Shown: positions 1-64,000 of the stretch, piece after piece
Position numbering within the stretch: the first letter of the stretch is position 1
How the letters are laid out: each line of letters begins with the position of its first letter
The notes under the pieces: model-generated
Database searches by the model: none
Seen by the model: only the letters and a program-made list of their open reading frames with translations
What the model was told of the DNA's origin: nothing
Position numbers and translations under genes: made by a program
Origin: an uncultured Phycisphaerales bacterium
Lineage (GTDB): Bacteria > Planctomycetota > Phycisphaerae > Tepidisphaerales > Tepidisphaeraceae
DNA: 64,000 bases
Assembly (NCBI GenBank): GCA_963755915.1
Contig: CAVWLP010000003.1
Span: 32,001 to 96,000 of the forward strand
Reading direction: 5' to 3'

Positions 1-119
1 GCGGCATCAGCCTGTACAAAATCAGCGCGATGATGGGCAACTCGCCGGAGATTTGCCGCCGGCATTACGCGGCGCTCATCCCGGACCAGTTTGTCGGCGA
101 CGTGAATTTCGCGGCCTGA
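1..119 (+). CDS. Tyrosine recombinase/integrase, C-terminal end (partial)
   Basis: Frame from nt 3 reads GISLYKISAMMGNSPEICRRHYAALIPDQFVGDVNFAA*, box II-like with catalytic Tyr (G-N in place of G-H); not in ORF track. Confidence 0.8.
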   Translation, partial: GISLYKISAMMGNSPEICRRHYAALIPDQFVGDVNFAA

Positions 120-167
120 GCGCAGAGGGTCAAAGCTGAACGCGCGACTGCGAGGACGGACAGGCTT

Positions 168-752
168 GTGATGGCGAAGGAACATCCCGATTTCCCGCGA
201 CTGCTGGAGGCGATGAAAGTCGCCGCGGGCCGCGCTCGCCCATGGGCGGGCACGATTTTCCGCTCCGCGCCGCCGAAATGGGCCACCGGCAAGGAAATGC
301 TCACCGGTGTTGGGAGCATGAAGTCCGGCGCTCGGTTTAACGCGCCCGGTAGCTTCCCCGCCATTTACGGCAGCACGACGCCAGAACTGGCCATGATTGA
401 ATCGTTGGCCTATCAGCGCCGCGCCAATCTTCCGTTGGAGCGGGCAATGCCATTGGTGTTCAAAGCCATCTCGGTCGATGTCCAGCGGTGTGTGGACCTA
501 ACCGAAGCCATGGTACTCGCTGATATCGGTCTGACACTCGATCAGATTCGGACCGAAACTTGGTGGCTGGCTCGGGCTCGCGGTGAGGAATCTTTGACCC
601 AAGCGATTGGCCGGGCCGCTCACGACTGCGGCATCCAATCGCTTCTGGCCGCATCGGCGCACGCCGTGGATCAGGGCATCAACGTCATTGTATTACCGGA
701 CCACCTCAAGCCGCCCAGCCGCGTAGCAGTGCTTCGACGCCCCACGAAATAA
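168..752 (+). CDS. RES domain protein (RES/MbcT-like toxin)
   Basis: FRSA...GARFNAPG..AIYGS...AMIES...LLAASA: R, E, S residues plus GxRFN motif. Confidence 0.85.
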   Translation: MMAKEHPDFPRLLEAMKVAAGRARPWAGTIFRSAPPKWATGKEMLTGVGSMKSGARFNAPGSFPAIYGSTTPELAMIESLAYQRRANLPLERAMPLVFKAISVDVQRCVDLTEAMVLADIGLTLDQIRTETWWLARARGEESLTQAIGRAAHDCGIQSLLAASAHAVDQGINVIVLPDHLKPPSRVAVLRRPTK

Positions 753-853
753 TGGCCTCAATCGTCAATACGAATTCGTACACGCATATTTGCGTGTTAT
801 CGTGCTTGACTTTTTGCACGATATAGGCAAGGATGTCTTAAGAGGTAACGATC

Positions 854-1243
854 ATGGCCGCGGCGATAAAGCACTCTCGCGTTCATTCGAAGGTACGCAA
901 GCCGGTTTCCGGTCAGTCCGCCGGCGTCGAGGTGCGCGATTTGCGACGACGCCACGCGCTATCCCAGGGCCTTCTGGCTCGACTGCTTGACGTATCGCTG
1001 CGCACGGTTTCCGGTTTGGAATCCGGATCGGTCGTCCCGGCACAGCTTCGGCGAAACTTGGTGCAGGTGAATCGCCTTTGTGGTGCGTTGGCCGAAGCAA
1101 TGGAATCCAGCTACGTCGGCCGCTGGTTGGATGAGCCAAACGAAATGCTTGCCGGCCTTAAGCCGGTTGAAGCGGTCGAGCGAGGTCAGATCGACTTGGT
1201 ATGGCAGGTGGTCGAGGGATTGCGTTCAGGGTCGCAACTATAA
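854..1243 (+). CDS. Xre/MbcA/ParS-type antitoxin (HTH plus toxin-binding C-terminal domain)
   Basis: HTH LSQGLLARLLDVSLRTVSGLE; C-terminal WLDEPNEMLAGLKPVE motif. Confidence 0.85.
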   Translation: MAAAIKHSRVHSKVRKPVSGQSAGVEVRDLRRRHALSQGLLARLLDVSLRTVSGLESGSVVPAQLRRNLVQVNRLCGALAEAMESSYVGRWLDEPNEMLAGLKPVEAVERGQIDLVWQVVEGLRSGSQL

Positions 1244-1285
1244 CGCCTGCGCCTGTCGCTCGTGTGGATAACTTCCCATCTAACG

Positions 1286-1318
1286 CGAAGACCCCGCTCG
1301 AACGCGGGGTCTTCGTTT
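1286..1318. terminator. Hairpin terminator between convergent genes
   Basis: cgaagaccccgc-tcgaac-gcggggtcttcg, perfect 12-bp stem followed by Ts. Confidence 0.7.
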
Positions 1319-1347
1319 CCCTTACTCAGACAGAACAAAGAAATCAT

Positions 1348-1593
1348 CTATGGTTCACGGCACCTCCTTTCGTAATCTTCGATATCCTTGAGCAGGTATC
1401 GCACGATGCCGTGCTTTCCATGCCCGAGGCAAAATGCTTTCACGCCCGCGGCCTCCAGATTTCGCCGCACGGTACTTCGATCACAGGCCCACCGATCGGC
1501 AACCGCCTTCAGGGAAACGTATCTTCCGCTGACCCTCTCGCTCTTCGATTGAGGTGATTTGGCCGACTCAGGCCATGCCAATTGATTGCTCAT
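1348..1593 (-). CDS. Excisionase-like small HTH protein
   Basis: YVSLKAVADRWACDRSTVRR...VRYLLKDIEDY pattern; convergent with the integrase. Confidence 0.6.
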   Translation of the reverse strand: MSNQLAWPESAKSPQSKSERVSGRYVSLKAVADRWACDRSTVRRNLEAAGVKAFCLGHGKHGIVRYLLKDIEDYERRCREP

Positions 1594-1810
1594 GGGTATT
1601 TCTGCCTTCTTAGGTCACAAAGGCTGACAGCATTGATCGTCTTCGACCGCCACCCGGACCTTCGCCGCTCTCCTCACAACCGGAGTTAGCATATTGTTCG
1701 GTATTGTCGAAGTCAACGGTTTATTTGACTTTATTCTTCCTGGCCGGCAGTGTTCGCTTTCGCGTCGCGCATTCTCTGTTGGCGACACAGCGTTTGGCAT
1801 ATTTAACCCC

Positions 1811-1839
1811 TTGCATACCGATGCATTAGGCCATAGAAT
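1811..1839 (+). promoter_or_regulatory. Sigma70-like promoter, probably leaderless transcript
   Basis: TTGCAT-17 bp-TAGAAT, ATG 7 nt downstream (1847). Confidence 0.55.
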
Positions 1840-1846
1840 GTGCCTT

Positions 1847-2098
1847 ATGGCCACTTCTCGCCAAACCCGCGGCGCTTCCAAACCGGAACCATCCCCCAAA
1901 ACGGTGCAAAGGACTTATCGGTTTGATAACAAGACTTTTGCTGCGTTTGAAGATGACTGCGCTCAGCATTTATCTAATCCGAAGCGGGTCATAGAAGCTC
2001 TGATCCTCCACTGGTTGGATGCGAGTGCCGAAGAGCGTGCCGCAATGGCTCAAATACATCGCCAGCGGATCGGGGCTGGTTCTCAGGACGAAGCATGA
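1847..2098 (+). CDS. Small ribbon-helix-helix-like protein
   Basis: VQRTYRFDNKTFAAFEDDCAQHLSNPKRVIEALILHWL strand-helix-helix pattern. Confidence 0.5.
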   Translation: MATSRQTRGASKPEPSPKTVQRTYRFDNKTFAAFEDDCAQHLSNPKRVIEALILHWLDASAEERAAMAQIHRQRIGAGSQDEA

Positions 2099-2469
2099 GC
2101 CGCTTCGCATGAGAGTCTCGATTCGCAACGGTGTGGCCATTCGCCTTTGGTGATGCCGCGTCCAAAGGCCTCAGTGCGGTTGATTTCTAATAGCTGGGGC
2201 GAATCCACCCCGGCACACCCATCCACGGCGTTGCATTCTCAACTCTTTGTCTACCGCCAAGGCATTGGAAGGCAAAGCGTTACCGCAATAGGCGACAGCG
2301 ACGTTCTCGTGCCGATCCTGCGATTGGACCTCTAAGGCCGCCGTTGAACGGTGTTTGCCGTTAGATTCTGTCCGCTAAGGATATTGCCCTCAGAGTCGAT
2401 GTCGCCCAGCTAGGTCTTTGTCGGATCTCATCTGCGGCCCTTGGGATCGTCCGCTGGCGCGGCCCATTT

Positions 2470-3460
2470 TCAACGCGTGGTTGATCGTGGGTCGTCAAAA
2501 TGAAATGCCTCTCTGACCGCATAGTCTTCTGCCGCGAGGCCGATAACTTCGCAAATTGCGGAGATGGACCTTCCGGGCAATTCGCGAACGCGCTCAATGA
2601 AAACGATGTAATTGATAGCCGCCGAGATAGATCGCCGCGGAATCATTGCGGAAGCTTCACCCACCAAGTCTTCGATGCGCCTCAGAGCGTCCGTGGCCGA
2701 ATTCGCGTGAATGGTGGCAACACCGCCGGGATGGCCGGTGTTCCATGCCTTGAGCATCGCCAGGGCCTCCGGTCCCCGAACCTCGCCGATGATAATCCGA
2801 TCGGGACGCAAGCGCAGCGTCATGCGGAGCAAGTCGGTCATCGTCACCCGCGGCTCAGTGTTCTTCGTGAGCAATTCCACTTTGTCCTCTGCGGGGCATT
2901 GAAGTTCCTTCGTATCCTCAATCAGCACGATGCGGTCGCTCTTGAATGGCGGCTCGGCCAGGATCGCGTTGACCAGCGTGGTTTTTCCCGACCCTGTGCC
3001 GCCGGCAACCAGAATATTCTTCCGATCCACGACAGCCCGACGAATCACCTCGGCGCCAGCGGCCGGCAGGATTCCCTTGGCAACATAGTCATCAAGCGTG
3101 AACACGATCGATGCTCGCTTGCGAATGGTGAACACGGGCCGCTCTGCCAGCGGGGGCAACAAGCCCCTGAAATCGTTCGCCGCTGCGCGGCAGAACGCCG
3201 GCGACGGCAGGACGATCCGGTGTGACGGTCTCGCCCATATGGCTTGCCAGTAGCCGAATCGTCGTCTCGGCGGCCGATTGCTCGATTCGGCCCACTTTCT
3301 CGCGTCCAACGCCGGCCCGATCGACCCAAAGCGTCCCGTCCGGATTGGCCATGATCTCCACGACATCCGGTTGGGCCAGCGCATCGGCGATCAACGGCCC
3401 CAATGCGTGATAAAGGCTCTCCTGCTGTCGGTGGTGAACAGAATGTGAATTTGCCGCCAT
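2470..3460 (-). CDS. trbB: P-type conjugative transfer ATPase TrbB (one frameshift near 3165)
   Basis: EIMANPDGTLWVDR, Walker A GGTGSGKT, LRLRPDRIIIGEVRG, WNTGHPGG; halves join at a G run. Confidence 0.9.
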
Positions 3461-3484
3461 AATTGAACTCCTTCGTGTTTGGAA

Positions 3485-4103
3485 TTACTTCTCGCCCCGC
3501 GGCTCGAACAATCCCCAGTTTCGTTCGGCTTTCTGCCCATTCGCTGCTGCTGGCCGGGTAGCTGTGCGGTCGGATGGACGCGCGACAACTCATGCGGGAA
3601 TCCGGTTTTTCAACGGGTAGCAACGGATCTGCCTTCCCGGTCACTGAAACTTCCCCCTGCGGTGTTTTCGATTCGCTCGGCGCGTCGAACTCCGGCAGCG
3701 GAATATCGCTGAGGATGGACTCGCCCTTGCGAAGATTCTTGGCCAGTGTGTCCAGATAGCCGTGAAAACGCTGCTTCCCGCTGAGGATCGCCGCGGCCTT
3801 GGTCGCCTCTGGAATCGGCGTGGTGTGGTTAAAGAAGGAGCGCATTCCAAGCCCAGCCATCTCTTTCAACACCGCGAGCTCCACGGCCAAGCGCTGGTCC
3901 AGCCGGCGCAGCGCGTGGAAGTTGCGCTCGACCGCCTTGAGAATTTCCTGCTCTCGCTCGCTGCGATAGGTGGACAGGAGCGATTCTTTCAAGGCTTCGA
4001 CGATGGCGGCCGACAGTGACACCTGCATGTTGGCAGAACGCTCCCTGGCCGCTTGAAGCAGTTGCGCGTCCAGATAGATTGTCACCTGGGCCAAGCGCTT
4101 CAT
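3485..4103 (-). CDS. CopG/RHH family protein between traG and trbB (3' end frameshifted, approximate)
   Basis: N-terminal RHH (VTIYLDAQLL...SLSAAIVEAL), GKQRFHGYLDTLAKNLRKG; Tn4371-type synteny. Confidence 0.7.
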
Positions 4104-5958
4104 GTGTATTCACCCTCGGAACGTGAGCGCTCGTCCGGAACTTCCCGGTCAACCTCGTCGTCAGGCACTGCGGGTGAACGGCCATCGGATAAGAGGCCGT
4201 TGTTGCCGGTTCCGGGCAACGTCAATTGCTGCCCCTTTCGGCCGCTCATGCAGCCAGTCGATTTTGGGTTTGGTCGGAACATTCAGGTACGCCGATTGGT
4301 CGGGCGCTGGCAGAAGCCGTTTTGTGAACGTCGGATCACTGTAGTACCGCACCCTCTTGACTGCGCATCGGCTTGTACCCGGTCACGAACATGAGCTGGT
4401 CGTCAACCGACAACTCCCGAATGTCCCCCGGTGAAAGAAGCGGCCGGACATGCTCGCTGTGGCTGATGTTCCTCATACCGATGTTGCGACCGGGTTCAGA
4501 ATAGCTTTCCCGGTACTCTGTGACCGTGCCGACCATCTGGCTGATGCGCTGGCAAGTGACGGTGTCGGCAGCGGCAAAGGTGCTGAGGATGTGGCAGTTG
4601 TCCAGGATCGTATTGTTGATGCCGTACTGCTCGATGATGTCGTTGAAGGATTGGACAATCAGGTGCGCCTTGATTCCGTATCCGGCCATCTGGCGCAGGT
4701 TCATCGTGAAAAAGTCCAACCGTCCGAGCGTCGGGAACTCATCGAGTGAAAGCAGCAGCCGGTGATTCTTCGGTCGGCCCGAACTGTCGCGATCCAGGAA
4801 TTCCATCAGCGCCCGGCAGGTTTGATTGATCATGAGCCGAACCAGCGGGCGCAATCGCGGCGAGTCCGATGGCGGCGGCTGGATGTAAAGCGTCATCGGC
4901 CGGTCCGCGCAGACCAGGTCGGCAAGCCGGAAATCGCTTGTGGCGGTGTTCCGGGCGATGATGTCGTCCGCCCAGAGTGTCAGATAGCTGGCCGCCGTGC
5001 CGGTCACGCTGGACTGAAACTTCGCCGGCTGGCGGCGCAATTCGTTGGCAACCAGCGCCACTTCCGGGTGAACTTCCGGCGCACCCGTTTGCGGATTGAA
5101 TCGGTGCGGCGTGGTAATCATCGCCACCGCAGTCCGCTTGAAATCCAGCAATCGCGCCCGCACCGTCGCCAAGTTCTTGAATTGATCCGGCTCGGCATAC
5201 AGCACATGCAGGATCAGCGCCACCAGAAATTGGCTGGCCTGCTGGTCCCAAATGTCCATCGTGTGCTTGGCGCCGGTGGGGTTGACCAGCATCTCGACGA
5301 TGTTCTGCGCATTGCGCACTTCGTTGTCGCCCTTGCGAATCTCAAAGAGCGGGTTGAAGCGGGCGCTGTCGGGCCGGGTGGGATTGAAGAACAGGCAGTA
5401 CCCGCGTCTGGAGCGCATGCCCGCGGTGATGTCCCACAACTCATTCTTCACGTCATAGGCGAGCACACTGCCGTTCCAATTCAGCAGGGTTGGAATGACG
5501 TGGCCGACGCCTTTGCCGGATCGGCTGGCGCCGGAGACAAGCTGATGTTCGGGGCCGTCGTAGGTGAGGTAACGATCAAAGGCATGTCCCAGGACTGTAC
5601 CCTGGCCAGTCAGCAGGCCCGCCCGCTTCATGTCGCGCTTGGTGGCCCAACGGTCTTTGCCGATCTCGCGCACGGGAATGTTGCGGCGCAATCGGCGCGC
5701 TCCAAGCAGCATGAGCGTGGCCAGAATGAATGCACCGCCGATGAACGCATATCCCTCGTTGAGCGTCTTGGGGATGTTGTCGCCAAAGTCGCGGGCCCAG
5801 GTGAAGATCGCCCACGGCGGATAAATAATGTGCGCGCCGATCCGCAAGCCGCCCAGATCGGGATGATAATCCAGCCGGTAGGCGACCCACTGGGTCGCCG
5901 CGATCAGTCCGGCCAGCAACACGATCAGATACGCAATGATGAGTCGTCGGGCGTTCAT
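4100..5958 (-). CDS. traG: Type IV coupling protein TraG/VirD4 (C-terminal frameshifts)
   Basis: Two TM helices, GASRSGKGVGHVIPTLL, LLLSLDEFPTLG, RYYSDPTF tail. Confidence 0.92.
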
Positions 5959-5961
5959 TCG

Positions 5962-7937
5962 TCACCTCCCGGTCCATCCAAGCGACAGGCCAGCGTCCAG
6001 ATCCAGCGTTTGTCCCGCCGCCACTTCAACGGTCGCATCCTGCGCCGATGTGCGCTGCAGAGTGACTTCGCTGCCCGCGCCAACATCAGGGTCGTTGCGG
6101 ATGGGCGAGACGAAGACGCTCTCTTCCGCGATGACCACGGCCAGCTTGCCGGCGTGGAGGTGTTCGGTGCCGTGGTATTCGCCTGAGACCGTTCCGCCGC
6201 GAGGGAGTTCGTTCACCGGCAGGCCATACTTGGCAGCGAGCCGTTCCGCCACATCGGTGCGTTCTTCGGCGGCAAGGTTGTCCAGCGCATCGGGAAGCAA
6301 ATCGATATTCTTTTCGTCGCCGGAGCGCTGCGCATATCCGTTTTGAACCAGCCATTCGCGCCGCTGCTGCACCGCTTCCTGTACGGTTGGATTGTCAGCC
6401 GTCCGTGCATCCGGCCGCTGGCCGAACGCCTGGCGATCCAGCCAAGTCACTGCGTGCGCTTCGATCTGCTCGACCAATGAATGCTCGGCGATCACCCTCA
6501 CGTCGGTTCGTTGGCCGGTTCTCTGGCTGAATTGTGTAAACGCATCGGCATCGACGACGTAGGTACCATCCTCTGATGTGCGCACCCCTGCACCCTCAAA
6601 CCCGGCGACAAAACTCAATCGCGACGTGGCCGAACGCACATTCGACGCGATCTCCCGGTCAGTCGAATCCGGCTGAACCGTGCGCAGATACGCGTCATGC
6701 AACTCCGGCGAATAGACCCCGTCATTCGCTTTGGCGACGGCTGCGATCTGCTCGGTCACCAGCCGCCGCCGCTGTGTTCCCGCGCCCAGTTCGGCAATCG
6801 AGCCGATATCCAAGTCCCGATAAGCATCACTCTCCCGGACCTGGCCGTAATGGGCGCGCCCCGTTCCGTCACGGATGACGACAAACCGATCCTCTCCCAG
6901 CTCATCCGTGCTTGCCTTGGCAATGACAATCCCGGCCACGGGTGGCGATGGTTCGCCGCCGGCAATCATGCGCTCGACGCGCCCGGCTTCGCTTCCAAGG
7001 TGGCTGTAGAGTTGCTTGATGATGTCGTTGCGGTCGCCCAGTTCGCGCAATGCCTGTTTGAAATCCCCCTCAACCTGCCAGATTGTTCCACGCCCCTTGT
7101 GCGCCAAATCCATCTGCTCAAGGAACTGCAACCGGCCCATCACCAACCGCCGATCATCCGCGCCATAGCCGATGTGCTTGGACGGCGAAACGTCGATCTT
7201 GCCGTTCTCCAAATCCCGCTCGATCATCCGGTCCAGGGAGGTAAAGCGCTCCGCTTCCACCTCCTTGGACTTGGCCAATTGCACTTCCTGCGCGCTCCGC
7301 TCCCCCAAGAGCTCGGTCGCCACGTCCGATGCCCGGTCCCGGATTCCATACGATATATATTGTCGGGGGATGACCAGATCGGCCCCGTCCGGCTGCTTGC
7401 CGCGCAGCAGAACATGCGCATGCGGGTTGTCGGTGTTGTGGTGATTGACGGCGATCCATTGGAGCTTGGTGTCCAGATCCCGCTCCACCCGGCGCATGAC
7501 TTCGCGGATGTAGCTGGTCATGTCGGGGATGTCGCCGCCGCGCTCGGGCGACACGATCAGCCGGAAATGATGCCGGTCCTGCGCCCATTGGACGGCCTCC
7601 TGCCTGGCGTCCACTCCCTCGCGTGCGGCGTCATAGAACACGCCATGCTTGCCGTCGGCGCTGGCGCTTTCCCGCCCCAGGTAGGAGACATGGCGCGCCA
7701 AACTTCCCCGCGCCTTGCCGGGTTTGTGCCGGCTGACGTGCGCCTTGACGACGACGCGCTGGCGCATTCCCCGGCCAGCGGAACCGCCAGACAGGTACTT
7801 GCGCGTGCGCCCTTGAACCCGCGCAGCCGCCTGGCCAGCTCGCTGTTGACGCTCCGCTCTTTGCGGCGACTTCCTCCCATCCGGCCAATCTGGTCCGAGT
7901 CAACGCTGTTCGCCTGTCGCCTGAATCGTCTTGGCAT
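5962..7937 (-). CDS. VirD2-like MOBP relaxase with DUF3363 C-terminus (N-terminal frameshift near 7770)
   Basis: QRVVVKA, HVSYLGRE, HHFRLIVSPE, HHNTDNPHAHVLLRG HUH motif, TWLDR; GGAGG RBS before ATG 7937. Confidence 0.9.
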
Positions 7938-8054
7938 ATCCGCCTCCGCTCTCAAAAGGACCTGAAAACTCGCAAGGTGAAAGCAACGTCTCCAGTCGAG
8001 CCATACGTTGCGGCAACCATGTGAGGAATCGTGACTTACAAATCCCACACCTTG

Positions 8055-8120
8055 ATCCCTTTTACCTTGCCTTCCTTTCTTAATTACAAAAAATAGTTAA
8101 ACCCGATGGATTTAACTAAA
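8055..8120 (+). other. Candidate oriT
   Basis: ttttaccttgcc resembles a MOBP nic-type sequence; tagttaaa...tttaacta inverted repeat; immediately upstream of the relaxase. Confidence 0.4.
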
Positions 8121-8322
8121 CCGATTATACCAAACAGATGCCGAACGTCAAGTTCGGCCAGACTGATTTGAGTTCAGCCGGACAGTAATCTGTCTGGCTG
8201 GACTCAAACGGATTCAAAAAAAATGGTGAGGATGGAGAGAGTTTTCGAGACGGGATTGTGGCCAACGATATAATGGAGCGAGTGTCATCTACTGGCAGTG
8301 CGAAGCGCTGCCGGAAGGATGC

Positions 8323-8676
8323 TTGCGATGGAGATTGCCGGATATGCTGCGATGGATTGGCGGCAGTTTGAAGTTCCTCTACTGGCTCGGCCTGCTGCAA
8401 CTGGCACGCTTTGCCGTGGTGCTATTCTGCATTGTTGAAGTCGTCGGCGTGTTGACGCTGTGGGCCTTTGCCTTCTCGGAATTGCTCGTGCATAACCGCC
8501 CGATCTTCTTCTGCATCCCCATCGGAGCATCGCTGCTTGTCGTCATTCAAGTGGCGTTGTGGCAGTTCACCTGGCTGCAACTGGCGCAACGTGGCGGTAA
8601 GTGGCGAGCGCTTGCCGAATGGTTCTCAAGCGTTGTCCGCTATCCCGTCGTGCGTCCGCCTCACCCATGGGAGTAA
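8323..8676 (+). CDS. Hypothetical membrane protein
   Basis: 117-aa ORF with 2-3 hydrophobic segments. Confidence 0.45.
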   Translation: MRWRLPDMLRWIGGSLKFLYWLGLLQLARFAVVLFCIVEVVGVLTLWAFAFSELLVHNRPIFFCIPIGASLLVVIQVALWQFTWLQLAQRGGKWRALAEWFSSVVRYPVVRPPHPWE

Positions 8677-8691
8677 ATTGGGGAATGACCG

Positions 8692-10680
8692 TCAATGTTC
8701 ATGGCACCAACAAAGAAGCCGGATCAGGTATGCCCGATCCGGCTTCGTTCGCCATGTTTGAAGGCTTGAACTATGCCGCCGATGCCTGCTCGGTCGCCTC
8801 GCCTTCGGCTCATCCCGAAGGTTGGATGGCAGCCAAGCGTTGAACTTGGCGGCAACTTTGGCATCCTCCATACGGCCCTCGGCTGCCTCCGTAAACAGCT
8901 TGGCCAAGTCAGCAACCAACTCTGACTTCTTCTTGAGCTCCGCTGCTTTGGCATACACCGGACCACGCAACTCGCCGATCAGGTGCGCCAACTGAATCTT
9001 CTGGTATCCCGACAGCCAACGCTCATCGGGACGCCAGTAGCGGCGAATCTCCACGCCCAATTCCGATGCCAGACGCCAAACCAATTCGGTGCGGCGTTGC
9101 AGGTGGGCCGTGATGCACTCCACTGTAAGCAAGTCGATCAGTGCATCCAACTTCTTATCCGATAGCGCCTGGAAGGCGTCATAGGCGGCATGATCTTCGA
9201 CGTAATGCTTATCATGCAGCGGGTCCAACTCGGCTCGGCGTTTGCGGATTCCATCGAGAGCGGCGGACGTGAATCCTTCGGCATTGTCCGCATGAACCGT
9301 GCTGCCATTGGCGTCATGCCGGATGGCCAGCGCTTCGCTGCGCACCTTCTCATGCAGGATCAGGGCCAGAATCCGCCTGCGGGCTGTGGCATCTTTCAGC
9401 ACTGCTTCGCGCACGCCAAGCGCCTGATGGGTGAACGTCGTGGCAAGTTGAGCCTCTTTCAAGTCGTCCGATGTGGGCGGCTTGGGTGCCTCCGTCGAGC
9501 CGTGCCCGGCTTGACCGTTGCCGTTGCTGGATACGCCCTGACGTGTTCGCGGTACGCGATATTCTCGCCGGACCCGTCCATCGGGGTCGAGTAACAGGAA
9601 GGTTGTGCCAACCGCCTTGGTCGCCTCGGAATAGTGAACCTCGGCATCCTTGCTCACGGTCTGTTCCTCGTCGTCCAGCGCTTCCAGCTTCGTCTGAATC
9701 GCCTCGACCGCGCCTTGATCGGACTCGTCCAATTCCTCAAGCTTCGATTCCAGCTTGATCCGCTTGTCGGCCAGCTTCTTAAGTTTGGCCGTGGTCTGCT
9801 CATCATACTCCTGCGGAGCATCGGTCATCGCGTACAGCCGATCCTGCACGTCGGCCTGCGGGCCGACAATGACTTCGGCCCAACCGTCCTCGATCAGCGC
9901 TTGGCGCTGCGCCAGAAGCGCCTCGGCCTGCGCCTCCATGAACGCGCTGCGCTCCACCAACACGCGCTCGGCGAACAAGTCCCGGCTGACGGCGGTATCC
10001 GGGAGTTTGGATACATCGAACGTCGCGGATGCGGCGTCGATCCACGCATGGGCAATCACGTTGCGAACGTGCTGCGCATGTTGCGGGTTCCCGGCCAATT
10101 CCTGCCAGACTTCCAGTTGCCGATCTGGCGGGACGGACGCGAACGCCTCGGCGGTCGCGGTGTCGATTGCGCCCTGGCGGTATGCCGCTTTCACCGGCTC
10201 GGCCAGCGTCGCCAGCTTCATGCGCTGGCGCACATAGGGCTGGCTGACGCCAAACTCCGATGCGATGGATTCAACGCCCTTGGCTTCCTCACGCGCCAGT
10301 TTGGCAAAGGCTTCGGCTTCGTCCAGCGGGTGCATCGGCTCGCGGACAAAGTTTTCCGCCAGCGCCAAGGCGTCGGCGGTGTCGTCGTCCACGGAGCGCA
10401 AGACGCATAGCACCTTCGGCGGTCGGGGTGAATCCTTGTACACGTCGCGCAGCGCCGCCAGTCGGCGGTTGCCCGCGATCACCTTGAAATCGCCGGGGCT
10501 GGCGTCGTCGGCTCGGACCACCAGCGGGGCCAATAGTCCATGCGCCCGGATGGATGCCACCATGCGGCGGTGGGCATCCCGTTCCGGCTTGACGCGCCGG
10601 GGGTTCCGTTTGCTGGAAATCAGCTTAGACAGGGACACGGTAATCTGAACATCACGAGATTGGGAAAAACTGCGATTCAT
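8692..10680 (-). CDS. Long ParB/Spo0J-family protein of ICE/plasmid leading regions (true stop probably 8771 after an indel)
   Basis: SIRAHGLLAPLVVR, VIAGNRRLAAL, ENFVREPMHPLDEAEAF, HTH, C-terminal WLP. Confidence 0.88.
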   Translation of the reverse strand: MNRSFSQSRDVQITVSLSKLISSKRNPRRVKPERDAHRRMVASIRAHGLLAPLVVRADDASPGDFKVIAGNRRLAALRDVYKDSPRPPKVLCVLRSVDDDTADALALAENFVREPMHPLDEAEAFAKLAREEAKGVESIASEFGVSQPYVRQRMKLATLAEPVKAAYRQGAIDTATAEAFASVPPDRQLEVWQELAGNPQHAQHVRNVIAHAWIDAASATFDVSKLPDTAVSRDLFAERVLVERSAFMEAQAEALLAQRQALIEDGWAEVIVGPQADVQDRLYAMTDAPQEYDEQTTAKLKKLADKRIKLESKLEELDESDQGAVEAIQTKLEALDDEEQTVSKDAEVHYSEATKAVGTTFLLLDPDGRVRREYRVPRTRQGVSSNGNGQAGHGSTEAPKPPTSDDLKEAQLATTFTHQALGVREAVLKDATARRRILALILHEKVRSEALAIRHDANGSTVHADNAEGFTSAALDGIRKRRAELDPLHDKHYVEDHAAYDAFQALSDKKLDALIDLLTVECITAHLQRRTELVWRLASELGVEIRRYWRPDERWLSGYQKIQLAHLIGELRGPVYAKAAELKKKSELVADLAKLFTEAAEGRMEDAKVAAKFNAWLPSNLRDEPKARRPSRHRRHSSSLQTWRTKPDRAYLIRLLCWCHEH
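8715..8746. terminator. Hairpin terminator downstream of parB-like gene
   Basis: gaagccggatc...gatccggcttc 11-bp stem. Confidence 0.6.
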
Positions 10681-10738
10681 AAGTCACTCTTTCTTTCTTG
10701 GTTATTGGATTGAAATCAAACACCTCGGCCCACTTGGG

Positions 10739-11170
10739 CTAGATGGGAATCTCTTGACCCGCGCCCACAAGCTCGCCTTTCCTGCCGTTGCTGCGGCGCT
10801 TGCCGCGTCCGTTGCGTTCGGCGGGCTGGCTGGGGTCGGGCTTGCGGTCCACAAATCGGAACTGCTCGACGACCACGCGAATCTTGCTGCGCCGCTGGCC
10901 GTCCTCCTGTTCCCACTGCTCGAATTTGAGTCGGCCTTCGATGTGGATGGGTCGGCCCTTGGTCAAACTCTCACCGATGGTCTGCCCCGTCTTACCGAAG
11001 GCGGCGCAGTCGATGAATAACACTTCCTCCCGGTCTGCCCCGTCGGTGTCTTTCCACCGGCGGTTGACCGCCAGCGCGAAATCGCACACCACCGTCTGAC
11101 TCGGAAGCGTCTTAAGCTCCGGGTCGCGGGTGAGGTTGCCCATGAGGATCACTCTGTTGTAGCTGGCCAT
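10739..11170 (-). CDS. ssb: Single-stranded DNA-binding protein
   Basis: NRVILMGNLTRDPEL...FALAVNR; C-terminal EIPI tail. Confidence 0.95.
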   Translation of the reverse strand: MASYNRVILMGNLTRDPELKTLPSQTVVCDFALAVNRRWKDTDGADREEVLFIDCAAFGKTGQTIGESLTKGRPIHIEGRLKFEQWEQEDGQRRSKIRVVVEQFRFVDRKPDPSQPAERNGRGKRRSNGRKGELVGAGQEIPI

Positions 11171-11281
11171 GATGAATCTCCTTTGTATGTGTATGGCCTA
11201 TTTGGGCGGCGTCACATTGACAACCGCTCCCCAGCCCGCCCCGGCTCTTTCTGCACCGGGACGGGTTCGGGGAGGGGTCGC

Positions 11282-12289
11282 CTACAGAACGCCCGCCAGT
11301 TCAAGCGCTCCGCGATACGCAGCCTGCTTGAATTGATGGGATTGGCCGAACCAGACTGAATCGAGTTGCCTATCCAGCTTGTCGGCGGATGACGCGCCGC
11401 GATACTTCCGCTGGTGGTCCGCCCATTCGCTCACGGCGTTGTACGCGCCCCATGCCGTGTGCTTCACGCCGGGAAGCGTGTTGCGGTCGTTATCGAAGTT
11501 GTCGAGCATTTGCCCGAACACCTTCTCGCGGGTTTTCTTCTGCCGATCTGTGCCATGTGGAAGGTCCGCCCCAGTCAACCCCCGGAAATATCCGCCCGCC
11601 TCGGTTACGCTCAGTTCCTTGGCAAGCATGGCATGCAGTTCATCATCAAACTTGTCGAACCGGGCGGCGATGATGCCCAGCTTCGCCCGCGCCTCGGCAA
11701 TCCGGCTCTCAAGCCGGGGATGATGGGAAATCGTCAATCCCTCCACGCCCGATTCCCGCAAGGCCAGATTCAATGTGTTCTGGCATACCACGCGCACCGT
11801 CGTCGGAATCATCCGAAGCGCCTGGCTTCCGTCGTGGGTGTTGGTGAGCAAGACATACGGCTTAATCAGGTCATCCGGCCCGGCCCGATACTCTTTGGGA
11901 ATGCTCGCCATCATCCACACGCGCTTGCCACCGTGCAGACTGCCCGCCGTTTCGTACATGGCGAGCTTGTCGCCCACTAATCCATCCATGAAGTCGAAAG
12001 CTTCATGGTTCTGGAACACCCGATAGCGCCGTCCAACCACACCCAACACCGCCTTGGTATCGGTGCGGACATTCGCCACCGTGTCCGGTATGCCCGCCTC
12101 TATCGTGTTATTGTCCGGGTCGAAAGCCCGGACCGGCCATTGCTCGACGCGCCAATCCAGCCCGGCCAGTTGAATCGCCTCGGCGCTGGTGGTCGCCTGC
12201 TCGATCACCGTGCCCAAGCGATGCCAAGCAGGCTCGCCGGTCACAAACACTGCCGCTCGTCCCGTCGTCTGGTCGATCTCGTGTGCCAT
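11282..12289 (-). CDS. DUF932 family phage/plasmid protein
   Basis: PAWHRLG, AGLDWRV, YETAGSLHGG, NTHDGS, VRVVCQNTL, TAWGAYNAVSEW. Confidence 0.88.
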   Translation of the reverse strand: MAHEIDQTTGRAAVFVTGEPAWHRLGTVIEQATTSAEAIQLAGLDWRVEQWPVRAFDPDNNTIEAGIPDTVANVRTDTKAVLGVVGRRYRVFQNHEAFDFMDGLVGDKLAMYETAGSLHGGKRVWMMASIPKEYRAGPDDLIKPYVLLTNTHDGSQALRMIPTTVRVVCQNTLNLALRESGVEGLTISHHPRLESRIAEARAKLGIIAARFDKFDDELHAMLAKELSVTEAGGYFRGLTGADLPHGTDRQKKTREKVFGQMLDNFDNDRNTLPGVKHTAWGAYNAVSEWADHQRKYRGASSADKLDRQLDSVWFGQSHQFKQAAYRGALELAGVL

Positions 12290-12804
12290 GACAGCACCTC
12301 CCGAAAAGGAAGAAAACTCCAAACCGGGATGGCTTAGGCCCACAAAGGCCCAAGCAATTTTTTGACCTCCCGGCTTCGAAAGAAGCGGCCGGGAGGTCTA
12401 AAAAAGAGAAATCCTTCCTGCTGGCGACGGGAATTCGAGTGGAGCGGACGAAGGGCATGCCACGCGCAGGCCCGCAGCACCTGTACTCGGGTGTGAGGAG
12501 CCGAGCATGGCAAGCGCAGCGGTGACCTTTCGATAGCGCAGCGAGCAACAGGCTGTAGGCCCGCTGCCGCCGCCGCTTGCGGCCTTCAGCAATTCAGCGG
12601 GCCTACCTTCCCCCCATGTTCCCGGCGCCATCCTTATTGCTTCCGACAGCAATCACACCGGATTTAGGCCAAGGAGTGGGGGTGCGGGGGCGAGGAACGG
12701 CCCGGAGGGCCTCGCCCCTGCGTCTGCGTCCTCTTCAAGAATGTGAAAAGGAACGGGGAAGCAATACATACGTCGCTCCCGACAGAACGGGTAAACTTTT
12801 GCCT

Positions 12805-13446
12805 ATGAATCAAACCGAAATGCAACCGACCGTAGCAATCGCGCTTCCAAACGATCAGATGCCCGAAGTTGAAGTAATGCTCCGGCTTGCGTTTTATCTT
12901 CTTTCGCTGGAAGACAGCGCAGACGAATGCACGATAACACCGGATTGTCAGCACGTCGAAAGTGCGGGCCGCGCTATTTTCCCGCTTGTCGAATTTTTGT
13001 CGCAAGAGGGCTGGAAGCTAATCGAAGGGCGCGGGAACGAGCCGTGGGAGGGAGTATACCCAAGGGATGGCAAGCGCCTCATTATCGTCGCGACGCCAAG
13101 CCATGCAGATGTGTTCATTCGCATAGATAAGCGACTAATTCGTGCGGAGTGCAAGAAGGGGCCGTTGGTTAAGCGCCCCGGAAGTCCCGAACGTTCGATC
13201 ATGCACAAACTGATTGGCCAGTTGATGATGAGCAAGGCGATCGAACCGGATGAGTGGCTACTCGCCGCAGTCCCCAACACAGAGCGCTTTCGAAAGCTCG
13301 TCGCATCGTGCCGGGCCGGTGACCGACTCAAACCGACGGGAATCACGTTTGTCCTCGTGGGCCGTGATGGATCGGTTGAGGGCTTCGCGTCGCCGGCAAC
13401 CAGCAAACGTTCTGTCATAATGGCAACGAAATCGGCGGCAGTTTGA
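12805..13446 (+). CDS. Hypothetical protein, PD-(D/E)xK nuclease-like
   Basis: ADV...IRAECKKG...LIGQLM motif spacing. Confidence 0.5.
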   Translation: MNQTEMQPTVAIALPNDQMPEVEVMLRLAFYLLSLEDSADECTITPDCQHVESAGRAIFPLVEFLSQEGWKLIEGRGNEPWEGVYPRDGKRLIIVATPSHADVFIRIDKRLIRAECKKGPLVKRPGSPERSIMHKLIGQLMMSKAIEPDEWLLAAVPNTERFRKLVASCRAGDRLKPTGITFVLVGRDGSVEGFASPATSKRSVIMATKSAAV

Positions 13447-13505
13447 GATCCAGAATTTCCTTGCGCAGCCGCGTGCAAAAGCGTGCGTTGGAATGGCCAT
13501 GAGAT

Positions 13506-14551
13506 TCACGGCCATGGAGTCAGAGCCAAGGTATTGGCCAGCGTTGTTGGGCTTGAACTACCGGGCCATTTGGCAGAATTTCGTAGAAGGCCGTGTCGGC
13601 GTGGTGCCGTCGGACTGGTCGTCCAGTCAAAGATCACGACGCCAAGCCAGCGGTCTATGCCAGGCATAGCCGCCAGCGTCGGATCAGTATCGAGACCTGG
13701 TAGCAGCAGTTGCAAATCCCTCGGCTTTACGTCGGCGGTCCCTGAATTGGGCGGGCGGACGTATACGATGATGAACTCGCCGTTGGATTTCGCTGCTTGC
13801 GCAGCTTTGCTGATTACATGACCACACACGACATTCCGAATCGAGTTGGCGCGGGCAAGCACGCTGGTAACGCTGACATTCATCGACGAGCCAGTAGCAG
13901 CACGTAAACTGACACGGATCGTGGTGTTCCCCAACGTCAGCGGAATTGGCGTGGGCGGATACGCGTTGTTTGTGGATAAAATATTCTGAAACGTCGCGAC
14001 CATTGCTGTTTTCGCCGGTCCCAAATTCTCCTGCGTCACCGGACCGCTGGTGTCGAATTCGATTTCTGATTTGGGCAGGCCGTTTGCGCTACACCAGGCG
14101 GTGACAATCGGAGATAGCGCGTTCTCCAGCAGGCGAAGGCCCACATTCGCGGCGTTCTTCACGTCGAAGGCGATTGGCTGATTGGCTGCATTAACATCCA
14201 GTAGCCGGCCCTCAAACGGCGGGGTTGTGCCAGGGACCGAAGGAGGCCAACCGATGCAATCCAATTGCCCATCCTGCTCTAATCGAGAGAAGGCCAGCAA
14301 CTCGGTCATCGCCGCCTGCCACTTCCCTTCCGTGGCGCCGAATGCGTCTCTGATTTGCGCCGTCAATGCCGCTGGAGAGAACGGGGGCAACAGGACGCCC
14401 AAGTTGTGCCAAGCGTCGGAATGTCGTGAAAATGAGGATAGCCGGGGTAGAGCGCCGTCGCCATGTAGCTTGCCTGCAACGGGGGAAGGTTCGCAATTGC
14501 GGAATAGGCTGCGGCGAGCGATGGAAATTGAGCGAGTTGTTGTGGCGTCAT
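13506..14551 (-). CDS. Hypothetical protein (frameshift near 14400), possible nuclease fold
   Basis: Two ORFs join; ELLA...FEG...IAFDVK. Confidence 0.4.
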
Positions 14552-14658
14552 CGTGTATCTGGTGCCGTTTCTGCGCAGATTATATTCCGTTTGGCGAAAC
14601 AAAGTAACCCGGCCGGTGAACGGTGCCCGGCCGGGCTTGAGAAGTTATTGCGATCGAA

Positions 14659-14934
14659 TCAGGCGGCGGGTTGCTCCTGCCGCTGCTCGCGATTTTCACC
14701 GAGCAATTGCATCACGCGGGTGTGTGTGGCGTCCGCGACCTTCATCAGCACCAGCAGGTCGTCGCGGCCGAAACTGGTTGTGCTCAGCCACTTGCCCTCC
14801 TCGGTGCGGTAGAGACGTTGGAAGGTGACATTGAAGCGCGGGCCGCTTTCGCCTTCGTTCCTCCAGATTGCGGCTTTGATGCTGCCGATGCGGATTTCCT
14901 CGACCGGTTGCACTTTGTTCTGTTTCTTCGCCAT
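14659..14934 (-). CDS. Small conserved-looking protein, possible PC4/SpoVG-like nucleic-acid binder
   Basis: IKAAIWRNE..RFNVTFQRLYR..GKWLSTTSFGRDDL; AAGGAG RBS; hairpin at 14608-14637 downstream. Confidence 0.65.
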   Translation of the reverse strand: MAKKQNKVQPVEEIRIGSIKAAIWRNEGESGPRFNVTFQRLYRTEEGKWLSTTSFGRDDLLVLMKVADATHTRVMQLLGENREQRQEQPAA

Positions 14935-15681
14935 GACAGTTGCTCCTTTCAAAGGGTTCGTGTTGGTCCGTTCTTTGGACACGCAGCGACGGATCAACAT
15001 GAATCCGCAGGAGCAATGGCCGGAGGGGACGAGGACCGCGCCGGGAGTCCAAGGCTAGCGAGGGCGCTGTGACGGAGGGATTTTTCTTTGCGCAGCAAAC
15101 CCACCGGGGCGAAGAGCGAAAAATCCGGACGGCACAAGCCGTTGCAATGCCGCAGGGCGCAGCCCGATGGACGACTAGAGCGGGCGGCGGCCCCGCGGGT
15201 GGCTTGGCGAAAGACACGGAACAATGCGGCATGGTCGGATTATCCGCGAGCGGCAGTTCTTCAAGCATTCAGGATGGATGAAGGCCGGAGCGTCCCACGA
15301 GCGTCATCATTCATCGGTCCGCAACGAGAATTGCGATGTGGTGCATCGACGTTCGGCCAGGACTCCGGCGCGATGATGGTCGCTGGCGGCAGATCAACTT
15401 GGATGTAGGCCGGTTGCGCGTTGAAGCGGCTGGATCGGACGACGCGATCGATCGCGACTTCTCAGGCCCGGCAGGCTTTACAACGGATTGGATACAAACC
15501 GGCAATGCATCGGTCGTCGGTGAGAACGCGCATAAAAAAACATCGGCGGTTGAAGAAGGGGGGGAACCTTCTTCGGGGAATACCGCCAATGCAGCAGAAA
15601 CTATGCCCCGGATTCGTTGAAGATGCAAATACAATTGATCGTTGCGACACCCACGATCCTGGAGATTACTGAGGCAAAAGA

Positions 15682-16177
15682 TCACCAGGTAATCAATGGA
15701 CATCTGACAGACAGGATTTCGCGCCGTTGGATCGGGCCGTAGCAACGGCTGTCGAAGCTATTGGGAATGCGAGCAGAGAAAACAAAGAATTCATCGTCGG
15801 CAAGACGCCTACGGGCTCGCCAGATGGGAAGCGGGCGATGAGCGCTATCTTCTCGTGGAGGCATTGGCGCAATCCGCTTGTCGTTGACGACAAGCCAGTC
15901 TCCAAGTGTATCAATCCGATCTCCAGGGCCAGCGATTATGGGCTTGAGAATGTACCAGTCGTCGCCGTTGTTTCCGGTACGTCCGCGTACATAACCCCGC
16001 GCCGCCGGCGGAATGCAGAAGTCCACAAGTTTGCCGACGGCCGGTTCTTTCGAAGAACGCAAATACAGGCCGGGTGCGACGCTCGGCGATGTGTTGATGA
16101 CGATCACGTGCCGGCCGACGACGGTTGGAAGGATTGCCCATGCCGCAATGAATCCGAATACGATTCGCTTGAGCCAC
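15682..16177 (-). CDS. traF: Conjugal transfer S26 peptidase TraF (N-terminal frameshift)
   Basis: NTSPSVAPGLY, LKPIIAGPGD, SFDSRCYGPI. Confidence 0.85.
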
Positions 16178-16240
16178 CGTCGCGCCCGCTAAAACCGGGA
16201 ATGAAAGCGACGATTGAATTCAGTCGGTTGGGCATCGAAT

Positions 16241-16618
16241 TCATTCGGCAGTCGAGGAGTCCGCGAGCAACGGATGCAGCAGAATTTTATGCGCTGCCTC
16301 GGTCCAGAATGACGGTGGCAATTGCTCCAACTTCTTGCCGCGGCGCTTCAGGTCTTCAATAAGATCAAGAAGACAATCGACCGCGCCATCCTGGCCTGCC
16401 GGCCCGTGTTGATCAGCGATCGCATGGACGGCAACAGGGGCATGGATACTCGGCAGTTCGTGGCCCGGTTGATCTGCCGCAAGTGCCTGAACAATTGCGA
16501 CCGCGCGATGCTGACGGTCATTTCCATACCGACGCCACCAAACCACGCCGAAGATTTGGCCTGGGCGGAAGTGGTACACGCCGCGCCCATTGCGCCCGTC
16601 GTGATGAAGCGTGGGCAC
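16241..16618 (-). CDS. DUF2840-like protein
   Basis: FRPGQIFGVVWW pattern; directly upstream of traF as in Tn4371-type ICEs. Confidence 0.65.
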   Translation of the reverse strand: MPTLHHDGRNGRGVYHFRPGQIFGVVWWRRYGNDRQHRAVAIVQALAADQPGHELPSIHAPVAVHAIADQHGPAGQDGAVDCLLDLIEDLKRRGKKLEQLPPSFWTEAAHKILLHPLLADSSTAE

Positions 16619-16848
16619 CCCGAAACAAAGGCTGTCCAGCCGACGATGGGAAACGTAGCGAGAAACGAATCGGGTTAAGCTGACAGGTGCAAAATCTGCC
16701 TCCTTCTCTGTTGCATTCCAATGAACCGAACATTATACTAACAATCGGTCTGAGTCAAGATCAAAATGTCTATTTTGAATCCATTTTGAATCTGTTCTCA
16801 GTTGTTTTTGGATTGACGGATGCTATGGCGCTGGCATTTAATATGGCG

Positions 16849-17565
16849 ATGAATCGCGCATCACGAACCGTAATGGTTACTGGCGAGCGTCTGGCCGCGC
16901 TCTGGCGAGAATCGGCGATGTCACAGGAATCGTTCGCGCATGCCATCGGGATGAAGCGATCCGGGTTCCTCCGCCTGATGCAGCCGGGCGAACATGGAAT
17001 GTTCACCGACAACTTCCGACGAATGGCTGACGCTGTTGGCGTTACACCGAACGAATTACGCAGCCGAATTGGACCGGATGGAAAAGTTGACCTTGACCTC
17101 GATGGTATTGCATCCGCACCGCTTTCTCGCGTCGGCCGCGGTATGTCGGGAGTGTCGGGCCCCGCGCATCCACTCCAAGGAATCACACGATTTCACGGAA
17201 TCAGCGCCGGGGCGCGCCTGGAACGGCTTCCCTTGGAACAGGGAACCGTCAAGGTTCCGGAGGATTTTGGTGAGTTCGCCGTGCGTGTCGATGGCGAGTC
17301 GATGGAACCTGAATATCCGAACAATGCCGTAGCGCTGTTTGAAAGCGTAGCGGGACAGCAATTCACCTTTGGGAAGGATTACATCATCTGGTTCGGCAAC
17401 GGCGAGTGCTATTTCAGTCGGGTCGTCGAAAGTGACGACGACCGCGACGTGCTTCTGCTCCAAAAGATCAATCCGGATCGGGAACGGTTTCCCGACCGGA
17501 CGGTTCATCGACGCGAAATCGAACGGGTCGCCCTGTGCGTGGGGGTGCTGATCCGCAAGAAGTGA
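16849..17565 (+). CDS. CI/LexA-like repressor (Xre HTH plus S24 domain)
   Basis: MSQESFAHAIGM HTH, ISAG, FAVRVDGESMEP; TTGACG-18 bp-TTTAAT just before ATG 16849. Confidence 0.8.
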   Translation: MNRASRTVMVTGERLAALWRESAMSQESFAHAIGMKRSGFLRLMQPGEHGMFTDNFRRMADAVGVTPNELRSRIGPDGKVDLDLDGIASAPLSRVGRGMSGVSGPAHPLQGITRFHGISAGARLERLPLEQGTVKVPEDFGEFAVRVDGESMEPEYPNNAVALFESVAGQQFTFGKDYIIWFGNGECYFSRVVESDDDRDVLLLQKINPDRERFPDRTVHRREIERVALCVGVLIRKK

Positions 17566-17587
17566 TCGTGCTAACAAGGAAAAGACG

Positions 17588-18457
17588 ATGTCGAAGCTCA
17601 CACAATGGCTCGACCATCGCATGGAGGTGGTGGGACTGAATCGGTGGAAGGATCTGTCAGAATACTCGGGCATTTGCCATCAAACGATCCGGGACATGAA
17701 TACCTGCGGCTCGCTGCTGGTGCTCAGCCGCTCTGACCGGCGCTCGCTGGCCGCGGCTTTGCGCGTCTCGCTGCGCAAATTGGAACAGCTTGACGCCGGG
17801 CAACTCGACTGGATCGAGGACAAGTACGTTTATGACGTTGGAGTCGTGGGACGTCCAACCCCGTCACAGGAAAGCGATCCGGCCTACTGGGTTCCAAAGG
17901 AAGCCAAGGCCGAAGATCGCGGTACGCCGCTGATCGGGAGAATTCGGGCGAGTGGCAAGGCCGAACCTGATGAGGACTGGCAAGAGGAATTGGGGAGGCA
18001 CATCCCGCAACGATTTGGAAAAGGCCACGACATTTACGGCTTGGAACTTGATGCAACCAGGCAATCGGTCGTGTTGCGGAACATCCCTTTGTGGGAATTC
18101 CGGGAAGGAATGGCCGCCGTGTACTGCTGGAATGGCTGGGAAGCCGAAGGTTGGTTTGGACGCGTTTATCTGCAAGCCACCAAGGCGCGCGTGGTGACGT
18201 CGAATGGAGAGCGACACGACTTGGACCTGGCTAGCGTTGTGCGGATAGGAAAGCTTGTTGGGCATTGGCCGCTGTCCGACTCATGGGCACGAAATTGCAC
18301 CCGCGCGGGGAAGAATAGGGGAGCCGAACCACGTACTTCTTTGATATCTTGGGCATGGCAAACCTTCCTTGGTTATGCCATTGACGTTACCCTAAATTCG
18401 AAGCGTGACAATGCACTAGTCAGGCCTTCGACCATCGGGTTCTCAACCCGGCAGTAG
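17588..18457 (+). CDS. Second HTH protein with degenerate S24-like C-terminus (3' end uncertain)
   Basis: WKDLSEYSGICHQTI HTH; PLIGRIRASG; the last ~55 codons run through the att-like region. Confidence 0.5.
   Translation: MSKLTQWLDHRMEVVGLNRWKDLSEYSGICHQTIRDMNTCGSLLVLSRSDRRSLAAALRVSLRKLEQLDAGQLDWIEDKYVYDVGVVGRPTPSQESDPAYWVPKEAKAEDRGTPLIGRIRASGKAEPDEDWQEELGRHIPQRFGKGHDIYGLELDATRQSVVLRNIPLWEFREGMAAVYCWNGWEAEGWFGRVYLQATKARVVTSNGERHDLDLASVVRIGKLVGHWPLSDSWARNCTRAGKNRGAEPRTSLISWAWQTFLGYAIDVTLNSKRDNALVRPSTIGFSTRQ
18307..18451 (+). repeat. att-like module copy 1: arm repeat plus 25-bp site X
   Basis: ggggaagaatagggga (18307) and ttcgaccatcgggttctcaacccgg (18427-18451), repeated at 44557 and 44656. 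Confidence 0.75.
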
Positions 18458-18542
18458 CGAAAGATGCTGTGATGCGCTCGCCGTCGGCGAACGATGCTTC
18501 CTCGATGAGGAAGGGATTGGCTTTTCGAAAACTCTACGTCTG

Positions 18543-19763
18543 CTACGCGATCGACCCGAGCGGACGGGCGCTGATCGGCAAAGGTTTCAGCGGTTTGTTT
18601 TGAAGGATGAGCGGCACGTCGACCACTCGCCGGAAGAGCAAGCGGAAGGTTGAACCGACTCCGACCCGCGAATCGACGGTGAGAGTGCCTCCCAATAATT
18701 TAGCTGCCTGCGATGCAATGGCGAGGCCCAGTCCCACGCCAGATTCGCCGTGAACGTCTCCTCTTTTGAATGCCTCAAAAACCGTCTCCAAGAGCGCGGG
18801 CTCAATTCCAGGCCCCTCATCCAGTACCCACAGCACCGGACCATCTGACTGAGCGTCTTTTCCGAATCCAACGCGGATATCTCCACGGCTGATGTATTTT
18901 ACGGCGTTGCCCACGAGATTTTGAAGCACCAAGGTGAGCAACTCGCCATCTGATTCGACAACCGTGCCAGGGCGCATCTCGACAATGAGCCGCGCTCCTT
19001 TGGCGTCAGCCTCGCGCGAGAATTGCCCGAGTATTTTTGTCGCCAGTGCATGTAAATCGACGGGCGACAGCGTTATCGCTTTGCCGGATTTCCGGAGTCG
19101 TTCGTGGTCCAGTAGTCGACGCATGCCCATGACCGTGTCATGGATGCATTGCTGCGCGTGGTCAAGCGACTCTTCCGCTTCTGGGAAGCCGCCTGCCCGG
19201 TTCAAATCCAATCGGAGCGCTTGCAGTGTGAGCGTTACACTATTCAGGTTGTTGTTGAGGTCGTGAGAGAGGAACGAGAGAAACTTCAACTCCGTCTCGG
19301 CAGCAACGCGAAGTTGATTCTTCTGTTGGTCCACGAGGGCAATTACGGATCGCTGGAGCATCACGTCGATAGCGGCGTGGAGTGCCGCGGATTCCATGGC
19401 TTCCATCCGCCGGTTTAGCGCCTGTTCAATGTGCAATACAGTGATGGCCCTGAGCAGCCGATCCTCCTGCATGACCTCGACCACGTCGAGGTTCAGCCTG
19501 AAACGTGAAAGGCCCTGGGACGGTGCGCGGCTTACAAGCTCTCGAATCACGTCCGGGTCATCCGACGCAAGGGCTTGAGCGATCGCGAGCAATAGCTGGG
19601 GCGTAGAATTCTTTAATTCGTCGGATGTGAGATGCTGCATCTGCGGCATCGCCGCTCGCACAGCGGCGTCCCAATCCAGCGTTATCTGGTCCGCGCCAGT
19701 GCGCAGGATTCTTGCCAACTCGGGGAATGGGCGATGCGTGAGTTGTGCCAGCAGTGGATTCAT
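18543..19763 (-). CDS. Cytoplasmic sensor histidine kinase
   Basis: LSHDLNNNL H-box, NLVGNAVKY, DEGPGI, GVGLGL; no TM segment. Confidence 0.92.
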   Translation of the reverse strand: MNPLLAQLTHRPFPELARILRTGADQITLDWDAAVRAAMPQMQHLTSDELKNSTPQLLLAIAQALASDDPDVIRELVSRAPSQGLSRFRLNLDVVEVMQEDRLLRAITVLHIEQALNRRMEAMESAALHAAIDVMLQRSVIALVDQQKNQLRVAAETELKFLSFLSHDLNNNLNSVTLTLQALRLDLNRAGGFPEAEESLDHAQQCIHDTVMGMRRLLDHERLRKSGKAITLSPVDLHALATKILGQFSREADAKGARLIVEMRPGTVVESDGELLTLVLQNLVGNAVKYISRGDIRVGFGKDAQSDGPVLWVLDEGPGIEPALLETVFEAFKRGDVHGESGVGLGLAIASQAAKLLGGTLTVDSRVGVGSTFRLLFRRVVDVPLILQNKPLKPLPISARPLGSIA

Positions 19764-19999
19764 CGTTTTGCCTCCTTGCGGGAACGCAACACACCTGCTA
19801 CAGTGGGATTTCTCGCCCAGTCGGATGGTTGGCGGCCTCGCGTGGTGCCCGGAGGGCCGGGTATCTTGTACACTGTTTAAAATGGGCCGTCTGTCCGTTA
19901 GCGGACGGTGTCAAGTAAAATCTTCTGCTACCGTCAAAATCCTTAGAGCCGGGCTATTCCATGCCGCCGACGTGTAACTACTTACTGGAGCGAAGCTAA

Positions 20000-20705
20000 G
20001 TGACGATCGCAGCCCGCACGGGCAACAAAATTTTGGACCGCCTGCCAGAGCAGGATTTTCATCGAGTTTTCTCTCAATTGGAAAAAATTGCGCCCGATGT
20101 TGGCGAGGTCGTGGCCTATCCGGACAAAGAGCCAAGCGCGTTCACTTCCCAATCTCGGGCGTGCTTTCTTCGATGGTGGTCCTTGAAGACGGGTCGATGA
20201 TCGAGGCATCCACAATCGGAAACGAGGGCATGGACGGCCTCTATCTTATGGCTGATCCACTGGCCAACCCCTACCGCATCAACGTTCAGGTACAAGGCGA
20301 CATGCTCTGTATGTCGGCGTCAGCGTTCCGGCGTGCGTTGTCCGAGAGCCACGCGCTGACGCAACTTTTGCTCAGATACGCGATGGTGCTGATCCAGCGG
20401 GTGCTCAAAATGGAGCGTGCATTCAACACCACACGATCGAGGAACGAATGTGCAGATGGTTGCTTGAAACGGCTCACCGCAAGGGGGAAGATCATTTCGG
20501 CCTAACCCAGGAATTTCTGAGCGACATGCTCGGCGTCCGCCGACAGAGCGTAAATTTGACGGCGCGCATCCTCCAACAGGTCGGCCTGATCAAATATCAC
20601 CGGGGCGAGTTGACGATTCTTGACAGGGCCGGTTTGGAAGAATCTTCCTGCGAGTGTTTTCGTGTCACCAGCCAGATGTACGAACGCATGATGAGGCTTA
20701 CGTGA
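20000..20705 (+). CDS. Crp/Fnr family regulator (two frameshifts)
   Basis: IGNEGM cNMP-fold segment, RWLL, LTQEFLSDMLGVRRQSV HTH. Confidence 0.85.
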
Positions 20706-21188
20706 ATATCGCCTTGGGATGCGATCATCGCGGATACGCCGCCAAGCGGGAACTATTGCCGCAATTGCGAACTCTCGGCTATCAAGTAGAGGACTTTGGT
20801 TGCCCTACCTCTTCCGGCGTCGATTACGCGGACATCGCCTATCCCTTGGCGTTGGCGGTTGCCGCGGGGCAATGTGAGCTTGGAATTCTGATCGGGTGCA
20901 ACGGGATGGGCATGAACATGGTCGCGAATAAAGTCCCGGGCGTGCGCGCCGCGTCGGCAGACGATGAATTCGCTGCGCAGCGCCCGTGAAAAGTATCACT
21001 GCAATATCATCTGCTTTGGCGCGGATGTCGTCGGCGGGAATGAGATTCGAAAAATCGTGGAGGTGTTTTTGCAGGCAACGGTCTCCCCACGCCATGCACG
21101 ACAAGTTACAAAAATGAGGGAGATCGAGGAAATGGTGGCCAAAGTTTATGTCGCAAAGCACAATCAACCGTTCGTGTCGCTCGTTTGA
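20702..21188 (+). CDS. rpiB: Ribose-5-phosphate isomerase B family (frameshift)
   Basis: IALGCDHRG, DYAD, GCNGMGM..VANKVPGVRAA, RHARQV. Confidence 0.85.
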
Positions 21189-21195
21189 GACGACG

Positions 21196-21576
21196 ATGAA
21201 GACTCAAGGCGAAATCGAAAGCGCGATTTCGGAAGGCATCGGGCGTTTTGAACAGGAATACATGGGCCGTGGCCCCAAGGACGTTCACGCGCACTTGATC
21301 GGCGATCTGCTTGTCGTCCGGCTCAAGGGTGTTTTGACAGCAGCCGAGCAGCACCTCGTCAAGACGCTACCAAGTGAAAAGGGCCGGGATCTTCTCAAGC
21401 AGGTGCGCAGCCATTTGATCGAAATAGCGCGACCGCAGTTGGCGGCGATGATCGAGGGCATCGCGGGCGCCACGGTTGTGAGCCTGCACCATGACATCAG
21501 TACAGTGACCGGTGAAGAAGTAATTCTCTTCACCCTTTCAAGTTCGCCGCTTTGCCGCGAGGTGAAGAAGAGATAG
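21196..21576 (+). CDS. DUF2294 (MpsC-like) protein, copy 1
   Basis: EYMGRGPKDV...LKGVLTAAEQHL...SLHHDISTVTGEEVILFTL. Confidence 0.85.
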   Translation: MKTQGEIESAISEGIGRFEQEYMGRGPKDVHAHLIGDLLVVRLKGVLTAAEQHLVKTLPSEKGRDLLKQVRSHLIEIARPQLAAMIEGIAGATVVSLHHDISTVTGEEVILFTLSSSPLCREVKKR

Positions 21577-21683
21577 ACAATTCGATAAATCGACATTGTC
21601 CATTGCTATTAGCCGTTGGCACGCGTACCGTGTGACGTTGCGCAGGAAGTGTTCGTGCCTGTGCGTATTTGAAATATAAAGTC

Positions 21684-21789
21684 GTCGGACGACTAAATAG
21701 ACGGCATCCCGGTCTCCGGGCGGCCGGTTGCAGAGTAAGCCGACGTGGTTCCGCACCGTAAGGGTGTTGAACCACGTCGGTTCTTTTTT
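21684..21789 (+). ncRNA. Riboswitch/attenuator-like RNA, copy 1
   Basis: tcggacgactaa...gagtaagccgacg overlapping terminator ccgacgtggttc...gaaccacgtcgg-T tract. Confidence 0.75.
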
Positions 21790-21817
21790 GGCTTAAACGA
21801 AGTCGGAAACGTACGTA

Positions 21818-22225
21818 ATGCCTAATTCCACGCAAACAATGGCTGAAGAGATTGGCCAGGTCGCAGCAGCGTTTCAGCAGCAAAGAACCGGCATCGAGCC
21901 CAAATCCGTGCATGTCGTGCTTAGAGGAGACACCTTGGTGGTGACACTGCAGGGCGCACTGTCGCTGGCCGAGCAGGCTTTAGCGCGGAGTGCCGAAGGC
22001 GCGGCGGAAGTACAAGAGCTTCATCGTCAGTTGTTTCTCACGGCGTTCGACAGGCTCCGAGCGGAAATCAGGCGGATCACGGGGTTAAACGTGTGTGAAG
22101 CGGCCGAAGTCGAATCAGCGGCTGGGGCAGCAATTCAGGTTCTCGCCAGTGGAACGATGGTTCAAGTATTCCAACTTTCCGGAAAGTTGCCCCCCGGAGA
22201 TTTCAGCTCTGGGGACAAACTGTGA
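21818..22225 (+). CDS. DUF2294 (MpsC-like) protein, copy 2
   Basis: RTGIEPKSVHVVLRGDTLVVTLQGALSLAEQAL, paralogous to copy 1. Confidence 0.8.
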   Translation: MPNSTQTMAEEIGQVAAAFQQQRTGIEPKSVHVVLRGDTLVVTLQGALSLAEQALARSAEGAAEVQELHRQLFLTAFDRLRAEIRRITGLNVCEAAEVESAAGAAIQVLASGTMVQVFQLSGKLPPGDFSSGDKL

Positions 22226-22334
22226 AGCCACGGTCTCTGGAGTTGCGCTAAAAGTGCCAGTGATTGTCAATTTTAGTTTTACGGACCCAAGGCAATTTCG
22301 CTTCTGGGCCGAAGACTTTTTTAAGGAAATGGAC

Positions 22335-22874
22335 ATGTTAAGTAAGAACTCGGTTATCGCGTTATTCGATCAACACACTCAAGCCGAAAACGCAGTGAAG
22401 GAACTGCAGCAGGCGGGCTTCGACATGAAGTCGCTGTCTATCGTCGGAAAGGATTACCACACCGACGAGCACGTCGTCGGATATTACACGACCGCCGATC
22501 GCATGCAGTATTGGGGCAAAAATGGCGCATTCTGGGGCGGAATCTGGGGCCTGCTCTTTGGGTCAGCCCTCTTTGTCATCCCGGGTATCGGTCCGATTGT
22601 GGCAGCCGGGCCGGTGATCGCGTGGATCGTCGCCGCTCTCGAAGGTGCGGTCGTTGTCGGTGGCCTCAGCGCTCTTGGCGCCGGGCTCTACAGCATCGGC
22701 ATTCCGAAGAAAAGCATTTTGCAATACGAAACTTCGCTGAAGGCAGGGAAGTTTATGCTGCTGGTGCATGGAACCCCTGAGGAAATGAGTCGAGCTTCGA
22801 CGATCCTCAAAACCACCGGGGCATCGGAATGCCAAGAGCACATGGCGGATGCACCGGTTGCCGCGCTTGTTTGA
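22335..22874 (+). CDS. General stress protein/DUF1269-like membrane protein
   Basis: AENAVKELQQAGF..LSIVGKD, Gly-rich GAFWGGIWGLLFG..IPGIGP. Confidence 0.8.
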   Translation: MLSKNSVIALFDQHTQAENAVKELQQAGFDMKSLSIVGKDYHTDEHVVGYYTTADRMQYWGKNGAFWGGIWGLLFGSALFVIPGIGPIVAAGPVIAWIVAALEGAVVVGGLSALGAGLYSIGIPKKSILQYETSLKAGKFMLLVHGTPEEMSRASTILKTTGASECQEHMADAPVAALV

Positions 22875-22953
22875 TCGACGTGATTCTCACCCATGCACAT
22901 CCGGAAGCGATTCGGAGCACGATTGCCGGATCGCTTCCGCGACATTAGGAGCA

Positions 22954-23639
22954 ATGATGAATTCTCAGCTATCGGGCACACACCAGAAGGTTTACCAGCA
23001 TCTTTTCCAGCATCCGATGCCGCACAACCTCCAATGGCGAGAAGTCTGGTCAATGCTCGGTGCAATGAAGGATGCACAGGCGATCGGAGGAAGCCAAAGG
23101 CAATCTGAAAGTCGAGCGAAATGGTCAGGTCCTCACGCTGCACCGTCCGCGCGGCAAGGACTTGGCGGACAAACAGGAATTAATGAAGGTCCGCCATTTC
23201 CTGGAGCGCTCTGAATCGCCATTGCCAAAGCCCGAGCCGGGAGGCACCCACTTATTGGTTGTCATCGATCATCGCGAGGCGCGAATATACAGCGCGGAAA
23301 TACATGGATCGGTTCCGCAACGGATCAAGCCTTATGACCCTTTCGGCTTCGATCGAGATCTGCATTACAACCAGGACGATTCCAACGGCCAGCGAAAACC
23401 GGAGAAAAAGAGCTTCTACGAGGCAGTCGCCAAAACGCTGCGCGGGGCGAAGCAGATTTTAATGTTCGGCAGCGCCACCGGCGCCAGCAGCGCGATGGAA
23501 GCGCTGGTTGAGGAGTTGAAGCATAATCACCCCGATGTCGCAGAGCGGATCATCGGCACCTTTACTGTTGATGAGCATCATCTAACTGAAGATCAGTTGC
23601 TGGCTAAGGCGAGGCGCGCTTGTTTTTGCCTGCACATAA
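22954..23639 (+). CDS. Protein with HicA-like N-terminus and eRF1/host-attachment-like C-terminus (frameshifted)
   Basis: LFQHPMPHNLQWREV..LHRP; VVIDHREARIY, FYEAVAKTL, ILMFG, HLTEDQLLAKAR. Confidence 0.6.
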
Positions 23640-23677
23640 GTCTGCGATGTCTGCGGCGAATTGACATAAAGATAGTT

Positions 23678-26202
23678 ATGACCACATCAACGATGTCCAA
23701 ACCTCCTGCGTCGACGGCACGCCCCCACGAACTGGCCCGGTTGCTTCAGCAATACGGATGCGGGCCAATTCATTTCACCGGCACGGATGGATTTTACGAG
23801 AGGCACCTCGTCTTCGACACCGTGAAAGATTTGGCCACCACCAGCCCGCGTGAACACTTCGAGGCAGTCGCCCGCTCGGTTCGCGATGTTCTCTCGCAAC
23901 GCTGGGTGGCCACGGAGAAGACCTATGAGCGCGAGAATCCCAAGCGCCTTTATTATCTCTCCATGGAATTCCTCATCGGCCGTTCGCTTGGCAACAATGT
24001 CACAAATCTCCTTCTCGACCCTCTGGCAAACCAGTTCGCGGCGATGAAGAAGCTCGATTGGCTGGAACTGATCGAAAAGGAGCCCGATGCCGGCCTGGGC
24101 AACGGCGGACTGGGTCGGCTGGCCGCCTGCTTTCTGGATTCGTTGGCCACGATGCAGCTTCCGGCCATGGGTTACGGCCTGCGTTATGAGTACGGCATTT
24201 TCAGACAATCCATCAAGAACGGATGGCAGCAGGAAAGCCCGGACAATTGGCTGCGTCGCCCGGACCCATGGGAAGTCGCCCGCCTGGATCGAGCATGTCA
24301 GCGTGAACCTGAACTGTTCGTTCAAAATGACCGGACGGAAACTTGCACGCCATTCCGGGCACGCAGTCCAATCTGATCGGTATTCCCTATGACCGGCCGG
24401 TGGTCGGATACGGCGGCAAGACCATCAACACGCTCCGCCTTTGGGCCGCGGCAAGTTCCGGATTATTTTGATTTCCAGAGATTCAGCGGCGGCGATTTCG
24501 TCGGCGCGTTGGCGGAGATGCTGTCGGCGGAATCGCTGACCCGCGTCCTGTATCCCGACGATTCGACCAGCCGTGGGAAGAGCCTGCGCTTTGTGCAGGA
24601 GTATTTTCTCGTCGCCTGTTCGCTGGCCGATCTTGTCCGCCGCTTTCGCGAAACCAATTCCGATTGGACCCAGTTGCCCGAGCATGTCGCCATCCAGCTC
24701 AACGACACGCATCCCTCGCTGTCCGTCCCTGAGCTGATGCGAATTTTGCTCGATGATGCCCATCTGGGATGGGACCAAGCCTGGGACATCACGAAGCGGA
24801 CGCTGGCCTATACGAACCACACGCTTGTTGCCCGAAGCCTTGGAGAAATGGCCTGTCGAGTGGTTCGAGAAGCTGCTGCCGCGCCACCTGGAAATCATTT
24901 ACGAGATCAACCGGCGACTGCTCGATGATGTGCGTGCAGAAATTCCCAGGCGACGAGGGCCGCGTGGAGCGCATCAGCCTCGTCGAAGAGACGGACGGCC
25001 GCAACATCCGCATGGCGAACCTGGCCATCGTCGGCTCGCACAGCACCAACGGCGTGGCCGCGATTCACTCCCGCTTGCTCCGAACCACGACCGTGAAGGA
25101 TTTGGCCGACATGTTTCCGGAGCGGTTCAACAACAAGACCAACGGCGTGACGCCGCGCCGCTGGCTGCTGCTGTCGAATCCCATCGCTGGCCCGCGTGAT
25201 CACGCGAAGCGATCGGCGATGGCTGGATCACTGACCTCGATCAATTGCAGAAACTCAAGCCGCTGGCCGAATGACAAAGGCTTTCGCGACGCCTTTCTGA
25301 AGGCCAAACGCGAGGCCAAAGTGCGGTTTGCCGATTGGCTCAAGGCTAGCACCGGGCAAGCCGTCGATCCCGACACCATCTTCGATTGCCAGATCAAGCG
25401 CATCCACGAATACAAGCGGCAACTGCTCAACGCGCTGCGCATCGTCGTGCTTTACAACCGGCTGCGCGCAAATCCGGAACTCAATATGCCGCCGCGGACG
25501 TTTTTCTTCGCCGGCAAGGCCGCGCCGGCCTATCACCTGGCAAAGGTCATCATCAAGTTCATCAACAACCTGGCCGGCGTCATCGACGGCGACCCGGCTA
25601 TGCGAGGCAAGCTCAAGGTCGTTTTCCTGCCGGAATATTCTGTCACGCTGGCCGAGCGGCTGATTCCCGCCAGCGATGTCTCCAACCAGATTTCGACCGC
25701 GGGCTACGAAGCCAGCGGCACCAGCAACATGAAGTTCATGATGAACGGCGCTCTCACGCTCGGCACGCGCGATGGCGCGACCATCGAAATGGCTGAGGAA
25801 GCCGGCGAGGAAAACTTCTTCCTGTTCGGCCTGACGGCCAAGCAGGTGGCGGATAGCCGGAGCTGGTACAACCCACTACTGGCATTACGAAAACGAGCCG
25901 GAGACGCGTGCCGCGCTGGACCTGATTTTTTCCGACCATTTCAGCCGCGATGAACCCGGCATCTTCGAGCGAACTGCGCGAGACGCTCTTCTGACGGGCG
26001 GCGATCACTACATGCACCTGGCGGATCTGAAGTCCTACCTCGAGCGCGGACCAGCAGCTGGTCGAGTTGTATGCCGAGCAGGATGCCTGGGCGCGGAAGG
26101 CGATATTGAACGTGGCCGCGTCTGGGAAATTCTCCAGCGACCGAACCATCGCGCGAATATGCGTCGGAAATCTGGAACGTGAAACCATGCCCGGTGGCAT
26201 GA
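23678..26202 (+). CDS. glgP: Glycogen/starch phosphorylase (several frameshifts)
   Basis: [39 protein letters not shown]. Confidence 0.93.
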
Positions 26203-26218
26203 GAAGCAGACTGCAGCA

Positions 26219-27880
26219 ATGACGATTTCTCCACTCGCGGGTAAACCGGCTCCCAAGGAAATGCTGGTCGATCTGGCTCGCCTCGAACGCGAGTATTACG
26301 AGCGGCAGCCCGATTTAGCTGATCCCAACCAAATGGTCAGCTTCGGCACCAGCGGCCATCGCGGCTCGTCACTGCGCGGCACATTCACCGAGGCCCACAT
26401 CCTGGCCATCACCCAGGCGATTTGCGATTACCGGCGCAGGCCGGAAATCAGACGGCCCGCTTTACATGGGCAAGGACACGCACGCGCTGTCCGCGCCAGC
26501 CCAGCGCACGGCCTTGGAAGTTCTGGCGGCCAACGGTGTCGAGACCATCATCCAGCCAGACGACGGCGTAACGCCGACTCCGGTCATTTCGCGCGCAATC
26601 CTCGTCTACAACCGCAGCAGGAAACAACGTCTCGCCGACGGCATCGTCATCACGCCTTCGCACAATCCGCCGGAAGACGGCGGGTTCAAATACAACCCGA
26701 CCAATGGCGGTCCGGCCGACACCGACGTGACCGGCTGGATCCAGGACTCGCGCCAACGAATTGTTGCGCAGCAACAATGCCGGCGTGAAGCGCGTCCCCT
26801 ATGCCGCCGCCCTCAAGGCGGCGACGACGCACACCGAAGATTTCATTCTTCCCTATGTCAACGACCTGCGGAACGTCATCGACATGGAAGCGATCCGCGA
26901 GCGCGGGCCTGAAGTTGGGCGTCGATCCGCTGGGCGGCGACGGCGCTGCCTTATTGGGAGCCGATCAATTCGATTTACAATCTCGATCATCACGGTCGTC
27001 AACCCAAGACAATCGACCCGCCGTTTGCGTTCATGACGGTGGACCACGACGGGCAAATCCGCATGGACTGTTCCAGCCCGTACGCGATGGCCAGACTCGT
27101 CGGGCTCAAAGATAAATACCGCGTCGCCTTCGCCAACGACCCCGACTCCGATCGCCACGGTATCGTCACGCCGTCCGTCGGTTTGATGAATCCCAACCAT
27201 TATCTCGCCGTTGCGATTGGCTATTTGCTCATCCCATCGCCCGCACTGGCCGGGCAATGCGCCGGTCGGCAAGACGCTGGTCAGCAGCAGCATGATCGAC
27301 CGGGTGGTGAGCAAGCTGGGTCGACAGCTCTACGAAGTTCCCGTTGGCTTCAAATGGTTTTCGCCGGGACTTTTCGACGGCTCTCTGTTTCGGCGGCGAG
27401 GAAAGTGCCGGTGCGAGTTTCCTGCGACTGGACGGCGCGGTTTGGACGACGGACAAGGACGGCCCGATCATGGATTTGCTTGCGGCCGAAATCACCGCGC
27501 GCACCGGCAAAGACCCGGGCGAGCATTTTCGTGATCTGACAGCCGAGTTCGGCACGCCTTATTACACGCGCATCGATGCACCCGCGACGCCGCAGCAGAA
27601 GGCGAGTCTTGCCAAGCTGTCGCCCGAAGCGGTGAAAGAATCAAGTTTGGCGGGCGATCCTATCACCGCAAAGTTGACGCGCGCTCCTGGCAACAACGCC
27701 TCAATCGGTGGTTTGAAAGTTTCGACCGCGAGCGGCTGGTTTGCGGCCCGTCCGTCCGGCACCGAAAACATCTACAAGATTTACGCCGAAAGTTTCCGCG
27801 ACCAGAAGCATCTGAAATCCATTGTGGATGAAGCTCAGCAGATTGTAAGCGGCGCGATCGCCGGACCGGCGAAGGGTTGA
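26219..27880 (+). CDS. pgm: Phosphoglucomutase (several frameshifts)
   Basis: [36 protein letters not shown]. Confidence 0.93.
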
Positions 27881-27886
27881 TCGGAG

Positions 27887-29599
27887 TTGCTGATGCCGAA
27901 CCAACACCGTCAAATTCCTGTCCTGCCTTTCCGCCCGCGCGTCCATCCCATTGCGGACAAAGTTTTCCGTTCCTATCCCGTGGGGCGGCAGAGTTTCTCC
28001 CGCGCTTGCCAGGGGAATGTTCTCTCGCTCAGGATTACCACAACAAAGCCTCTGGCGCAGAACGTACGTGCTATCCTGGCGACAACATTGAATTCGGCTG
28101 ACGGTAGGTCATGGACAAAGGTGCCGTTCGAGCGCGAAAATGATCGCACCCTTTTATGCTGCATCACGCCTAACCACCCCGGTTTGCATTCCTTCCGTGC
28201 CGAGTTCTCGCTAGACGGCGGCACCAGGTGGCTCGGCGATACCGTGCCAGACGCCTGGATTTTGATCGATCCACCTCAGGTAGACGCGCTGTGCATTTAT
28301 ACCCTAATTCCCAATGTCTCCGGCACGCTCGCAAATTGGAAAGCTGACCTCAAGCGGATCGGCGATATGGGCTTCAACGCAATCCATCTATTGCCCATAA
28401 CCACGATGGACGATTCCGAAAGCCCCTATTCGGCGAAAGACCTCTTCAAAGTTGACCGCAGCTACTTGAGCACAGGATCACGGGACGATGACCTCTCGCA
28501 GTTAGAAGACTTCGTCGCAGAAGCCAAGCGACTTGGGATTCGGCTTGTCTTTGATTTGGTTCTCAATCATGTAGGAGTCCATAGCACGATGGCGCTGCAG
28601 GCACCGGACTGGATTGTTCCCGATCAGAATGAGCCGGACGGACTGAAGCGCGCGAGATTTTGGTGCGATCAGGGGTGGCGCAACTGGAATGATTTGGTCT
28701 TGATCAATTATGAGCATCCATCGGAAGCGGTCCGCGCAGAAATATGGTCGTACATGACCGATTATGCCTTGTTCTGGGCGAAATACGCCAACGACACCGG
28801 AGGCTTTGTACGTTTTGACAACCTCCACAGCAGCGATCCCGCCTTTGTTGCTGCGCTCACCACGTCATTGCATGCTGAATATCCAGAAGCTGGCATTCTT
28901 GCCGAGTATTTCACTGATGAAAGCACGCTGCTTCGGAATGGGCCAGAATGGGGATTGAATTTGAATCTGGCCACGCCCTGGAATTTCAAATTCGTCCCTC
29001 AACTTCGCGACTATCTGAAATACATGCACCGGGTTTCGGAGCACATCCGATACTTCATGCCGATCACCTCACACGACTGCGGCTCACCAGCACAAGAATT
29101 CGGCACCGCGGACTCGACGGTCCCTCGCTACGCAGTCGCGGCCCTGCTTGGCACTGGAGCCACCGGAGTTCCGCAGGGAGTGGAATTCGGCGAGAAAGAG
29201 CGGATCGACTTTATCGGCAGAAAGCCGAGAATGTCATATCCCGAAAGACCAAGGTTTGCCCAATTCATCCGTCAGGTCAATGAGATTGTCGCGAAATATC
29301 CGGCATTCCGACGGGGTGAAAACTGCTGGTTTGTGGATAACGGCCATTCCGCAGTCATAGCGGCATTTCGACGGGATTCAGACGCGCAGACATCAGGCTT
29401 TCTTGTCGTCTGCAATTTCGATACCGCTGGTCCGCAGCATATCACGATCGAACTTGGGCCCTTGTTGAAAAGAGACGGACCCTTCAAGTGCATCGAATTG
29501 TTGAGCGGCGACACTCGAATTGTGATGCATCCGCACATGGAGCTTGCACTTCCGGCATGTGGCGTCGAGGTGCTGAACTTTCCCGGAAAGGAAAATTGA
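27887..29599 (+). CDS. GH13 alpha-amylase-family glycoside hydrolase (debranching-like)
   Basis: GFNAIHLLP, SPYS, DLVLNH, VRFDNLHS, AEYF, TSHD. Confidence 0.85.
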   Translation: MLMPNQHRQIPVLPFRPRVHPIADKVFRSYPVGRQSFSRACQGNVLSLRITTTKPLAQNVRAILATTLNSADGRSWTKVPFERENDRTLLCCITPNHPGLHSFRAEFSLDGGTRWLGDTVPDAWILIDPPQVDALCIYTLIPNVSGTLANWKADLKRIGDMGFNAIHLLPITTMDDSESPYSAKDLFKVDRSYLSTGSRDDDLSQLEDFVAEAKRLGIRLVFDLVLNHVGVHSTMALQAPDWIVPDQNEPDGLKRARFWCDQGWRNWNDLVLINYEHPSEAVRAEIWSYMTDYALFWAKYANDTGGFVRFDNLHSSDPAFVAALTTSLHAEYPEAGILAEYFTDESTLLRNGPEWGLNLNLATPWNFKFVPQLRDYLKYMHRVSEHIRYFMPITSHDCGSPAQEFGTADSTVPRYAVAALLGTGATGVPQGVEFGEKERIDFIGRKPRMSYPERPRFAQFIRQVNEIVAKYPAFRRGENCWFVDNGHSAVIAAFRRDSDAQTSGFLVVCNFDTAGPQHITIELGPLLKRDGPFKCIELLSGDTRIVMHPHMELALPACGVEVLNFPGKEN

Positions 29600-29699
29600 A
29601 ACCTAGAAATATTATTTTGCTGGTTCACGGTTGGGATCGCCTATACTATGACATGCAAGTTGGCTGATCCCTCTGCTCCGTGCAGAACAGCGAAAATCT

Positions 29700-29804
29700 T
29701 CGGATGACTAAATAAAGAGTAATCTGGCCGAACCGCCAGAGGACTCGTTAACGAGTAAGCCGACGTAATTGAACACTCCCGTGTTCAGTTGTGTCGGCTT
29801 TTTT
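29700..29804 (+). ncRNA. Riboswitch/attenuator-like RNA, copy 2
   Basis: tcggatgactaa...gagtaagccgacg...tgtcggctttttt. Confidence 0.75.
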
Positions 29805-29843
29805 GTTTGCGCAACAGGCGTTTAACGCCTGGAGAACCTCAAA

Positions 29844-30776
29844 ATGAGAACTCCCAGTCCTTTCGCGGCACTGATCTTTGTCGTAATCCTCGCCATTGGG
29901 GGAGGTTTGGCGTTCGCCGCCTACAGCGCCGCAGCGCCCGAAAAGAGCATATGTACCGGGATCATTGCATTTGTGATTGCTGTCGTCGCCGCTCGCTCAA
30001 TCAGGGTCGCCGATCAGTGGGATAAAGCCGTGATTCTGCGGTTGGGCCAGTTCCACTCACTAAAAGGTCCGGGGCTTTTCTTCATAATACCTATTGTCGA
30101 TGCGATTCCCTACTGGATCGATACCCGCGTAATCACAACCGGCTTCAAAGCTGAAAAGACGCTGACTAAGGACACCGTCCCGGTGGACGTCGACGCAGTG
30201 CTGTTTTGGAAAGTCATCGACCCCAAAAAGTCGGCGCTGGGCGTAGCGGATTATCGGAGCGCCATAAGCTGGGCATCGCAGACCGCGCTCCGCGATGTGA
30301 TTGGAAAAACGATGCTTTCAGACATGCTGGAAGGCCGCGACAAAATCAGCGCGGTGCTGCAGAAGATCATTGACGAACGCACCGAACCATGGGGCATCAA
30401 TGTTATTTCTGTAGAGGTGAAGGACGTCTTGATTCCCCAAGCCCTTGAGAATGCCATGTCCATGCAGGCCCAGGCCGAACGAGAGCGCCAAGCCCGTGTG
30501 ATTTTGGGAGATTCGGAACGGCAGGTAGCGGAGAAATTCGCTGAAGCGTCCAAGAGCTACCAGCATAATCCGGTCGCATTTCATCTCCGGGCAATGAACA
30601 TGCTTTACGAGGGGTTGAAGCAGAATTCCACCATCGTGATCGTTCCCAGCACTGCCGTCGAAAGCATGCAGTTAGGCGGACTTGCTGGATTGACCGCCCT
30701 GACTATGGGAATCGGTCAGGACGGCGGTGGCAATGGAAAGCCGGTGCCACCCAATGAACCTGCATTGATCCGATAG
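29844..30776 (+). CDS. SPFH/slipin (stomatin-like) protein
   Basis: ILRLG..KGPGLFFIIP, TKDTVPVDVDAV, QAQAERERQAR. Confidence 0.92.
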   Translation: MRTPSPFAALIFVVILAIGGGLAFAAYSAAAPEKSICTGIIAFVIAVVAARSIRVADQWDKAVILRLGQFHSLKGPGLFFIIPIVDAIPYWIDTRVITTGFKAEKTLTKDTVPVDVDAVLFWKVIDPKKSALGVADYRSAISWASQTALRDVIGKTMLSDMLEGRDKISAVLQKIIDERTEPWGINVISVEVKDVLIPQALENAMSMQAQAERERQARVILGDSERQVAEKFAEASKSYQHNPVAFHLRAMNMLYEGLKQNSTIVIVPSTAVESMQLGGLAGLTALTMGIGQDGGGNGKPVPPNEPALIR

Positions 30777-30862
30777 CGGTCGTTGGATGGACCCGGCGGA
30801 CCTCGTCCGTCACGGACTCGCTTGAGGCAACGTGACGCAAACTCTCGTGAAAGGAACTCATT

Positions 30863-31024
30863 ATGTCCATTCTATTCATCATAATTATCATCCTCGTGAT
30901 CATGAGCTTCGGCGGTGGGTACTATAGGCCGGCTTATCGAACGCATGGGATTTCACTTGGAACGATCCTCTTAATCGTACTGGTCTTATGGCTTTTCGGC
31001 GTGTTTGGCAGCCGGCCGTTTTAG
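30863..31024 (+). CDS. Small two-helix membrane protein (DUF3309-like), 53 aa
   Basis: Translated by hand: MSILFIIIIILVIMSFGGGYY...LGTILLIVLVLWLFG; AAGGAA RBS; below ORF-track cutoff. Confidence 0.7.
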   Translation: MSILFIIIIILVIMSFGGGYYRPAYRTHGISLGTILLIVLVLWLFGVFGSRPF

Positions 31025-31143
31025 GTGTTGTTAGGCCCCCCACGGAATTCTTCTGTTGGAGCCGACAGGAAAGACAATGCCCAGCATGCACGCAAGGAGA
31101 TACCGTCATTCACACGCTAAATAAAATTTCGCTCGATAAAATC

Positions 31144-33542
31144 GTGCCTCAGGAAAATGCCCCAGGCGCCCCGGGATTCCGCCACGTTGGACTTGCAGCG
31201 CAAAAACGGGCGTGGGCACTGCCCTCAGCAACAAGAGCCTTGTCTGGTTCACGCTGAGCCATGGAATTTTCAACGAAATATTTTATCCCCGTATCGATCA
31301 AGCGTGCGTCCGCGACATGGGATTGATAGTCACGGACGGAGCGGATTTCTTCTCCGAGGAAAAGAGCGACACCAAGTCTGAGGTTCATTGGCTGGCTGAG
31401 GGCGTCCCAGCATTCCGACTGGTCAATACGTGCCGCGCCGGCCGATACCGCATCGAAAAGCAAGTCGTGACTGATCCGCAGCGAAACACAGTTCTGCAAC
31501 GCATCCAGTTCACCGCAATGCAAGACCATCTTTCCGATTATCGGTTGCATGTGCTGCTGGCGCCGCATCTGGGAAACCACGGCGATGGCAACAATGCCTG
31601 GGTGGATGAGTTTGAAGGCTTGCCGCTTCTGTTTGCCCAGCGTGACGGATATGCGTTGGCACTGGCCTGTTCCGCGCCATTACTGAAGCGATCCGTCGGT
31701 TATGTCGGTTCTTCCGACGGCTGGCAGGATCTAATGGCGCACAAGCAGATGACCTGGGAATACACGCAGGCTCGGAACGGGAACGTGGCTTTGACTGCCG
31801 AAATCGATCTTCTTCACCCCAAGGGACATTGCGAACTGGCCTTGGGCTTTGGCAAGAACTCTCAAGAAGCGGCGGAGAACGCAATCGCCAGTCTTCGCGA
31901 AGGTTTTGACAACATCAAGCACGAATACATTGCCGGATGGCAGTTTTGGAAGAAGTCGGTGATGTCGACAAAAAAGGACCGTTTCCATGCGGGCGATCTT
32001 TTCCCGATCAGCCTCGCCGTCTTGCGAACCCATGAATCCAAGACGGCCTCGGGCGGTCTCATCGCCAGCCTCGCCATCCCATGGGGATCAAGCAAGGGGG
32101 ACGGCGATCAGGGCGGTTATCACCTTGTCTGGGCACGCGACATGGTGGAAACGGCGGGCGCGTTGCTCGCTAGCGGCGCACATGATGACACGCGCCGGGC
32201 ACTCACGTTTTTGCAGTCAACCCAGCAGCCGGACGGCCACTGGCCTCAAAATATGTGGGTGGATGGCACACCTTACTGGAACGGAATTCAACTCGATGAG
32301 ACTGCGCTGCCTGTTTTGCTGGTGGACCTGGCCCACCGTGAGAAGGCGATATCTGACGCCGACATGCAATCGTTTTGGCCGATGGTGCAACGTGCCGCCG
32401 GCTATCTGGCGCGCAATGGCCCCGTGAGTCCGCAGGATCGCTGGGAGGAAGATCCGGGGTATTCGCCTTTTTCCGTCGCCGCGGAAATAGCCGCCATCCT
32501 CGTCGCTGCGGATATGGCCGCTTTGAACAATGAACCCGCCATGGCAACGTATCTCCGCGAAATCGCGGACGTTTGGCACACCTCCATCGATCGCTGGATG
32601 TACGCCTCGGCAACGGATTGGTGCAAAAAGTTCGATGTGGAAGGCTATTACCTGAGAATCGCCTCCGCGAACCCGGGCGAAGGGGAACGTTTCCAGAATT
32701 TTGTCCGCGTCAAGAATGTCACTGCCGCCGAAGACACCCGTATGGCCAAGCATCTGGTAAGTCCCGACGCCCTGGCACTGGTGCGTTTTGGTTTGCGCGC
32801 CGCGGATGACCCGCGCATTCTCGGCACGGTAAAAGTCATCGATTGTTTACTTAAAGTGGAGACGCCCACCGGTCCCAGTTGGCACCGATATAACGATGAC
32901 GGGTATGGCGAACATAAAGACGGCGCGCCCTTTGACGGAACAGGCATCGGCCGCGCGTGGCCGCTACTCACGGGTGAGCGTGCTCACTATGAACTCTTGG
33001 CAAATCGGGCTGAGTTTGCAAAGGGACTGTTGGACACGATGGAATCGTTTGCCAACGAAGGAAGCCTTATCTCAGAACAAATCTGGGACTCGCCCGACCT
33101 GCCGGAACATGATTTGTTTCTCGGCAAGCCCTCCGGTTCCGCCATGCCGTTGGTTTGGGCTCATGCAGAGTACATCAAGCTCCGGCGCTCCTTGCGGGAC
33201 GGACACGTTTTCGACCTGCCACCGCAAACCGTACAACGTTATTTAATCGACAAAACTATATCCCCGCGCATGGTGTGGAGGTTCAACCACAAGCTCCGCT
33301 CCATGCCCGCGAGAAAATCACTCCGTGTCGAAACTCTGGCGCCCGTGGTGATTCATTGGAGTGTGGATGACTGGAAAACGCATGAGGACACTAAGTCGCG
33401 CGATGTCGGCCTGGGCCTTCACGTTGCGGATCTAGCAACGCAATCACTCCCGGACGGAAAAGAAATCAAATTCACTTTCTACTGGCCCGCCGCGGGTCAC
33501 TGGGAAGGAACCGACTTTATCGTTCGCATCGACTCGCTATGA
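31144..33542 (+). CDS. GH15 glucan 1,4-alpha-glucosidase/glucoamylase (N-terminal frameshift)
   Basis: APGAPG start, ASLAIPWG, GYHLVWARD, QDRWEE, SEQIW, PLVWAHAEY. Confidence 0.9.
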
Positions 33543-33569
33543 GGCGACGGGATTGTAGCTGTTAAAGCG

Positions 33570-34955
33570 GTGAAGCTCATGCTCTTGAAAACCGATACCA
33601 AGGCGAACGCCAACCGCTTTGTCTACCTTGCCACTGCCGTGGCGGCTCTAGGCGGTATGCTCTTCGGTTATGACGTCGGTGTCATTTCCGGAGCGATCCT
33701 TTTCGTCAAGAAAGATTTCTCCCTTTCTCCCGGCCTCGAAGAAGTTGTCATCAGCTCTGTCTTGCTCGGATCGTTAATCGGCGCGATTGCCGGAGGGGTG
33801 CTGGCCGACCGCTGGGGCCGCCGAAGACTGCTGATCATTACTGCGAGCGTCTTTGGGATCGGTGCCATTGGAGCGGCTCTGTCGCCGGACACCGGGTGGC
33901 TGATCGTTGCCAGGATTCTTGCGGGCGCTGCCATCGGGGTCGCTTCTTTTGTCGCCCCGCTTTACATATCAGAAATCGCGCCAGTGGCTATCCGCGGAAA
34001 GCTCGTTTCGATTAACCAAGTCGCCTTGACCAGCGGCATCGTCGTCTCCTATCTGATTGATTACGCGTTTGCAGGTGTCGGGGCTTGGCGGTGGATGTTC
34101 GCGATGGCCGTCGTTCCGGCCGCAGCATTTGGAGTCGGATTGCTCTTCATTCCCGAGAGCCCCCGCTGGCTTGTCGGACGCGGACTGGCGGACAAGGCTC
34201 GCGCCGTACTCGCACGAATCCGCACACCTGATCAGGTCGAGGCGGAATTCGCCCAGATTCAGCAGAGCGCTCAGCAACAAAAAGAGAACTGGGCAGAATT
34301 GCTCAGTCCCGCCTTACGACCGGCAATGATTGTCGGTGTCGGGCTGGCCATCGCCCAACAAATCACCGGCATTAATACGGTCATTTATTATGCACCGACG
34401 ATTTTCAAGTTTGCCGGCTTGTCTTCCGCGTCGGTGGCCATTCTCGCCAGCGTCGGTGTCGGGGTCGTTAACGTCATCCTGACCGTCGTAGCAATGCAAC
34501 TGATCGATCGAGTCGGCCGCCGTCCGCTTTTATTGATCAGCCTCGCCGGAATGTCGCTAAGTCTAATCGTACTCGGACTGGCGTTTAAGCTTCCCCAATT
34601 GTCCGCCAGTCTAGGATGGATCGCAGTGACCAGCCTGATGCTGTACGTCGGTTCGTTCGCCGTCGGCCTGGGCCCAGTGTTTTGGCTAGTCCTTTCCGAG
34701 ATTTATCCGCTCCGCATCCGGGGCCGGGCCATGAGCGTCGGCACGGTCGCTAATTGGATCGCCAATTTAATCGTTGCGCTGTCGTTTTTGACACTTACGC
34801 ATCTGATGGGTAAAGCCGCTACGTTCTGGCTGTACGGAATCGTGAGTATTGGAGCGTGGCTCTTCGCATTTTTTCTGGTGCCGGAAACGAAGGGTAAAAC
34901 CCTTGAACAGATCGAAGCACATTGGCGGGCAGGAAAACACCCAAGGGAACTCTGA
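33570..34955 (+). CDS. Sugar porter family MFS transporter
   Basis: LFGYD, DRWGRR, PESPRW, QQITGIN, PETKG. Confidence 0.95.
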   Translation: MKLMLLKTDTKANANRFVYLATAVAALGGMLFGYDVGVISGAILFVKKDFSLSPGLEEVVISSVLLGSLIGAIAGGVLADRWGRRRLLIITASVFGIGAIGAALSPDTGWLIVARILAGAAIGVASFVAPLYISEIAPVAIRGKLVSINQVALTSGIVVSYLIDYAFAGVGAWRWMFAMAVVPAAAFGVGLLFIPESPRWLVGRGLADKARAVLARIRTPDQVEAEFAQIQQSAQQQKENWAELLSPALRPAMIVGVGLAIAQQITGINTVIYYAPTIFKFAGLSSASVAILASVGVGVVNVILTVVAMQLIDRVGRRPLLLISLAGMSLSLIVLGLAFKLPQLSASLGWIAVTSLMLYVGSFAVGLGPVFWLVLSEIYPLRIRGRAMSVGTVANWIANLIVALSFLTLTHLMGKAATFWLYGIVSIGAWLFAFFLVPETKGKTLEQIEAHWRAGKHPREL

Positions 34956-35033
34956 GGGTATTATTCGAGAACAAAGACCACCGTTCCAGCGGAGAAGCAA
35001 AACGAGTAGAATTCTGGCAGACGATTGAAAACC

Positions 35034-35143
35034 TCGGATGACTAACTGAAGGGTAGATCGGCCAACGGCCGGCAGACCCGTCAAAGAGTAAGCCGACGCG
35101 ATTGAATCTCAAAATCTCGGGATTCGGTGGCGTCGGCTTTTTT
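35034..35143 (+). ncRNA. Riboswitch/attenuator-like RNA, copy 3
   Basis: tcggatgactaa...gagtaagccgacg...cgtcggctttttt. Confidence 0.75.
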
Positions 35144-35158
35144 GTTGATCGGAAAATA

Positions 35159-35381
35159 ATGACCGGTACTAAGCACTCAGTTGAAAACGAAGGAGCCAAG
35201 CCGCGGGATCACGTTCACCCGCTCCACCATTTTTGGAAACATGCGCACCGGGACTGGCGCAGTTTGGATCGCAGTCGTGTTGATGCTCGTTGCGATCCTT
35301 GCGTATGTGATGACGGACAGCCTCTCCCTCAGACCCGGCAAACGGGCTGTTCAGCCGACCCCCGAGGCAATTGCACCTTAG
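35159..35381 (+). CDS. Small His-rich single-TM protein (frameshift)
   Basis: HVHPLHHFWKHAHRDWR joins VWIAVVLMLVAILAYVMT across one indel. Confidence 0.55.
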
Positions 35382-35413
35382 GACGTCTCGTTATCTAACA
35401 ATAAGGAAAGATT

Positions 35414-37841
35414 ATGTCTACTGATCTACTGGAACCCGCCGTTGAAGCTCTCAACAACGACGCCTCGTCATCCAAAGCGGGAGGTCCACTTACATCCGAA
35501 GAACTCCGCAAGATGAATTCCTATTCGCACCGCCAATTACCTCTCGGTTGGACAGATTTATCTGTATGACAATCCGCTGCTGAAAGAGCCGCTTAAACTA
35601 TCTCATGTCAAGCCACTCGTGGTTGGGCACTGGGGCACGACGCCGGGCCAAAACTTCATTTATGTGCATTTGAATCGCGTCATTAAAAAAGCTGATCTGG
35701 ATATGTTCTACGTCGCCGGTCCCGGTCACGGCGGACCGGCGATTGTCGGCAACGTTTACCTTGAAGGCACGTGGAGCGAAATCTATCCAAATGTCACCCA
35801 GGACGAAGCGGGACTGAAAAAGCTGTTCAAGCAATTCTCGTTTCCAGGCGGGATTTCGAGCCACGTCGCCCCGACGACGCCGGGTTCGATTCACGAAGGA
35901 GGCGAACTTGGATATTCGCTGAGTCACTCGTTCGGAGCTGCGTTCGATAATCCTGAGCTGATCGTCGCGTGTGTCGTCGGCGACGGGGAAGCGGAGACGG
36001 GGCCGCTGGCCACCGCTTGGCAATCGAACAAGTTCCTCGATCCAATCTCCGACGGGGCCGTGCTGCCAATCCTGCATCTCAACGGTTTCAAGATCAGCAA
36101 TCCGACGTTGCTCTCTCGAATCGAACACGATGAACTGGAGCAGTTCTTTCGCGGTTGCGGCTGGACACCCTATTTTGTGGAAGGGGACGACCCGGCAACG
36201 ATGCACCAACTCATGGCCACGGCGCTGGACAAAGCGATCGGGGACATCAAGAAGATTCAGACCACCGCCCGAGCGACGAAAGACCCGAGCCGCCCGCGCT
36301 GGCCCATGATCGTTTTGCGATCCCCCAAAGGCTGGACCGGACCCAAAGTTGTCGACGGCCTTCCCTGCGAAGGCACCTTCCGCGCGCATCAGGTTCCGCT
36401 GCTCGTGGATGCCGATCATCCCCAGCACGTCGCCCAGCTTGAAAGCTGGATGAAGAGTTACAAGGCCGAGGAACTCTTCGATGCCAACGGTCGCCTGAAT
36501 GCAGAGTTGGCTGAGCTTGCCCCAACGGGCGATCGTCGAATGGGTGCCAATCCCCACGCAAATGGCGGCATTCTTTTGCACGATCTCAAGATGCCCGACT
36601 TCCGCGATCACGCGGTAAATGTTCCTTCACCGGGCGCGGTTAACGGTCAGGACACGATGGTGCTTGGCCAATTTCTGCGCGATGTCGTCAAGCTCAATGA
36701 AAAGCCCCGCAACTTCCGCGTTTTCGGGCCCGATGAAACACTATCCAATCTGCTCGGGGCTGTATTCGAAGTGACCAATCGTCAATGGGACGCCCGTGAG
36801 GTAAAGAACGATGAATTCCTCGCCCCTGGGGGCGGCGTTCTCGATTCGATGCTCAGTGAGCATCAGTGCGAAGGGTGGTTGGAAGGATATCTACTGACCG
36901 GCCGGCACGGGCTTTTCAACAGTTATGAAGCCTTCATTCGCATTGTCGACAGCATGTTCAGCCAGCATGCCAAATGGCTAAAGGTCACATCCGAATTGCC
37001 GTGGCGCCGAAAGATCGCATCGCTGAACTATCTGCTCGCATCACACGTGTGGCAGCAGGATCACAATGGCTTCACGCACCAGGATCCCGGTTTTCTCGAT
37101 CATGTCATCAATAAAAAAGCGAGCATCGTGCGGGTCTATCTGCCGCCCGATGCCAACTGCCTTCTATCGGTTTTCGATCACTGTTTGCGCAGCCGCAATT
37201 ATGTGAATGTCGTGGTCGCGGGGAAACACGCGCTCCCACAATGGCTTAGTATGGACGCGGCCGCCGTGCATTGCACGGAAGGCATCGGGATCTGGCAATG
37301 GGCCAGCAACGATCAGAATGCCGAGCCGGATGTCGTCATGGCCTGCTGCGGTGACACGCCCACGCTGGAGATTCTCGCTGCGACTTCCATCCTTCGCCAG
37401 CACCTGCCTGATCTGAAAATCAGAGTCATCAATGTCGTCGACCTGATGAAACTGCAATCTGCCAGCGAGCATCCGCATGGCCTGAACGAGACGGATTACG
37501 ATTCACTGTTCACGAAGGATAAGCACATCGTTTTCGGATTCCATGGATATCCATGGCTGGTTCACCGCCTCACCTACCGGCGGACCAATCGCAATCTGCA
37601 CGTCCGCGGCTACAAAGAAGAAGGCACAATCACCACCGCCTTCGATATCCGAGTGCAGAACGAATTAGATCGCTTTCATCTTGTGCAGGACGTGCTGGAC
37701 CGCGTTCCGAATCTGGGGGCCAAAGGTTCATATCTCAAACAAATGATGCAGGACAAACTCATCGAGCACAAACAGTACATCGATCATCACGGCCAGGATC
37801 TGCCTGAAATCCGCAACTGGAAATGGAGCGTCTCCAAGTGA
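35414..37841 (+). CDS. xfp: Phosphoketolase, copy 1 (N-terminal frameshift near 35525)
   Basis: [36 protein letters not shown]. Confidence 0.95.
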
Positions 37842-37846
37842 ATTCA

Positions 37847-38893
37847 ATGCAACTGACAAAAACAGCGCAAGCGCTGGTCGGCGGCCACAAAGGATTGCTT
37901 GCGATGGATGAGAGCAATCCAACCTGCAACAAGCGGTTCGCGGCACTTGGTATTCCCCAGACCGAGGCGTCCCGCCGGGCATATCGAGAACTGATCGTCA
38001 CGACAGCCGGTTTGGGCGGATCGATCAGCGGCGCGATTCTTTACGACGAATCAATACGCCAGAAAACCAGAAGTGGAAAATCCTTCGTCGATGTCCTGGC
38101 TGAAGCGGGGATCATTCCCGGCATCAAAGTCGACACCGGCGCAAAAGGACTTGCCGGATTTCCCGGCGACAAAGTCAGCGAAGGATTGGACGGACTGCCG
38201 GCTCGCGTTCAGGAATATGCCGGGATCGGCGCGCGATTCGCCAAATGGCGCACTGTAATCGCGATCGGCGCAGGCATTCCCAGCGAGGCATGCATTGATT
38301 CCAACGCCCACGCGCTCGCCCGTTACGCCGCGATTTGCCAACAGGCCGGACTGGTTCCGATCGTGGAGCCGGAAGTCGTCATGGATGGACCGCACGATTT
38401 ACAACAATGCACGGAAGTCAGCGGGCACGTTCTTCATGCTGTCTTCAATCAACTTCATGTCCAGCGCGTTTTGCTCGAAGGCATGATTCTCAAGCCGAAC
38501 ATGATCCTGCCGGGAACGGATTGTCCGCAGCAAAGCGACGACGAACAGGTGGCCGACGCGACGGTGCGATGTCTTCTCCGATCCGTTCCGGCCGCGGTGG
38601 CCGGCATTGCATTTCTGTCCGGTGGTCAGTCAGGCGAAATGGCATGCGCTAGACTGAATGCGATGAACGTTCGCTTCGCTTCCAAAATGCCCTGGCCGCT
38701 TACTTTCTCATTTGCCCGCGCAATCCAGCACCCCGCGCTGGATATCTGGTCCGGCCATGAATCAGAAGTGAAAGCGGCGCAAGAAGCTCTGATCCACCGG
38801 GCCGAGTGCAGCCGAGCCGCCCGCTGCGGGAAATACAGCTCCGAAATGGAGCGTCACCCGGCTTCGACGCCCCTGGTCGCGGCTGGCAATTAG
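37847..38893 (+). CDS. Fructose-bisphosphate aldolase class I
   Basis: GLLAMDES, AKWR, PIVEPEV, LKPNM, FLSGGQS, TFSFARA. Confidence 0.93.
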   Translation: MQLTKTAQALVGGHKGLLAMDESNPTCNKRFAALGIPQTEASRRAYRELIVTTAGLGGSISGAILYDESIRQKTRSGKSFVDVLAEAGIIPGIKVDTGAKGLAGFPGDKVSEGLDGLPARVQEYAGIGARFAKWRTVIAIGAGIPSEACIDSNAHALARYAAICQQAGLVPIVEPEVVMDGPHDLQQCTEVSGHVLHAVFNQLHVQRVLLEGMILKPNMILPGTDCPQQSDDEQVADATVRCLLRSVPAAVAGIAFLSGGQSGEMACARLNAMNVRFASKMPWPLTFSFARAIQHPALDIWSGHESEVKAAQEALIHRAECSRAARCGKYSSEMERHPASTPLVAAGN

Positions 38894-38911
38894 ACAAGAA
38901 AGTAGACCCAT

Positions 38912-41428
38912 ATGTCCTCAGACCCCAATAAATCCCTGGCTCCTCAGCAGAAGCCCGATGCCAAGGATGATCTAAAGACCCTTCCGATCGCTGAAGTTGA
39001 AAACCGATTGAGTTCGTCTCCCGACGGTCTCACCGATGTTGAGGCTAAGAAGCGGCTGGCGCAGTACGGCCCCAACGAAATTGCGGAAAAGAAGACAAAT
39101 CTCTTTTTGAAATTTCTCTCTTATTTCTGGGGTCCGATCCCTTGGATGATCGAGGTGGCAGTCATTCTGTCGGGCGTCGTTCGTCACTGGCCGGATTTCT
39201 TCATCATCCTTCTTCTGCTTGTTGCCAACGCCGTGGTCGGATTCTGGGAAGAGCGACAGGCGGGCAATGCCATCGCGGCCCTAAAGAAAGAACTGGCCAT
39301 TCAGGCAAAGGTCAAAAGGGATGGCAAGTGGATCACACCTCCGCGCGCGAGCTTGTGCCGGGCGATGTCATTCGATTGCGGTTAGGCGATATTGTGCCAG
39401 CCGATGCACGCCTTCTGGCGGGTGACGAAATCGCCGTTGACCAGTCCGCGCTGACGGGAGAGTCGCTGCCGGCAACACACAAATCCGGCGACGCTGTCTT
39501 CTCCGGCTCGATCATGCGTCGCGGTGAAATTGATGCCTTGGTTTATGCCACCGGTACGCATACCTATTTCGGCAGGACCGCGCAATTAGTAGGAGAGGTC
39601 CAGACGGTCAGCCACTTCCAGCGCGCGGTCATGAAGATCGGCAATTATCTCATCATCCTGGCCGTAGCCTTGGTGGCGATCATTATCGCTGTTGCAATCT
39701 ACCGTGGGGACCGAATTCTCACGACGTTACAGTTCGCGCTGGTGCTTACGGTTGCCGCGATTCCCGTCGCGATGCCCACGGTGTTGTCAGTGACCATGGC
39801 CGTTGGCGCTCGCTTGCTTGCAAAGAAGAAGGCGATTGTCAGCCGGTTGGTAGCGATAGAAGAACTGGCGGGGGTTGACGTGCTTTGCTCGGATAAGACA
39901 GGCACGCTGACACAGAACAAGCTCACGCTGGGCGAGACGTTCACTGTCGATGGCATCCCCGCCGACCAGGTTATCCTTGCCGGCGCTCTTGCTTCGCGCG
40001 GAGGATAAGGACACCATCGATCTAGCCGTCCTGGGCGGCGTGAAAGACGATAAGGCGTTGAAAAGCTTTGAAGTCGTTCACTTTCAGCCATTCGATCCTG
40101 TACACAAACGCACGGAGGCCACAGTAAAGGGTAGTGACGGAAAGCAATTCGATGTGGCCAAAGGCGCTCCGCAGGTGATTTTGCAGATGTCGGCGAACGC
40201 CGGCGAGATCAAGACCGCGGTTGAAAAGGCCGTTAATGACTTCGCCGCTCGCGGCTTCCGTTCACTGGGCGTCGCCCGCGCCGACGAAAAAGGCAAGTGG
40301 CGATTCCTGGGTGTGCTCCCGTTGTCCGACCCGCCGCGCGAGTCGGCTAAAGCCACTATCGCCAGTGCCAGGCAGATGGGGGTGAGCATCAAGATGGTGA
40401 CCGGCGACTCGATCGCCATCGCGCGGGAGATGTCAAAAGAATTGGGGCTGGGTTCCAATATCCTTGATGCCAGCGGCCTTGGCGACTCTCAAAAGAAGGA
40501 AACTCCCGAGGAAACGAAGCTGATCGAGAAGGCGGACGGCTTCGCTGAAGTGTTCCCCGAGCATAAGTTTCACATCGTCGACATTCTGCAAAAGCGCGGC
40601 CACATCGTCGGAATGACCGGCGATGGCGTGAACGATGCACCCGCTTTGAAAAAAGCGGACTGCGGTATTGCCGTCTCCGGGGCAACCGACGCGGCCCGCG
40701 CGGCGGCATCCATCGTTCTTCTCACCGACGGGCTCACCGTCATCATTGATGCGATCAAGGAAAGCCGCCGAATCTTTCAGCGTATGAACAGCTATGCCAT
40801 CTACCGCATCGCAGAAACCCTCCGCGTGCTGTTCTTTATGACACTAGCGATCCTCGTATTCAATTTCTACCCGCTGACTGCCGTGATGATCGTGATGCTG
40901 GCCCTGCTCAACGATGGGGCGATTCTCTCCATCGCTTATGACAATGTTCACTACAAGAATAAGCCCGAAGCCTGGAACATGCGCCTCGTACTCGGCGTTT
41001 CCACCGTCCTCGGCGTCATAGGGGTCGTCGCGGCCTTCGGCCTCTTTTACCTCGGGGAACGCGTCTTCAAACTTGATCGTCCGCATATCCAGACGCTCAT
41101 GTATCTGAAACTATCGGTGGCCGGGCATCTCACCATCTTCCTGACGCGCACGCGCGGCCCATTCTGGTCCATCAAGCCCGCGAAGATTCTATGGATCGCA
41201 GTTCTCGGAACGCAAGCCATCGCAACCTTGATCGCGGTGTACGGAGTGTTTATGACGCCTCTCGGCTGGGGTTGGGCAGCATTTGTATGGGGCTACGCCC
41301 TGGTGTGGTTCCTGCTTAACGACCGCATCAAGCTGCTCGCGTATCGAATCTTTGATCCGACGAACGCGACATCGATTGTGAAGAAGACAATCTTGCCAAA
41401 TCCGACTGTCGTTGTGCCAGCCGCCTGA
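38912..41428 (+). CDS. Plasma-membrane-type proton-efflux P-type ATPase (P3A; two frameshifts)
   Basis: FWGPIPWMIE, TGES, IPVAMPTV, DKTGTLT, GDGVNDAPALK, NDGAILSIAYD. Confidence 0.92.
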
Positions 41429-41459
41429 TCATACCGTTCGCAGAAGCTGAAAGATCAGG

Positions 41460-42356
41460 ATGAAAATTAAATCAGAAGATTTTCGAGTCAACCCTGATCA
41501 CGGCGTTGAGCTCAAGAAATGGCCCACCATCGTAAAGCCGTTTTGCAAGTCTAAGAAGCGGTATCAAGAACTGCTGGCCAAACACGTCGAGGAGTTGGCT
41601 TTACTGCAAAACCTTCACTATGCGTCCAGCCGTTATGCGTTGCTCCTCATCTTTCAGGGAATGGACGCTGCCGGTAAAGATGGGGCAGTGCGGCACGTCA
41701 TGTCCGGGGTCAACCCGCAGGGTTGTGAGGTCTTTAGTTTCAAACAGCCCAGCGCGGAAGAATTGAATCACGATTTTCTCTGGCGCTCGACGTGCCGACT
41801 TCCCGAACGCGGACGAATCGGCATTTTCAACCGTTCTTATTACGAGGAGGTGTTGGTTGTCCGCGTACATCCGGAGATCCTCGCAAGCCAGCGACTCTCC
41901 GAAGAATTGCGCGACGACAAATCGTTCTGGAAAGAGCGGTATCGATCTATCGTAGACCTGGAACGCCACCTGTTTCACAATAGCACCCGCACCATCAAAA
42001 TCTTCCTGCATCTTTCGAAAGAAGAGCAGCGCAAACGATTTCTGGAGCGAATCGACGAACCTGACAAAAATTGGAAATTCAGCCTCGCCGACATTCACGA
42101 GCGAAACTTCTGGAAGCAATACGTCGCGGCGTATGAGGAATGCCTGAGCGCCACAAGCACTCACCATGCGCCGTGGTATGTCGTTCCCGCAGATGACAAG
42201 GAAAATGCCCGATTGATCGTTTCCCGAATCATTATTGACGCGTTCGAAGAACTAAAGATGGAATATCCGAAAACGACGCCCAAACGGGAGGACGAATTGA
42301 AAGCGATCCGCAAATTGTTGGTCGCCGAATCACCGAATCAACATGGGAGGGACTAG
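41460..42356 (+). CDS. Polyphosphate kinase 2 family protein
   Basis: [35 protein letters not shown]. Confidence 0.92.
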
Positions 42357-42360
42357 GACG

Positions 42361-42975
42361 ATGGCCGCAAACGAAGCACAACATCCGCCGCGGCTTTTCC
42401 TGATCCGTCACGGCAATACCGATTGGTCTGACTCGGGCAAACACACCGGCTGCACAGACATTCCTTTGAACGCCGGCGGGGAGTCGCACGCTTGCCTGCT
42501 TGGGACGCGACTCTCGGATGAACGATTTTCTCGGATATTTGTAAGCCCGCTTATTCGTGTGCGGCGGACCTGCCAGCTTGCCGGCTTCGCTGATCGTGCA
42601 GAGATAACTCCTGACCTGACCGAGTGGAACTACGGCAGTTACGAAGGTCGGATGACGGTTGACGTCCACCGTGAGCGGCCTGACTGGTATCTCTATCGTG
42701 ACGGCGCTCCAGGTGGTGAGTCACCTGGGCAGGTTGCCGCCCGCGCGGATCGATTCATTGAAACGGTGCGGCCCATCGATGGCGATGTCGCCGCCTTTTC
42801 CAGCGCACAAATTATCCGCATGATCGTGGCCCGCTGGTTGGGCCTTCCGCCACTGGGGTCAAGATATTTTCATACCGATACCGCCAGCATTGGAATTCTG
42901 GGCTACGAGCACAATCGGAGCCAGCCGGTCGTGCGCCTCTGGGATGACGTCGGCACCCTCGACAAGAACGTCTGA
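42361..42975 (+). CDS. Histidine phosphatase family protein
   Basis: LIRHGNT, EWNYG, PGGES. Confidence 0.88.
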   Translation: MAANEAQHPPRLFLIRHGNTDWSDSGKHTGCTDIPLNAGGESHACLLGTRLSDERFSRIFVSPLIRVRRTCQLAGFADRAEITPDLTEWNYGSYEGRMTVDVHRERPDWYLYRDGAPGGESPGQVAARADRFIETVRPIDGDVAAFSSAQIIRMIVARWLGLPPLGSRYFHTDTASIGILGYEHNRSQPVVRLWDDVGTLDKNV

Positions 42976-42987
42976 AGAAATGAGATT

Positions 42988-44231
42988 ATGCAGACCGCTC
43001 AACTGCCACCAATAACACCCCCAAGGAACGTACCCGGACATTACGGATTTGTCCTCACAATTAACGGGGGATCGTCGAGCATCAAATTTGCACTGTTTTC
43101 TTCTGAATCACCGCTCAAGCGGCGCTTCGGCGGGCAAGTTGAACGCATCGGAACGCCTGGCGCCTTGCTGACAGCGACACGCGACAATTCATCAACGCTC
43201 GATGAGCATCCAATCACCGCGTCAAATTTTCATGACGGCATTCAAGGCGTTCTTGCTTATCTGAGCCAGCGGATCGAAAGGTCCACGATCATTGCGATCG
43301 GGCACCGCATCGTCAAAGGCGGCGCACATCTGGTCGACAATCAACTCATTACCACGGAAGTCATCGCCGAACTCCGCCGCATGCAGCCTCTCGATCTCGA
43401 TCATCTGCCGCGTGAAATCGCGTTGATTGATGCCTTCGTTAAGGCGTTTCCGAAGGTTCCCCAGATTGCGTGTTTTGATACTGCGTTTCACAAAGATATT
43501 CCGCGGATCGCCCAACTTCTTCCGATTCCGCGCCATTATCTGGAATCAGGCGTTCGTCGGTTTGGTTTCCACGGCTTGTCCTACACCTACCTCATGAGCC
43601 AATTGGCCGTGGTGGCGGGCGAGGAAATTGCGAAAGGCCGAGTAATTCTGGCGCATCTCGGATCAGGCGCGAGCATGGCGGCAGTGCATCACGGCAAGCC
43701 AATCGATACGACCATGGCATTCACGCCAACATCCGGCCTGATGATGGGCACTCGACCCGGCGATCTCGACCCAGGATTGTTGGTATACCTGATGAAAGAC
43801 CAAAGGCTTTCGACTGAAGACATGGACAAGTTCATCTCCCAACAGTGCGGGCTCATCGGCGTCTCCGAAACCAGCTCCGACATGCGCGATCTTCTGCTGA
43901 CACGCAACAGCGATCCGCGCAGGCTGAAGCCGTGCAGCTATTCTGCTATCAAGCTAAAAAACATCTATGCGCCCTGATTTCGACTCTCGGTGGCTTGGAC
44001 ACCATCGTGTTCGCCGGCGGGATCGGAGAACGTTCTCCAGAGGTGCGCGGCGCAATCTGCGACGGCCTGGAATTTCTGGGATTGAAACTCGATTCGTCAA
44101 AAAACGTCCGCGGATGCGATGTCATTTCCAACGACCAAAGTCGTGTTGAAGTTCGGATGATCCCGACAGATGAAGAGATAGTGATTGCCCGAATTGTCTG
44201 CTCGATTTTGCATCATTCCGGTGCTCAATGA
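42988..44231 (+). CDS. ackA: Acetate kinase, copy 1 (frameshift near 43920)
   Basis: NGGSSSIK, FDTAFH, FGFHGLS, HLGSGAS, GGIGE, TDEE. Confidence 0.92.
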
Positions 44232-44322
44232 CTCGTCAAAAGCGGCGGCCTTGATTACCATGCCTGACGAGCGGATTCTCTGATGATGTGATTCGGATGT
44301 GGGACGAAAGCTGCTAGGAATT

Positions 44323-44572
44323 CTTCCCCTAAACTTCCCCTTTTTTATGCAGAATGAGCTTGTCTTGCCGCTCATGCAGAGTACAATTCAACCGGTGTTA
44401 AGGCTCTGCCTACACGGGAATTAAACGTAAATTCCGGGTTCAGCTAGATTTGCTGATTTTGGGTCATTTCTGACTCATAACCATACGGTCAAATCCACGA
44501 ATCCTGATTCTCCTTTCGAAAACGAAGTTTCTCCGTCTCAAATCCAAACCCGCATAGGGGAAGAATGGGGGA
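44323..44572 (+). repeat. attP-like junction: arm, ctcataa core (44474-44480), inverted arm
   Basis: 44323-44482 is a co-linear 160-bp imperfect repeat of 56360-56519; cttcccctaaacttcccc on the left, ggggaagaatggggga on the right. Confidence 0.8.
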
Positions 44573-44655
44573 AACCTGTCGAAGCAGCTAATTGAGACAT
44601 ATCAGAACTGTCATAAGCGCCTTCAGTTACAATTGAATTGAGAGACGCGGCGATG

Positions 44656-44685
44656 TTCGACCATCGGGTTCTCAACCCGGAGGTC
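44656..44685 (+). repeat. Site X copy 2
   Basis: Exact 25-bp repeat of 18427-18451; continues aggtc as in the tRNA-Met fragment. Confidence 0.8.
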
Positions 44686-44730
44686 AACATCTTCTTTTGA
44701 AGTAAGAAAACGCCGATTGTTGAGCCGTAG

Positions 44731-46323
44731 TTAAGATGAACTGGCGCAATCCTGTGCATCAAAATAAAGTTGCTCGGCGAATATAGAAATTCCGTAATAT
44801 CGAAAATCAACGAGCATCTGCACCGTCGCCGCAATTGCATCATGGTGAGAAGAAACACCACCGGGATCGTGAATGAATTGCAGATCGGGCTGGATGCTGA
44901 ACCAGGCATTGAGGCGAATCTTGTAGAAAGTCTCCACAGTAAGTTCCCCGCGTTCGTTGAATCCGGAGCCGGGAGCGTCGCTGAAACGGAGGTAGCTGGC
45001 GCCAAGGCCCAGAACATCGGAATCGCGCGAAGCTAGAGGTCCGGTCCATCTCAAGCCACCCCCAATCTGATAATTGGCTGCGCTGATTGCCGGATTTGCG
45101 TATCCCGCGAGGGCAAATATGGCGATCCCCGGTGCGGTGTCCTCCCCGTCCGGGGTCCTGCGCCACAGCGTCTGGTCTAAGGTCAGATACGGACCAGTGG
45201 CACCGTTTTCGGTGCCTCCGTCAAACCGATCAAACATGCCGGTATGATGCCAAATTCCGAAACCCAGCCGACCATCCCGCTTTCCCGGACCGGTCCAGGT
45301 TGCACCGATTTCACCAATCCAGAACTGGCTGGGATCATCGAAGATGTGGGCTGGTCCCAGCGATCCGGTATCGGCGCCCTCCAGTTCCGACCCATCATAA
45401 ACGCCGATTCCGGCATACACATGAGAGGTAGGATTTACGAACAATTCCGCGCCAAATGCCGGATCAGGATCCGTGGGGAAATGAAGGATTGTGGGGCTAT
45501 AGCTGGCAAAATCATTCAAAAACTCCCCTCCGTTGGCAACGAACGCAAACTCGGTATTGGCATCGATCTTTCCAAGTCTTATACGTAGTTTGTCATCGAG
45601 CATTTTTTGTTCATACCAAATCTCCGAGATTTCGGTTCGGTCGGGAGCATATAGGTGAGAGCTCGCTCCGAATGAGCCGTCCAGCGAGCGATCGTGCAGC
45701 CCGTTCTGATTCCTGAAGTTGATGAATAGCGTTCCACCATCGTAGCCGACGAGCTTTTTGCTATCGAGCGTGATGTTAATATTGAGGAGGTAGGCCTCGC
45801 CGAGAGTGTGCGTATCGGCACCACCCGTAAGATTCTTGCCCAAATAGGCTGCGAACCCACCTGCAAAAGTGATCCCATGATCTTCAAGCTTTGGTCTTAA
45901 GCCACCCCAGTCATCTGTCAGCCGCGCCCATTCCTGTGGCGGCCTGCCAATTTCAGTGGCTTGTGGTGCCGCTATGTGCCGGTCAAGCGATTGCGGCGGC
46001 TGAATTTCGCCAGACTTACTATTCTGAGTGGTTGGCAGAATTGGGTGTTGTCGGACGGGCTGTGCTGGCGGTACAGCGCTCATCCGTGTTGTCGGCGATT
46101 CGGGATGTTGGGGAAGCGGCTCCCCCGGTCGAATTGTCGGCGCTAGACGGCTCTCCTTGTCAATACTGGGTTTGTCGAAGCCGCTAATGGAAAATCTCGG
46201 GACTGCTGCGCGGCTTTTTTGAGGGATATGTGCATCAGCAAAAAAGAACTTGGCAACGCCGAACGCTGCGATAATGGCAATGGGCGTTGAAGCCAGTGCG
46301 ATTTTTCGGCGTTTGTTGCTCAT
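44731..46323 (-). CDS. Carbohydrate-selective porin (OprB family) with N-terminal extension
   Basis: LTDDWGGLRPKLEDHGI, EIWYEQ, GKIDANTEF, ETFY..IQPDLQFIHDPGG; barrel probably ends at VDF near 44803. Confidence 0.85.
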   Translation of the reverse strand: MSNKRRKIALASTPIAIIAAFGVAKFFFADAHIPQKSRAAVPRFSISGFDKPSIDKESRLAPTIRPGEPLPQHPESPTTRMSAVPPAQPVRQHPILPTTQNSKSGEIQPPQSLDRHIAAPQATEIGRPPQEWARLTDDWGGLRPKLEDHGITFAGGFAAYLGKNLTGGADTHTLGEAYLLNINITLDSKKLVGYDGGTLFINFRNQNGLHDRSLDGSFGASSHLYAPDRTEISEIWYEQKMLDDKLRIRLGKIDANTEFAFVANGGEFLNDFASYSPTILHFPTDPDPAFGAELFVNPTSHVYAGIGVYDGSELEGADTGSLGPAHIFDDPSQFWIGEIGATWTGPGKRDGRLGFGIWHHTGMFDRFDGGTENGATGPYLTLDQTLWRRTPDGEDTAPGIAIFALAGYANPAISAANYQIGGGLRWTGPLASRDSDVLGLGASYLRFSDAPGSGFNERGELTVETFYKIRLNAWFSIQPDLQFIHDPGGVSSHHDAIAATVQMLVDFRYYGISIFAEQLYFDAQDCASSS

Positions 46324-46429
46324 GCCAACTTTCCGCTTCCATCGTCGACCGTGGATGCGCACCGTCCGCGCGACGGAGGCCCGCCTTGTAAATTTGGTGA
46401 AACACGACGATCAGACGTGATCGAGAAAC

Positions 46430-47410
46430 TCATCCCGAACTGCCGGCGGGCACGATGACAGGAGATTCTTCCGCTCCCTTGGACGAATGCACTCGATTCC
46501 GTCCAGCGTTCTTCGCCGCATACATTGCGCGATCGGCCGCTTCAACCAAAGTATCGCTACCGGCCGTCGCAAGATCGGATACTCCGAAACTCGCCGTTAT
46601 TTTCAGTTGTCCATTTCTGTAAGGTAGCGAGGTCGATTCCAACTCGTTGCGGACCCGTTCGGCGAACGCCGTTGCCTGTTCTAGGGATGTCCGGGGGAGG
46701 AGAGCGACGAACTCCTCGCCGCCGTATCGACACACGATGTCTTCAGCACGTGCTGAGTTTCGGAAGATACGACCGACCTGCCGCAGAACCTCGTCCCCGA
46801 CCGCATGCCCGTAGCGGTCATTGAATTGCTTGAAATGGTCCACATCGGCGATCACGCACGCCAACGACGAAGTCCCGTGTCGCTTGTTGCTGGCCAGTTC
46901 GGCGGCCAACCGCTGATCGAAGTAACCTCTATTACGCACTCCAGTGAGCCCGTCGATCATCGCTTGGTGCGACAAGAGGTCGATCAGTTCTTTGGTGCGT
47001 AATGCCGAGCGAACACGGGCCTTCAGTTCCGCCGGATCGCAGGGTTTGGTGACATAATCGACTGCGCCCAACTCCAATCCTTGGATTTTTTGTGCCGAGT
47101 CGGCTTCTGCGGTCAAAAAGATGACGGAAATGTCTTTTGTTCGGGCATCGGCCTTGAGGATGCGACATACTTCCCATCCATCGGGCTTGGGCATTTCGAT
47201 ATCGAGTAGAAGCAAGTCAGGCAGGAGTTTACCTGCCATGTCCAAGGCCTGTTTTCCATCGTACGCAGAGTGGATTTCGACCGGTTCTTCGGCCAGGTGG
47301 GTGCGCACCAAGGCATGAATCATTTTGACATTATCAGCAACAAGTACCTTATGCTTGTCCATCCGATGCCTCCACTGCATGGCGGCTTTGTTCGTCGAAT
47401 CCTTCGACAC
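46430..47410 (-). CDS. Response-regulator diguanylate cyclase (REC-GGDEF)
   Basis: LLDIEMP, DGLTG, DVDHFKQFND, RAED I-site, RYGGEEF. Confidence 0.93.
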   Translation of the reverse strand: MSKDSTNKAAMQWRHRMDKHKVLVADNVKMIHALVRTHLAEEPVEIHSAYDGKQALDMAGKLLPDLLLLDIEMPKPDGWEVCRILKADARTKDISVIFLTAEADSAQKIQGLELGAVDYVTKPCDPAELKARVRSALRTKELIDLLSHQAMIDGLTGVRNRGYFDQRLAAELASNKRHGTSSLACVIADVDHFKQFNDRYGHAVGDEVLRQVGRIFRNSARAEDIVCRYGGEEFVALLPRTSLEQATAFAERVRNELESTSLPYRNGQLKITASFGVSDLATAGSDTLVEAADRAMYAAKNAGRNRVHSSKGAEESPVIVPAGSSG

Positions 47411-49889
47411 ACTGAATTGCTTCGATTAACCCGCGAACCTTACTTTCGATTTCCACCATTTCGCAGGCAGATTTCGCCCGGTTCCCCAAATCCGCTGCGA
47501 TATCAGTCAACGGCCGGAATCCGAGGCCGCCGGCTGTTCCACGTATGTCATGCAGCTCTCGGCGAAGTGCCTCAATATCTCTCTCACGCATCGCTGCTTC
47601 CAGACGCTCAACCTGCGCGGGGAGTCCCTCAACATATTCTTGAATCAACTCGTGGTACTTTGGCTCGCCTGCTAGAGTGCTGCGCAATGACTGAGAGGGA
47701 GATGACGAATTAGCGATGGCGGGCAGTGCGTTTACCAAGCGCGGTTCCGCAACACATTTGGATATCGTATTGCCAAGCTGACCGAGCGATTCCGCGATCG
47801 TCTCTAGAAGTAGTTTCCGCTCGATAGGTTTGGGCACGTAGCCGGTGCAGCCCGCCTGCAGGCATTTAGCTCGGTCGTCGCTCATTGCGTGCGCGGTCAG
47901 TGCGATGATCGGCAGGCGACAACCCCGTTTGCGCAGTTCCGACGACGCCGTATAGCCGTCCATTTCCGGCATTTGCATGTCCATCAGGATTAGATCAAAT
48001 TGCTGCCGTTGAAACAGGTCCAACGCGATTCGACCATTTTTCGCGACGGTTACGGTAGCGCCGGCTTCGCTCAACAGCAGGGTAATTAACTTTTGATTCT
48101 CCGGACCATCCTCCGCGAGAAGAATGCTGCAATTCAACGTAAACTGCTGACTGACGGCCGGTTTGGAAGACTGCACGACCAGCATCGATTCATTAAGTCC
48201 ATGCAGCATTTCGACGCCTGCAATGGGACCACCGTCGATTGTGATTCGGAAGCAACTTCCGACATTGGCCACTGATTCAACAACCAAGTCGCCCCCGAGT
48301 AGCTCTGTCAGGCGCTTACTGATGGTCAATCCCAGTCCGGTTCCTCCGAATCGGCGCGTCGTCGAATCGTCAGCTTGCGTAAACGGTTGAAACAAGCGGG
48401 CAAGTTGCTCGCGGGTGATACCAATGCCGGTGTCGATAACTTCCAATGTGACGATGCTGGATCCATCTTTTATTTCGCAGTCAACGCGCAGCCGTACTTC
48501 GCCGCGTTCGGTAAATTTGATCGCATTACCAAGCACATTCATCAGGATTTGCTTCACGCGCAATGGATCGCTGTGGATCACACGGGGAATTGTGTTGGCG
48601 AAGGTCAAATGCAAGGCTAACCCCTGGGCGATGGCGCGTGGGCGCAGCAGGGAGACCACCTCAGCGGTGACCTGGGGCAGATCCATCTCGATCCGCTCCA
48701 CGGTCATCTTGTTCGCCTCAATCTTGCTAATATCAAGAATGTCGTTGATGAGATCAAGCAGATGCCTGCCGCTCCGATGGATGATCTGCAAACCCTCGGC
48801 GTGCTCGCCAAAATTCTCCTTGCGCTCCAGCAGCCGTTCGGCATAACCCATGATGGCGGTCATGGGGGTCCGGATCTCGTGGGACATATTCGCCAGGAAT
48901 GTGGATTTGGCATGGCTGGCCGCTTCGGCGCGGTCTGCGGCTTGGACGAGCTGCATTTGCGAGGTGGCCAGGCTTTCAGCCATCTGGTTAAATGTGCCGG
49001 CCAAGTCAGTTATCTCGTCCTTGCCTTCGACGCTGATACGTGCCGCCAGATCACCGCTGCCTAGTTGGCTGGCCTTAGTTCGGACTTCGTACAGTCGCCG
49101 CCCGAGGGGTCCGGCAGTCATCAAGGCGATCATTGCAGTTAGCGCGACTGCCACTGCTCCAACGACCACAACGATGAACCATTGCACGCCCACGCTTTTA
49201 GCCGTCTCGGCGAGGGTATCGGAGATTTCGGTTCTCGCCCCTTGTTGCAGATCGAGCGCTTTGGATACCAACCGGTGATTTTCTACGTCATTGAGCCGTA
49301 TTAACTCGCTATCGACTTTTCCCTGTTGTTCTAAGCTGGCACAAATTGCGTCCCAATTTCGCTGCAACTTCGCGCGGTCAGCATCCAATTCATCAATCTG
49401 CGCTATATGCTCTCTTTCTTCTCGAACCTCATCCTGGTTATCCGCAGCTTTCAAAATTCCGTCCGACTCATCTCGTAGTCCGCCAATTGCATCAGCCAAG
49501 CTTCGGAAATCGTTGGCAATCTGGCCCTTTGCGGCCTGAACTTCGGCGGTTTGTTTGTGGTCAATTGCGTCTACGAACTCGTCGATCTTCGCATCCAGCA
49601 CCACAGCCGACTCCGCAGCCAGGCTCGTGTCTTTCACTTCGCGAAGTGTCGTGTCGATTGTCTCGCGCAAGGAGCCGGCGGTGACCGATAAGCTGTGAAT
49701 GCTAAATGCACCGACGACGGCAACGGAGATCGCTGAGCTGACGAAGCCGAGATAAAGTTTTTTTTGAATTGTCATCTTGTCAATTTCAGGACTGGTAAAA
49801 TCTCGGCGCACGATAGGCATGAATGCGCCTGAAACGTAGATCGGCACAAAACTGCGCGTATTTACGGCAGTCCAGATTAGATAAGACAA
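47349..49889 (-). CDS. Hybrid sensor kinase (TM-HAMP-HisKA-HATPase-REC-Hpt); start uncertain
   Basis: FLANMSHEIRTP, NAIKFT, GGTGLGL, MDMQMP, HDIRG. Confidence 0.93.
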   Translation of the reverse strand: MSYLIWTAVNTRSFVPIYVSGAFMPIVRRDFTSPEIDKMTIQKKLYLGFVSSAISVAVVGAFSIHSLSVTAGSLRETIDTTLREVKDTSLAAESAVVLDAKIDEFVDAIDHKQTAEVQAAKGQIANDFRSLADAIGGLRDESDGILKAADNQDEVREEREHIAQIDELDADRAKLQRNWDAICASLEQQGKVDSELIRLNDVENHRLVSKALDLQQGARTEISDTLAETAKSVGVQWFIVVVVGAVAVALTAMIALMTAGPLGRRLYEVRTKASQLGSGDLAARISVEGKDEITDLAGTFNQMAESLATSQMQLVQAADRAEAASHAKSTFLANMSHEIRTPMTAIMGYAERLLERKENFGEHAEGLQIIHRSGRHLLDLINDILDISKIEANKMTVERIEMDLPQVTAEVVSLLRPRAIAQGLALHLTFANTIPRVIHSDPLRVKQILMNVLGNAIKFTERGEVRLRVDCEIKDGSSIVTLEVIDTGIGITREQLARLFQPFTQADDSTTRRFGGTGLGLTISKRLTELLGGDLVVESVANVGSCFRITIDGGPIAGVEMLHGLNESMLVVQSSKPAVSQQFTLNCSILLAEDGPENQKLITLLLSEAGATVTVAKNGRIALDLFQRQQFDLILMDMQMPEMDGYTASSELRKRGCRLPIIALTAHAMSDDRAKCLQAGCTGYVPKPIERKLLLETIAESLGQLGNTISKCVAEPRLVNALPAIANSSSPSQSLRSTLAGEPKYHELIQEYVEGLPAQVERLEAAMRERDIEALRRELHDIRGTAGGLGFRPLTDIAADLGNRAKSACEMVEIESKVRGLIEAIQCVEGFDEQSRHAVEASDGQA

Positions 49890-50074
49890 AGTGAGTTTAT
49901 TCTTTAGTTCTGTCGAAAGAAGTTATCCCAAGCCACTTCAGGGGTGCACCTTTTCATCCGATAAAGTCGAAAGCCGGCATCCGATTTTAGCAATGGCGCG
50001 ACGGTCATGACATTCATGACGGGCCGCATTATTCCATAGTTCTGAGTCGTGACGAATCGAACTGGTGATCCGCA

Positions 50075-50640
50075 ATGACGATGAAGCAGAAAATTCTTGG
50101 CGTATTTCTTGGATCATCGATGCTAGTGGCGATGGTGGGTTGTCTGGCGGTGATAAGCCTATTTCATCTTGACAGAACATTGGTCCCCTTCAGCAATATC
50201 GAGATACCACAGATCTCTGAGGCCAACGCGATGGGAAGTGCCACGGTTGAACTCCACCGCAGTGTTGAGCAGTACGTTCGAGCCAAGCACGACCGGCGAG
50301 ATAACGATATTGTGACGCTCAGAGCACGGATTAATTCTGAATTCGATCAGATCACCCAGATAAGCAGTCAACTTCAAGACACGGTGGAATTTCAGTCTGG
50401 CCACTCGGTTTCCGGAAGTGACGATTACAAGGATGCCGAAAAGGACCAGAAGGATCTCAGAACAATCGACGATCAAGTGCAGTCGTTGCGTCGCGATTGG
50501 CGGGAGTTGGATTCACCTGCTGAAAATCAGCCGAATGCTGATCATGATCAGTTGCTCCGCACAAGAATGGATACGACGGCGTCGGGGCTCCTGGAGTCTA
50601 CGTTGGCCTTTCAACGCGGAGCCAACTCGGGAGCTGTCTC
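50075..50640 (+). pseudogene. Truncated membrane sensor (TM plus helical periplasmic domain)
   Basis: N-terminus resembles the divergent kinase (MKQKILGVF vs IQKKLYLGF); runs into IS66 tnpB. Confidence 0.6.
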
Positions 50641-50649
50641 CTTGCGGGC

Positions 50650-50947
50650 GTGCGTATCTGGCTAGCGACGGCAGCGGTGGATGGCCGCAAGGGATTCGAC
50701 ACGCTGTGTGGCATCGTGCGCCAAGCGCTGGGGCACAATCCCCTGTCCGGGGACATGTTCGTCTTTCGTAACCGCTCGGGTGCGAGGGCAAAAATTATCT
50801 TTTGGGATTCCAACGGACTGGTTCTTTACGCAAAGAGGTTAGAGAAAGGAACGTTCCGCTGGCCGGCGGCCGGCGAGTCCTCCATCGCGCTCAGCAGGCG
50901 CAGCTGATGGATCTGCTGGCCGGGCGAGAAGTGAAATCGATGGCATA
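50650..50947 (+). CDS. tnpB: IS66 accessory protein TnpB (frameshift near 3' end)
   Basis: VDGRKGFDTL, MFVFRNR, KIIFWD, KRLEKGTFRWP. Confidence 0.88.
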
Positions 50948-50996
50948 AAATTCATTGCAATATTCCGGTGGACCGCGCGTATTATGCGGCAGAGTC

Positions 50997-52607
50997 ATGG
51001 ACGACACGGCCCTCCTGGAACTTCCCGACGACCCGATCCTCCTTAAGCGCCTGATCGTCGAGCGCGACCAAACCATTGCCCAGCGCGACGAATCAATCCA
51101 GCTCCTGAACCAGGACAACCAACTCTTACGTCACCGCCTGGCGGCGCTGCTGCGAAGCAGCTACGGCCCTCGGGCCGAGCGCTTTGATCCCCGGCAACTG
51201 CTGCTCTTCGGCCTGCTGGTGCCCAGGATTGAATTTCTGTCGCCAGCGTCTCCTTCCCGATCCAAATCGCCCAACCGTTCCAAGCACGGTCGTCAGAAAC
51301 TTCCCGATCATCTGCCACGCCTGCCCATCGAGCACGACCTGGATGAATCGGAAAAGGCTTGCCCCTGCTGCGGCGAGCAGCGTCAGTGCATCGGCCAAGA
51401 GAAAAACGAACAGCTGGAGCACCTTCCATCGAACTTCGTAGTCCTGCAGCACATCCGCCATAAATACGCCTGCCAGCATTGCAATTCAGGACATTGCCAG
51501 AAGTGCGATGGCAACGCTCATATCGATCTGGCCACCAAGCCCCAGCAACCGATTGAAAAGGGAATGGCCGGTCCGGGACTCCTGGCGTACGTGGTGACCA
51601 GCAAGATGGCGGACCATCTGCCGCTGTACCGGCTGGAACAGATCTTCGCCCGACAGCAGGTGAATATCAGCCGCTCAACGCTGTGCGGCTGGATCGCGGC
51701 GGCGGCGAGGGTGGTCGAGCCGTTGTACAAGCTCATGTGCGACCGCGTCTGCCAAAGCGATGTCATGCATACGGACGACACGACCGTGCCGGTCCAGCAC
51801 GAAGGGCATTGCCGGCAGGGACGGTTGTGGACGTACTTTGGGAACGGGTGCCATCCCTATATTGTATATGACTACACACCGACGCGTTCTGGCCAGGGCC
51901 CGCTGGCGTGGCTGGGATCATGGAAAGGGTTCCTGCAGGCTGACGCCTACGCCGGCTATGACAAGCTGTTCGCGCAAGGCGATGTGACGGAGGTTGCCTG
52001 CTGGGCTCACACGAGACGCAAGTACTTCGACGCCCAGGAATCGGACATCGCCAGATCGCTCTGGATGCTGCAGATGATCCGCCGATTGTACGCGGTGGAG
52101 AAAGAAGCGGCCGACCGCGATGGGCCAACACGCCTGGTTCTACGGCAATCGCGATCGACGCTGATCCTGGAGCAAATCCGCTTGTGGCTCGTCGAGCAGC
52201 AACCACGAGTGTTGCCCCGCAGTCCCATTGCCCAAGCCATCGGCTACACGCTGAACCAATGGGCAGCGCTGATCATCTACACGACCGATCCTCGCCTGAG
52301 CATAGACAACAACGTGGCCGAACGCGCCCTGCGTCGGGTTGCAGTGGGAAGAAAAAACTGGATGTTTACCGGGCACGACGAATCGGCTCAGGGCCACGCG
52401 ATCCTGTGGTCGCTGATCGCCAGCGCTCAGCGTCACGAGATCGACGTGCAGTTTTACCTCCGTAGCGTGCTGGCCCATTTGCCGGGTCTGCCGCCTGATG
52501 AATTGCAAAACTACCTGCCCGACGTGTGGAAGCGCGACCTGATGGCCGAGCAGCAGGCGAAGCTCAACGCCCATCACGAGACTTTGGTTCGAGCCATCAT
52601 CCGGTGA
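50997..52607 (+). CDS. tnpC: IS66 transposase TnpC
   Basis: CPCCG zinc finger, HLPLYR, HTDDT, QADAY, CWAH, DNNVAER. Confidence 0.95.
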   Translation: MDDTALLELPDDPILLKRLIVERDQTIAQRDESIQLLNQDNQLLRHRLAALLRSSYGPRAERFDPRQLLLFGLLVPRIEFLSPASPSRSKSPNRSKHGRQKLPDHLPRLPIEHDLDESEKACPCCGEQRQCIGQEKNEQLEHLPSNFVVLQHIRHKYACQHCNSGHCQKCDGNAHIDLATKPQQPIEKGMAGPGLLAYVVTSKMADHLPLYRLEQIFARQQVNISRSTLCGWIAAAARVVEPLYKLMCDRVCQSDVMHTDDTTVPVQHEGHCRQGRLWTYFGNGCHPYIVYDYTPTRSGQGPLAWLGSWKGFLQADAYAGYDKLFAQGDVTEVACWAHTRRKYFDAQESDIARSLWMLQMIRRLYAVEKEAADRDGPTRLVLRQSRSTLILEQIRLWLVEQQPRVLPRSPIAQAIGYTLNQWAALIIYTTDPRLSIDNNVAERALRRVAVGRKNWMFTGHDESAQGHAILWSLIASAQRHEIDVQFYLRSVLAHLPGLPPDELQNYLPDVWKRDLMAEQQAKLNAHHETLVRAIIR

Positions 52608-52635
52608 GGATGTGGTTGTCCCAGCGTTGACTTAC

Positions 52636-54166
52636 CGAGTGCTGGGTTGGGTATGAATATCTTGAATCTCACCTCTCTGAAGCGGTGAGCGGACAACCTC
52701 CAAAGCGGACGGAATCACTTTGCCATTAGTAGAAGATGACGGATACGTAAAAGGGGTTCGAACGCTTTTTCCGTTGACTTGGGCGACAAAGATCAGCCCA
52801 TAGGCATAGTTGCTGGATTGCGTGGGATATTGCACGGCGTACGTGACATTGCTTGGACCGTTACTTCCGACAATCATTTTGACATCTGGATTAGGCTGGC
52901 CTGTGCTGTGGCCAACGCCGTCGAACTTCGCGATCGTTTCCCACGGACCAATAGACCCGGAAAAGTAGAGGGTCGCGTTGGGCGTGCCATAGAAGAGCTT
53001 TCCGAACAAAAGTTCATGAACAGTCTTGCGCTGCTGGGATTCAATTTAGTTCTCCAGAACCAGGGCGTCTTGTCCGTCGCATCTTCGAACGAGAAATACC
53101 CAAATCCCTCGCCTGCGGGCAGCCGAATCTCGCAAGCCGCAACGCATTCCGTGCCCGGTTTGAGATCATGTTCGGCAGACTGGGTTGCGGGAAACGGCGT
53201 GCTCAGGAGCGTGCCGTTCGGAAACCATCGCGGCCCTGAGTTGCTCGAAGCGAGACGAATCGAGTCCACTTTGAATTCCATACCGTTGGCCAGATGGATT
53301 GCATAGGTACCCGACCAACTCGACGTGCCGCTAGGCCGCGATGTCGGGAGGGTCAGGGGCATTCCAGTTGGCGTCGCGGGAATTGACGGCTGTAACCATT
53401 GAATGAGGAACGTCCCGGTTCCGGCGCCGGCAACGGTGACGGCGGCCAGCACCATTGCGGCGATTTTGGCGTTCGTCCAATACATGGCTTGACCCGCCTT
53501 TCGGGCGATTGCGCTCACGAGAGTTCCTTTTGCGACGGACGTGCCGGTGAAGGCGATTGTTTCGGCCAGCTTGGCCGGAGCGGCCTCCGATCCCCGAGCC
53601 GCCAACTGCGTCGCCAGCACCGCCACCGAGGGAACGGCCCCCTTGATCGCCAGGGTCGCTCTGAGCCGGGCAACGGCGCGGCTGACTCGTTTTTCCGCGG
53701 CCTTGGCGTTGATGCCTAGAGCCACGCCAACTTGCTCGAGGCTGAATCCGCGAAGGTATCGCAGAGCGACGGCGTCGCGGTCGGATGCCTTCAATTCGGC
53801 CATCGCATCGTCCAGGATCGGCGCATAGGTTTCCCACAGCGGTTCATCTGAGTCGCCGGCTCGCTCGGGCCGCATGAAAGCTGCCTGCCTTTCGTGATAT
53901 TCGCGTCGCGCGGCGAGTTTCCTGGCATCGTGCGCGGCGAAGTGAGTGGCGGTAAGAAGCCACCCCGCCAGTGGACCCTTGACACTGGCCGCCTTGCGCG
54001 ACAAGAGCAGGAAGACCACCTGGGTGACATCTTCAGCCAGATGAGAATTGCCAAACTGCCGCCGAGCCGCCGAATAGACCAGATCGATGTTTTGTCTCAC
54101 GATTTGTGCAAACGCGTCCGTTGAGGATTTTGACAGATAGGCGGATAAGAGTTGGCGGTCATCCAT
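52636..54166 (-). CDS. ECF sigma factor with TM and C-terminal extension (frameshift; cut by IS66)
   Basis: DAFAQIVRQ..LVYSAARR..AEDVTQVVF, GWL, sigma4 region with KRVSRA. Confidence 0.85.
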
Positions 54167-54233
54167 GGGACAGGTCTGCATTCATATAGTAATGGACGAA
54201 ACATCGCGAAGGCGACAGCCTATTGGGTCGCGG

Positions 54234-54315
54234 ATCGGGGTAGAGAAGGCTGGTTGATCCCGGCCTCCCCTCCCGCCGAACCGGACGGGCGGGTTTCCCG
54301 CATCCGGCTCTCCGG
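54234..54315 (-). ncRNA. Group II intron 3' remnant (domains V and VI)
   Basis: Minus strand gagagccggatgcgggaaacccgcccgtccggttcggcgggagggg...ctctaccccgat; no RT ORF. Confidence 0.85.
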
Positions 54316-54429
54316 TTGGTGATTCTCCGCTTTCGCGGATTGACAGGCCAAGTTATTGAATTCGCTGATCGCGATTTGTTGGTTTTCACAGAAAATATTG
54401 GTTGAAAGAGAACGGCAGCCCACCTTAAG

Positions 54430-55412
54430 GCATGCGGTTGGCGGAACGAATACGAACAAATCACAGCGTCCGAGCCCGGAGGAGTGGCGTCAGATTATTG
54501 ACCAGCATCGGACCAGCGGGATGACCGTGGCACGGTACTGTCGTGACCGGGGAGTCACCGAGTGCTCCTTCTACAACTGGAAAAAGAGATTGCGTGGTGC
54601 GTCGCCAACGCGACCGAAGCAATTGTCCGCACGAGCGTTCGTTCAAGTCACTCCGTCGAATCCGGCAAAGACAGATGCTATAGAGATTCTCTTGCGCGGC
54701 AGCGGTCGTTTACGGGTCGGTCCGGGATTTGACCACCAATTGCTATTGGATCTGATTCAGACGCTGGAGGCTCTGGCGTGATTGGCGTGGTGGTCGGCAA
54801 CCAGATCACGCGAGCCGGCTGCTGGGCGCACGCGCGGCGGAAGTTCGTTGATGCCGAGAAGACGCAGCCGGCCATCGCGGCGGAGGCGGTGGCGATGATC
54901 AGGCGGCTGTGCGCCGTCGAGGACCGAACCAAGGCGTTGGACATTGGGGGACGCCTGGCACTGCGCCAGCAGGAATCGGCGTCGATCTTGGCGGCGTTGA
55001 AAGACAAGCTGCACGCCTGGCGGGATCAATTGTTGCCCAAGCATCCGATGGCCCAGGCCGTGGCGTATACCCTGAACCAGTGGACGGAACTGAACGTGTT
55101 CGCCGGTGACGGGGCCGTGCCGATCGATAACAACGTGAGTGAATGCGAGATGAAGCGGATTGTGTTGAACCGGAAGAACAGTTTGTTCGTGGGCAACGAG
55201 CGAGGCGGCCAGACTGCGGCAATCCTTTCCAGCCTGACCAGCACTTGCCGCCGGCACGGCATCGATCCACAGCGATATCTCACACAACTGCTGACGAACC
55301 TGCCGGCCACGCCAATCAGTCAACTCGAGCAATGGCTGCAGGACCAATGGAAGCGGAGAAACCCGGTGCCGTCAGGGTAGGAAGCGGGATACGCGGCGGA
55401 CAGACAAGTTAC
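54430..55412 (+). mobile_element. Internally deleted IS66 (tnpA plus tnpC C-terminal fragment); left end approximate
   Basis: TnpA EWRQII..SGMTVARYC..SFYNWKKRL; fragment CWAHARRKF..DNNVSE; ends ...agttac. Confidence 0.8.
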
Positions 55413-55471
55413 GCTGCTGCACATAACCGTCGATAACTCTTGAGACGACCCCCCAACAACGGAGGCGGATA

Positions 55472-56278
55472 GTGAACACTGAACTCAATGCCTGGGGAGT
55501 TCTGCGAAAGCTGACCTGGCATCATGTGCTGATGGTGGCGGCCACGATCGTCATTGCTCGCGTGCTGATCTACCTGCTGCGACTGCTCTTGCATCGCGCT
55601 GCCGAATCGACTGCACCGCGCTTTCGTCTAACCGTTCTCCGTGTCGTGCCGATCGTACACCTGCTGATTGGAATCGCGACGATCGCCGTGATTGTGCCAA
55701 TCGTTGTCGAGCCCACTTTTGCCAACGTCGTCACCCTCATCGCCAGCGTCGGCCTGGCTTTGGCGTTCGCGCTCAAAGACTATGCCAGCAGCCTGGCCGC
55801 CGGACTCATCACCATCCTGGAACACACCTATCAATCCGGCGACTGGATCGAAGTGGACGGCGCCTACGGCGAAGTAAAATCCATCGGCGTGCGCGCCGTT
55901 CATCTTCTGACGGTGGACGACACCGAAGTGATCGTCCCACACTCGCGGCTCTGGTCGGCCAGCATCCACAACGCCAGCAGCGGCAGCCGAAGCCTCCTTT
56001 GTGTGACGGACTTCTATCTTCACCCCGATCACGACGCGACGCTCGTCCGTCAGCAACTGGAAGAGATCGCTGAATCAAGCTCCTACCGCAAGCCGGGAAC
56101 GGCCGTCACCGTGATCGTGTTGGAGAAACCGTGGGGAACGCACTATCGCGTAAAGGCGTACGTTAAAGAGAGCCGCGAGCAATTCCTCCTCATCTCGGAT
56201 GTGACGATCCGCGGCAAGCAAGCGCTTCGCCACTCCGGCATTCAATTTGCCCAGGCCACTTACGCGGAAACGGCATAA
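55472..56278 (+). CDS. MscS family mechanosensitive channel
   Basis: GLALAFALKD..SLAAG, GDWIEV..GEVKSIG. Confidence 0.88.
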   Translation: MNTELNAWGVLRKLTWHHVLMVAATIVIARVLIYLLRLLLHRAAESTAPRFRLTVLRVVPIVHLLIGIATIAVIVPIVVEPTFANVVTLIASVGLALAFALKDYASSLAAGLITILEHTYQSGDWIEVDGAYGEVKSIGVRAVHLLTVDDTEVIVPHSRLWSASIHNASSGSRSLLCVTDFYLHPDHDATLVRQQLEEIAESSSYRKPGTAVTVIVLEKPWGTHYRVKAYVKESREQFLLISDVTIRGKQALRHSGIQFAQATYAETA

Positions 56279-56359
56279 CGGCTCCGCCGTCCACACACTT
56301 TAACGTGGGATGCGGTTGACGCACCGCTCACGATAATTGGTGCTTCTGATCGTGGCGAG

Positions 56360-56519
56360 CTTCCCCTAAACTTCCCCTTTTTTGAGCCGAAAGTGCTTGT
56401 CTTGCCGCTCGTGCAGAGTACAATTCAACTGGTGTTAAGGCTCTGCCTACACGGGAATTAGACGTAAATTCTGGGTGCAGTAAGATTTGCTGTTTTTCGG
56501 GCAAATCCAACTCATAACC
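56360..56519 (+). repeat. attR-like arm plus core
   Basis: 160-bp imperfect repeat of 44323-44482 ending in ctcataacc. Confidence 0.8.
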
Positions 56520-56552
56520 CGGAGGTCGTAGGTTCGAATCCTACCCCCGCTA
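56511..56552 (+). tRNA. 3' half of initiator tRNA-Met (CAT); displaced att fragment, not a full gene
   Basis: ctCATaacccggaggtcgtaggttcgaatcctacccccgcta; no D-arm or 5' acceptor strand upstream. Confidence 0.88.
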
Positions 56553-56556
56553 TACG

Positions 56557-56589
56557 AACGGCCTTGGCGATATCGCCAAGGCCGTTTTT
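56557..56589 (+). terminator. Intrinsic terminator after the tRNA fragment
   Basis: aacggccttggcga-ta-tcgccaaggccgtt followed by Ts. Confidence 0.85.
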
Positions 56590-56699
56590 CGTGATTGACC
56601 TGGTTATGAACATCCGACTCAGCGGCTGTATCCAACAGATCTCGGCTGATGAGTTGCCGAGTGAGCGTTTACGCTACCATTGCCTGCACCGTCCTTTCC

Positions 56700-56881
56700 C
56701 GTTCGGCAGTTCGACTGGTTCGAGCAGCGCCATGAATTATCTGCTTGAGGAACTCAAAGAGCATCATCCCGATCTGGCCAAACTCGTCATTGGCTCGGCG
56801 GTGGTGAACGCGCAACATATGAGCGAAGATCAGTTGCTCGCCCAGGCCAGAGCGTTTTATGCTGAGCATTCTCGAAACTGA
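56700..56881 (+). pseudogene. C-terminal fragment homologous to 22954-23639
   Basis: FGSSTGSSSAM..EELKEHHPDLA..HMSEDQLLAQAR vs FGSATGASSAM..EELKHNHPDVA..HLTEDQLLAKAR. Confidence 0.75.
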
Positions 56882-56908
56882 AGTGGCTTCTCAAATCAGG
56901 AGCATTCG

Positions 56909-59269
56909 ATGACGGAAAAGACTTCGCCGGACGTTCTCCGCAAGATCGACGCCTACTGGCGAGCGGCGAACTACCTTTCCGTGGGGCAGATTTATCTGCG
57001 CGATAACCCTCTGTTGCGCGACCCGCTGAATCTGACGCACGTGAAGCAGATGTTGCTCGGTCATTGGGGCACTACGCCGGGGCAGAATTTCATTTATGCC
57101 CATCTGAATCGGATCATCAAGCAGTACGACCTCGACATGATTTACGTCTCGGGCCCGGGTCATGGCGGCCCAGCGCTAGTCGCGAATACGTATCTTGAAG
57201 GCTCTTACACAGAGATCTATCAAAGCATCACGCAGGATGAAGCCGGCCTGAAGAAACTGTTTAAGCAGTTCTCGTTTCCCGGTGGAATTCCCAGCCATGT
57301 TTCGCCGGAATGTCCGGGTTCCATCCATGAAGGCGGTGAGCTCGGATATTCGATCAGCCATTCGTTCGGCGCGGTGTTCGATAATCCGAATCTGGTCGTT
57401 GCCTGCGTCGTCGGCGATGGCGAAGCCGAGACCGGCCCACTCGCGACGGCATGGCATTCGAACAAGTTCCTCAACCCGATCACCGACGGCGTGATTCTGC
57501 CGATTCTGCATCTCAACGGATACAAGATCGCAAATCCCACGATTCTCGCCCGCATATCGCGCGAAGAATTGACGAAGCTGTTGGAAGGCTATGGCTGGGC
57601 CCCGTACTTCGTCGAAGGCCATGAGCCGGAACTGATGCACCGCGCGATGGCGGATACGCTCGATACCGTTGTCAAACGAATCAAACAGATTCAACAAAAC
57701 GCCACAGAAAACGGCGTCGCGATACGCCCCACCTGGCCGATGATCGTGCTGAAAAGCCCGAAGGGGTGGACCGGGCCGAAGGAGGTCGATGGCGTGCCGA
57801 ATGAAGGAACATTCAGAGCACATCAAGTACCCCTGTCCGACCCGGCCAAGAATCCAGCCCATCTGACTCAGCTCGAAAGCTGGCTGAGAAGCTACAAGCC
57901 CGAAGAACTATTCGATGAACACGGCAGGCTAAATCCAGAACTCGCCGAACTCGCCCCTGTTGGCTCGCGCCGGATGGGCTCGAACCCGCACGCGAACGGC
58001 GGCGTGCTTCTGCGCGATCTGCGCATGCCGGATTTTCGCGACTACGCCGTCGACGTTAGGTCACCGGGCATTACGACCGCCGCCGACACGCTCGTCCTCG
58101 GCAGTTTTCTGCGCGATGTCGTAAAGATGAATGAAGATCAACGGAACTTCCGCCTGTTCGGTCCCGACGAGACGCTTTCCAATCGGCTCGACGTCGTCTT
58201 CGAAGCGACGAACCGGCAGTGGGAAGCCGAGACCCAAAAGAACGATCAATTCCTCGCCCCCACTGGCCGAGTAATGGAAATGCTCAGTGAGCACCAATGC
58301 GAAGGATGGCTGGAAGGCTATCTGCTCACCGGCAGACACGGCTTATTCAACTGCTACGAAGCGTTCATCCACATCATCGATTCGATGTTTAACCAGCACG
58401 CCAAGTGGCTGAAAGTCACTTCCGGCTTGCCCTGGCGACGTCGGATCGCGTCGCTGAATTATCTCCTCGCCTCGCACGTATGGCGGCAGGATCATAATGG
58501 CTTCACGCACCAAGATCCGGGATTTCTCGATCATGTCATCAACAAGAAGGCCGAGGTTGTGCGCGTATATCTGCCGCCCGACGCCAACTGCCTCCTGTCG
58601 GTGATGGACCACTGCCTCCGCAGCCGGCACTACGTGAACGTCGTCGTGGCGGGCAAACATCCGGCCCCGCAATGGCTGTCAATGGACGCGGCGTTTCGCC
58701 ATTGCAGCGAGGGCGTCGGCATCTGGGAATGGGCCAGCAGCGATCGCGGCGCGACGCCTGATGTCGTGATGGCCTGCGCCGGCGACGTGCCAACCCTCGA
58801 AACGCTGGCGGCGGTCTCAATCCTCCGCAAAGCTTTGCCCGAGCTTAAAATCCGCGTCGTAAACGTGGTCGACTTGATGAAACTTCAGCCAAGCACCGAG
58901 CACCCGCACGGCCTGAGCGACCAGGACTTCGACTCACTCTTCACCAAAGACAGGCCTGTCATCTTTGCCTTTCACGGCTACCCGTGGCTGGTCCATCGGC
59001 TGACCTATCGCCGAACCAACCATCACAACCTGCACGTACGCGGCTATAAGGAAGAGGGAACGATCACCACGCCGTTTGACATGACAGTGCTGAATGACCT
59101 CGACCGATTCCACCTTGTACGCGACGTGATCGATCGCTTGCCACAGTTGGCCGGTAAGGGCGACTATTTGAAACAGGAAGTCGCAGAGAAACTCATTGAG
59201 CACAAGCATTACATCCGCCAGTTCGGCCAGGATCTGCCTGAGATTCGAAATTGGAAGTGGAGCTTGTGA
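56909..59269 (+). CDS. xfp: Phosphoketolase, copy 2 (intact)
   Basis: [43 protein letters not shown]. Confidence 0.96.
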
Positions 59270-59276
59270 GGCAAGA

Positions 59277-60503
59277 ATGTCCAACCGTGCTGACAACATT
59301 GCAGGGCATGCTGGCCAGCCGTTGGTTCTTACCGTGAACGGCGGCTCGTCCAGCATTAAATTCGCCGTATTCGAACTGACCCCAGCGCTGGAGCGACGGC
59401 TTTGCGGAGAAATTCAGCGGATAGGCGGACCGGGCACACAACTGATCGCCAAATGGAAAGACGAGGAACGCGAAGAAGTTCGCGCCGTCGACGCCTCCAA
59501 CTTCGACCGCGCCACGAAAACGCTGATCGAATATCTCCATGAACGCGTAGGCCCAACGTCCATCAAAGGGATTGGCCATCGAATAGTTCACGGCGGCGCC
59601 AACTTATTCGAGCCTCAACTCGTCGCACCTGAACTGATCGAGGAATTACGGAAAATCCAAACGTTGGACCTAGCCCATCTGCCAACCGAAATTTTGCTCA
59701 TCGAAGTGTTCGGCAAAGCCTTCCCCTCGCTGCCGCAGGTAGTGTGTTTCGACACGGCCTTCCATCGGGAGATGCCAACGGTCGCCCGCCTGCTTCCGAT
59801 TCCCCGCCGCTATCTCGACGCGGGCGTTCGGCGATTCGGCTTCCATGGCCTCTCGTACACCTACCTCATGACCCGCCTCGCCGAAGTCGCCGGCGAAGAC
59901 GCCGCCAACGGCCGAGTCATCCTCGCCCACCTCGGTTCCGGCGCGAGCATGGCCGCCGTCCACAATCGAAAGCCGATCGACACGACCATGGCCTTCACTC
60001 CCACCGCCGGGTTGATGATGGGTACTCGGCCCGGCGATTTAGATCCCGGGCTCCTCGTTTACTTGATGAGGCTGGACAAATTAACGGCCGATCAGATGGA
60101 CGACCTGATCTCTCACCAGTGCGGCCTGCAAGGCGTGTCCGACACAAGTTCCGATATTCGTGATTTGCTTAGAGCCCGCGCTACAGACCCCCGCGCGGCC
60201 GAGGCCGTCGATCTCTTCTACTACCAAGCGAAAAAATTCATCGGATCGTTGGCCGCAACCTTGGGCGGTCTCGATACGCTGATTTTCGCCGGCGGAATCG
60301 GCGAACATTCGCCGGAGGTGCGCCAATCAATCTGCGCCGGTCTGTCGTTTCTCGGCATAGCACTCGATACAAGCAAGAATGTCGAAAATCGCGACATGAT
60401 CTCCGCGACGACTGGCAGAGTCACGGTGCGTGTGATTGCGACCGACGAAGAAGCCGTCATCGCTCAAGCAGTTTGCGATGTAATTCCTTTGTGCCCCGCA
60501 TAG
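59277..60503 (+). CDS. ackA: Acetate kinase, copy 2 (intact)
   Basis: NGGSSSIK, GHRIVHGG, FDTAFH, GGIGE, TDEE. Confidence 0.95.
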   Translation: MSNRADNIAGHAGQPLVLTVNGGSSSIKFAVFELTPALERRLCGEIQRIGGPGTQLIAKWKDEEREEVRAVDASNFDRATKTLIEYLHERVGPTSIKGIGHRIVHGGANLFEPQLVAPELIEELRKIQTLDLAHLPTEILLIEVFGKAFPSLPQVVCFDTAFHREMPTVARLLPIPRRYLDAGVRRFGFHGLSYTYLMTRLAEVAGEDAANGRVILAHLGSGASMAAVHNRKPIDTTMAFTPTAGLMMGTRPGDLDPGLLVYLMRLDKLTADQMDDLISHQCGLQGVSDTSSDIRDLLRARATDPRAAEAVDLFYYQAKKFIGSLAATLGGLDTLIFAGGIGEHSPEVRQSICAGLSFLGIALDTSKNVENRDMISATTGRVTVRVIATDEEAVIAQAVCDVIPLCPA

Positions 60504-60708
60504 GCAACACCCATATATTGGAGTTGTCCTTGGCCGAACCACTGAATGTCACTGTGGACTGCGGTTCAGACCAATGGGCTCAGAGTGGAATTCAGATGGC
60601 CTGCTCGTCAGTGGTGGTGTAAGCCACATTCGCAGCTAATCTCTCAAGCCGCCCGCCGAAAACAAACCCAAAACACCACTTTGACAAGGCGACGGGTAAT
60701 ATAGCGAG

Positions 60709-60754
60709 CCCCTGCTATACGAACGGCCTTGGCGCTGGCACCAAGACTGTTTTT
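60709..60754 (+). repeat. Copy of the tRNA 3' tail plus degenerate terminator (distal island boundary)
   Basis: gctatacgaacggccttggcg exact at 56549-56569 and 60714-60734. Confidence 0.8.
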
Positions 60755-61026
60755 GTTTGCATACCTTGGGAGGAAATCTTCAATTCTTTGCTTCCCACAG
60801 CACGGGGCAGGGGTGAGTTCGGTAAATCCCTCGGTCTGTCTGGGCCGACAAACATTTTGTCGCGGCTGGTGTCGCACTTTTCGGGGTTCATTCAGCCAAA
60901 TCTACAGCAGATGAAACTGGCATAGGGCTTGCCTTGCGTTCGTTGACTTCGCGGCGGCATGTCAACTGGCCGCGACGGTCTCGGACACAATTCATTTTTG
61001 GCTCTTTTAACCCCAAGGGAGGTTTT

Positions 61027-61539
61027 ATGATCCGACGTCTGGTTGCATTTTCGGCGCTGCTTTTTTTGCCTGCGCTGGCGTACGCCCAAAACATCGCGAG
61101 TGATGCCGGGCCTTTTGAAGTCACGGTTCAGGGCATTGGGCAAAATGACCGGGAGTTTGAGAATGGCGGGTTTTCGCTGGCGGGAGGCGTAGGGTTTTTC
61201 GTCATCCCTTGGCTGGAACTGGGGGTTCGGGATGGGGTTGATTATACGAGCGTCAAAAATGGCCCGAGCGGCTGGGACAACACCGTGAAGGGTGCGCTGG
61301 ATTTCAATATTCCGCTGGATCATCTTGAGCCGTACATCGGGGCGAATGTGGGGTATTACTCGAGCGATGTGAATCGGAGCACGCCGGAGGCGGCGCCGGA
61401 AGCGGGGCTCAAGATTCTGTTTACGAAGAATGTGTTTCTGTATGGGTCGGTGGAATACGACTTCCTCTGGCGCCGAGGCGGGGTGGACCTGGATACCGGC
61501 AACTTTGCGTATGGGCTGGGGATCGGGCTGCGGTTCTAA
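61027..61539 (+). CDS. Small outer-membrane beta-barrel protein
   Basis: Signal peptide, amphipathic strands, PYIGANVGY, C-terminal GLGIGLRF. Confidence 0.85.
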   Translation: MIRRLVAFSALLFLPALAYAQNIASDAGPFEVTVQGIGQNDREFENGGFSLAGGVGFFVIPWLELGVRDGVDYTSVKNGPSGWDNTVKGALDFNIPLDHLEPYIGANVGYYSSDVNRSTPEAAPEAGLKILFTKNVFLYGSVEYDFLWRRGGVDLDTGNFAYGLGIGLRF

Positions 61540-61563
61540 GTTCGTTTTTCTGTCGCTGTTGAT

Positions 61564-61609
61564 TGCCCCCGCTGCGGGTTTGTTTTTCGCAGCGGGGGCA
61601 TGATTTTTT
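61564..61609 (+). terminator. Intrinsic terminator
   Basis: tgcccccgctgcg...cgcagcgggggca then T tract. Confidence 0.75.
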
Positions 61610-61698
61610 GTGAGGACGGACGAGGTGAGGTGCGATGTTCCTAACATTATACTGTTTCCGGTGTCTGATCAGGCAGATAGCCTTAAAAGGCAAAGAGC

Positions 61699-63024
61699 AT
61701 GGCAAGACGGATATCCCTGATTATCTGCGTCGTGTGCGCGCTGGGCGGCGGCGTCTTTGCGGCGGGGCCGCAAGAATCGGACGATACGAGCCGGTTTTTC
61801 GGAAGCTGGTCGGTAACATTTCTCTATCTCAACATTCCGGTGACGGTTGTGTCGGTGCATGATGTGAAGGGGTACCAGAATTATATCCTGACGCCGGAGG
61901 GGGCGGCGCCGGCGGGGGCCGGGCATTTTGCGGCGGCTAATGGAAGGTGGAGCAGTGATGACACGGCAGCACCGAATAATGGGGGGACGTATTCGTTCGT
62001 CGATAACAATACGCTCTATTCAACGAATGCCCTGGGGCAGGGCGGAACCTGGCAGCGGTACAATTTGCCGCTGCCGCAGATCGTTGCCAGCGGGGGAAAC
62101 GGGGTGTCGCTGGGGAACGATCTCACGCGGGTGAAGTCGAGGGACGCGATGGCGGCGTCGCGGGCCGTTGCGGCAACGTGGCAGTCGGATGCCGTGCTGC
62201 TGTGGATGCAGGTGGTTTCGCCGAATCCAGATGGGACGGTGAATATCCTGGCGCATCCGCAGGCGTTTAATTGTTTGTACTACTCGCCCTCGGCGAACGG
62301 AGAGATTTCCGTCGTGAGCACAGCGCCGACGGGGGTGATGGTGATTGCGGCGCCGGTGAATGTGCGGCCGGCGCCGACGATCGCGATTAAGCCGCAGGCG
62401 ATCGATCTTTCACAGGCGTTCGCGAACTGGAAACTGTTTGGGTTTAACGGGAACGCGTCGCAGGCGACGTTGAGTTTTCAGGCGGCGCGGAATAAGCCGA
62501 TGCGGCTGGTGTGGGAAATCCAGGCGGGGGCGGCGTATCCGCTGGTGGCGTCGGGGGCGACGGGTGCGTTGCTGAGCCCATTTGAAATCGTGGACGATAA
62601 GGTAGCGGATTACAACGCACTGGCGGCCTCGCGCACGAGGCGCGGGGGGATGAACAGTTCATCCGGATTCCGGACGCAGACGGGGATTAACTTCTGGCCG
62701 GTTGAGGGCTCGACCAATTCGGAAAATCCGAACAATCCTTCTGGCGGGACCGACGAAAGCGCGGAGGCGGAGAGGAATTCCGCTCTGCAAAACGCGTATG
62801 ACGCCGGCGACATGGCGGCGTATAACCGCATCCAGAACAACGAAATGACCGACGCCGACCGGGAAAACTATTTCAACGGCACGGGGCCGGGTGAAGTCGT
62901 GAACGATAACGGCGGAGACAATGCGAATAACGACAACGGCGGCGGCGGGAACGAGGATGTGGCTCCCGCTCCGGAACCGGAACCTGAGCCGGCTCCCGAA
63001 CCTGTGGGCGATGAAGGGGGATGA
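61699..63024 (+). CDS. Hypothetical secreted protein with acidic N/G- and PE-rich tail
   Basis: Signal peptide; PAPEPEPEPAPEP. Confidence 0.7.
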   Translation: MARRISLIICVVCALGGGVFAAGPQESDDTSRFFGSWSVTFLYLNIPVTVVSVHDVKGYQNYILTPEGAAPAGAGHFAAANGRWSSDDTAAPNNGGTYSFVDNNTLYSTNALGQGGTWQRYNLPLPQIVASGGNGVSLGNDLTRVKSRDAMAASRAVAATWQSDAVLLWMQVVSPNPDGTVNILAHPQAFNCLYYSPSANGEISVVSTAPTGVMVIAAPVNVRPAPTIAIKPQAIDLSQAFANWKLFGFNGNASQATLSFQAARNKPMRLVWEIQAGAAYPLVASGATGALLSPFEIVDDKVADYNALAASRTRRGGMNSSSGFRTQTGINFWPVEGSTNSENPNNPSGGTDESAEAERNSALQNAYDAGDMAAYNRIQNNEMTDADRENYFNGTGPGEVVNDNGGDNANNDNGGGGNEDVAPAPEPEPEPAPEPVGDEGG

Positions 63025-64000
63025 ATATGAATCGCGGGTCGATGATGTTGCACGATCAGCCTTACGCTGCGGCCGATAGTCTCTTGCGATGGTCGGTGCG
63101 CGTTGGGCTCGGGCGTGCGCTGGTTGCGGCGGTGGTTGGATTTGGGGTGTTTGCATCTCGCGCCGCCGCGGATCCTACGCCTGCGGGCGGCAACCCGCAG
63201 GCACTGGCGGCGGTTGAGCACGGAGACGCGGCGTTCGCAAAGCGGGATTACAAGACAGCCATTGGCGAATACAACGCCGCCGCGGGGATCGATCCGCATC
63301 TGGAAGCGGCCTACGTGCACGCGGGGGATGCATATCTGGCGACGAATGATTACGCCTCTGCGCTGGCTCAATATCAGAAAGCCGTTGACCTGGGCAATGG
63401 GGACATCACGGCGTATATGCGGCACGCGCGATGTGCGTATCAGCTCAACGACATCGATACGGCCATGGCCGATTGCAACAAGGCGCTGGACATTGACATG
63501 CGCTGCGAAGACGCGTGGATGTTCCGAGGGAATTGTTATTCGGCCAAGGGAGATTACACGACGGCGGCCGCGGACTATTCGGAGGCGGTGGCGGTCGATC
63601 CGCAAAGCGGGGATACATGGTATGCGGCGGGTTTCGCGTTCGCGGAGGCGCAGGAATGGCAGGCCTCCATCGTGGCTCTCTCGCAGGCGATCAGGCTCCG
63701 GCCCAAGTTTGCCTGGGCGTATGGCGAGCGCGGATTCGCCTATTTCAAACTGGGACAATATGCGGCGACGATTGCGGATGAGAAGACGGCAATTTCACTC
63801 GATCCGAAGACGTGCTATTGGCATCTGGATTACGGGGATGCGATGGTGAACACGAAGAATTACGACGCCGGTCTGGCGGAACTGAATATCGCTGTGCAGC
63901 TTTTGCCCAACGACGCGGTTGCGTGGAATGATCGGGGCTATTGCGAATTCGAAATGGGGAATGCCCAAGCGGCGATCGCCGACTATCAGAAGGCGGTCTC
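63021..64000 (+). CDS. Tetratricopeptide repeat protein (partial, runs off window)
   Basis: Frame from 63021: GDAAFAKRDYKTAIGEYNAAAGIDP..AYVHAGDAY and further repeats; not in ORF track. Confidence 0.85.
   Translation, partial: MNMNRGSMMLHDQPYAAADSLLRWSVRVGLGRALVAAVVGFGVFASRAAADPTPAGGNPQALAAVEHGDAAFAKRDYKTAIGEYNAAAGIDPHLEAAYVHAGDAYLATNDYASALAQYQKAVDLGNGDITAYMRHARCAYQLNDIDTAMADCNKALDIDMRCEDAWMFRGNCYSAKGDYTTAAADYSEAVAVDPQSGDTWYAAGFAFAEAQEWQASIVALSQAIRLRPKFAWAYGERGFAYFKLGQYAATIADEKTAISLDPKTCYWHLDYGDAMVNTKNYDAGLAELNIAVQLLPNDAVAWNDRGYCEFEMGNAQAAIADYQKAV

Follow-up and report, generated by a model that had tools for sequence, protein, structure and literature searches.

A probable tandem array of mobile elements at an initiator tRNA site, with a second tRNA-like site that may allow exchange of cargo

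Introduction

Staphylococcal SCC cassettes lie in tandem where one conserved gene ends (3′), bounded by core repeats, and some are recombinase-less pseudo-SCC that use a neighbour's enzyme; their recombinases (Ccr) are serine recombinases that act on one kind of core and are not known to use arm-type sites. In integrons one tyrosine recombinase serves two kinds of site, attI and attC, and cassettes are reordered. Engineered heterospecific lox/FRT sites have identical arms and different spacers, like pairs with like, and a flanked unit can be swapped (recombinase-mediated cassette exchange). Tn4371-family ICEs carry an RlxS relaxase, an IncP-type TraG and Trb mating-pore genes.

CIME-ICE/IME accretion is described for tandem arrays of the ICESt1/ICESt3 type with a chimeric attI joint (part of PMC5704250, citing Pavlovic 2004 and Bellanger 2011), and tandem islands at ssrA are described in Dehalococcoides (part of PMC3146451).

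Here we analyse 64,000 nt (the window, G000:C3:32001-96000) of a metagenome-assembled Phycisphaerales genome, which is probably an array of stacked (accreted) mobile elements at the attachment site of initiator tRNA-fMet. The array sits on a 1.5-Mb replicon of G000 (6.6 Mb in three contigs) and runs from a decayed Tn4371-like ICE/IME with a tyrosine integrase into two recombinase-free cargo blocks. It shares tandem repeat-bounded cassettes, some without a recombinase, with composite SCC arrays, but has a tyrosine integrase, arm-type sites and a second core with another spacer. As in the integron, one tyrosine recombinase would serve promoterless or recombinase-less cargo through two kinds of site; in contrast, the array has no attC hairpins, its cargo units are multi-gene blocks of 12-26 kb, and its sites are look-alikes of a tRNA anticodon arm with lambda-style arm sites. 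The integron-integrase (IntI) model reached only 19 bits against a cut-off of 265. The combination of the same recombinase-binding arms with different spacers recalls heterospecific lox/FRT sites, although those are man-made whereas this array is natural and its spacer specificity is predicted.

Set against the accretion arrays as covered in part of PMC5704250, the locus likewise has a helper that encodes an integrase and occupies a tRNA-type site, the units behind it are devoid of integration and transfer genes but keep att-type ends, its middle joint resembles attP (right arm-core-left arm), and composite arrays move among hosts. Unlike the arrays in that text, its satellites bear a further core-like site, X, in which the binding arms are the same but the spacer differs; one satellite occurs in forms opened at either of the two sites; and, because the tRNA 3′ half that they carry is degenerate, the satellites would be unable to rebuild the tRNA on their own. 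The ssrA islands, to the extent that part of PMC3146451 sets them out, similarly use the 3′ end of a small RNA gene as their specific integration site, and their ends are conserved while the cargo varies, but the target gene and the phylum are different.

Results and Discussion

The complete integrase gene, intA (C3:30986-32119), begins 1,014 nt before the window opens, and its N-terminal arm-binding domain is a sub-threshold Pfam match (Arm-DNA-bind_5, E 0.14). On its 5′ side lie a tRNA-fMet 3′ half (C3:30774-30815), a terminator hairpin and an arm motif (C3:30888). Features of the first unit are as follows, with backbone proteins named after NCBIfam matches that all fall below the NCBIfam curated cut-offs:

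1-119, + strand: 3′ end of intA, tyrosine integrase (377-aa ORF; Pfam Phage_integrase, E 4e-14)
168-1243, + strand: RES-domain toxin and Xre-type HTH gene pair, adjoining the integrase
2470-12343, − strand: Tn4371-like transfer/maintenance backbone
2470-3384, − strand: TrbB-like ATPase (289 bits, below cut-off)
4336-5958, − strand: IncP-type TraG coupling protein (516 bits, below cut-off)
5962-7767, − strand: RlxS-type relaxase (359 bits, below cut-off)
8692-10680, − strand: ParB-like protein
10739-11170, − strand: SSB
11282-12343, − strand: DUF932 protein
16687-17565, + strand: HTH-S24 repressor-like gene
16687-18285, + strand: interval comprising this gene and the last backbone ORF

With its integrase at one end, RlxS-like relaxase, IncP-type TraG, TrbB and ParB, this unit resembles the Tn4371 family; it differs in its tRNA-fMet target and in that, within window 1-18.3 kb, no mating-pair-formation gene besides TrbB was found, trbC-trbI and a VirB4-type ATPase being absent. 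We consider it likely to be a decayed Tn4371-like ICE, effectively an IME, with integrase, relaxase, coupling protein and TrbB and no mating-pore genes. Homology to the G001 element stops at about 18261 and the corresponding G001 ORF terminates 18 nt further on; therefore, the tail of the listed ORF to 18457 is read-through.

Both cargo blocks end on the right in a 151-nt P-arm-like sequence, the B-end, which opens with two CTTCCCC heptamers 11 nt apart and continues through a promoter-like site to core Y:

44323-44473, + strand: B-end copy 1, with arm heptamer pair at 44323-44340
44360-44387, + strand: promoter-like TTGTCT-16-TACAAT in B-end copy 1
44474-44515, + strand: core Y copy 1, CTCATAA and a degenerate tRNA-fMet 3′ half
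56360-56510, + strand: B-end copy 2, with arm pair at 56360-56377 and promoter-like site at 56397-56424
56511-56589, + strand: core Y copy 2, tRNA-fMet 3′ half (56511-56552), then a terminator-like hairpin

The first-pass annotation had reported a 160-bp right-end repeat closing at CTCATAA, the tRNA-Met anticodon loop. The repeat spans 151 nt (132/151 identical between copies) and is followed by CTCATAA; the tRNA-fMet pieces are 3′ halves only, ARAGORN finding no tRNA gene in the window. Among relatives ARAGORN found intact tRNAs at 3 of 12 loci, with tRNA-Met(CAT) intact in G006, G001 and G017; the first two also have the identical arm motif and a near-identical integrase start. Therefore, we take Y to be the point of crossover in the anticodon loop at a tRNA-fMet site. 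The right arm of Y copy 1 is degenerate (CCATA, not CCCGG), a form kept in G001, G041 and the metagenome contig L054, and the 3′ half in copy 2 carries two changes relative to the intact tRNA of relatives.

Two copies of the arm motif CTTCCCCTAAACTTCCCC are present in the window, at 44323 and 56360, whereas none of 100 shuffles reached two matches. This exact 18-mer has four copies genome-wide, all of them next to either a tRNA-fMet 3′ piece or the integrase: the copy at C3:30888 lies 72 nt past the tRNA-fMet 3′ half and 80 nt ahead of the integrase ATG, and that at C2:27325 is a relic of the same kind. An inverted copy (17/18) lies within the integrase gene at C3:31304. Inversion of the two arm heptamers also gives the left motifs, GGGGAAGAAT(A/G)GGGGA, at 18307 and 44557. 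The left ends comprise:

18278-18322, + strand: block 1 left joint, core Y relic GACTCAT, then ACCCGC
18307-18322, + strand: inverted arm heptamer pair GGGGAAGAATAGGGGA of block 1
18323-18419, − strand: IS630-family end remnant, terminal repeat and first ~12 codons (MPKISKKYVVRL)
18427-18451, + strand: X copy 1, TTCGACCA-TCGGG-TTCTCAA-CCCGG
44516-44655, + strand: block 2 left module, inverted arm heptamer pair GGGGAAGAATGGGGGA at 44557-44572
44656-44685, + strand: X copy 2, tRNA-like sequence extending through AGGTC

The block 1 left end is thus a patchwork of relic core, arm motif, IS630 remnant and X, the IS630-family element being multi-copy at contig ends in G015 and G023. Of the shared left ends proposed earlier only the two short motifs are common to both blocks; the spacers are no more alike than shuffles (score 7, reached by 221/300). 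The similar spacing of 100-120 bp is coincidental, since the block 1 spacer is the IS630-family remnant.

The X 25-mer, TTCGACCATCGGGTTCTCAACCCGG, is exact at 18427 and 44656. There was no other match in the window at up to 3 mismatches, nor any in 100 shuffles, and the 6.6-Mb genome holds no further copy within 5 substitutions. The repeats are real and far beyond chance, and all motifs quoted in the first-pass annotation lie where it placed them. Its view of X as an anticodon arm with a different loop is borne out: both tRNA-fMet stems (TCGGG/CCCGG) are perfectly kept, and three of the differences from tRNA-fMet fall in the 7-nt loop, TTCTCAA. Copy 2 matches tRNA-fMet positions 27-48 at 19/22, and over positions 27-52 identity ranges from 19/22 (G000) to 22/25 (G001). 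A match to the host tRNA-Glu(CTC) arm, which that annotation had raised as a case against its model, was not found. The genome has just two occurrences of the pattern CGGG-N6-8-CCCGGAGGT, and both lie within the array; at another of its block boundaries (C3:25581-25605) there is a second mimic, whose loop is scrambled.

The cargo between these ends is as follows:

18452-44322: cargo 1, carbohydrate and energy-reserve genes (histidine kinase, RpiB, MpsC, YflT, glycogen phosphorylase, phosphoglucomutase, debranching enzyme, Band 7, glucoamylase, sugar transporter, phosphoketolase, aldolase, P-type ATPase, PPK2, histidine phosphatase, acetate kinase)
44686-56359: cargo 2, OprB porin, response regulator-GGDEF, hybrid histidine kinase, 4HB_MCP-like protein, sigma-70-like protein, MscS-like channel
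50955-52607: IS66 in cargo 2
54234-54312: group II intron 3′ remnant in cargo 2
54778-55380: IS66 fragment in cargo 2
56590-60754, + strand: further block, second phosphoketolase and acetate kinase genes

No recombinase gene was found in cargo blocks 1 and 2, which we would on balance class as CIME-like satellites. The earlier description of the cassettes as integrase-less holds for both blocks, but not for the locus, which has the 377-aa tyrosine integrase ending at window base 119. Several cargo 1 genes are broken into 2-3 ORFs; all compared genomes are MAGs and the split ORFs suggest sequencing errors. The further block ends in a different, 'C-type' end, where 60709-60754 repeats the last 9 nt of the tRNA and the terminator (85% to 56544-56589). 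The whole structure reads as a classical tandem accretion array, which had previously been put forward as one option.

Outside G000, X was found in four sources (three species representatives and one metagenome contig). The six X copies in the five sources have five unrelated right flanks with boundaries all within 8 nt, and over 1,150 nt to the right of X, 14 of the 15 pairs are unrelated. The joint of B-end, Y, left module and X is kept in G001, G041 and L054 and partly in G011 (71% overall, 28/31 at X). Cargo 1 is a variable insert, since G001 has 4 kb of other cargo between its backbone and the same joint. Conserved ends around differing cargo, as the first-pass annotation had anticipated, are therefore found in other genomes.

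Cargo 1 is 99.6% and 96.7% identical to G041:C8:942826-958514. In G041 the DNA from Y to X equals window 44474-44680 (207/207), and from exactly the 25-mer on the DNA to the right of X is cargo 1 at 99.6%; ahead of Y, however, the B-end agrees at no more than 132/151 positions, and 8.5 kb to its left have no match in G000. These boundaries place crossovers at Y and inside the 25-nt X. The same cargo is thus attached through Y in one genome and through X in G000, the outcome expected of X-X plus Y-Y events. Moreover, the island is more alike between G000 and G041 than the integrase region (95%). G041 shares coordinates with G139, labelled as a different genus; the island has thus been transferred horizontally. 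Window 18427-44680 has the appearance of a single 26.2-kb island that was circularly permuted and inserted via X, as judged from one side, since the G041 contig ends before the right end of cargo 1.

Taken together, these comparisons support stacking and exchange at the array; we infer catalysis by the integrase, as well as the direction in which events ran and the part played by the heptamers. The helper integrase would bind the heptamers by its N-terminal part and the stem arms by its core-binding part, and strand exchange in the 7-nt spacer would restrict pairing to Y with Y and X with X. Recombination between Y sites would stack islands behind the resident element or free them as circles, and X-X events would let a circle enter another island internally, permuting cargo order and partners. 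The 26,229-bp module of X, cargo 1, B-end, Y and left module (18427-44655) may be one such circle, having entered by X-X recombination an older joint with the order block-1 left joint, X, cargo 2. Exchange across 25 identical bases could also reflect gene conversion or a rare event of homologous or microhomology-mediated recombination.

It is unlikely, in our view, that X is no more than a passive relic within an ordinary accretion array, a decayed pseudo-anticodon arm derived from an earlier attL or from a duplicated tRNA piece, and that exchange there proceeds without the integrase by homologous, microhomology-mediated or illegitimate recombination or by gene conversion. Decayed units and chimeric joints are the rule in tandem tRNA-integrating arrays as treated in part of PMC5704250, and the IS630 remnant with IS256-like and IS66 copies at or near the joints offers other routes of rearrangement. 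The tRNA-like sequence past CCCGG stops at +0, +4, +5, +6 and +8 nt among sources, which fits repeated damage at a relic as well as different incoming partners. Circle, empty-site and deletion junctions were also absent from public runs, whose short contigs at depth 2-5 are uninformative. A passive relic does not, however, sit well with the intact stems of X and the three differences that lie in its loop, with a 25-mer better conserved than its surroundings in G011, or with five unrelated flanks meeting six copies within 8 nt. Flanks of the X copies in G000 share nothing past the 25 nt, leaving little homology for RecA-type exchange (a very poor substrate), and the scrambled-loop mimic at another boundary argues the same way.

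Quite improbable is a deletion-made CIME, in which the left modules and X are the remains of a decayed integrase gene: the inverted heptamers would be an intA copy, X the HDIRFLNPEQ codons and the sharp X boundary an inherited deletion end. The intA gene does have GGGGAAGTTCAGGGGAAG (17/18 to the inverted arm) with CGGTTTCTCAACCCTGAG 273 nt on, in the order and orientation of the left modules, and X aligns ungapped with intA at 21/30, in frame (FDHRVLNPEV against HDIRFLNPEQ). Such a match is expected about 0.1 times by chance over ~4.5e5 placements (binomial estimate), though, and X resembles the tRNA (22/25) far more strongly; outside the motifs the left modules are no closer to intA than shuffles (286/300 and 142/300 reach their scores). 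An inherited deletion end cannot yield five unrelated sequences to the right of X, and the recent swap between G000 and G041 would go unexplained. That the joints are chimeras of metagenome assembly or binning at short repeats is scarcely credible, even with all sources being MAGs, G000 81% complete with 8% contamination and many cargo genes split. The joint recurs in separate assemblies, those of G000, G001, G041, G011 and an unrelated metagenome contig, and 44035-44450, 44218-44452 and 44513-44663 are matched without difference by short contigs of public runs; a 25-nt repeat is presumably too short to mislead long-read assembly of a genome in three contigs.

In summary, an island joined via a second, tRNA-like site hints at a natural way to shuffle gene blocks.

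Repeats and boundaries of the two blocks

The motifs quoted in the first-pass annotation all lie at the positions it reported, and they belong to two blocks that follow a Tn4371-like backbone. Bare positions below are those of the window, which corresponds to C3:32001-96000 of the source genome, G000; other G numbers are relatives assembled from metagenomes, and C1 to C3 are contigs.

Main features of the locus
C3:30774-30815: 3′ half of tRNA-fMet, 1.2 kb outside the window's left edge; next come a hairpin with a T run, an 18-mer (C3:30888) and intA
C3:30986-32119: intA, a 377-aa ORF (Pfam Phage_integrase, E 4e-14), 170 nt past the tRNA-fMet 3′ half
168-18.3 kb: Tn4371-like backbone with a RES-Xre pair, TrbB-like ATPase, IncP-type TraG, RlxS-like relaxase, ParB, SSB, DUF932 and an HTH-S24 repressor-like gene
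18427 and 44656: the two copies of the 25-nt site X
18452-44322: cargo 1 (block 1), carbohydrate and energy-reserve genes
44323-44473 and 56360-56510: right-end repeat (B-end), directly before site Y
44516-44655: left module of block 2
44686-56359: cargo 2 (block 2), porin, two-component signalling genes, IS66 copies and a group II intron remnant

Both copies of X are exact. The window holds no other match at up to three mismatches, no shuffle gave any match, and no third copy within five substitutions was found across the 6.6-Mb genome. The B-end spans 151 nt, and its two copies (132/151 identical) start with the 18-mer CTTCCCCTAAACTTCCCC at 44323 and 56360 and reach up to CTCATAA, the core of Y. 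After this core, copy 2 runs into the 3′ half of the initiator tRNA and copy 1 into a degenerate version of it. In the left-end motifs the heptamer pair of the arm motif recurs in inverted form, GGGGAAG-N4-GGGGAAG with 11-nt phasing, which is the layout of lambda-type arm sites; an inverted arm copy (17/18) also lies within the integrase gene. Both B-ends contain a promoter-like TTGTCT-16-TACAAT directed towards Y (44360-44387 and 56397-56424), and a terminator-like hairpin (56553-56589) follows the second tRNA half.

On the right both blocks close with B-end and Y. Their left ends have in common only the inverted heptamer motif and X: block 2 has there Y, whose right arm is degenerate, and the inverted heptamers, block 1 only a 7-nt relic (GACTCAT), the heptamers and X. 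The left-end spacers resemble each other no more than shuffles do, and that of block 1 (18323-18419) is a stump left by an IS630-family element. The start earlier proposed for block 1, at 18278 (GACTCAT), is a true boundary, since the backbone can be aligned with G001 only up to about 18261, the point at which the G001 gene ends.

A tyrosine integrase and its attachment site in tRNA-fMet

The description of this locus as integrase-less had to be abandoned, because the gene for a 377-aa tyrosine integrase, intA, reaches into the window, which opens with its last 119 nt. Among the 17 backbone ORFs we found RlxS-like, TraG-like and TrbB-like genes and no further Trb/VirB mating-pore gene, including any VirB4-type ATPase. 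As no mating-pore gene beyond the TrbB-like one is present, the gene content is read as that of a decayed ICE or an IME, short of the full set of a self-transmissible ICE.

In both G006 and G001, an intact tRNA-Met(CAT) adjoins the arm motif and an integrase start nearly identical to that of G000. This tRNA shows the features of an initiator, namely C1 and three G-C pairs adjoining the loop; G017 has the intact tRNA as well. Because relatives keep the intact gene beside the same integrase, Y is fixed as the crossover in the anticodon loop of tRNA-fMet. The first-pass annotation had pointed upstream for an intact tRNA-Met and attL, and in the relatives G006 and G001 such a tRNA does lie beside the same integrase. 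No intact tRNA-fMet or 5′ half was found anywhere in the G000 assembly (rated 81% complete), reflecting either an assembly gap or a real puzzle. G000 has six full 3′ halves (C3:25487, C3:30774, 56511, C3:516058 on the minus strand, C2:6928 and C2:574776) and the degenerate one at 44474.

ARAGORN and Rfam returned no tRNA in the window; a search of five loci with Rfam at E values up to 1 was likewise negative for tRNAs, tmRNAs and group I introns. An intact or intron-split tRNA at the 3′ halves was rejected, with no hit from ARAGORN run with and without introns or from a profile search of the genomes with the Rfam tRNA model. A tRNA-Phe(aaa) call at C3:30734 is false and falls on a tRNA 3′ half. 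About 27 tRNA genes lie within 3 kb on the main contig (C2:3699152-3702079).

Site X resembles the anticodon arm of tRNA-fMet

The tRNA attB reads TCGGG-CTCATAA-CCCGG and X reads TCGGG-TTCTCAA-CCCGG, so that the arms are identical and the spacers differ. When X is extended, TCGGG-TTCTCAA-CCCGG(AGGTC) against TCGGG-CTCATAA-CCCGGAGGTC of tRNA-fMet, the match is 19/22 in G000 and 22/25 in G001, three of the differences lying in the loop; by our binomial estimate, chance alone would account for about 5e-7 once placements are allowed for. X is, judging from this match, a copy of the anticodon arm and variable loop of tRNA-fMet. The host tRNA-Glu(CTC) arm, named in the first-pass annotation as a source that, with an unrelated integrase using X, would undo a single-integrase model, reads CTGG-TTCTCAG-CCAG and is thereby ruled out. 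A minor rival is that X and the left module are the remains of an integrase gene: the left modules share two motifs with intA in the same order, beyond which similarity is absent, and the 21/30 match of X to intA is within chance with the rest of the left module unlike intA, which leaves this origin weak beside one from tRNA-fMet. X also seems unlike the conserved XerD arm that would be expected in the 28-nt dif-like sites of Xer-dependent dif modules or IMEX.

Conserved joints and variable cargo in related genomes

If the blocks had been exchanged, conserved ends should enclose differing cargo in related genomes, as the first-pass annotation anticipated. This is what we observed. The joint made up of B-end, Y, left module and X (44323-44685) is kept in G001 (B-end 125/151, Y-to-X 166/208), in G041 and in one metagenome contig (84%), and in G011 from Y rightwards (71%). 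When one genome per species was considered, X was present in only three other genomes, and the metagenome scan returned one contig, with a different flank. In every case similarity ends at X: of the 15 pairs among six copies, 14 are unrelated over the 1,150 nt that follow, and the tRNA-like sequence stops 0, 4, 5, 6 or 8 nt past CCCGG.

In G001 no more than 4 kb of other cargo (a RecD-like helicase) separates the same backbone from the joint, beyond which lie different signalling cargo, a B-end interrupted by an insertion sequence, and a tRNA 3′ half. The cargo 2 blocks of G000 and G001 are ruled out as orthologues, with DNA similarity absent and the hybrid kinases only 38% identical. The joint expected before insertion, the left end of block 1 followed by cargo 2, was not found in 40 relatives. 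Among 121 genomes searched, including G000, B-end and tRNA-fMet 3′ half occur together in six other published genomes of the family, the B-end with a degenerate core in G139 and G041, and partial B-end copies in two more. One unpublished genome also carries the B-end and is not relied on here. The relatives with this structure are recorded as uncultured Phycisphaerales MAGs.

In G006, related cargo genes are joined to the integrase module at another point (window 21947), and the ackA region has no B-end. G006:C1:958900-961256 contains the integrase-RES-Xre module and then a small gene, TrbC/VirB2-like when read by eye, which is fused some 100 codons in to DNA with 91% identity to window 21947-23735. 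This shows another junction between backbone and cargo-1-like DNA, produced by other rearrangements, and has no bearing on X.

An island apparently opened at Y in one genome and at X in another

In G041 the stretch from Y to X is 207/207 identical to 44474-44680, and to the right of X lies cargo 1, at 99.6% identity over 4.5 kb starting exactly from the 25-mer and at 96.7% over the 11.2 kb that remain of the contig, so that the right end of cargo 1 is not assembled there. To the left of Y the B-end is only 132/151 identical, the preceding 8.5 kb has no G000 match, and between the two genomes the integrase regions show 95% identity. The coordinates in G041 are the same as in G139, labelled as another genus, and the island is shared across genera. 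Because Y-to-X and the start of cargo 1 are closer between the two genomes than the B-end, the DNA before it and the integrase region are, the island must have moved in recent time and independently of what adjoins it, its breakpoints falling at Y and within X.

In G000 the order within 18427-44680 is X, cargo 1, B-end, Y, left module, X, which on our reading of the alignments would be a circular permutation of the island that G041 has opened at Y. A circle freed by Y-Y recombination would have entered, by X-X recombination, an older joint consisting of the left joint of block 1, X and cargo 2. Such an entry would duplicate the 25-mer, giving the 26,229-bp spacing, and a single event would cover both X flanks. 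The reverse order, X-X release followed by Y-Y entry in G041, would fit equally well, and either way both kinds of site would have been used. The satellites' degenerate tRNA 3′ half would break an intact tRNA-fMet on entry, which would fit their being found behind another element's B-end.

In mechanistic terms, the integrase would bind the heptamers and stem arms and swap strands within the 7-nt spacer, with partner choice set by spacer identity and the direction of events as proposed here. The breakpoints at Y and X seen by comparison are compatible with recombination between sites of the same spacer only. That the helper's integrase excised and moved the island, as for a CIME, would have indirect evidence in the near-identical copy of another genus, attached at other sites. 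Nine public runs were listed, four of them with a share of 0.33-0.46 of sampled words. Over 42500-58000 the public reads gave only short contigs at a depth of about 2-5, too shallow to argue either way, and those listed showed neither a Y-Y joint nor a loose end at X; this stretch covers X copy 2 only, the X-X pair being 26 kb apart.

Cargo genes

Apart from IS66 transposases, Pfam searches of ORFs chosen in 18.5-56.3 kb gave no recombinase, relaxase or coupling protein, and on this evidence the cargo blocks are without integration or transfer genes, as CIMEs are. Several cargo 1 genes are each split into two or three ORFs, namely glycogen phosphorylase (23072-25953), phosphoglucomutase (26219-27880), a P-type ATPase (38912-41428) and acetate kinase (42988-44231). 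These point to pseudogenes or to indel errors of long-read MAGs, and the low completeness scores of the few-contig relatives favour indel errors. An intergenic element of about 75 nt occurs three times in cargo 1 (21679-21750, 29694-29773 and 35028-35106), always upstream of an operon (YflT, Band 7 and phosphoketolase, respectively). G011 holds a related copy, and the element may serve these operons as a common regulatory site. In cargo 2, a group II intron domain V-VI match (54234-54312, minus strand; Rfam RF00029, 53 bits) lies between IS66 pieces, with no adjoining reverse-transcriptase ORF identified. Public contigs pile up and break at this match (loose ends at 54277-54314), and therefore the intron end is multi-copy in these communities.

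The wider array

Left of the window, two more recombinase-less blocks close with a different, A-type end followed by Y (C3:25487 and C3:30774). Further copies of this end lie at C2:6928, C2:574776 and C3:516099.

A-type ends before Y (heptamer-like repeats, TTGAAA-17-TACCAT, hairpin)
C3:25300-25530
C3:30585-30816
C2:6812-6969
C3:516057-516231

The heptamer-like repeats, CTTGCCCC-ATTT-CTTGCCCC, and the promoter-like site precede these ends. Read by eye, the hairpin stem shows compensating changes between copies (GCAGTGG/CCACTGC versus CTCAGGG/CCCTGAG). The A-type unit, about 90% conserved in G005, G007 and G012, continues into the tRNA 3′ half and a terminator, so that a small RNA could be transcribed from it.

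Mimics of the anticodon arm lie at C3:25311-25331, C3:25581-25605 and C3:30583-30610, keeping TCGTCGGGC and CCCGGAG(GTCGG) around scrambled loops (AGTTAC, ACCAC); they stand at the two ends of a rhamnosidase/GH62 block, flanked by those at C3:25311 and C3:25581. To the right of the two blocks, a repeat made up of the final 9 tRNA bases and the terminator (56544-56589 and 60709-60754, 85% identity) stands on either side of another phosphoketolase-acetate kinase pair (56909-60503). The phosphoketolase gene of this second pair (56966-59263) and that of cargo 1 (35532-37829) have 71-80% DNA identity, with acetate kinase downstream of each. A third kind of element end (60650-60708) closes this second block and is also found at C2:27150-27250 (relic C2:27150-27344). 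Together with the 9-base tRNA repeat, this end points to a further type of integrase, whose crossover would lie at the extreme 3′ end of the tRNA.

Comparison with known systems

The array is a tandem accretion of an IME with CIME-like units, in the sense of PMC5704250. Known tandem accretion accounts for island growth, but with one kind of joint per unit. The titles and opening lines of abstracts gave no prior description of recombinase-less islands that carry a second core-like site, its arms unchanged and its spacer different, with one such island seen opened at either site. The array resembles composite SCC arrays in structure, and integrons and engineered heterospecific lox/FRT pairs in function. 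Unlike in an integron, IntI is absent (integrase_gron 19.3 bits against a cut-off of 265), and the repeat search gave no attC-like repeats.

We consider it possible, if somewhat doubtful, that one tyrosine integrase serves a set of natural heterospecific sites (Y, X and the mimics at C3:25311 and C3:25581, with stems kept and 7-nt spacers that differ), so that recombinase-less islands are stacked, nested, permuted and swapped among elements and genera. If true, nature would have its own equivalent of recombinase-mediated cassette exchange, acting on multi-gene blocks of 5-26 kb. A second spacer-specific joint would explain how metabolic and signalling modules are re-sorted between mobile elements without a recombinase of their own, as well as the sharp cargo boundaries and the passage of blocks across genera. 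At the level of titles and abstract openings, our literature search returned nothing comparable in Phycisphaerales. The array would also give a first anatomy of integrative elements in this order of Planctomycetota.

What the first reader, a model, noticed from the sequence alone, without database searches (positions are those of the whole stretch)
21684..35143. Three-copy riboswitch/attenuator-like RNA in the fermentation cargo, linked to a DUF2294 pair
Seen: the leaders at 21684-21789, 29700-29804 and 35034-35143 share TCGGAYGACTAA...GAGTAAGCCGACG. TCGG/CCGA and ACT/AGT can pair around an AYG/AAG internal loop. An inner hairpin keeps its pairing while changing sequence (cccgg/ccggg, ctggc/gccag, cggcc/ggccg). 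The 3' strand AGCCGACG is also the 5' arm of a long terminator with a T tract, so the two folds exclude each other. Each copy lies 15-40 nt before a start codon (DUF2294 copy 2, slipin, small protein plus xfp operon). Inference: an ON-type transcriptional switch coordinating the island, sensing a ligand (for example CO2/bicarbonate, an ion or a sugar phosphate) or bound by a protein. From memory it may correspond to the orphan Rhodopirellula-1 motif; I could not verify this.
Basis: partly seen in the sequence, partly recalled or inferred. Interest (0 to 1): 0.85.

Follow-up and report, generated by a model that had tools for sequence, protein, structure and literature searches.

The report
Planctomycete stress-gene leader RNA switch
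The three repeats are copies of a conserved leader RNA, not catalogued in Rfam, that competes with a built-in transcription terminator and appears to switch on stress and glycogen-use genes in many Planctomycetota.

Summary
The three copies (21681-21789, 29696-29804, 35030-35143, + strand) are real. They belong to a family with 11 copies in this genome and up to 17 in relatives. Named records carrying it span Phycisphaerae, Planctomycetia and Ca. Kuenenia.

Each copy is a ~65-nt rod-shaped hairpin. Covariation supports the three inner helices. The closing helix P1 is nearly invariant, and its 3' strand is the 5' arm of a strong intrinsic terminator. Forcing P1 costs 8-11 kcal/mol, so the default state is OFF.

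No Rfam 15 family matches. The name Rhodopirellula-1 does exist (Weinberg 2010; no Rfam accession), but whether it is this motif could not be tested.

Downstream genes are stress-type (HSP20, CsbD, BON, YflT, SPFH, KaiC, sigma factors, CsrA-like) or storage-carbon catabolism (glycogen phosphorylase, glucoamylase, G6PD, xfp).

The motif co-occurs strongly, though not obligatorily, with two DUF2294/MpsC types and a CsrA-like paralog in fixed positions.

Best reading: an effector-dependent ON antitermination leader. I put a small-molecule riboswitch at about 0.5 and a protein effector at about 0.35.

This scan found the same element before on other genomes (e1-1396135, e1-1396133).

The parts
21196..21576 (+). 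MpsC/DUF2294 type A gene (126 aa from the conserved MKTQGEIE start). It has no motif in front of it and lies directly upstream of motif copy 1.
   Evidence: Pfam PF10057, E 1.3e-37. 67-76% identical to type A proteins of 23 named loci across the phylum.
21681..21748 (+). Leader RNA copy 1, aptamer-like hairpin (P1a 21685-21688 with 21741-21744).
   Evidence: R1 71.6 bits, R2 76.3 bits; fold.
21739..21789 (+). Intrinsic terminator 1. Its 5' arm GCCGACG overlaps the P1 3' strand; the U tract is 21782-21789.
21818..22225 (+). MpsC/DUF2294 type B gene, first gene after copy 1.
   Evidence: Pfam PF10057, E 3.7e-16; 45-57% identical to type B proteins of 17 named loci.
22095..22874 (+). YflT-domain stress protein (start uncertain; the ORF overlaps the end of MpsC-B).
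   Evidence: Pfam PF11181.
23072..25953 (+). Glycogen phosphorylase, split into three ORFs (probably assembly indels).
   Evidence: Pfam PF00343 on three consecutive ORFs covering profile positions 6-88, 142-279 and 300-613.
26219..27539 (+). Phosphoglucomutase-like fragments.
   Evidence: Weak PGM_PMM_I and PGM_PMM_II matches.
27887..29599 (+). Alpha-amylase / glycogen-debranching-like enzyme.
   Evidence: Pfam PF14701 and PF00128.
29696..29768 (+). Leader RNA copy 2, aptamer-like hairpin.
   Evidence: R1 89.2 bits; fold.
29759..29804 (+). Intrinsic terminator 2.
29844..30776 (+). SPFH/Band 7 (slipin-like) gene, first gene after copy 2.
   Evidence: Pfam PF01145.
31212..33542 (+). GH15 glucoamylase/glucodextranase.
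   Evidence: Pfam PF09137 and PF00723.
33570..34955 (+). MFS sugar transporter.
   Evidence: Pfam PF00083.
35030..35101 (+). Leader RNA copy 3, aptamer-like hairpin.
   Evidence: R1 91.0 bits; fold.
35092..35143 (+). Intrinsic terminator 3.
35159..35398 (+). Small ORF (79 aa, no family) after copy 3. The frame is uncertain because a DNA-run contig differs by a 1-nt indel at 35261.
35619..37841 (+). Phosphoketolase (xfp). The N-terminus is cut off, probably by an assembly indel near 35525.
   Evidence: Pfam XFP_N matched from profile position 46; a DNA contig has +GG at 35525.
37823..38893 (+). Class I fructose-bisphosphate aldolase.
   Evidence: Pfam PF00274.
38912..41428 (+). P-type cation ATPase, split into three ORFs.
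   Evidence: Pfam Cation_ATPase_N, E1-E2_ATPase and Hydrolase on consecutive ORFs.

Best explanation
Each copy is a cis-acting leader RNA that works as an ON switch of transcription.

As the leader is transcribed, a ~65-nt rod-shaped hairpin forms. Its parts, from outside to inside, are: P1a UCGG/CCGA; a 3x3 loop ANG/AAG; P1b ACU/AGU; a loop; P1c; P2; a loop; and P3. The 3' strand of P1a (CCGACG) is also the first part of the 5' arm of a very stable terminator hairpin that abuts a U tract.

Without help the terminator wins, and in many copies a small 5' hairpin (AGUCGU/AYGACU) also ties up the P1 5' strand. Transcription then stops 15-40 nt before the start codon.

When an effector binds the conserved internal loops and holds P1 shut, only an inner remnant of the terminator can form. 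That remnant sits 7-13 nt from the U tract, so the polymerase reads through.

I think the effector is most likely a small intracellular molecule or ion that reports stress or energy limitation. That would make this a new riboswitch class. In Planctomycetota it would turn on a regulon of general-stress proteins and the glycogen to pentose-phosphate/phosphoketolase route.

Shown: the conserved structure, the overlap with the terminator, the position in front of genes, and the gene set. Inferred: the ON logic, and that the effector is a small molecule.
For: Structure:
- On 85 distinct copies from relatives, 96.9% of cells pair and 12 of 18 pairs change on both sides. 0 of 500 shuffles reach the covariation score, and slid controls pair at 23-49%.
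- On 111 distinct copies from named records, 96.4% pair and 9 of 18 pairs change on both sides.
- Many G-U pairs in P1c, and sense scores of 70-95 bits against about 30 bits antisense, fix the strand.

Terminator:
- 81 of 85 distinct copies have a U4+ run within reach. 79 of those fold to between -16.9 and -45.6 kcal/mol with GCCGACG as the 5' arm.

Switch energetics in the window:
- The full leaders fold into the terminator at -58.1, -48.6 and -52.5 kcal/mol. Enforcing P1 costs 8.1, 10.8 and 9.0 kcal/mol and leaves the U tract unpaired from the remnant hairpin.
- P1 forms spontaneously only in RNA cut before the terminator's 3' arm.

Riboswitch-like traits:
- About 35 near-invariant nucleotides, concentrated in the internal loops, across three classes of the phylum.
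- 11 copies in this genome and up to 17 matches in one relative.
- Tandem copies in 3 named loci.
- The motif is found in 5 genomes where no MpsC was found: G012, G023, G048, G081 and G155.

Gene set:
- First downstream ORFs: MpsC 8, Band_7 5, XFP 3, KaiC 3, DUF2934 3, Transgly_assoc 3 of 85.
- First downstream ORFs in named loci: MpsC 16, CsrA 4, sigma-70 4, P-type ATPase 3, HSP20 3, CsbD 2, BON 2, YflT 2 of 103.
- Later operon genes: P-type ATPase 4, XFP 3, phosphorylase 3, glucoamylase 3, 6PGDH 3, G6PD 2, RpiB 2 of 150.
Against: - No ligand is known and none can be tested here.
- P1a and P1b, the helices that matter for the switch, are almost invariant. Covariation supports them only through one G-C exchange in P1b and some wobble changes. 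The named-record alignment was also retrieved with a pattern that fixes these blocks.
- Every expression platform seen is a terminator; no translational variant was seen. That pattern also fits protein-dependent antitermination.
- The motif is tightly linked to genes that could encode a protein effector. These are an extremely conserved MpsC type A next to it, and MpsC type B plus a CsrA-family paralog directly behind it.
- The one invariant GGA sits in the loop of the alternative 5' hairpin, which resembles a CsrA site (CsrA site features recalled, not tested).
- ORF calling for the gene tallies was crude: the longest ORF starting 30-330 nt downstream on the same strand.
Confidence: 0.5

Rival explanations
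1. The RNA logic is the same (P1 against the terminator), but the effector is a protein encoded by the companion module. The candidates are the CsrA-like paralog, MpsC/DUF2294 type A, or both.

One version: the CsrA-like protein binds the invariant GGA, presented in the loop of the 5' alternative hairpin, and favours termination. That would be negative feedback, because its own gene lies behind a motif copy. The DUF2294 A/B pair would then sense stress and titrate it.

Another version: MpsC-A itself clamps the rod and prevents termination.
For: Co-occurrence in 101 relatives: motif in 30, MpsC in 28, both in 26. One of these genomes, G014, is unpublished; without it the counts are 29, 27 and 25 of 100.

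Fixed synteny:
- MpsC-A carries no motif and is divergent from, or directly upstream of, a unit of motif, then MpsC-B, and often then CsrA-like.
- 34 of 80 named loci hold MpsC within 8 kb.
- 12 of 80 named loci and 6 of 55 relatives' loci hold a CsrA-like ORF. In 17 of those 18 it is co-directional and downstream of a motif.

CsrA-like paralog:
- A paralog at 57% identity or more was found in 15 of the 30 motif-positive relatives and in no motif-negative one. Motif-negative genomes gave only hits of 39-46% identity.
- In this genome it lies at C2:1451469-1451642, behind the motif at C2:1452041.
- It keeps MLVLSRR and an Arg in the C-terminal NRWEV. These correspond to RNA-binding residues of CsrA as I recall them.

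MpsC-A:
- 67-76% identical across classes, with invariant R25, R42, R64, K68, R71, R79 and H98-H99-D100.

A semi-conserved AAGUCG lies just 5' of the motif, which makes the alternative hairpin possible.
Against: - The motif occurs in 5 genomes with no MpsC found (completeness 81-99%).
- MpsC type A-like genes occur in 8 genomes with no motif within about 3 kb, even with filters off (G227, G112, G105, G233, G130, G205, G068, G070).
- MpsC-A is not basic (pI 5.7-7.9), and its model has no clear RNA-binding relative.
- Only one GGA is conserved; the second candidate is variable.
- About 35 conserved nucleotides over 65 nt is more than known protein-bound antiterminator hairpins need (recalled).
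- Most motif loci have neither gene nearby. That only shows the factor, if any, would act in trans.
Confidence: 0.35
2. The ~110-nt unit (hairpin plus terminator) is an independent small RNA gene that acts in trans. Its position in front of genes would be incidental.
For: Each unit ends in its own strong terminator, so a short stable RNA is probably the main product in the OFF state. An RNA-library contig with 3 differences in 195 nt covers 34902-35096 (contigs show neither ends nor strand).
Against: - In the window the unit ends 15-39 nt before a start codon on the same strand.
- The same gene families recur directly behind it in distant lineages, for example MpsC-B in 16 of 103 named-locus ORFs.
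- The terminator's 5' arm is built from the P1 strand in nearly all copies, which is the hallmark of an attenuator.
- Copies also sit between genes of one operon, as copy 2 does 100 nt after the amylase-like gene.
Confidence: 0.05
3. The leader senses a physical or global variable directly, without a dedicated ligand pocket. Examples are temperature, ionic strength or water activity, or polymerase speed.
For: The regulon looks like desiccation, osmotic and heat stress (HSP20, CsbD, BON, YflT). P1 is marginal, at 4-6 bp plus 3 bp. The 8-11 kcal/mol gap means the outcome is kinetically controlled.
Against: Near-invariance of loop nucleotides across classes suggests a specific binding site. A mere stability tuning would not need it.
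Confidence: 0.07

Closest known systems
Rhodopirellula-1 motif (Weinberg et al. 2010, Genome Biol 11:R31; PMC2864571)
   Same: Table 1 of that paper lists it as a candidate cis-regulatory motif with taxa 'Proteobacteria, Planctomycetes' and no Rfam accession (passage seen). The present motif is found in Planctomycetota records, including some labelled Pirellulaceae, and in one MAG labelled 'delta proteobacterium' (79 and 1 of the 80 listed loci).
   Different: Identity is therefore untested. The table rates its RNA status '?', meaning weak evidence. It has no ligand or mechanism in the text I could see.
Terminator-coupled ON riboswitches with rod-like aptamers (for example the Li+ nhaA-I and Na+ DUF1646 classes, xanthine NMT1, THF-II folE; recalled)
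   Same: A single irregular hairpin with conserved internal loops. The P1 3' strand is shared with an intrinsic terminator. There are several copies per genome. The associated genes include cation ATPases and stress genes.
   Different: No Rfam 15 model reaches its gathering score in the window, nor E<=1 on 29650-35200. On 21650-21830 only chance-level rows came back: 12 rows at E 0.23-9.2, each at least 32 bits below its family's gathering score. The consensus and the gene set are different, and the ligand is unknown.
Protein-dependent antitermination (RAT hairpins with BglG/SacY/LicT; ANTAR targets; HutP; PyrR; recalled)
   Same: An antiterminator hairpin whose 3' part overlaps a terminator. 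It is a multi-gene regulon. A candidate regulator is encoded next to a target.
   Different: The RNA is about twice as long and much more conserved than RAT or ANTAR targets. The neighbouring candidates are DUF2294 and a CsrA paralog, not CAT/PRD or ANTAR proteins. RNA binding by them is not shown.
CsrA-bound leaders
   Same: An invariant GGA (GGAUGA in 67% of copies) can sit in the loop of a short hairpin. A CsrA-family gene is part of the module.
   Different: Only one GGA is conserved. In the aptamer fold its two G are paired in P1a. CsrA control through a dedicated 65-nt structured antiterminator is not a known mode (recalled).

Membership tests
Any Rfam 15 family | Covariance-model score at or above the family's gathering score | tested here: not met
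   The whole window at gathering threshold gives only Intron_gpII at 54234-54312. At E<=10 on 21650-21830 only chance-level rows appear, each at least 32 bits below its gathering score. At E<=1 on 29650-35200 there are no rows.
Riboswitch (generic) | Conserved structured aptamer supported by covariation | tested here: met
   12 of 18 and 9 of 18 pairs change on both sides, 96-97% of cells pair, and controls are far lower. P1a and P1b are nearly invariant, so covariation does not prove them.
Riboswitch (generic) | Expression platform mutually exclusive with an aptamer helix | tested here: met
   The terminator's 5' arm GCCGACG is the P1a 3' strand in the window copies and in 79 of 85 distinct relatives' copies scored.
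Riboswitch (generic) | Lies 5' of and co-directional with recurring gene families in distant lineages | tested here: met
   ORF calling was crude and restricted to the same strand.
Riboswitch (generic) | Direct, protein-free binding of a small ligand that changes the fold | not testable with these tools
   Needs in-line probing, ITC or termination assays.
Rhodopirellula-1 motif (Weinberg 2010) | Match to its consensus sequence and structure | not testable with these tools
   There is no Rfam accession. The supplement is closed. Only one paper in the library holds the name.
Rhodopirellula-1 motif (Weinberg 2010) | Taxa: Planctomycetes and Proteobacteria | tested here: inconclusive
   79 of 80 listed loci carry Planctomycetota-type labels and 1 is labelled 'delta proteobacterium'.
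RAT/BglG-type or ANTAR-type antitermination | Short RAT hairpin (~30 nt), or two hexaloop hairpins, overlapping the terminator (definitions recalled) | tested here: not met
   The anatomy is one ~65-nt rod with three internal loops.
RAT/BglG-type or ANTAR-type antitermination | Cognate RNA-binding regulator encoded beside its targets | tested here: inconclusive
   MpsC-A/B and a CsrA-like paralog are syntenic, but RNA binding is untested. The MpsC-A fold search gave no clear relative.
CsrA-regulated leader | Two or more GGA sites, at least one in a hairpin loop (recalled) | tested here: inconclusive
   One invariant GGA, loop-exposed only in the alternative 5' hairpin. The second GGA is not conserved.
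Intrinsic (Rho-independent) terminator | GC-rich hairpin directly followed by a U tract | tested here: met

The most novel reading that the evidence does not exclude
The leader, MpsC-A, MpsC-B and the CsrA-like paralog form one self-contained stress-control module that is patchily distributed and possibly transferred horizontally. In it, a CsrA-family protein decides transcription termination at a dedicated structured leader. The two DUF2294 proteins are its sensor and antagonist pair. That would be a first function for DUF2294, a new working mode for the CsrA family, and an RNA-based equivalent of a general stress response in Planctomycetota.
Probability: 0.25. Interest if true: 0.85.

Novelty: new member of a known kind. 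Interest (0 to 1): 0.72.

Why it matters
Almost nothing is known about gene regulation or the general stress response in Planctomycetota. This single RNA element stands in front of many stress-type genes (HSP20, CsbD, BON, YflT, SPFH, KaiC, sigma factors). It also precedes the genes that burn stored glycogen through the pentose-phosphate and phosphoketolase route. It occurs at up to 17 copies per genome in soil and peat lineages and in records labelled Ca. Kuenenia.

If it is a riboswitch, its ligand would be a candidate master signal for dormancy in this phylum, and the class is not in Rfam. If it is protein-controlled, it would give a first function to DUF2294/MpsC, whose Pfam name is misleading. 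In the passages of PMC6689103 that I read, deleting S. aureus mpsC had no phenotype, and the gene is not part of MpsAB function.

Either way it is directly testable with short RNAs and small proteins.

Tried and rejected
**Searches that found nothing**
- Rfam: no family, at gathering or at permissive thresholds.
- PLSDB plasmids, blastn with copy 3: no match.
- Literature: 'DUF2294' gave 1 unrelated paper. 'Planctomycetes' plus 'riboswitch candidate' gave only Weinberg 2010. 'planctomycet' + riboswitch + terminator + motif gave 9 papers, 8 of them listed, and none describes this element by title or abstract.
- Earlier scan notes by sequence and by place in this genome: nothing.

**MpsC-A fold**
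- PDB by sequence gave only a stray hit at E 0.0022.
- The AF2 model is confident (pLDDT 89.3).
- Foldseek gave nothing at E<=0.001. Its weak top rows were YslB, TRAPP Bet3 and H-NOX.
- VIA wide gave a best Z of 6.7, within the noise the tool describes.
- The ESM Atlas had no usable hit.
- No fold assignment was made.

**MpsC-A with MpsC-B complex**
- No verdict (score 0.18, mark 0.32). This counts neither for nor against binding.

**Ideas rejected**
- Conserved promoter: 194 upstream regions anchored on the motif show no element in a fixed register beyond the AAGUCG just 5' of P1. A sigma-54-like TGGCAG...TTGAA seen in two paralogous copies has the wrong spacing and would start transcription inside P1 (my reading).
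- Leader peptide: AUG ACU AAA UAA is present in copy 2, but the AUG is not conserved. The middle base is U 67%, C 23%, A 8%.

**RNA evidence**
- Only contigs were available. One near-identical RNA-library contig covers 34902-35096. A relative's contig (26 differences) covers 34991-35248.
- Contigs show no ends, strand or level. Parts without cover mean nothing.


Full report
**1. The observation**

The three stretches are as described. TCGGAYGACTAA occurs three times in 64 kb, against 0.37 expected, and GAGTAAGCCGACG occurs exactly at the same three places.

Aligned, the copies share a rod-shaped fold:
- P1a UCGG/CCGA;
- a 3x3 loop AYG/AAG;
- P1b ACU/AGU;
- a loop;
- a 3-bp P1c;
- a 4-bp P2;
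- a loop;
- a 4-6-bp P3.

Each is followed by a long GC-rich hairpin and a U tract. The terminators are at 21739-21789, 29759-29804 and 35092-35143. Their 5' arm GCCGACG contains the 3' strand of P1a.

Full-length leaders fold into the terminator (z-scores -5.7 to -7.2). P1 forms only when the RNA is cut before the terminator's 3' arm. Enforcing P1 in the full leaders costs 8.1, 10.8 and 9.0 kcal/mol. It leaves only an inner hairpin, separated from the U tract.

**2. A family, not three repeats**

A covariance model (R1) built from seven copies of this genome finds 11 sense copies here. Three are in the window, seven are on contig C2, and one is elsewhere on C3.

C2:2128490-2151524 is a second, paralogous cluster with the same gene order: slipin, then a small ORF plus xfp.

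Among 101 genomes (G000 and 100 relatives), 30 have the motif. That is 12 of 12 in the genus, 23 of 60 in the family, and members of five other families of the class. The highest count is 17 matches in one genome.

80 of them were listed as loci:
- 79 carry Planctomycetota-type labels: Tepidisphaeraceae, Phycisphaerales, Pirellulales/Pirellulaceae, Planctomycetaceae, Gemmataceae, Isosphaeraceae, Thermoguttaceae and Ca. Kuenenia.
- One is labelled 'delta proteobacterium'.
- All are MAGs.

In an even sample of 150 genomes of the phylum, only 4 (R1) or 5 (R2) have it. It is therefore phylum-wide but patchy. Those searches scored only about 32 candidates per genome with strict filters.

The best-scoring named copies are labelled Tepidisphaeraceae.

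**3. Structure**

| Alignment | Distinct copies | Cells paired | Pairs changing on both sides | Control |
|---|---|---|---|---|
| Relatives | 85 | 96.9% | 12 of 18 | slid controls pair at 23-49% |
| Named records | 111 | 96.4% | 9 of 18 | 0 of 500 shuffles reach the covariation score |

P1c, P2 and P3 covary. An example is U-A against C-G at the last P2 pair, 43 against 40.

P1a and P1b are nearly invariant. There is one G-C for A-U exchange in P1b and some wobble changes. Two cautions apply. Both alignments are fitted to the model, and the second was gathered with a pattern that fixes the outer blocks.

About 35 positions are near-invariant, mostly in loops: CGGA.GACU, GCA, GG, GUU and GAGUAAGCCGACG.

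81 of 85 distinct copies have a U4+ run downstream. 79 of those fold to between -16.9 and -45.6 kcal/mol with GCCGACG as the 5' arm. Two were cut short by my script at an internal U run. Four had no U4.

Just 5' of the motif, AAGUCG is semi-conserved (48-64% per position). It can pair with AYGACU into a small hairpin with CGG in its loop. That hairpin competes with P1 and appears in the minimum-energy fold of copy 1.

**4. What it controls**

In the window:
- Copy 1 precedes MpsC type B, a YflT-domain protein, glycogen phosphorylase, a PGM-like gene and an amylase/debranching-like gene.
- Copy 2 precedes SPFH, a GH15 glucoamylase and an MFS sugar transporter.
- Copy 3 precedes a small ORF, xfp, class I aldolase and a P-type ATPase.

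For the tallies I used a crude caller: the longest same-strand ORF starting 30-330 nt downstream.

| Set | ORFs scanned | Families and counts |
|---|---|---|
| First genes, relatives | 85 | MpsC 8, Band_7 5, XFP 3, KaiC 3, DUF2934 3, Transgly_assoc 3 |
| First genes, named loci | 103 | MpsC 16, CsrA 4, sigma-70 4, P-type ATPase 3, Ice_binding 3, HSP20 3, KaiC 2, CsbD 2, BON 2, DUF3309 2, YflT 2 |
| Later operon genes | 150 | MpsC 5, DUF3185 5, PAS 5, P-type ATPase 4, YceI 4, XFP 3, phosphorylase 3, glucoamylase 3, 6PGDH 3, G6PD 2, RpiB 2 |

For the named loci there were 112 hits. Six had no ORF of 40 aa or more, and I dropped 3 duplicate ORFs. The later-gene set is the first 150 of 383 such ORFs.

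The theme is a general-stress or dormancy set plus glycogen catabolism through the pentose-phosphate and phosphoketolase route.

**5. The companion genes**

*Co-occurrence with MpsC.* In the same 101 genomes, MpsC (PF10057) is in 28 and the motif in 30.
- Both: 26.
- Motif only: G012, G023, G048, G081.
- MpsC only: G068, G070.
- One of the 26, G014, is unpublished. Without it the counts are 29, 27 and 25 of 100.

In the phylum sample, 12 of 150 genomes have MpsC and 5 have the motif. Four have both, and G155 has the motif only.

Around the MpsC genes of eight MpsC-only genomes, no motif was found within about 3 kb with filters off. G169 has a weak variant (18-19 bits) between its two MpsC genes, with AUC/GAU in place of ACU/AGU.

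*Two MpsC types.* There are two types:
- Type A is 126 aa and 67-76% identical across classes. R25, R42, R64, K68, R71, R79 and H98-H99-D100 are invariant. It carries no motif in front. It is usually divergent from a motif or, as in the window (21196-21576), directly upstream of one.
- Type B is about 139 aa and is the commonest first gene behind the motif (window 21818-22225).

34 of 80 named loci hold an MpsC within 8 kb.

*CsrA-like paralog.* A CsrA-family paralog often follows MpsC-B or a motif. 12 of 80 named loci and 6 of 55 relatives' loci hold one, and in 17 of those 18 it is co-directional and downstream of a motif.

A paralog at 57% identity or more was found in 15 of the 30 motif-positive relatives. 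Motif-negative genomes gave only hits of 39-46% identity. In this genome it lies at C2:1451469-1451642, behind the motif at C2:1452041.

*What is known about MpsC.* In the passages of PMC6689103 that I read, deleting S. aureus mpsC has no phenotype and the gene is not part of MpsAB function. The Pfam name therefore says nothing about function.

The MpsC-A model is confident (pLDDT 89.3; order helix, strand, strand, helix, helix, strand, strand). It has no clear solved relative. Its pI is 5.7-7.9.

**6. Mechanism**

What is shown:
- a conserved structured leader;
- a shared strand between its closing helix and a strong terminator;
- a default fold that terminates;
- a position directly in front of recurring gene families.

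From this I infer an effector-dependent ON switch. The choice of effector is open.

For a small molecule or ion, I weigh these points:
- the size and conservation of the loops;
- the high copy number;
- the tandem copies in L127, L130 and L145;
- the motif-positive genomes without MpsC.

For a protein, I weigh these points:
- the fixed synteny with MpsC-A/B and a CsrA-family RNA binder;
- the extreme conservation of MpsC-A;
- the invariant GGA that is loop-exposed in the alternative 5' hairpin;
- the absence of any non-terminator platform.

I put about 0.5 on a riboswitch, 0.35 on a protein effector, and the rest on a trans-acting sRNA or a physical sensor.

**7. Comparison with what is known**

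No Rfam 15 family matches.

'Rhodopirellula-1' is a real entry in Table 1 of Weinberg 2010. It is rated RNA '?', cis-regulatory 'y', switch '?', with taxa Proteobacteria and Planctomycetes and no Rfam accession. The taxa fit loosely. Its alignment is in a closed supplement, so identity is untested.

In design the element works like terminator-coupled ON riboswitches with rod-like aptamers, or like protein-dependent antiterminators (both recalled). It fails the only membership test available, the Rfam models.

Two earlier notes of this scan, on other genomes (e1-1396135 and e1-1396133), describe the same leader with DUF2294 and CsrA-like neighbours. I read them after my own. The CsrA remark led me.

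**8. Verdict**

This is a real, conserved, multi-copy cis-regulatory RNA of Planctomycetota. It is absent from Rfam and, apart from a possible bare listing in 2010, undescribed in the literature I could search. It is a new member of a known kind: an orphan riboswitch candidate or antiterminator leader. Interest 0.72.

Noticed in passing
window 54234-54312 (-): Group II intron domain V/VI match (Rfam RF00029, 53.3 bits, E 1.2e-07). It is the only Rfam family reaching its gathering score in the window.
   Followed up: no
window 23072-25953, 26219-27539, 35261, 35525, 38912-41428: Several genes are split into consecutive ORFs: glycogen phosphorylase in 3, PGM-like fragments, and a P-type ATPase in 3. 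xfp lacks its N-terminus. A DNA-run contig differs from the window by a 1-nt deletion at 35261 and a GG insertion at 35525. These are probably assembly indel errors, not pseudogenes. The genome's low completeness figure (81%) may share this cause.
   Followed up: partly
G000:C2:2128490-2151524 (loci L009, L013, L012, L015): A second, paralogous cluster in the same genome has four motif copies and the same gene order as window copies 2 and 3 (slipin; small ORF plus xfp).
   Followed up: partly
G000:C2:1451469-1454597 (loci L014, L008): A compact regulatory module: CsrA-like paralog, then a motif on the - strand, then MpsC-A, then a motif on the + strand, then a 100-aa ORF, then MpsC-B, plus a further motif copy at 1454526 (-). 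The CsrA-like protein has an insertion but keeps MLVLSRR and an Arg near the C-terminus.
   Followed up: partly
window 18543-19763 (-): A histidine kinase with a weak, below-cutoff match to the RsbRD N-terminal (stressosome-type) domain lies just upstream of the module. An RpiB fragment lies between them at 20654-20989.
   Followed up: no
L127 6234-6428 (-), L145 3563-3748 (+), L130 6310-6512 (-): Tandem motif copies about 115-130 nt apart, next to MpsC-A, in records labelled Ca. Kuenenia stuttgartiensis and Planctomycetaceae.
   Followed up: no
G000:C3:1359599-1359668 (+) (locus L018): A divergent motif copy (42.9 bits with R1, 52.1 with R2) with a terminator stands in front of an acyl-ACP desaturase-type gene (PF03405). 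It is divergent from a third MpsC-A gene.
   Followed up: partly
window 34902-35248: Contigs from metatranscriptome libraries cover the aptamer. One is near-identical and covers 34902-35096. One comes from a relative and spans aptamer, terminator and ORF start (34991-35248). xfp-like sequence is abundant in the same libraries.
   Followed up: partly
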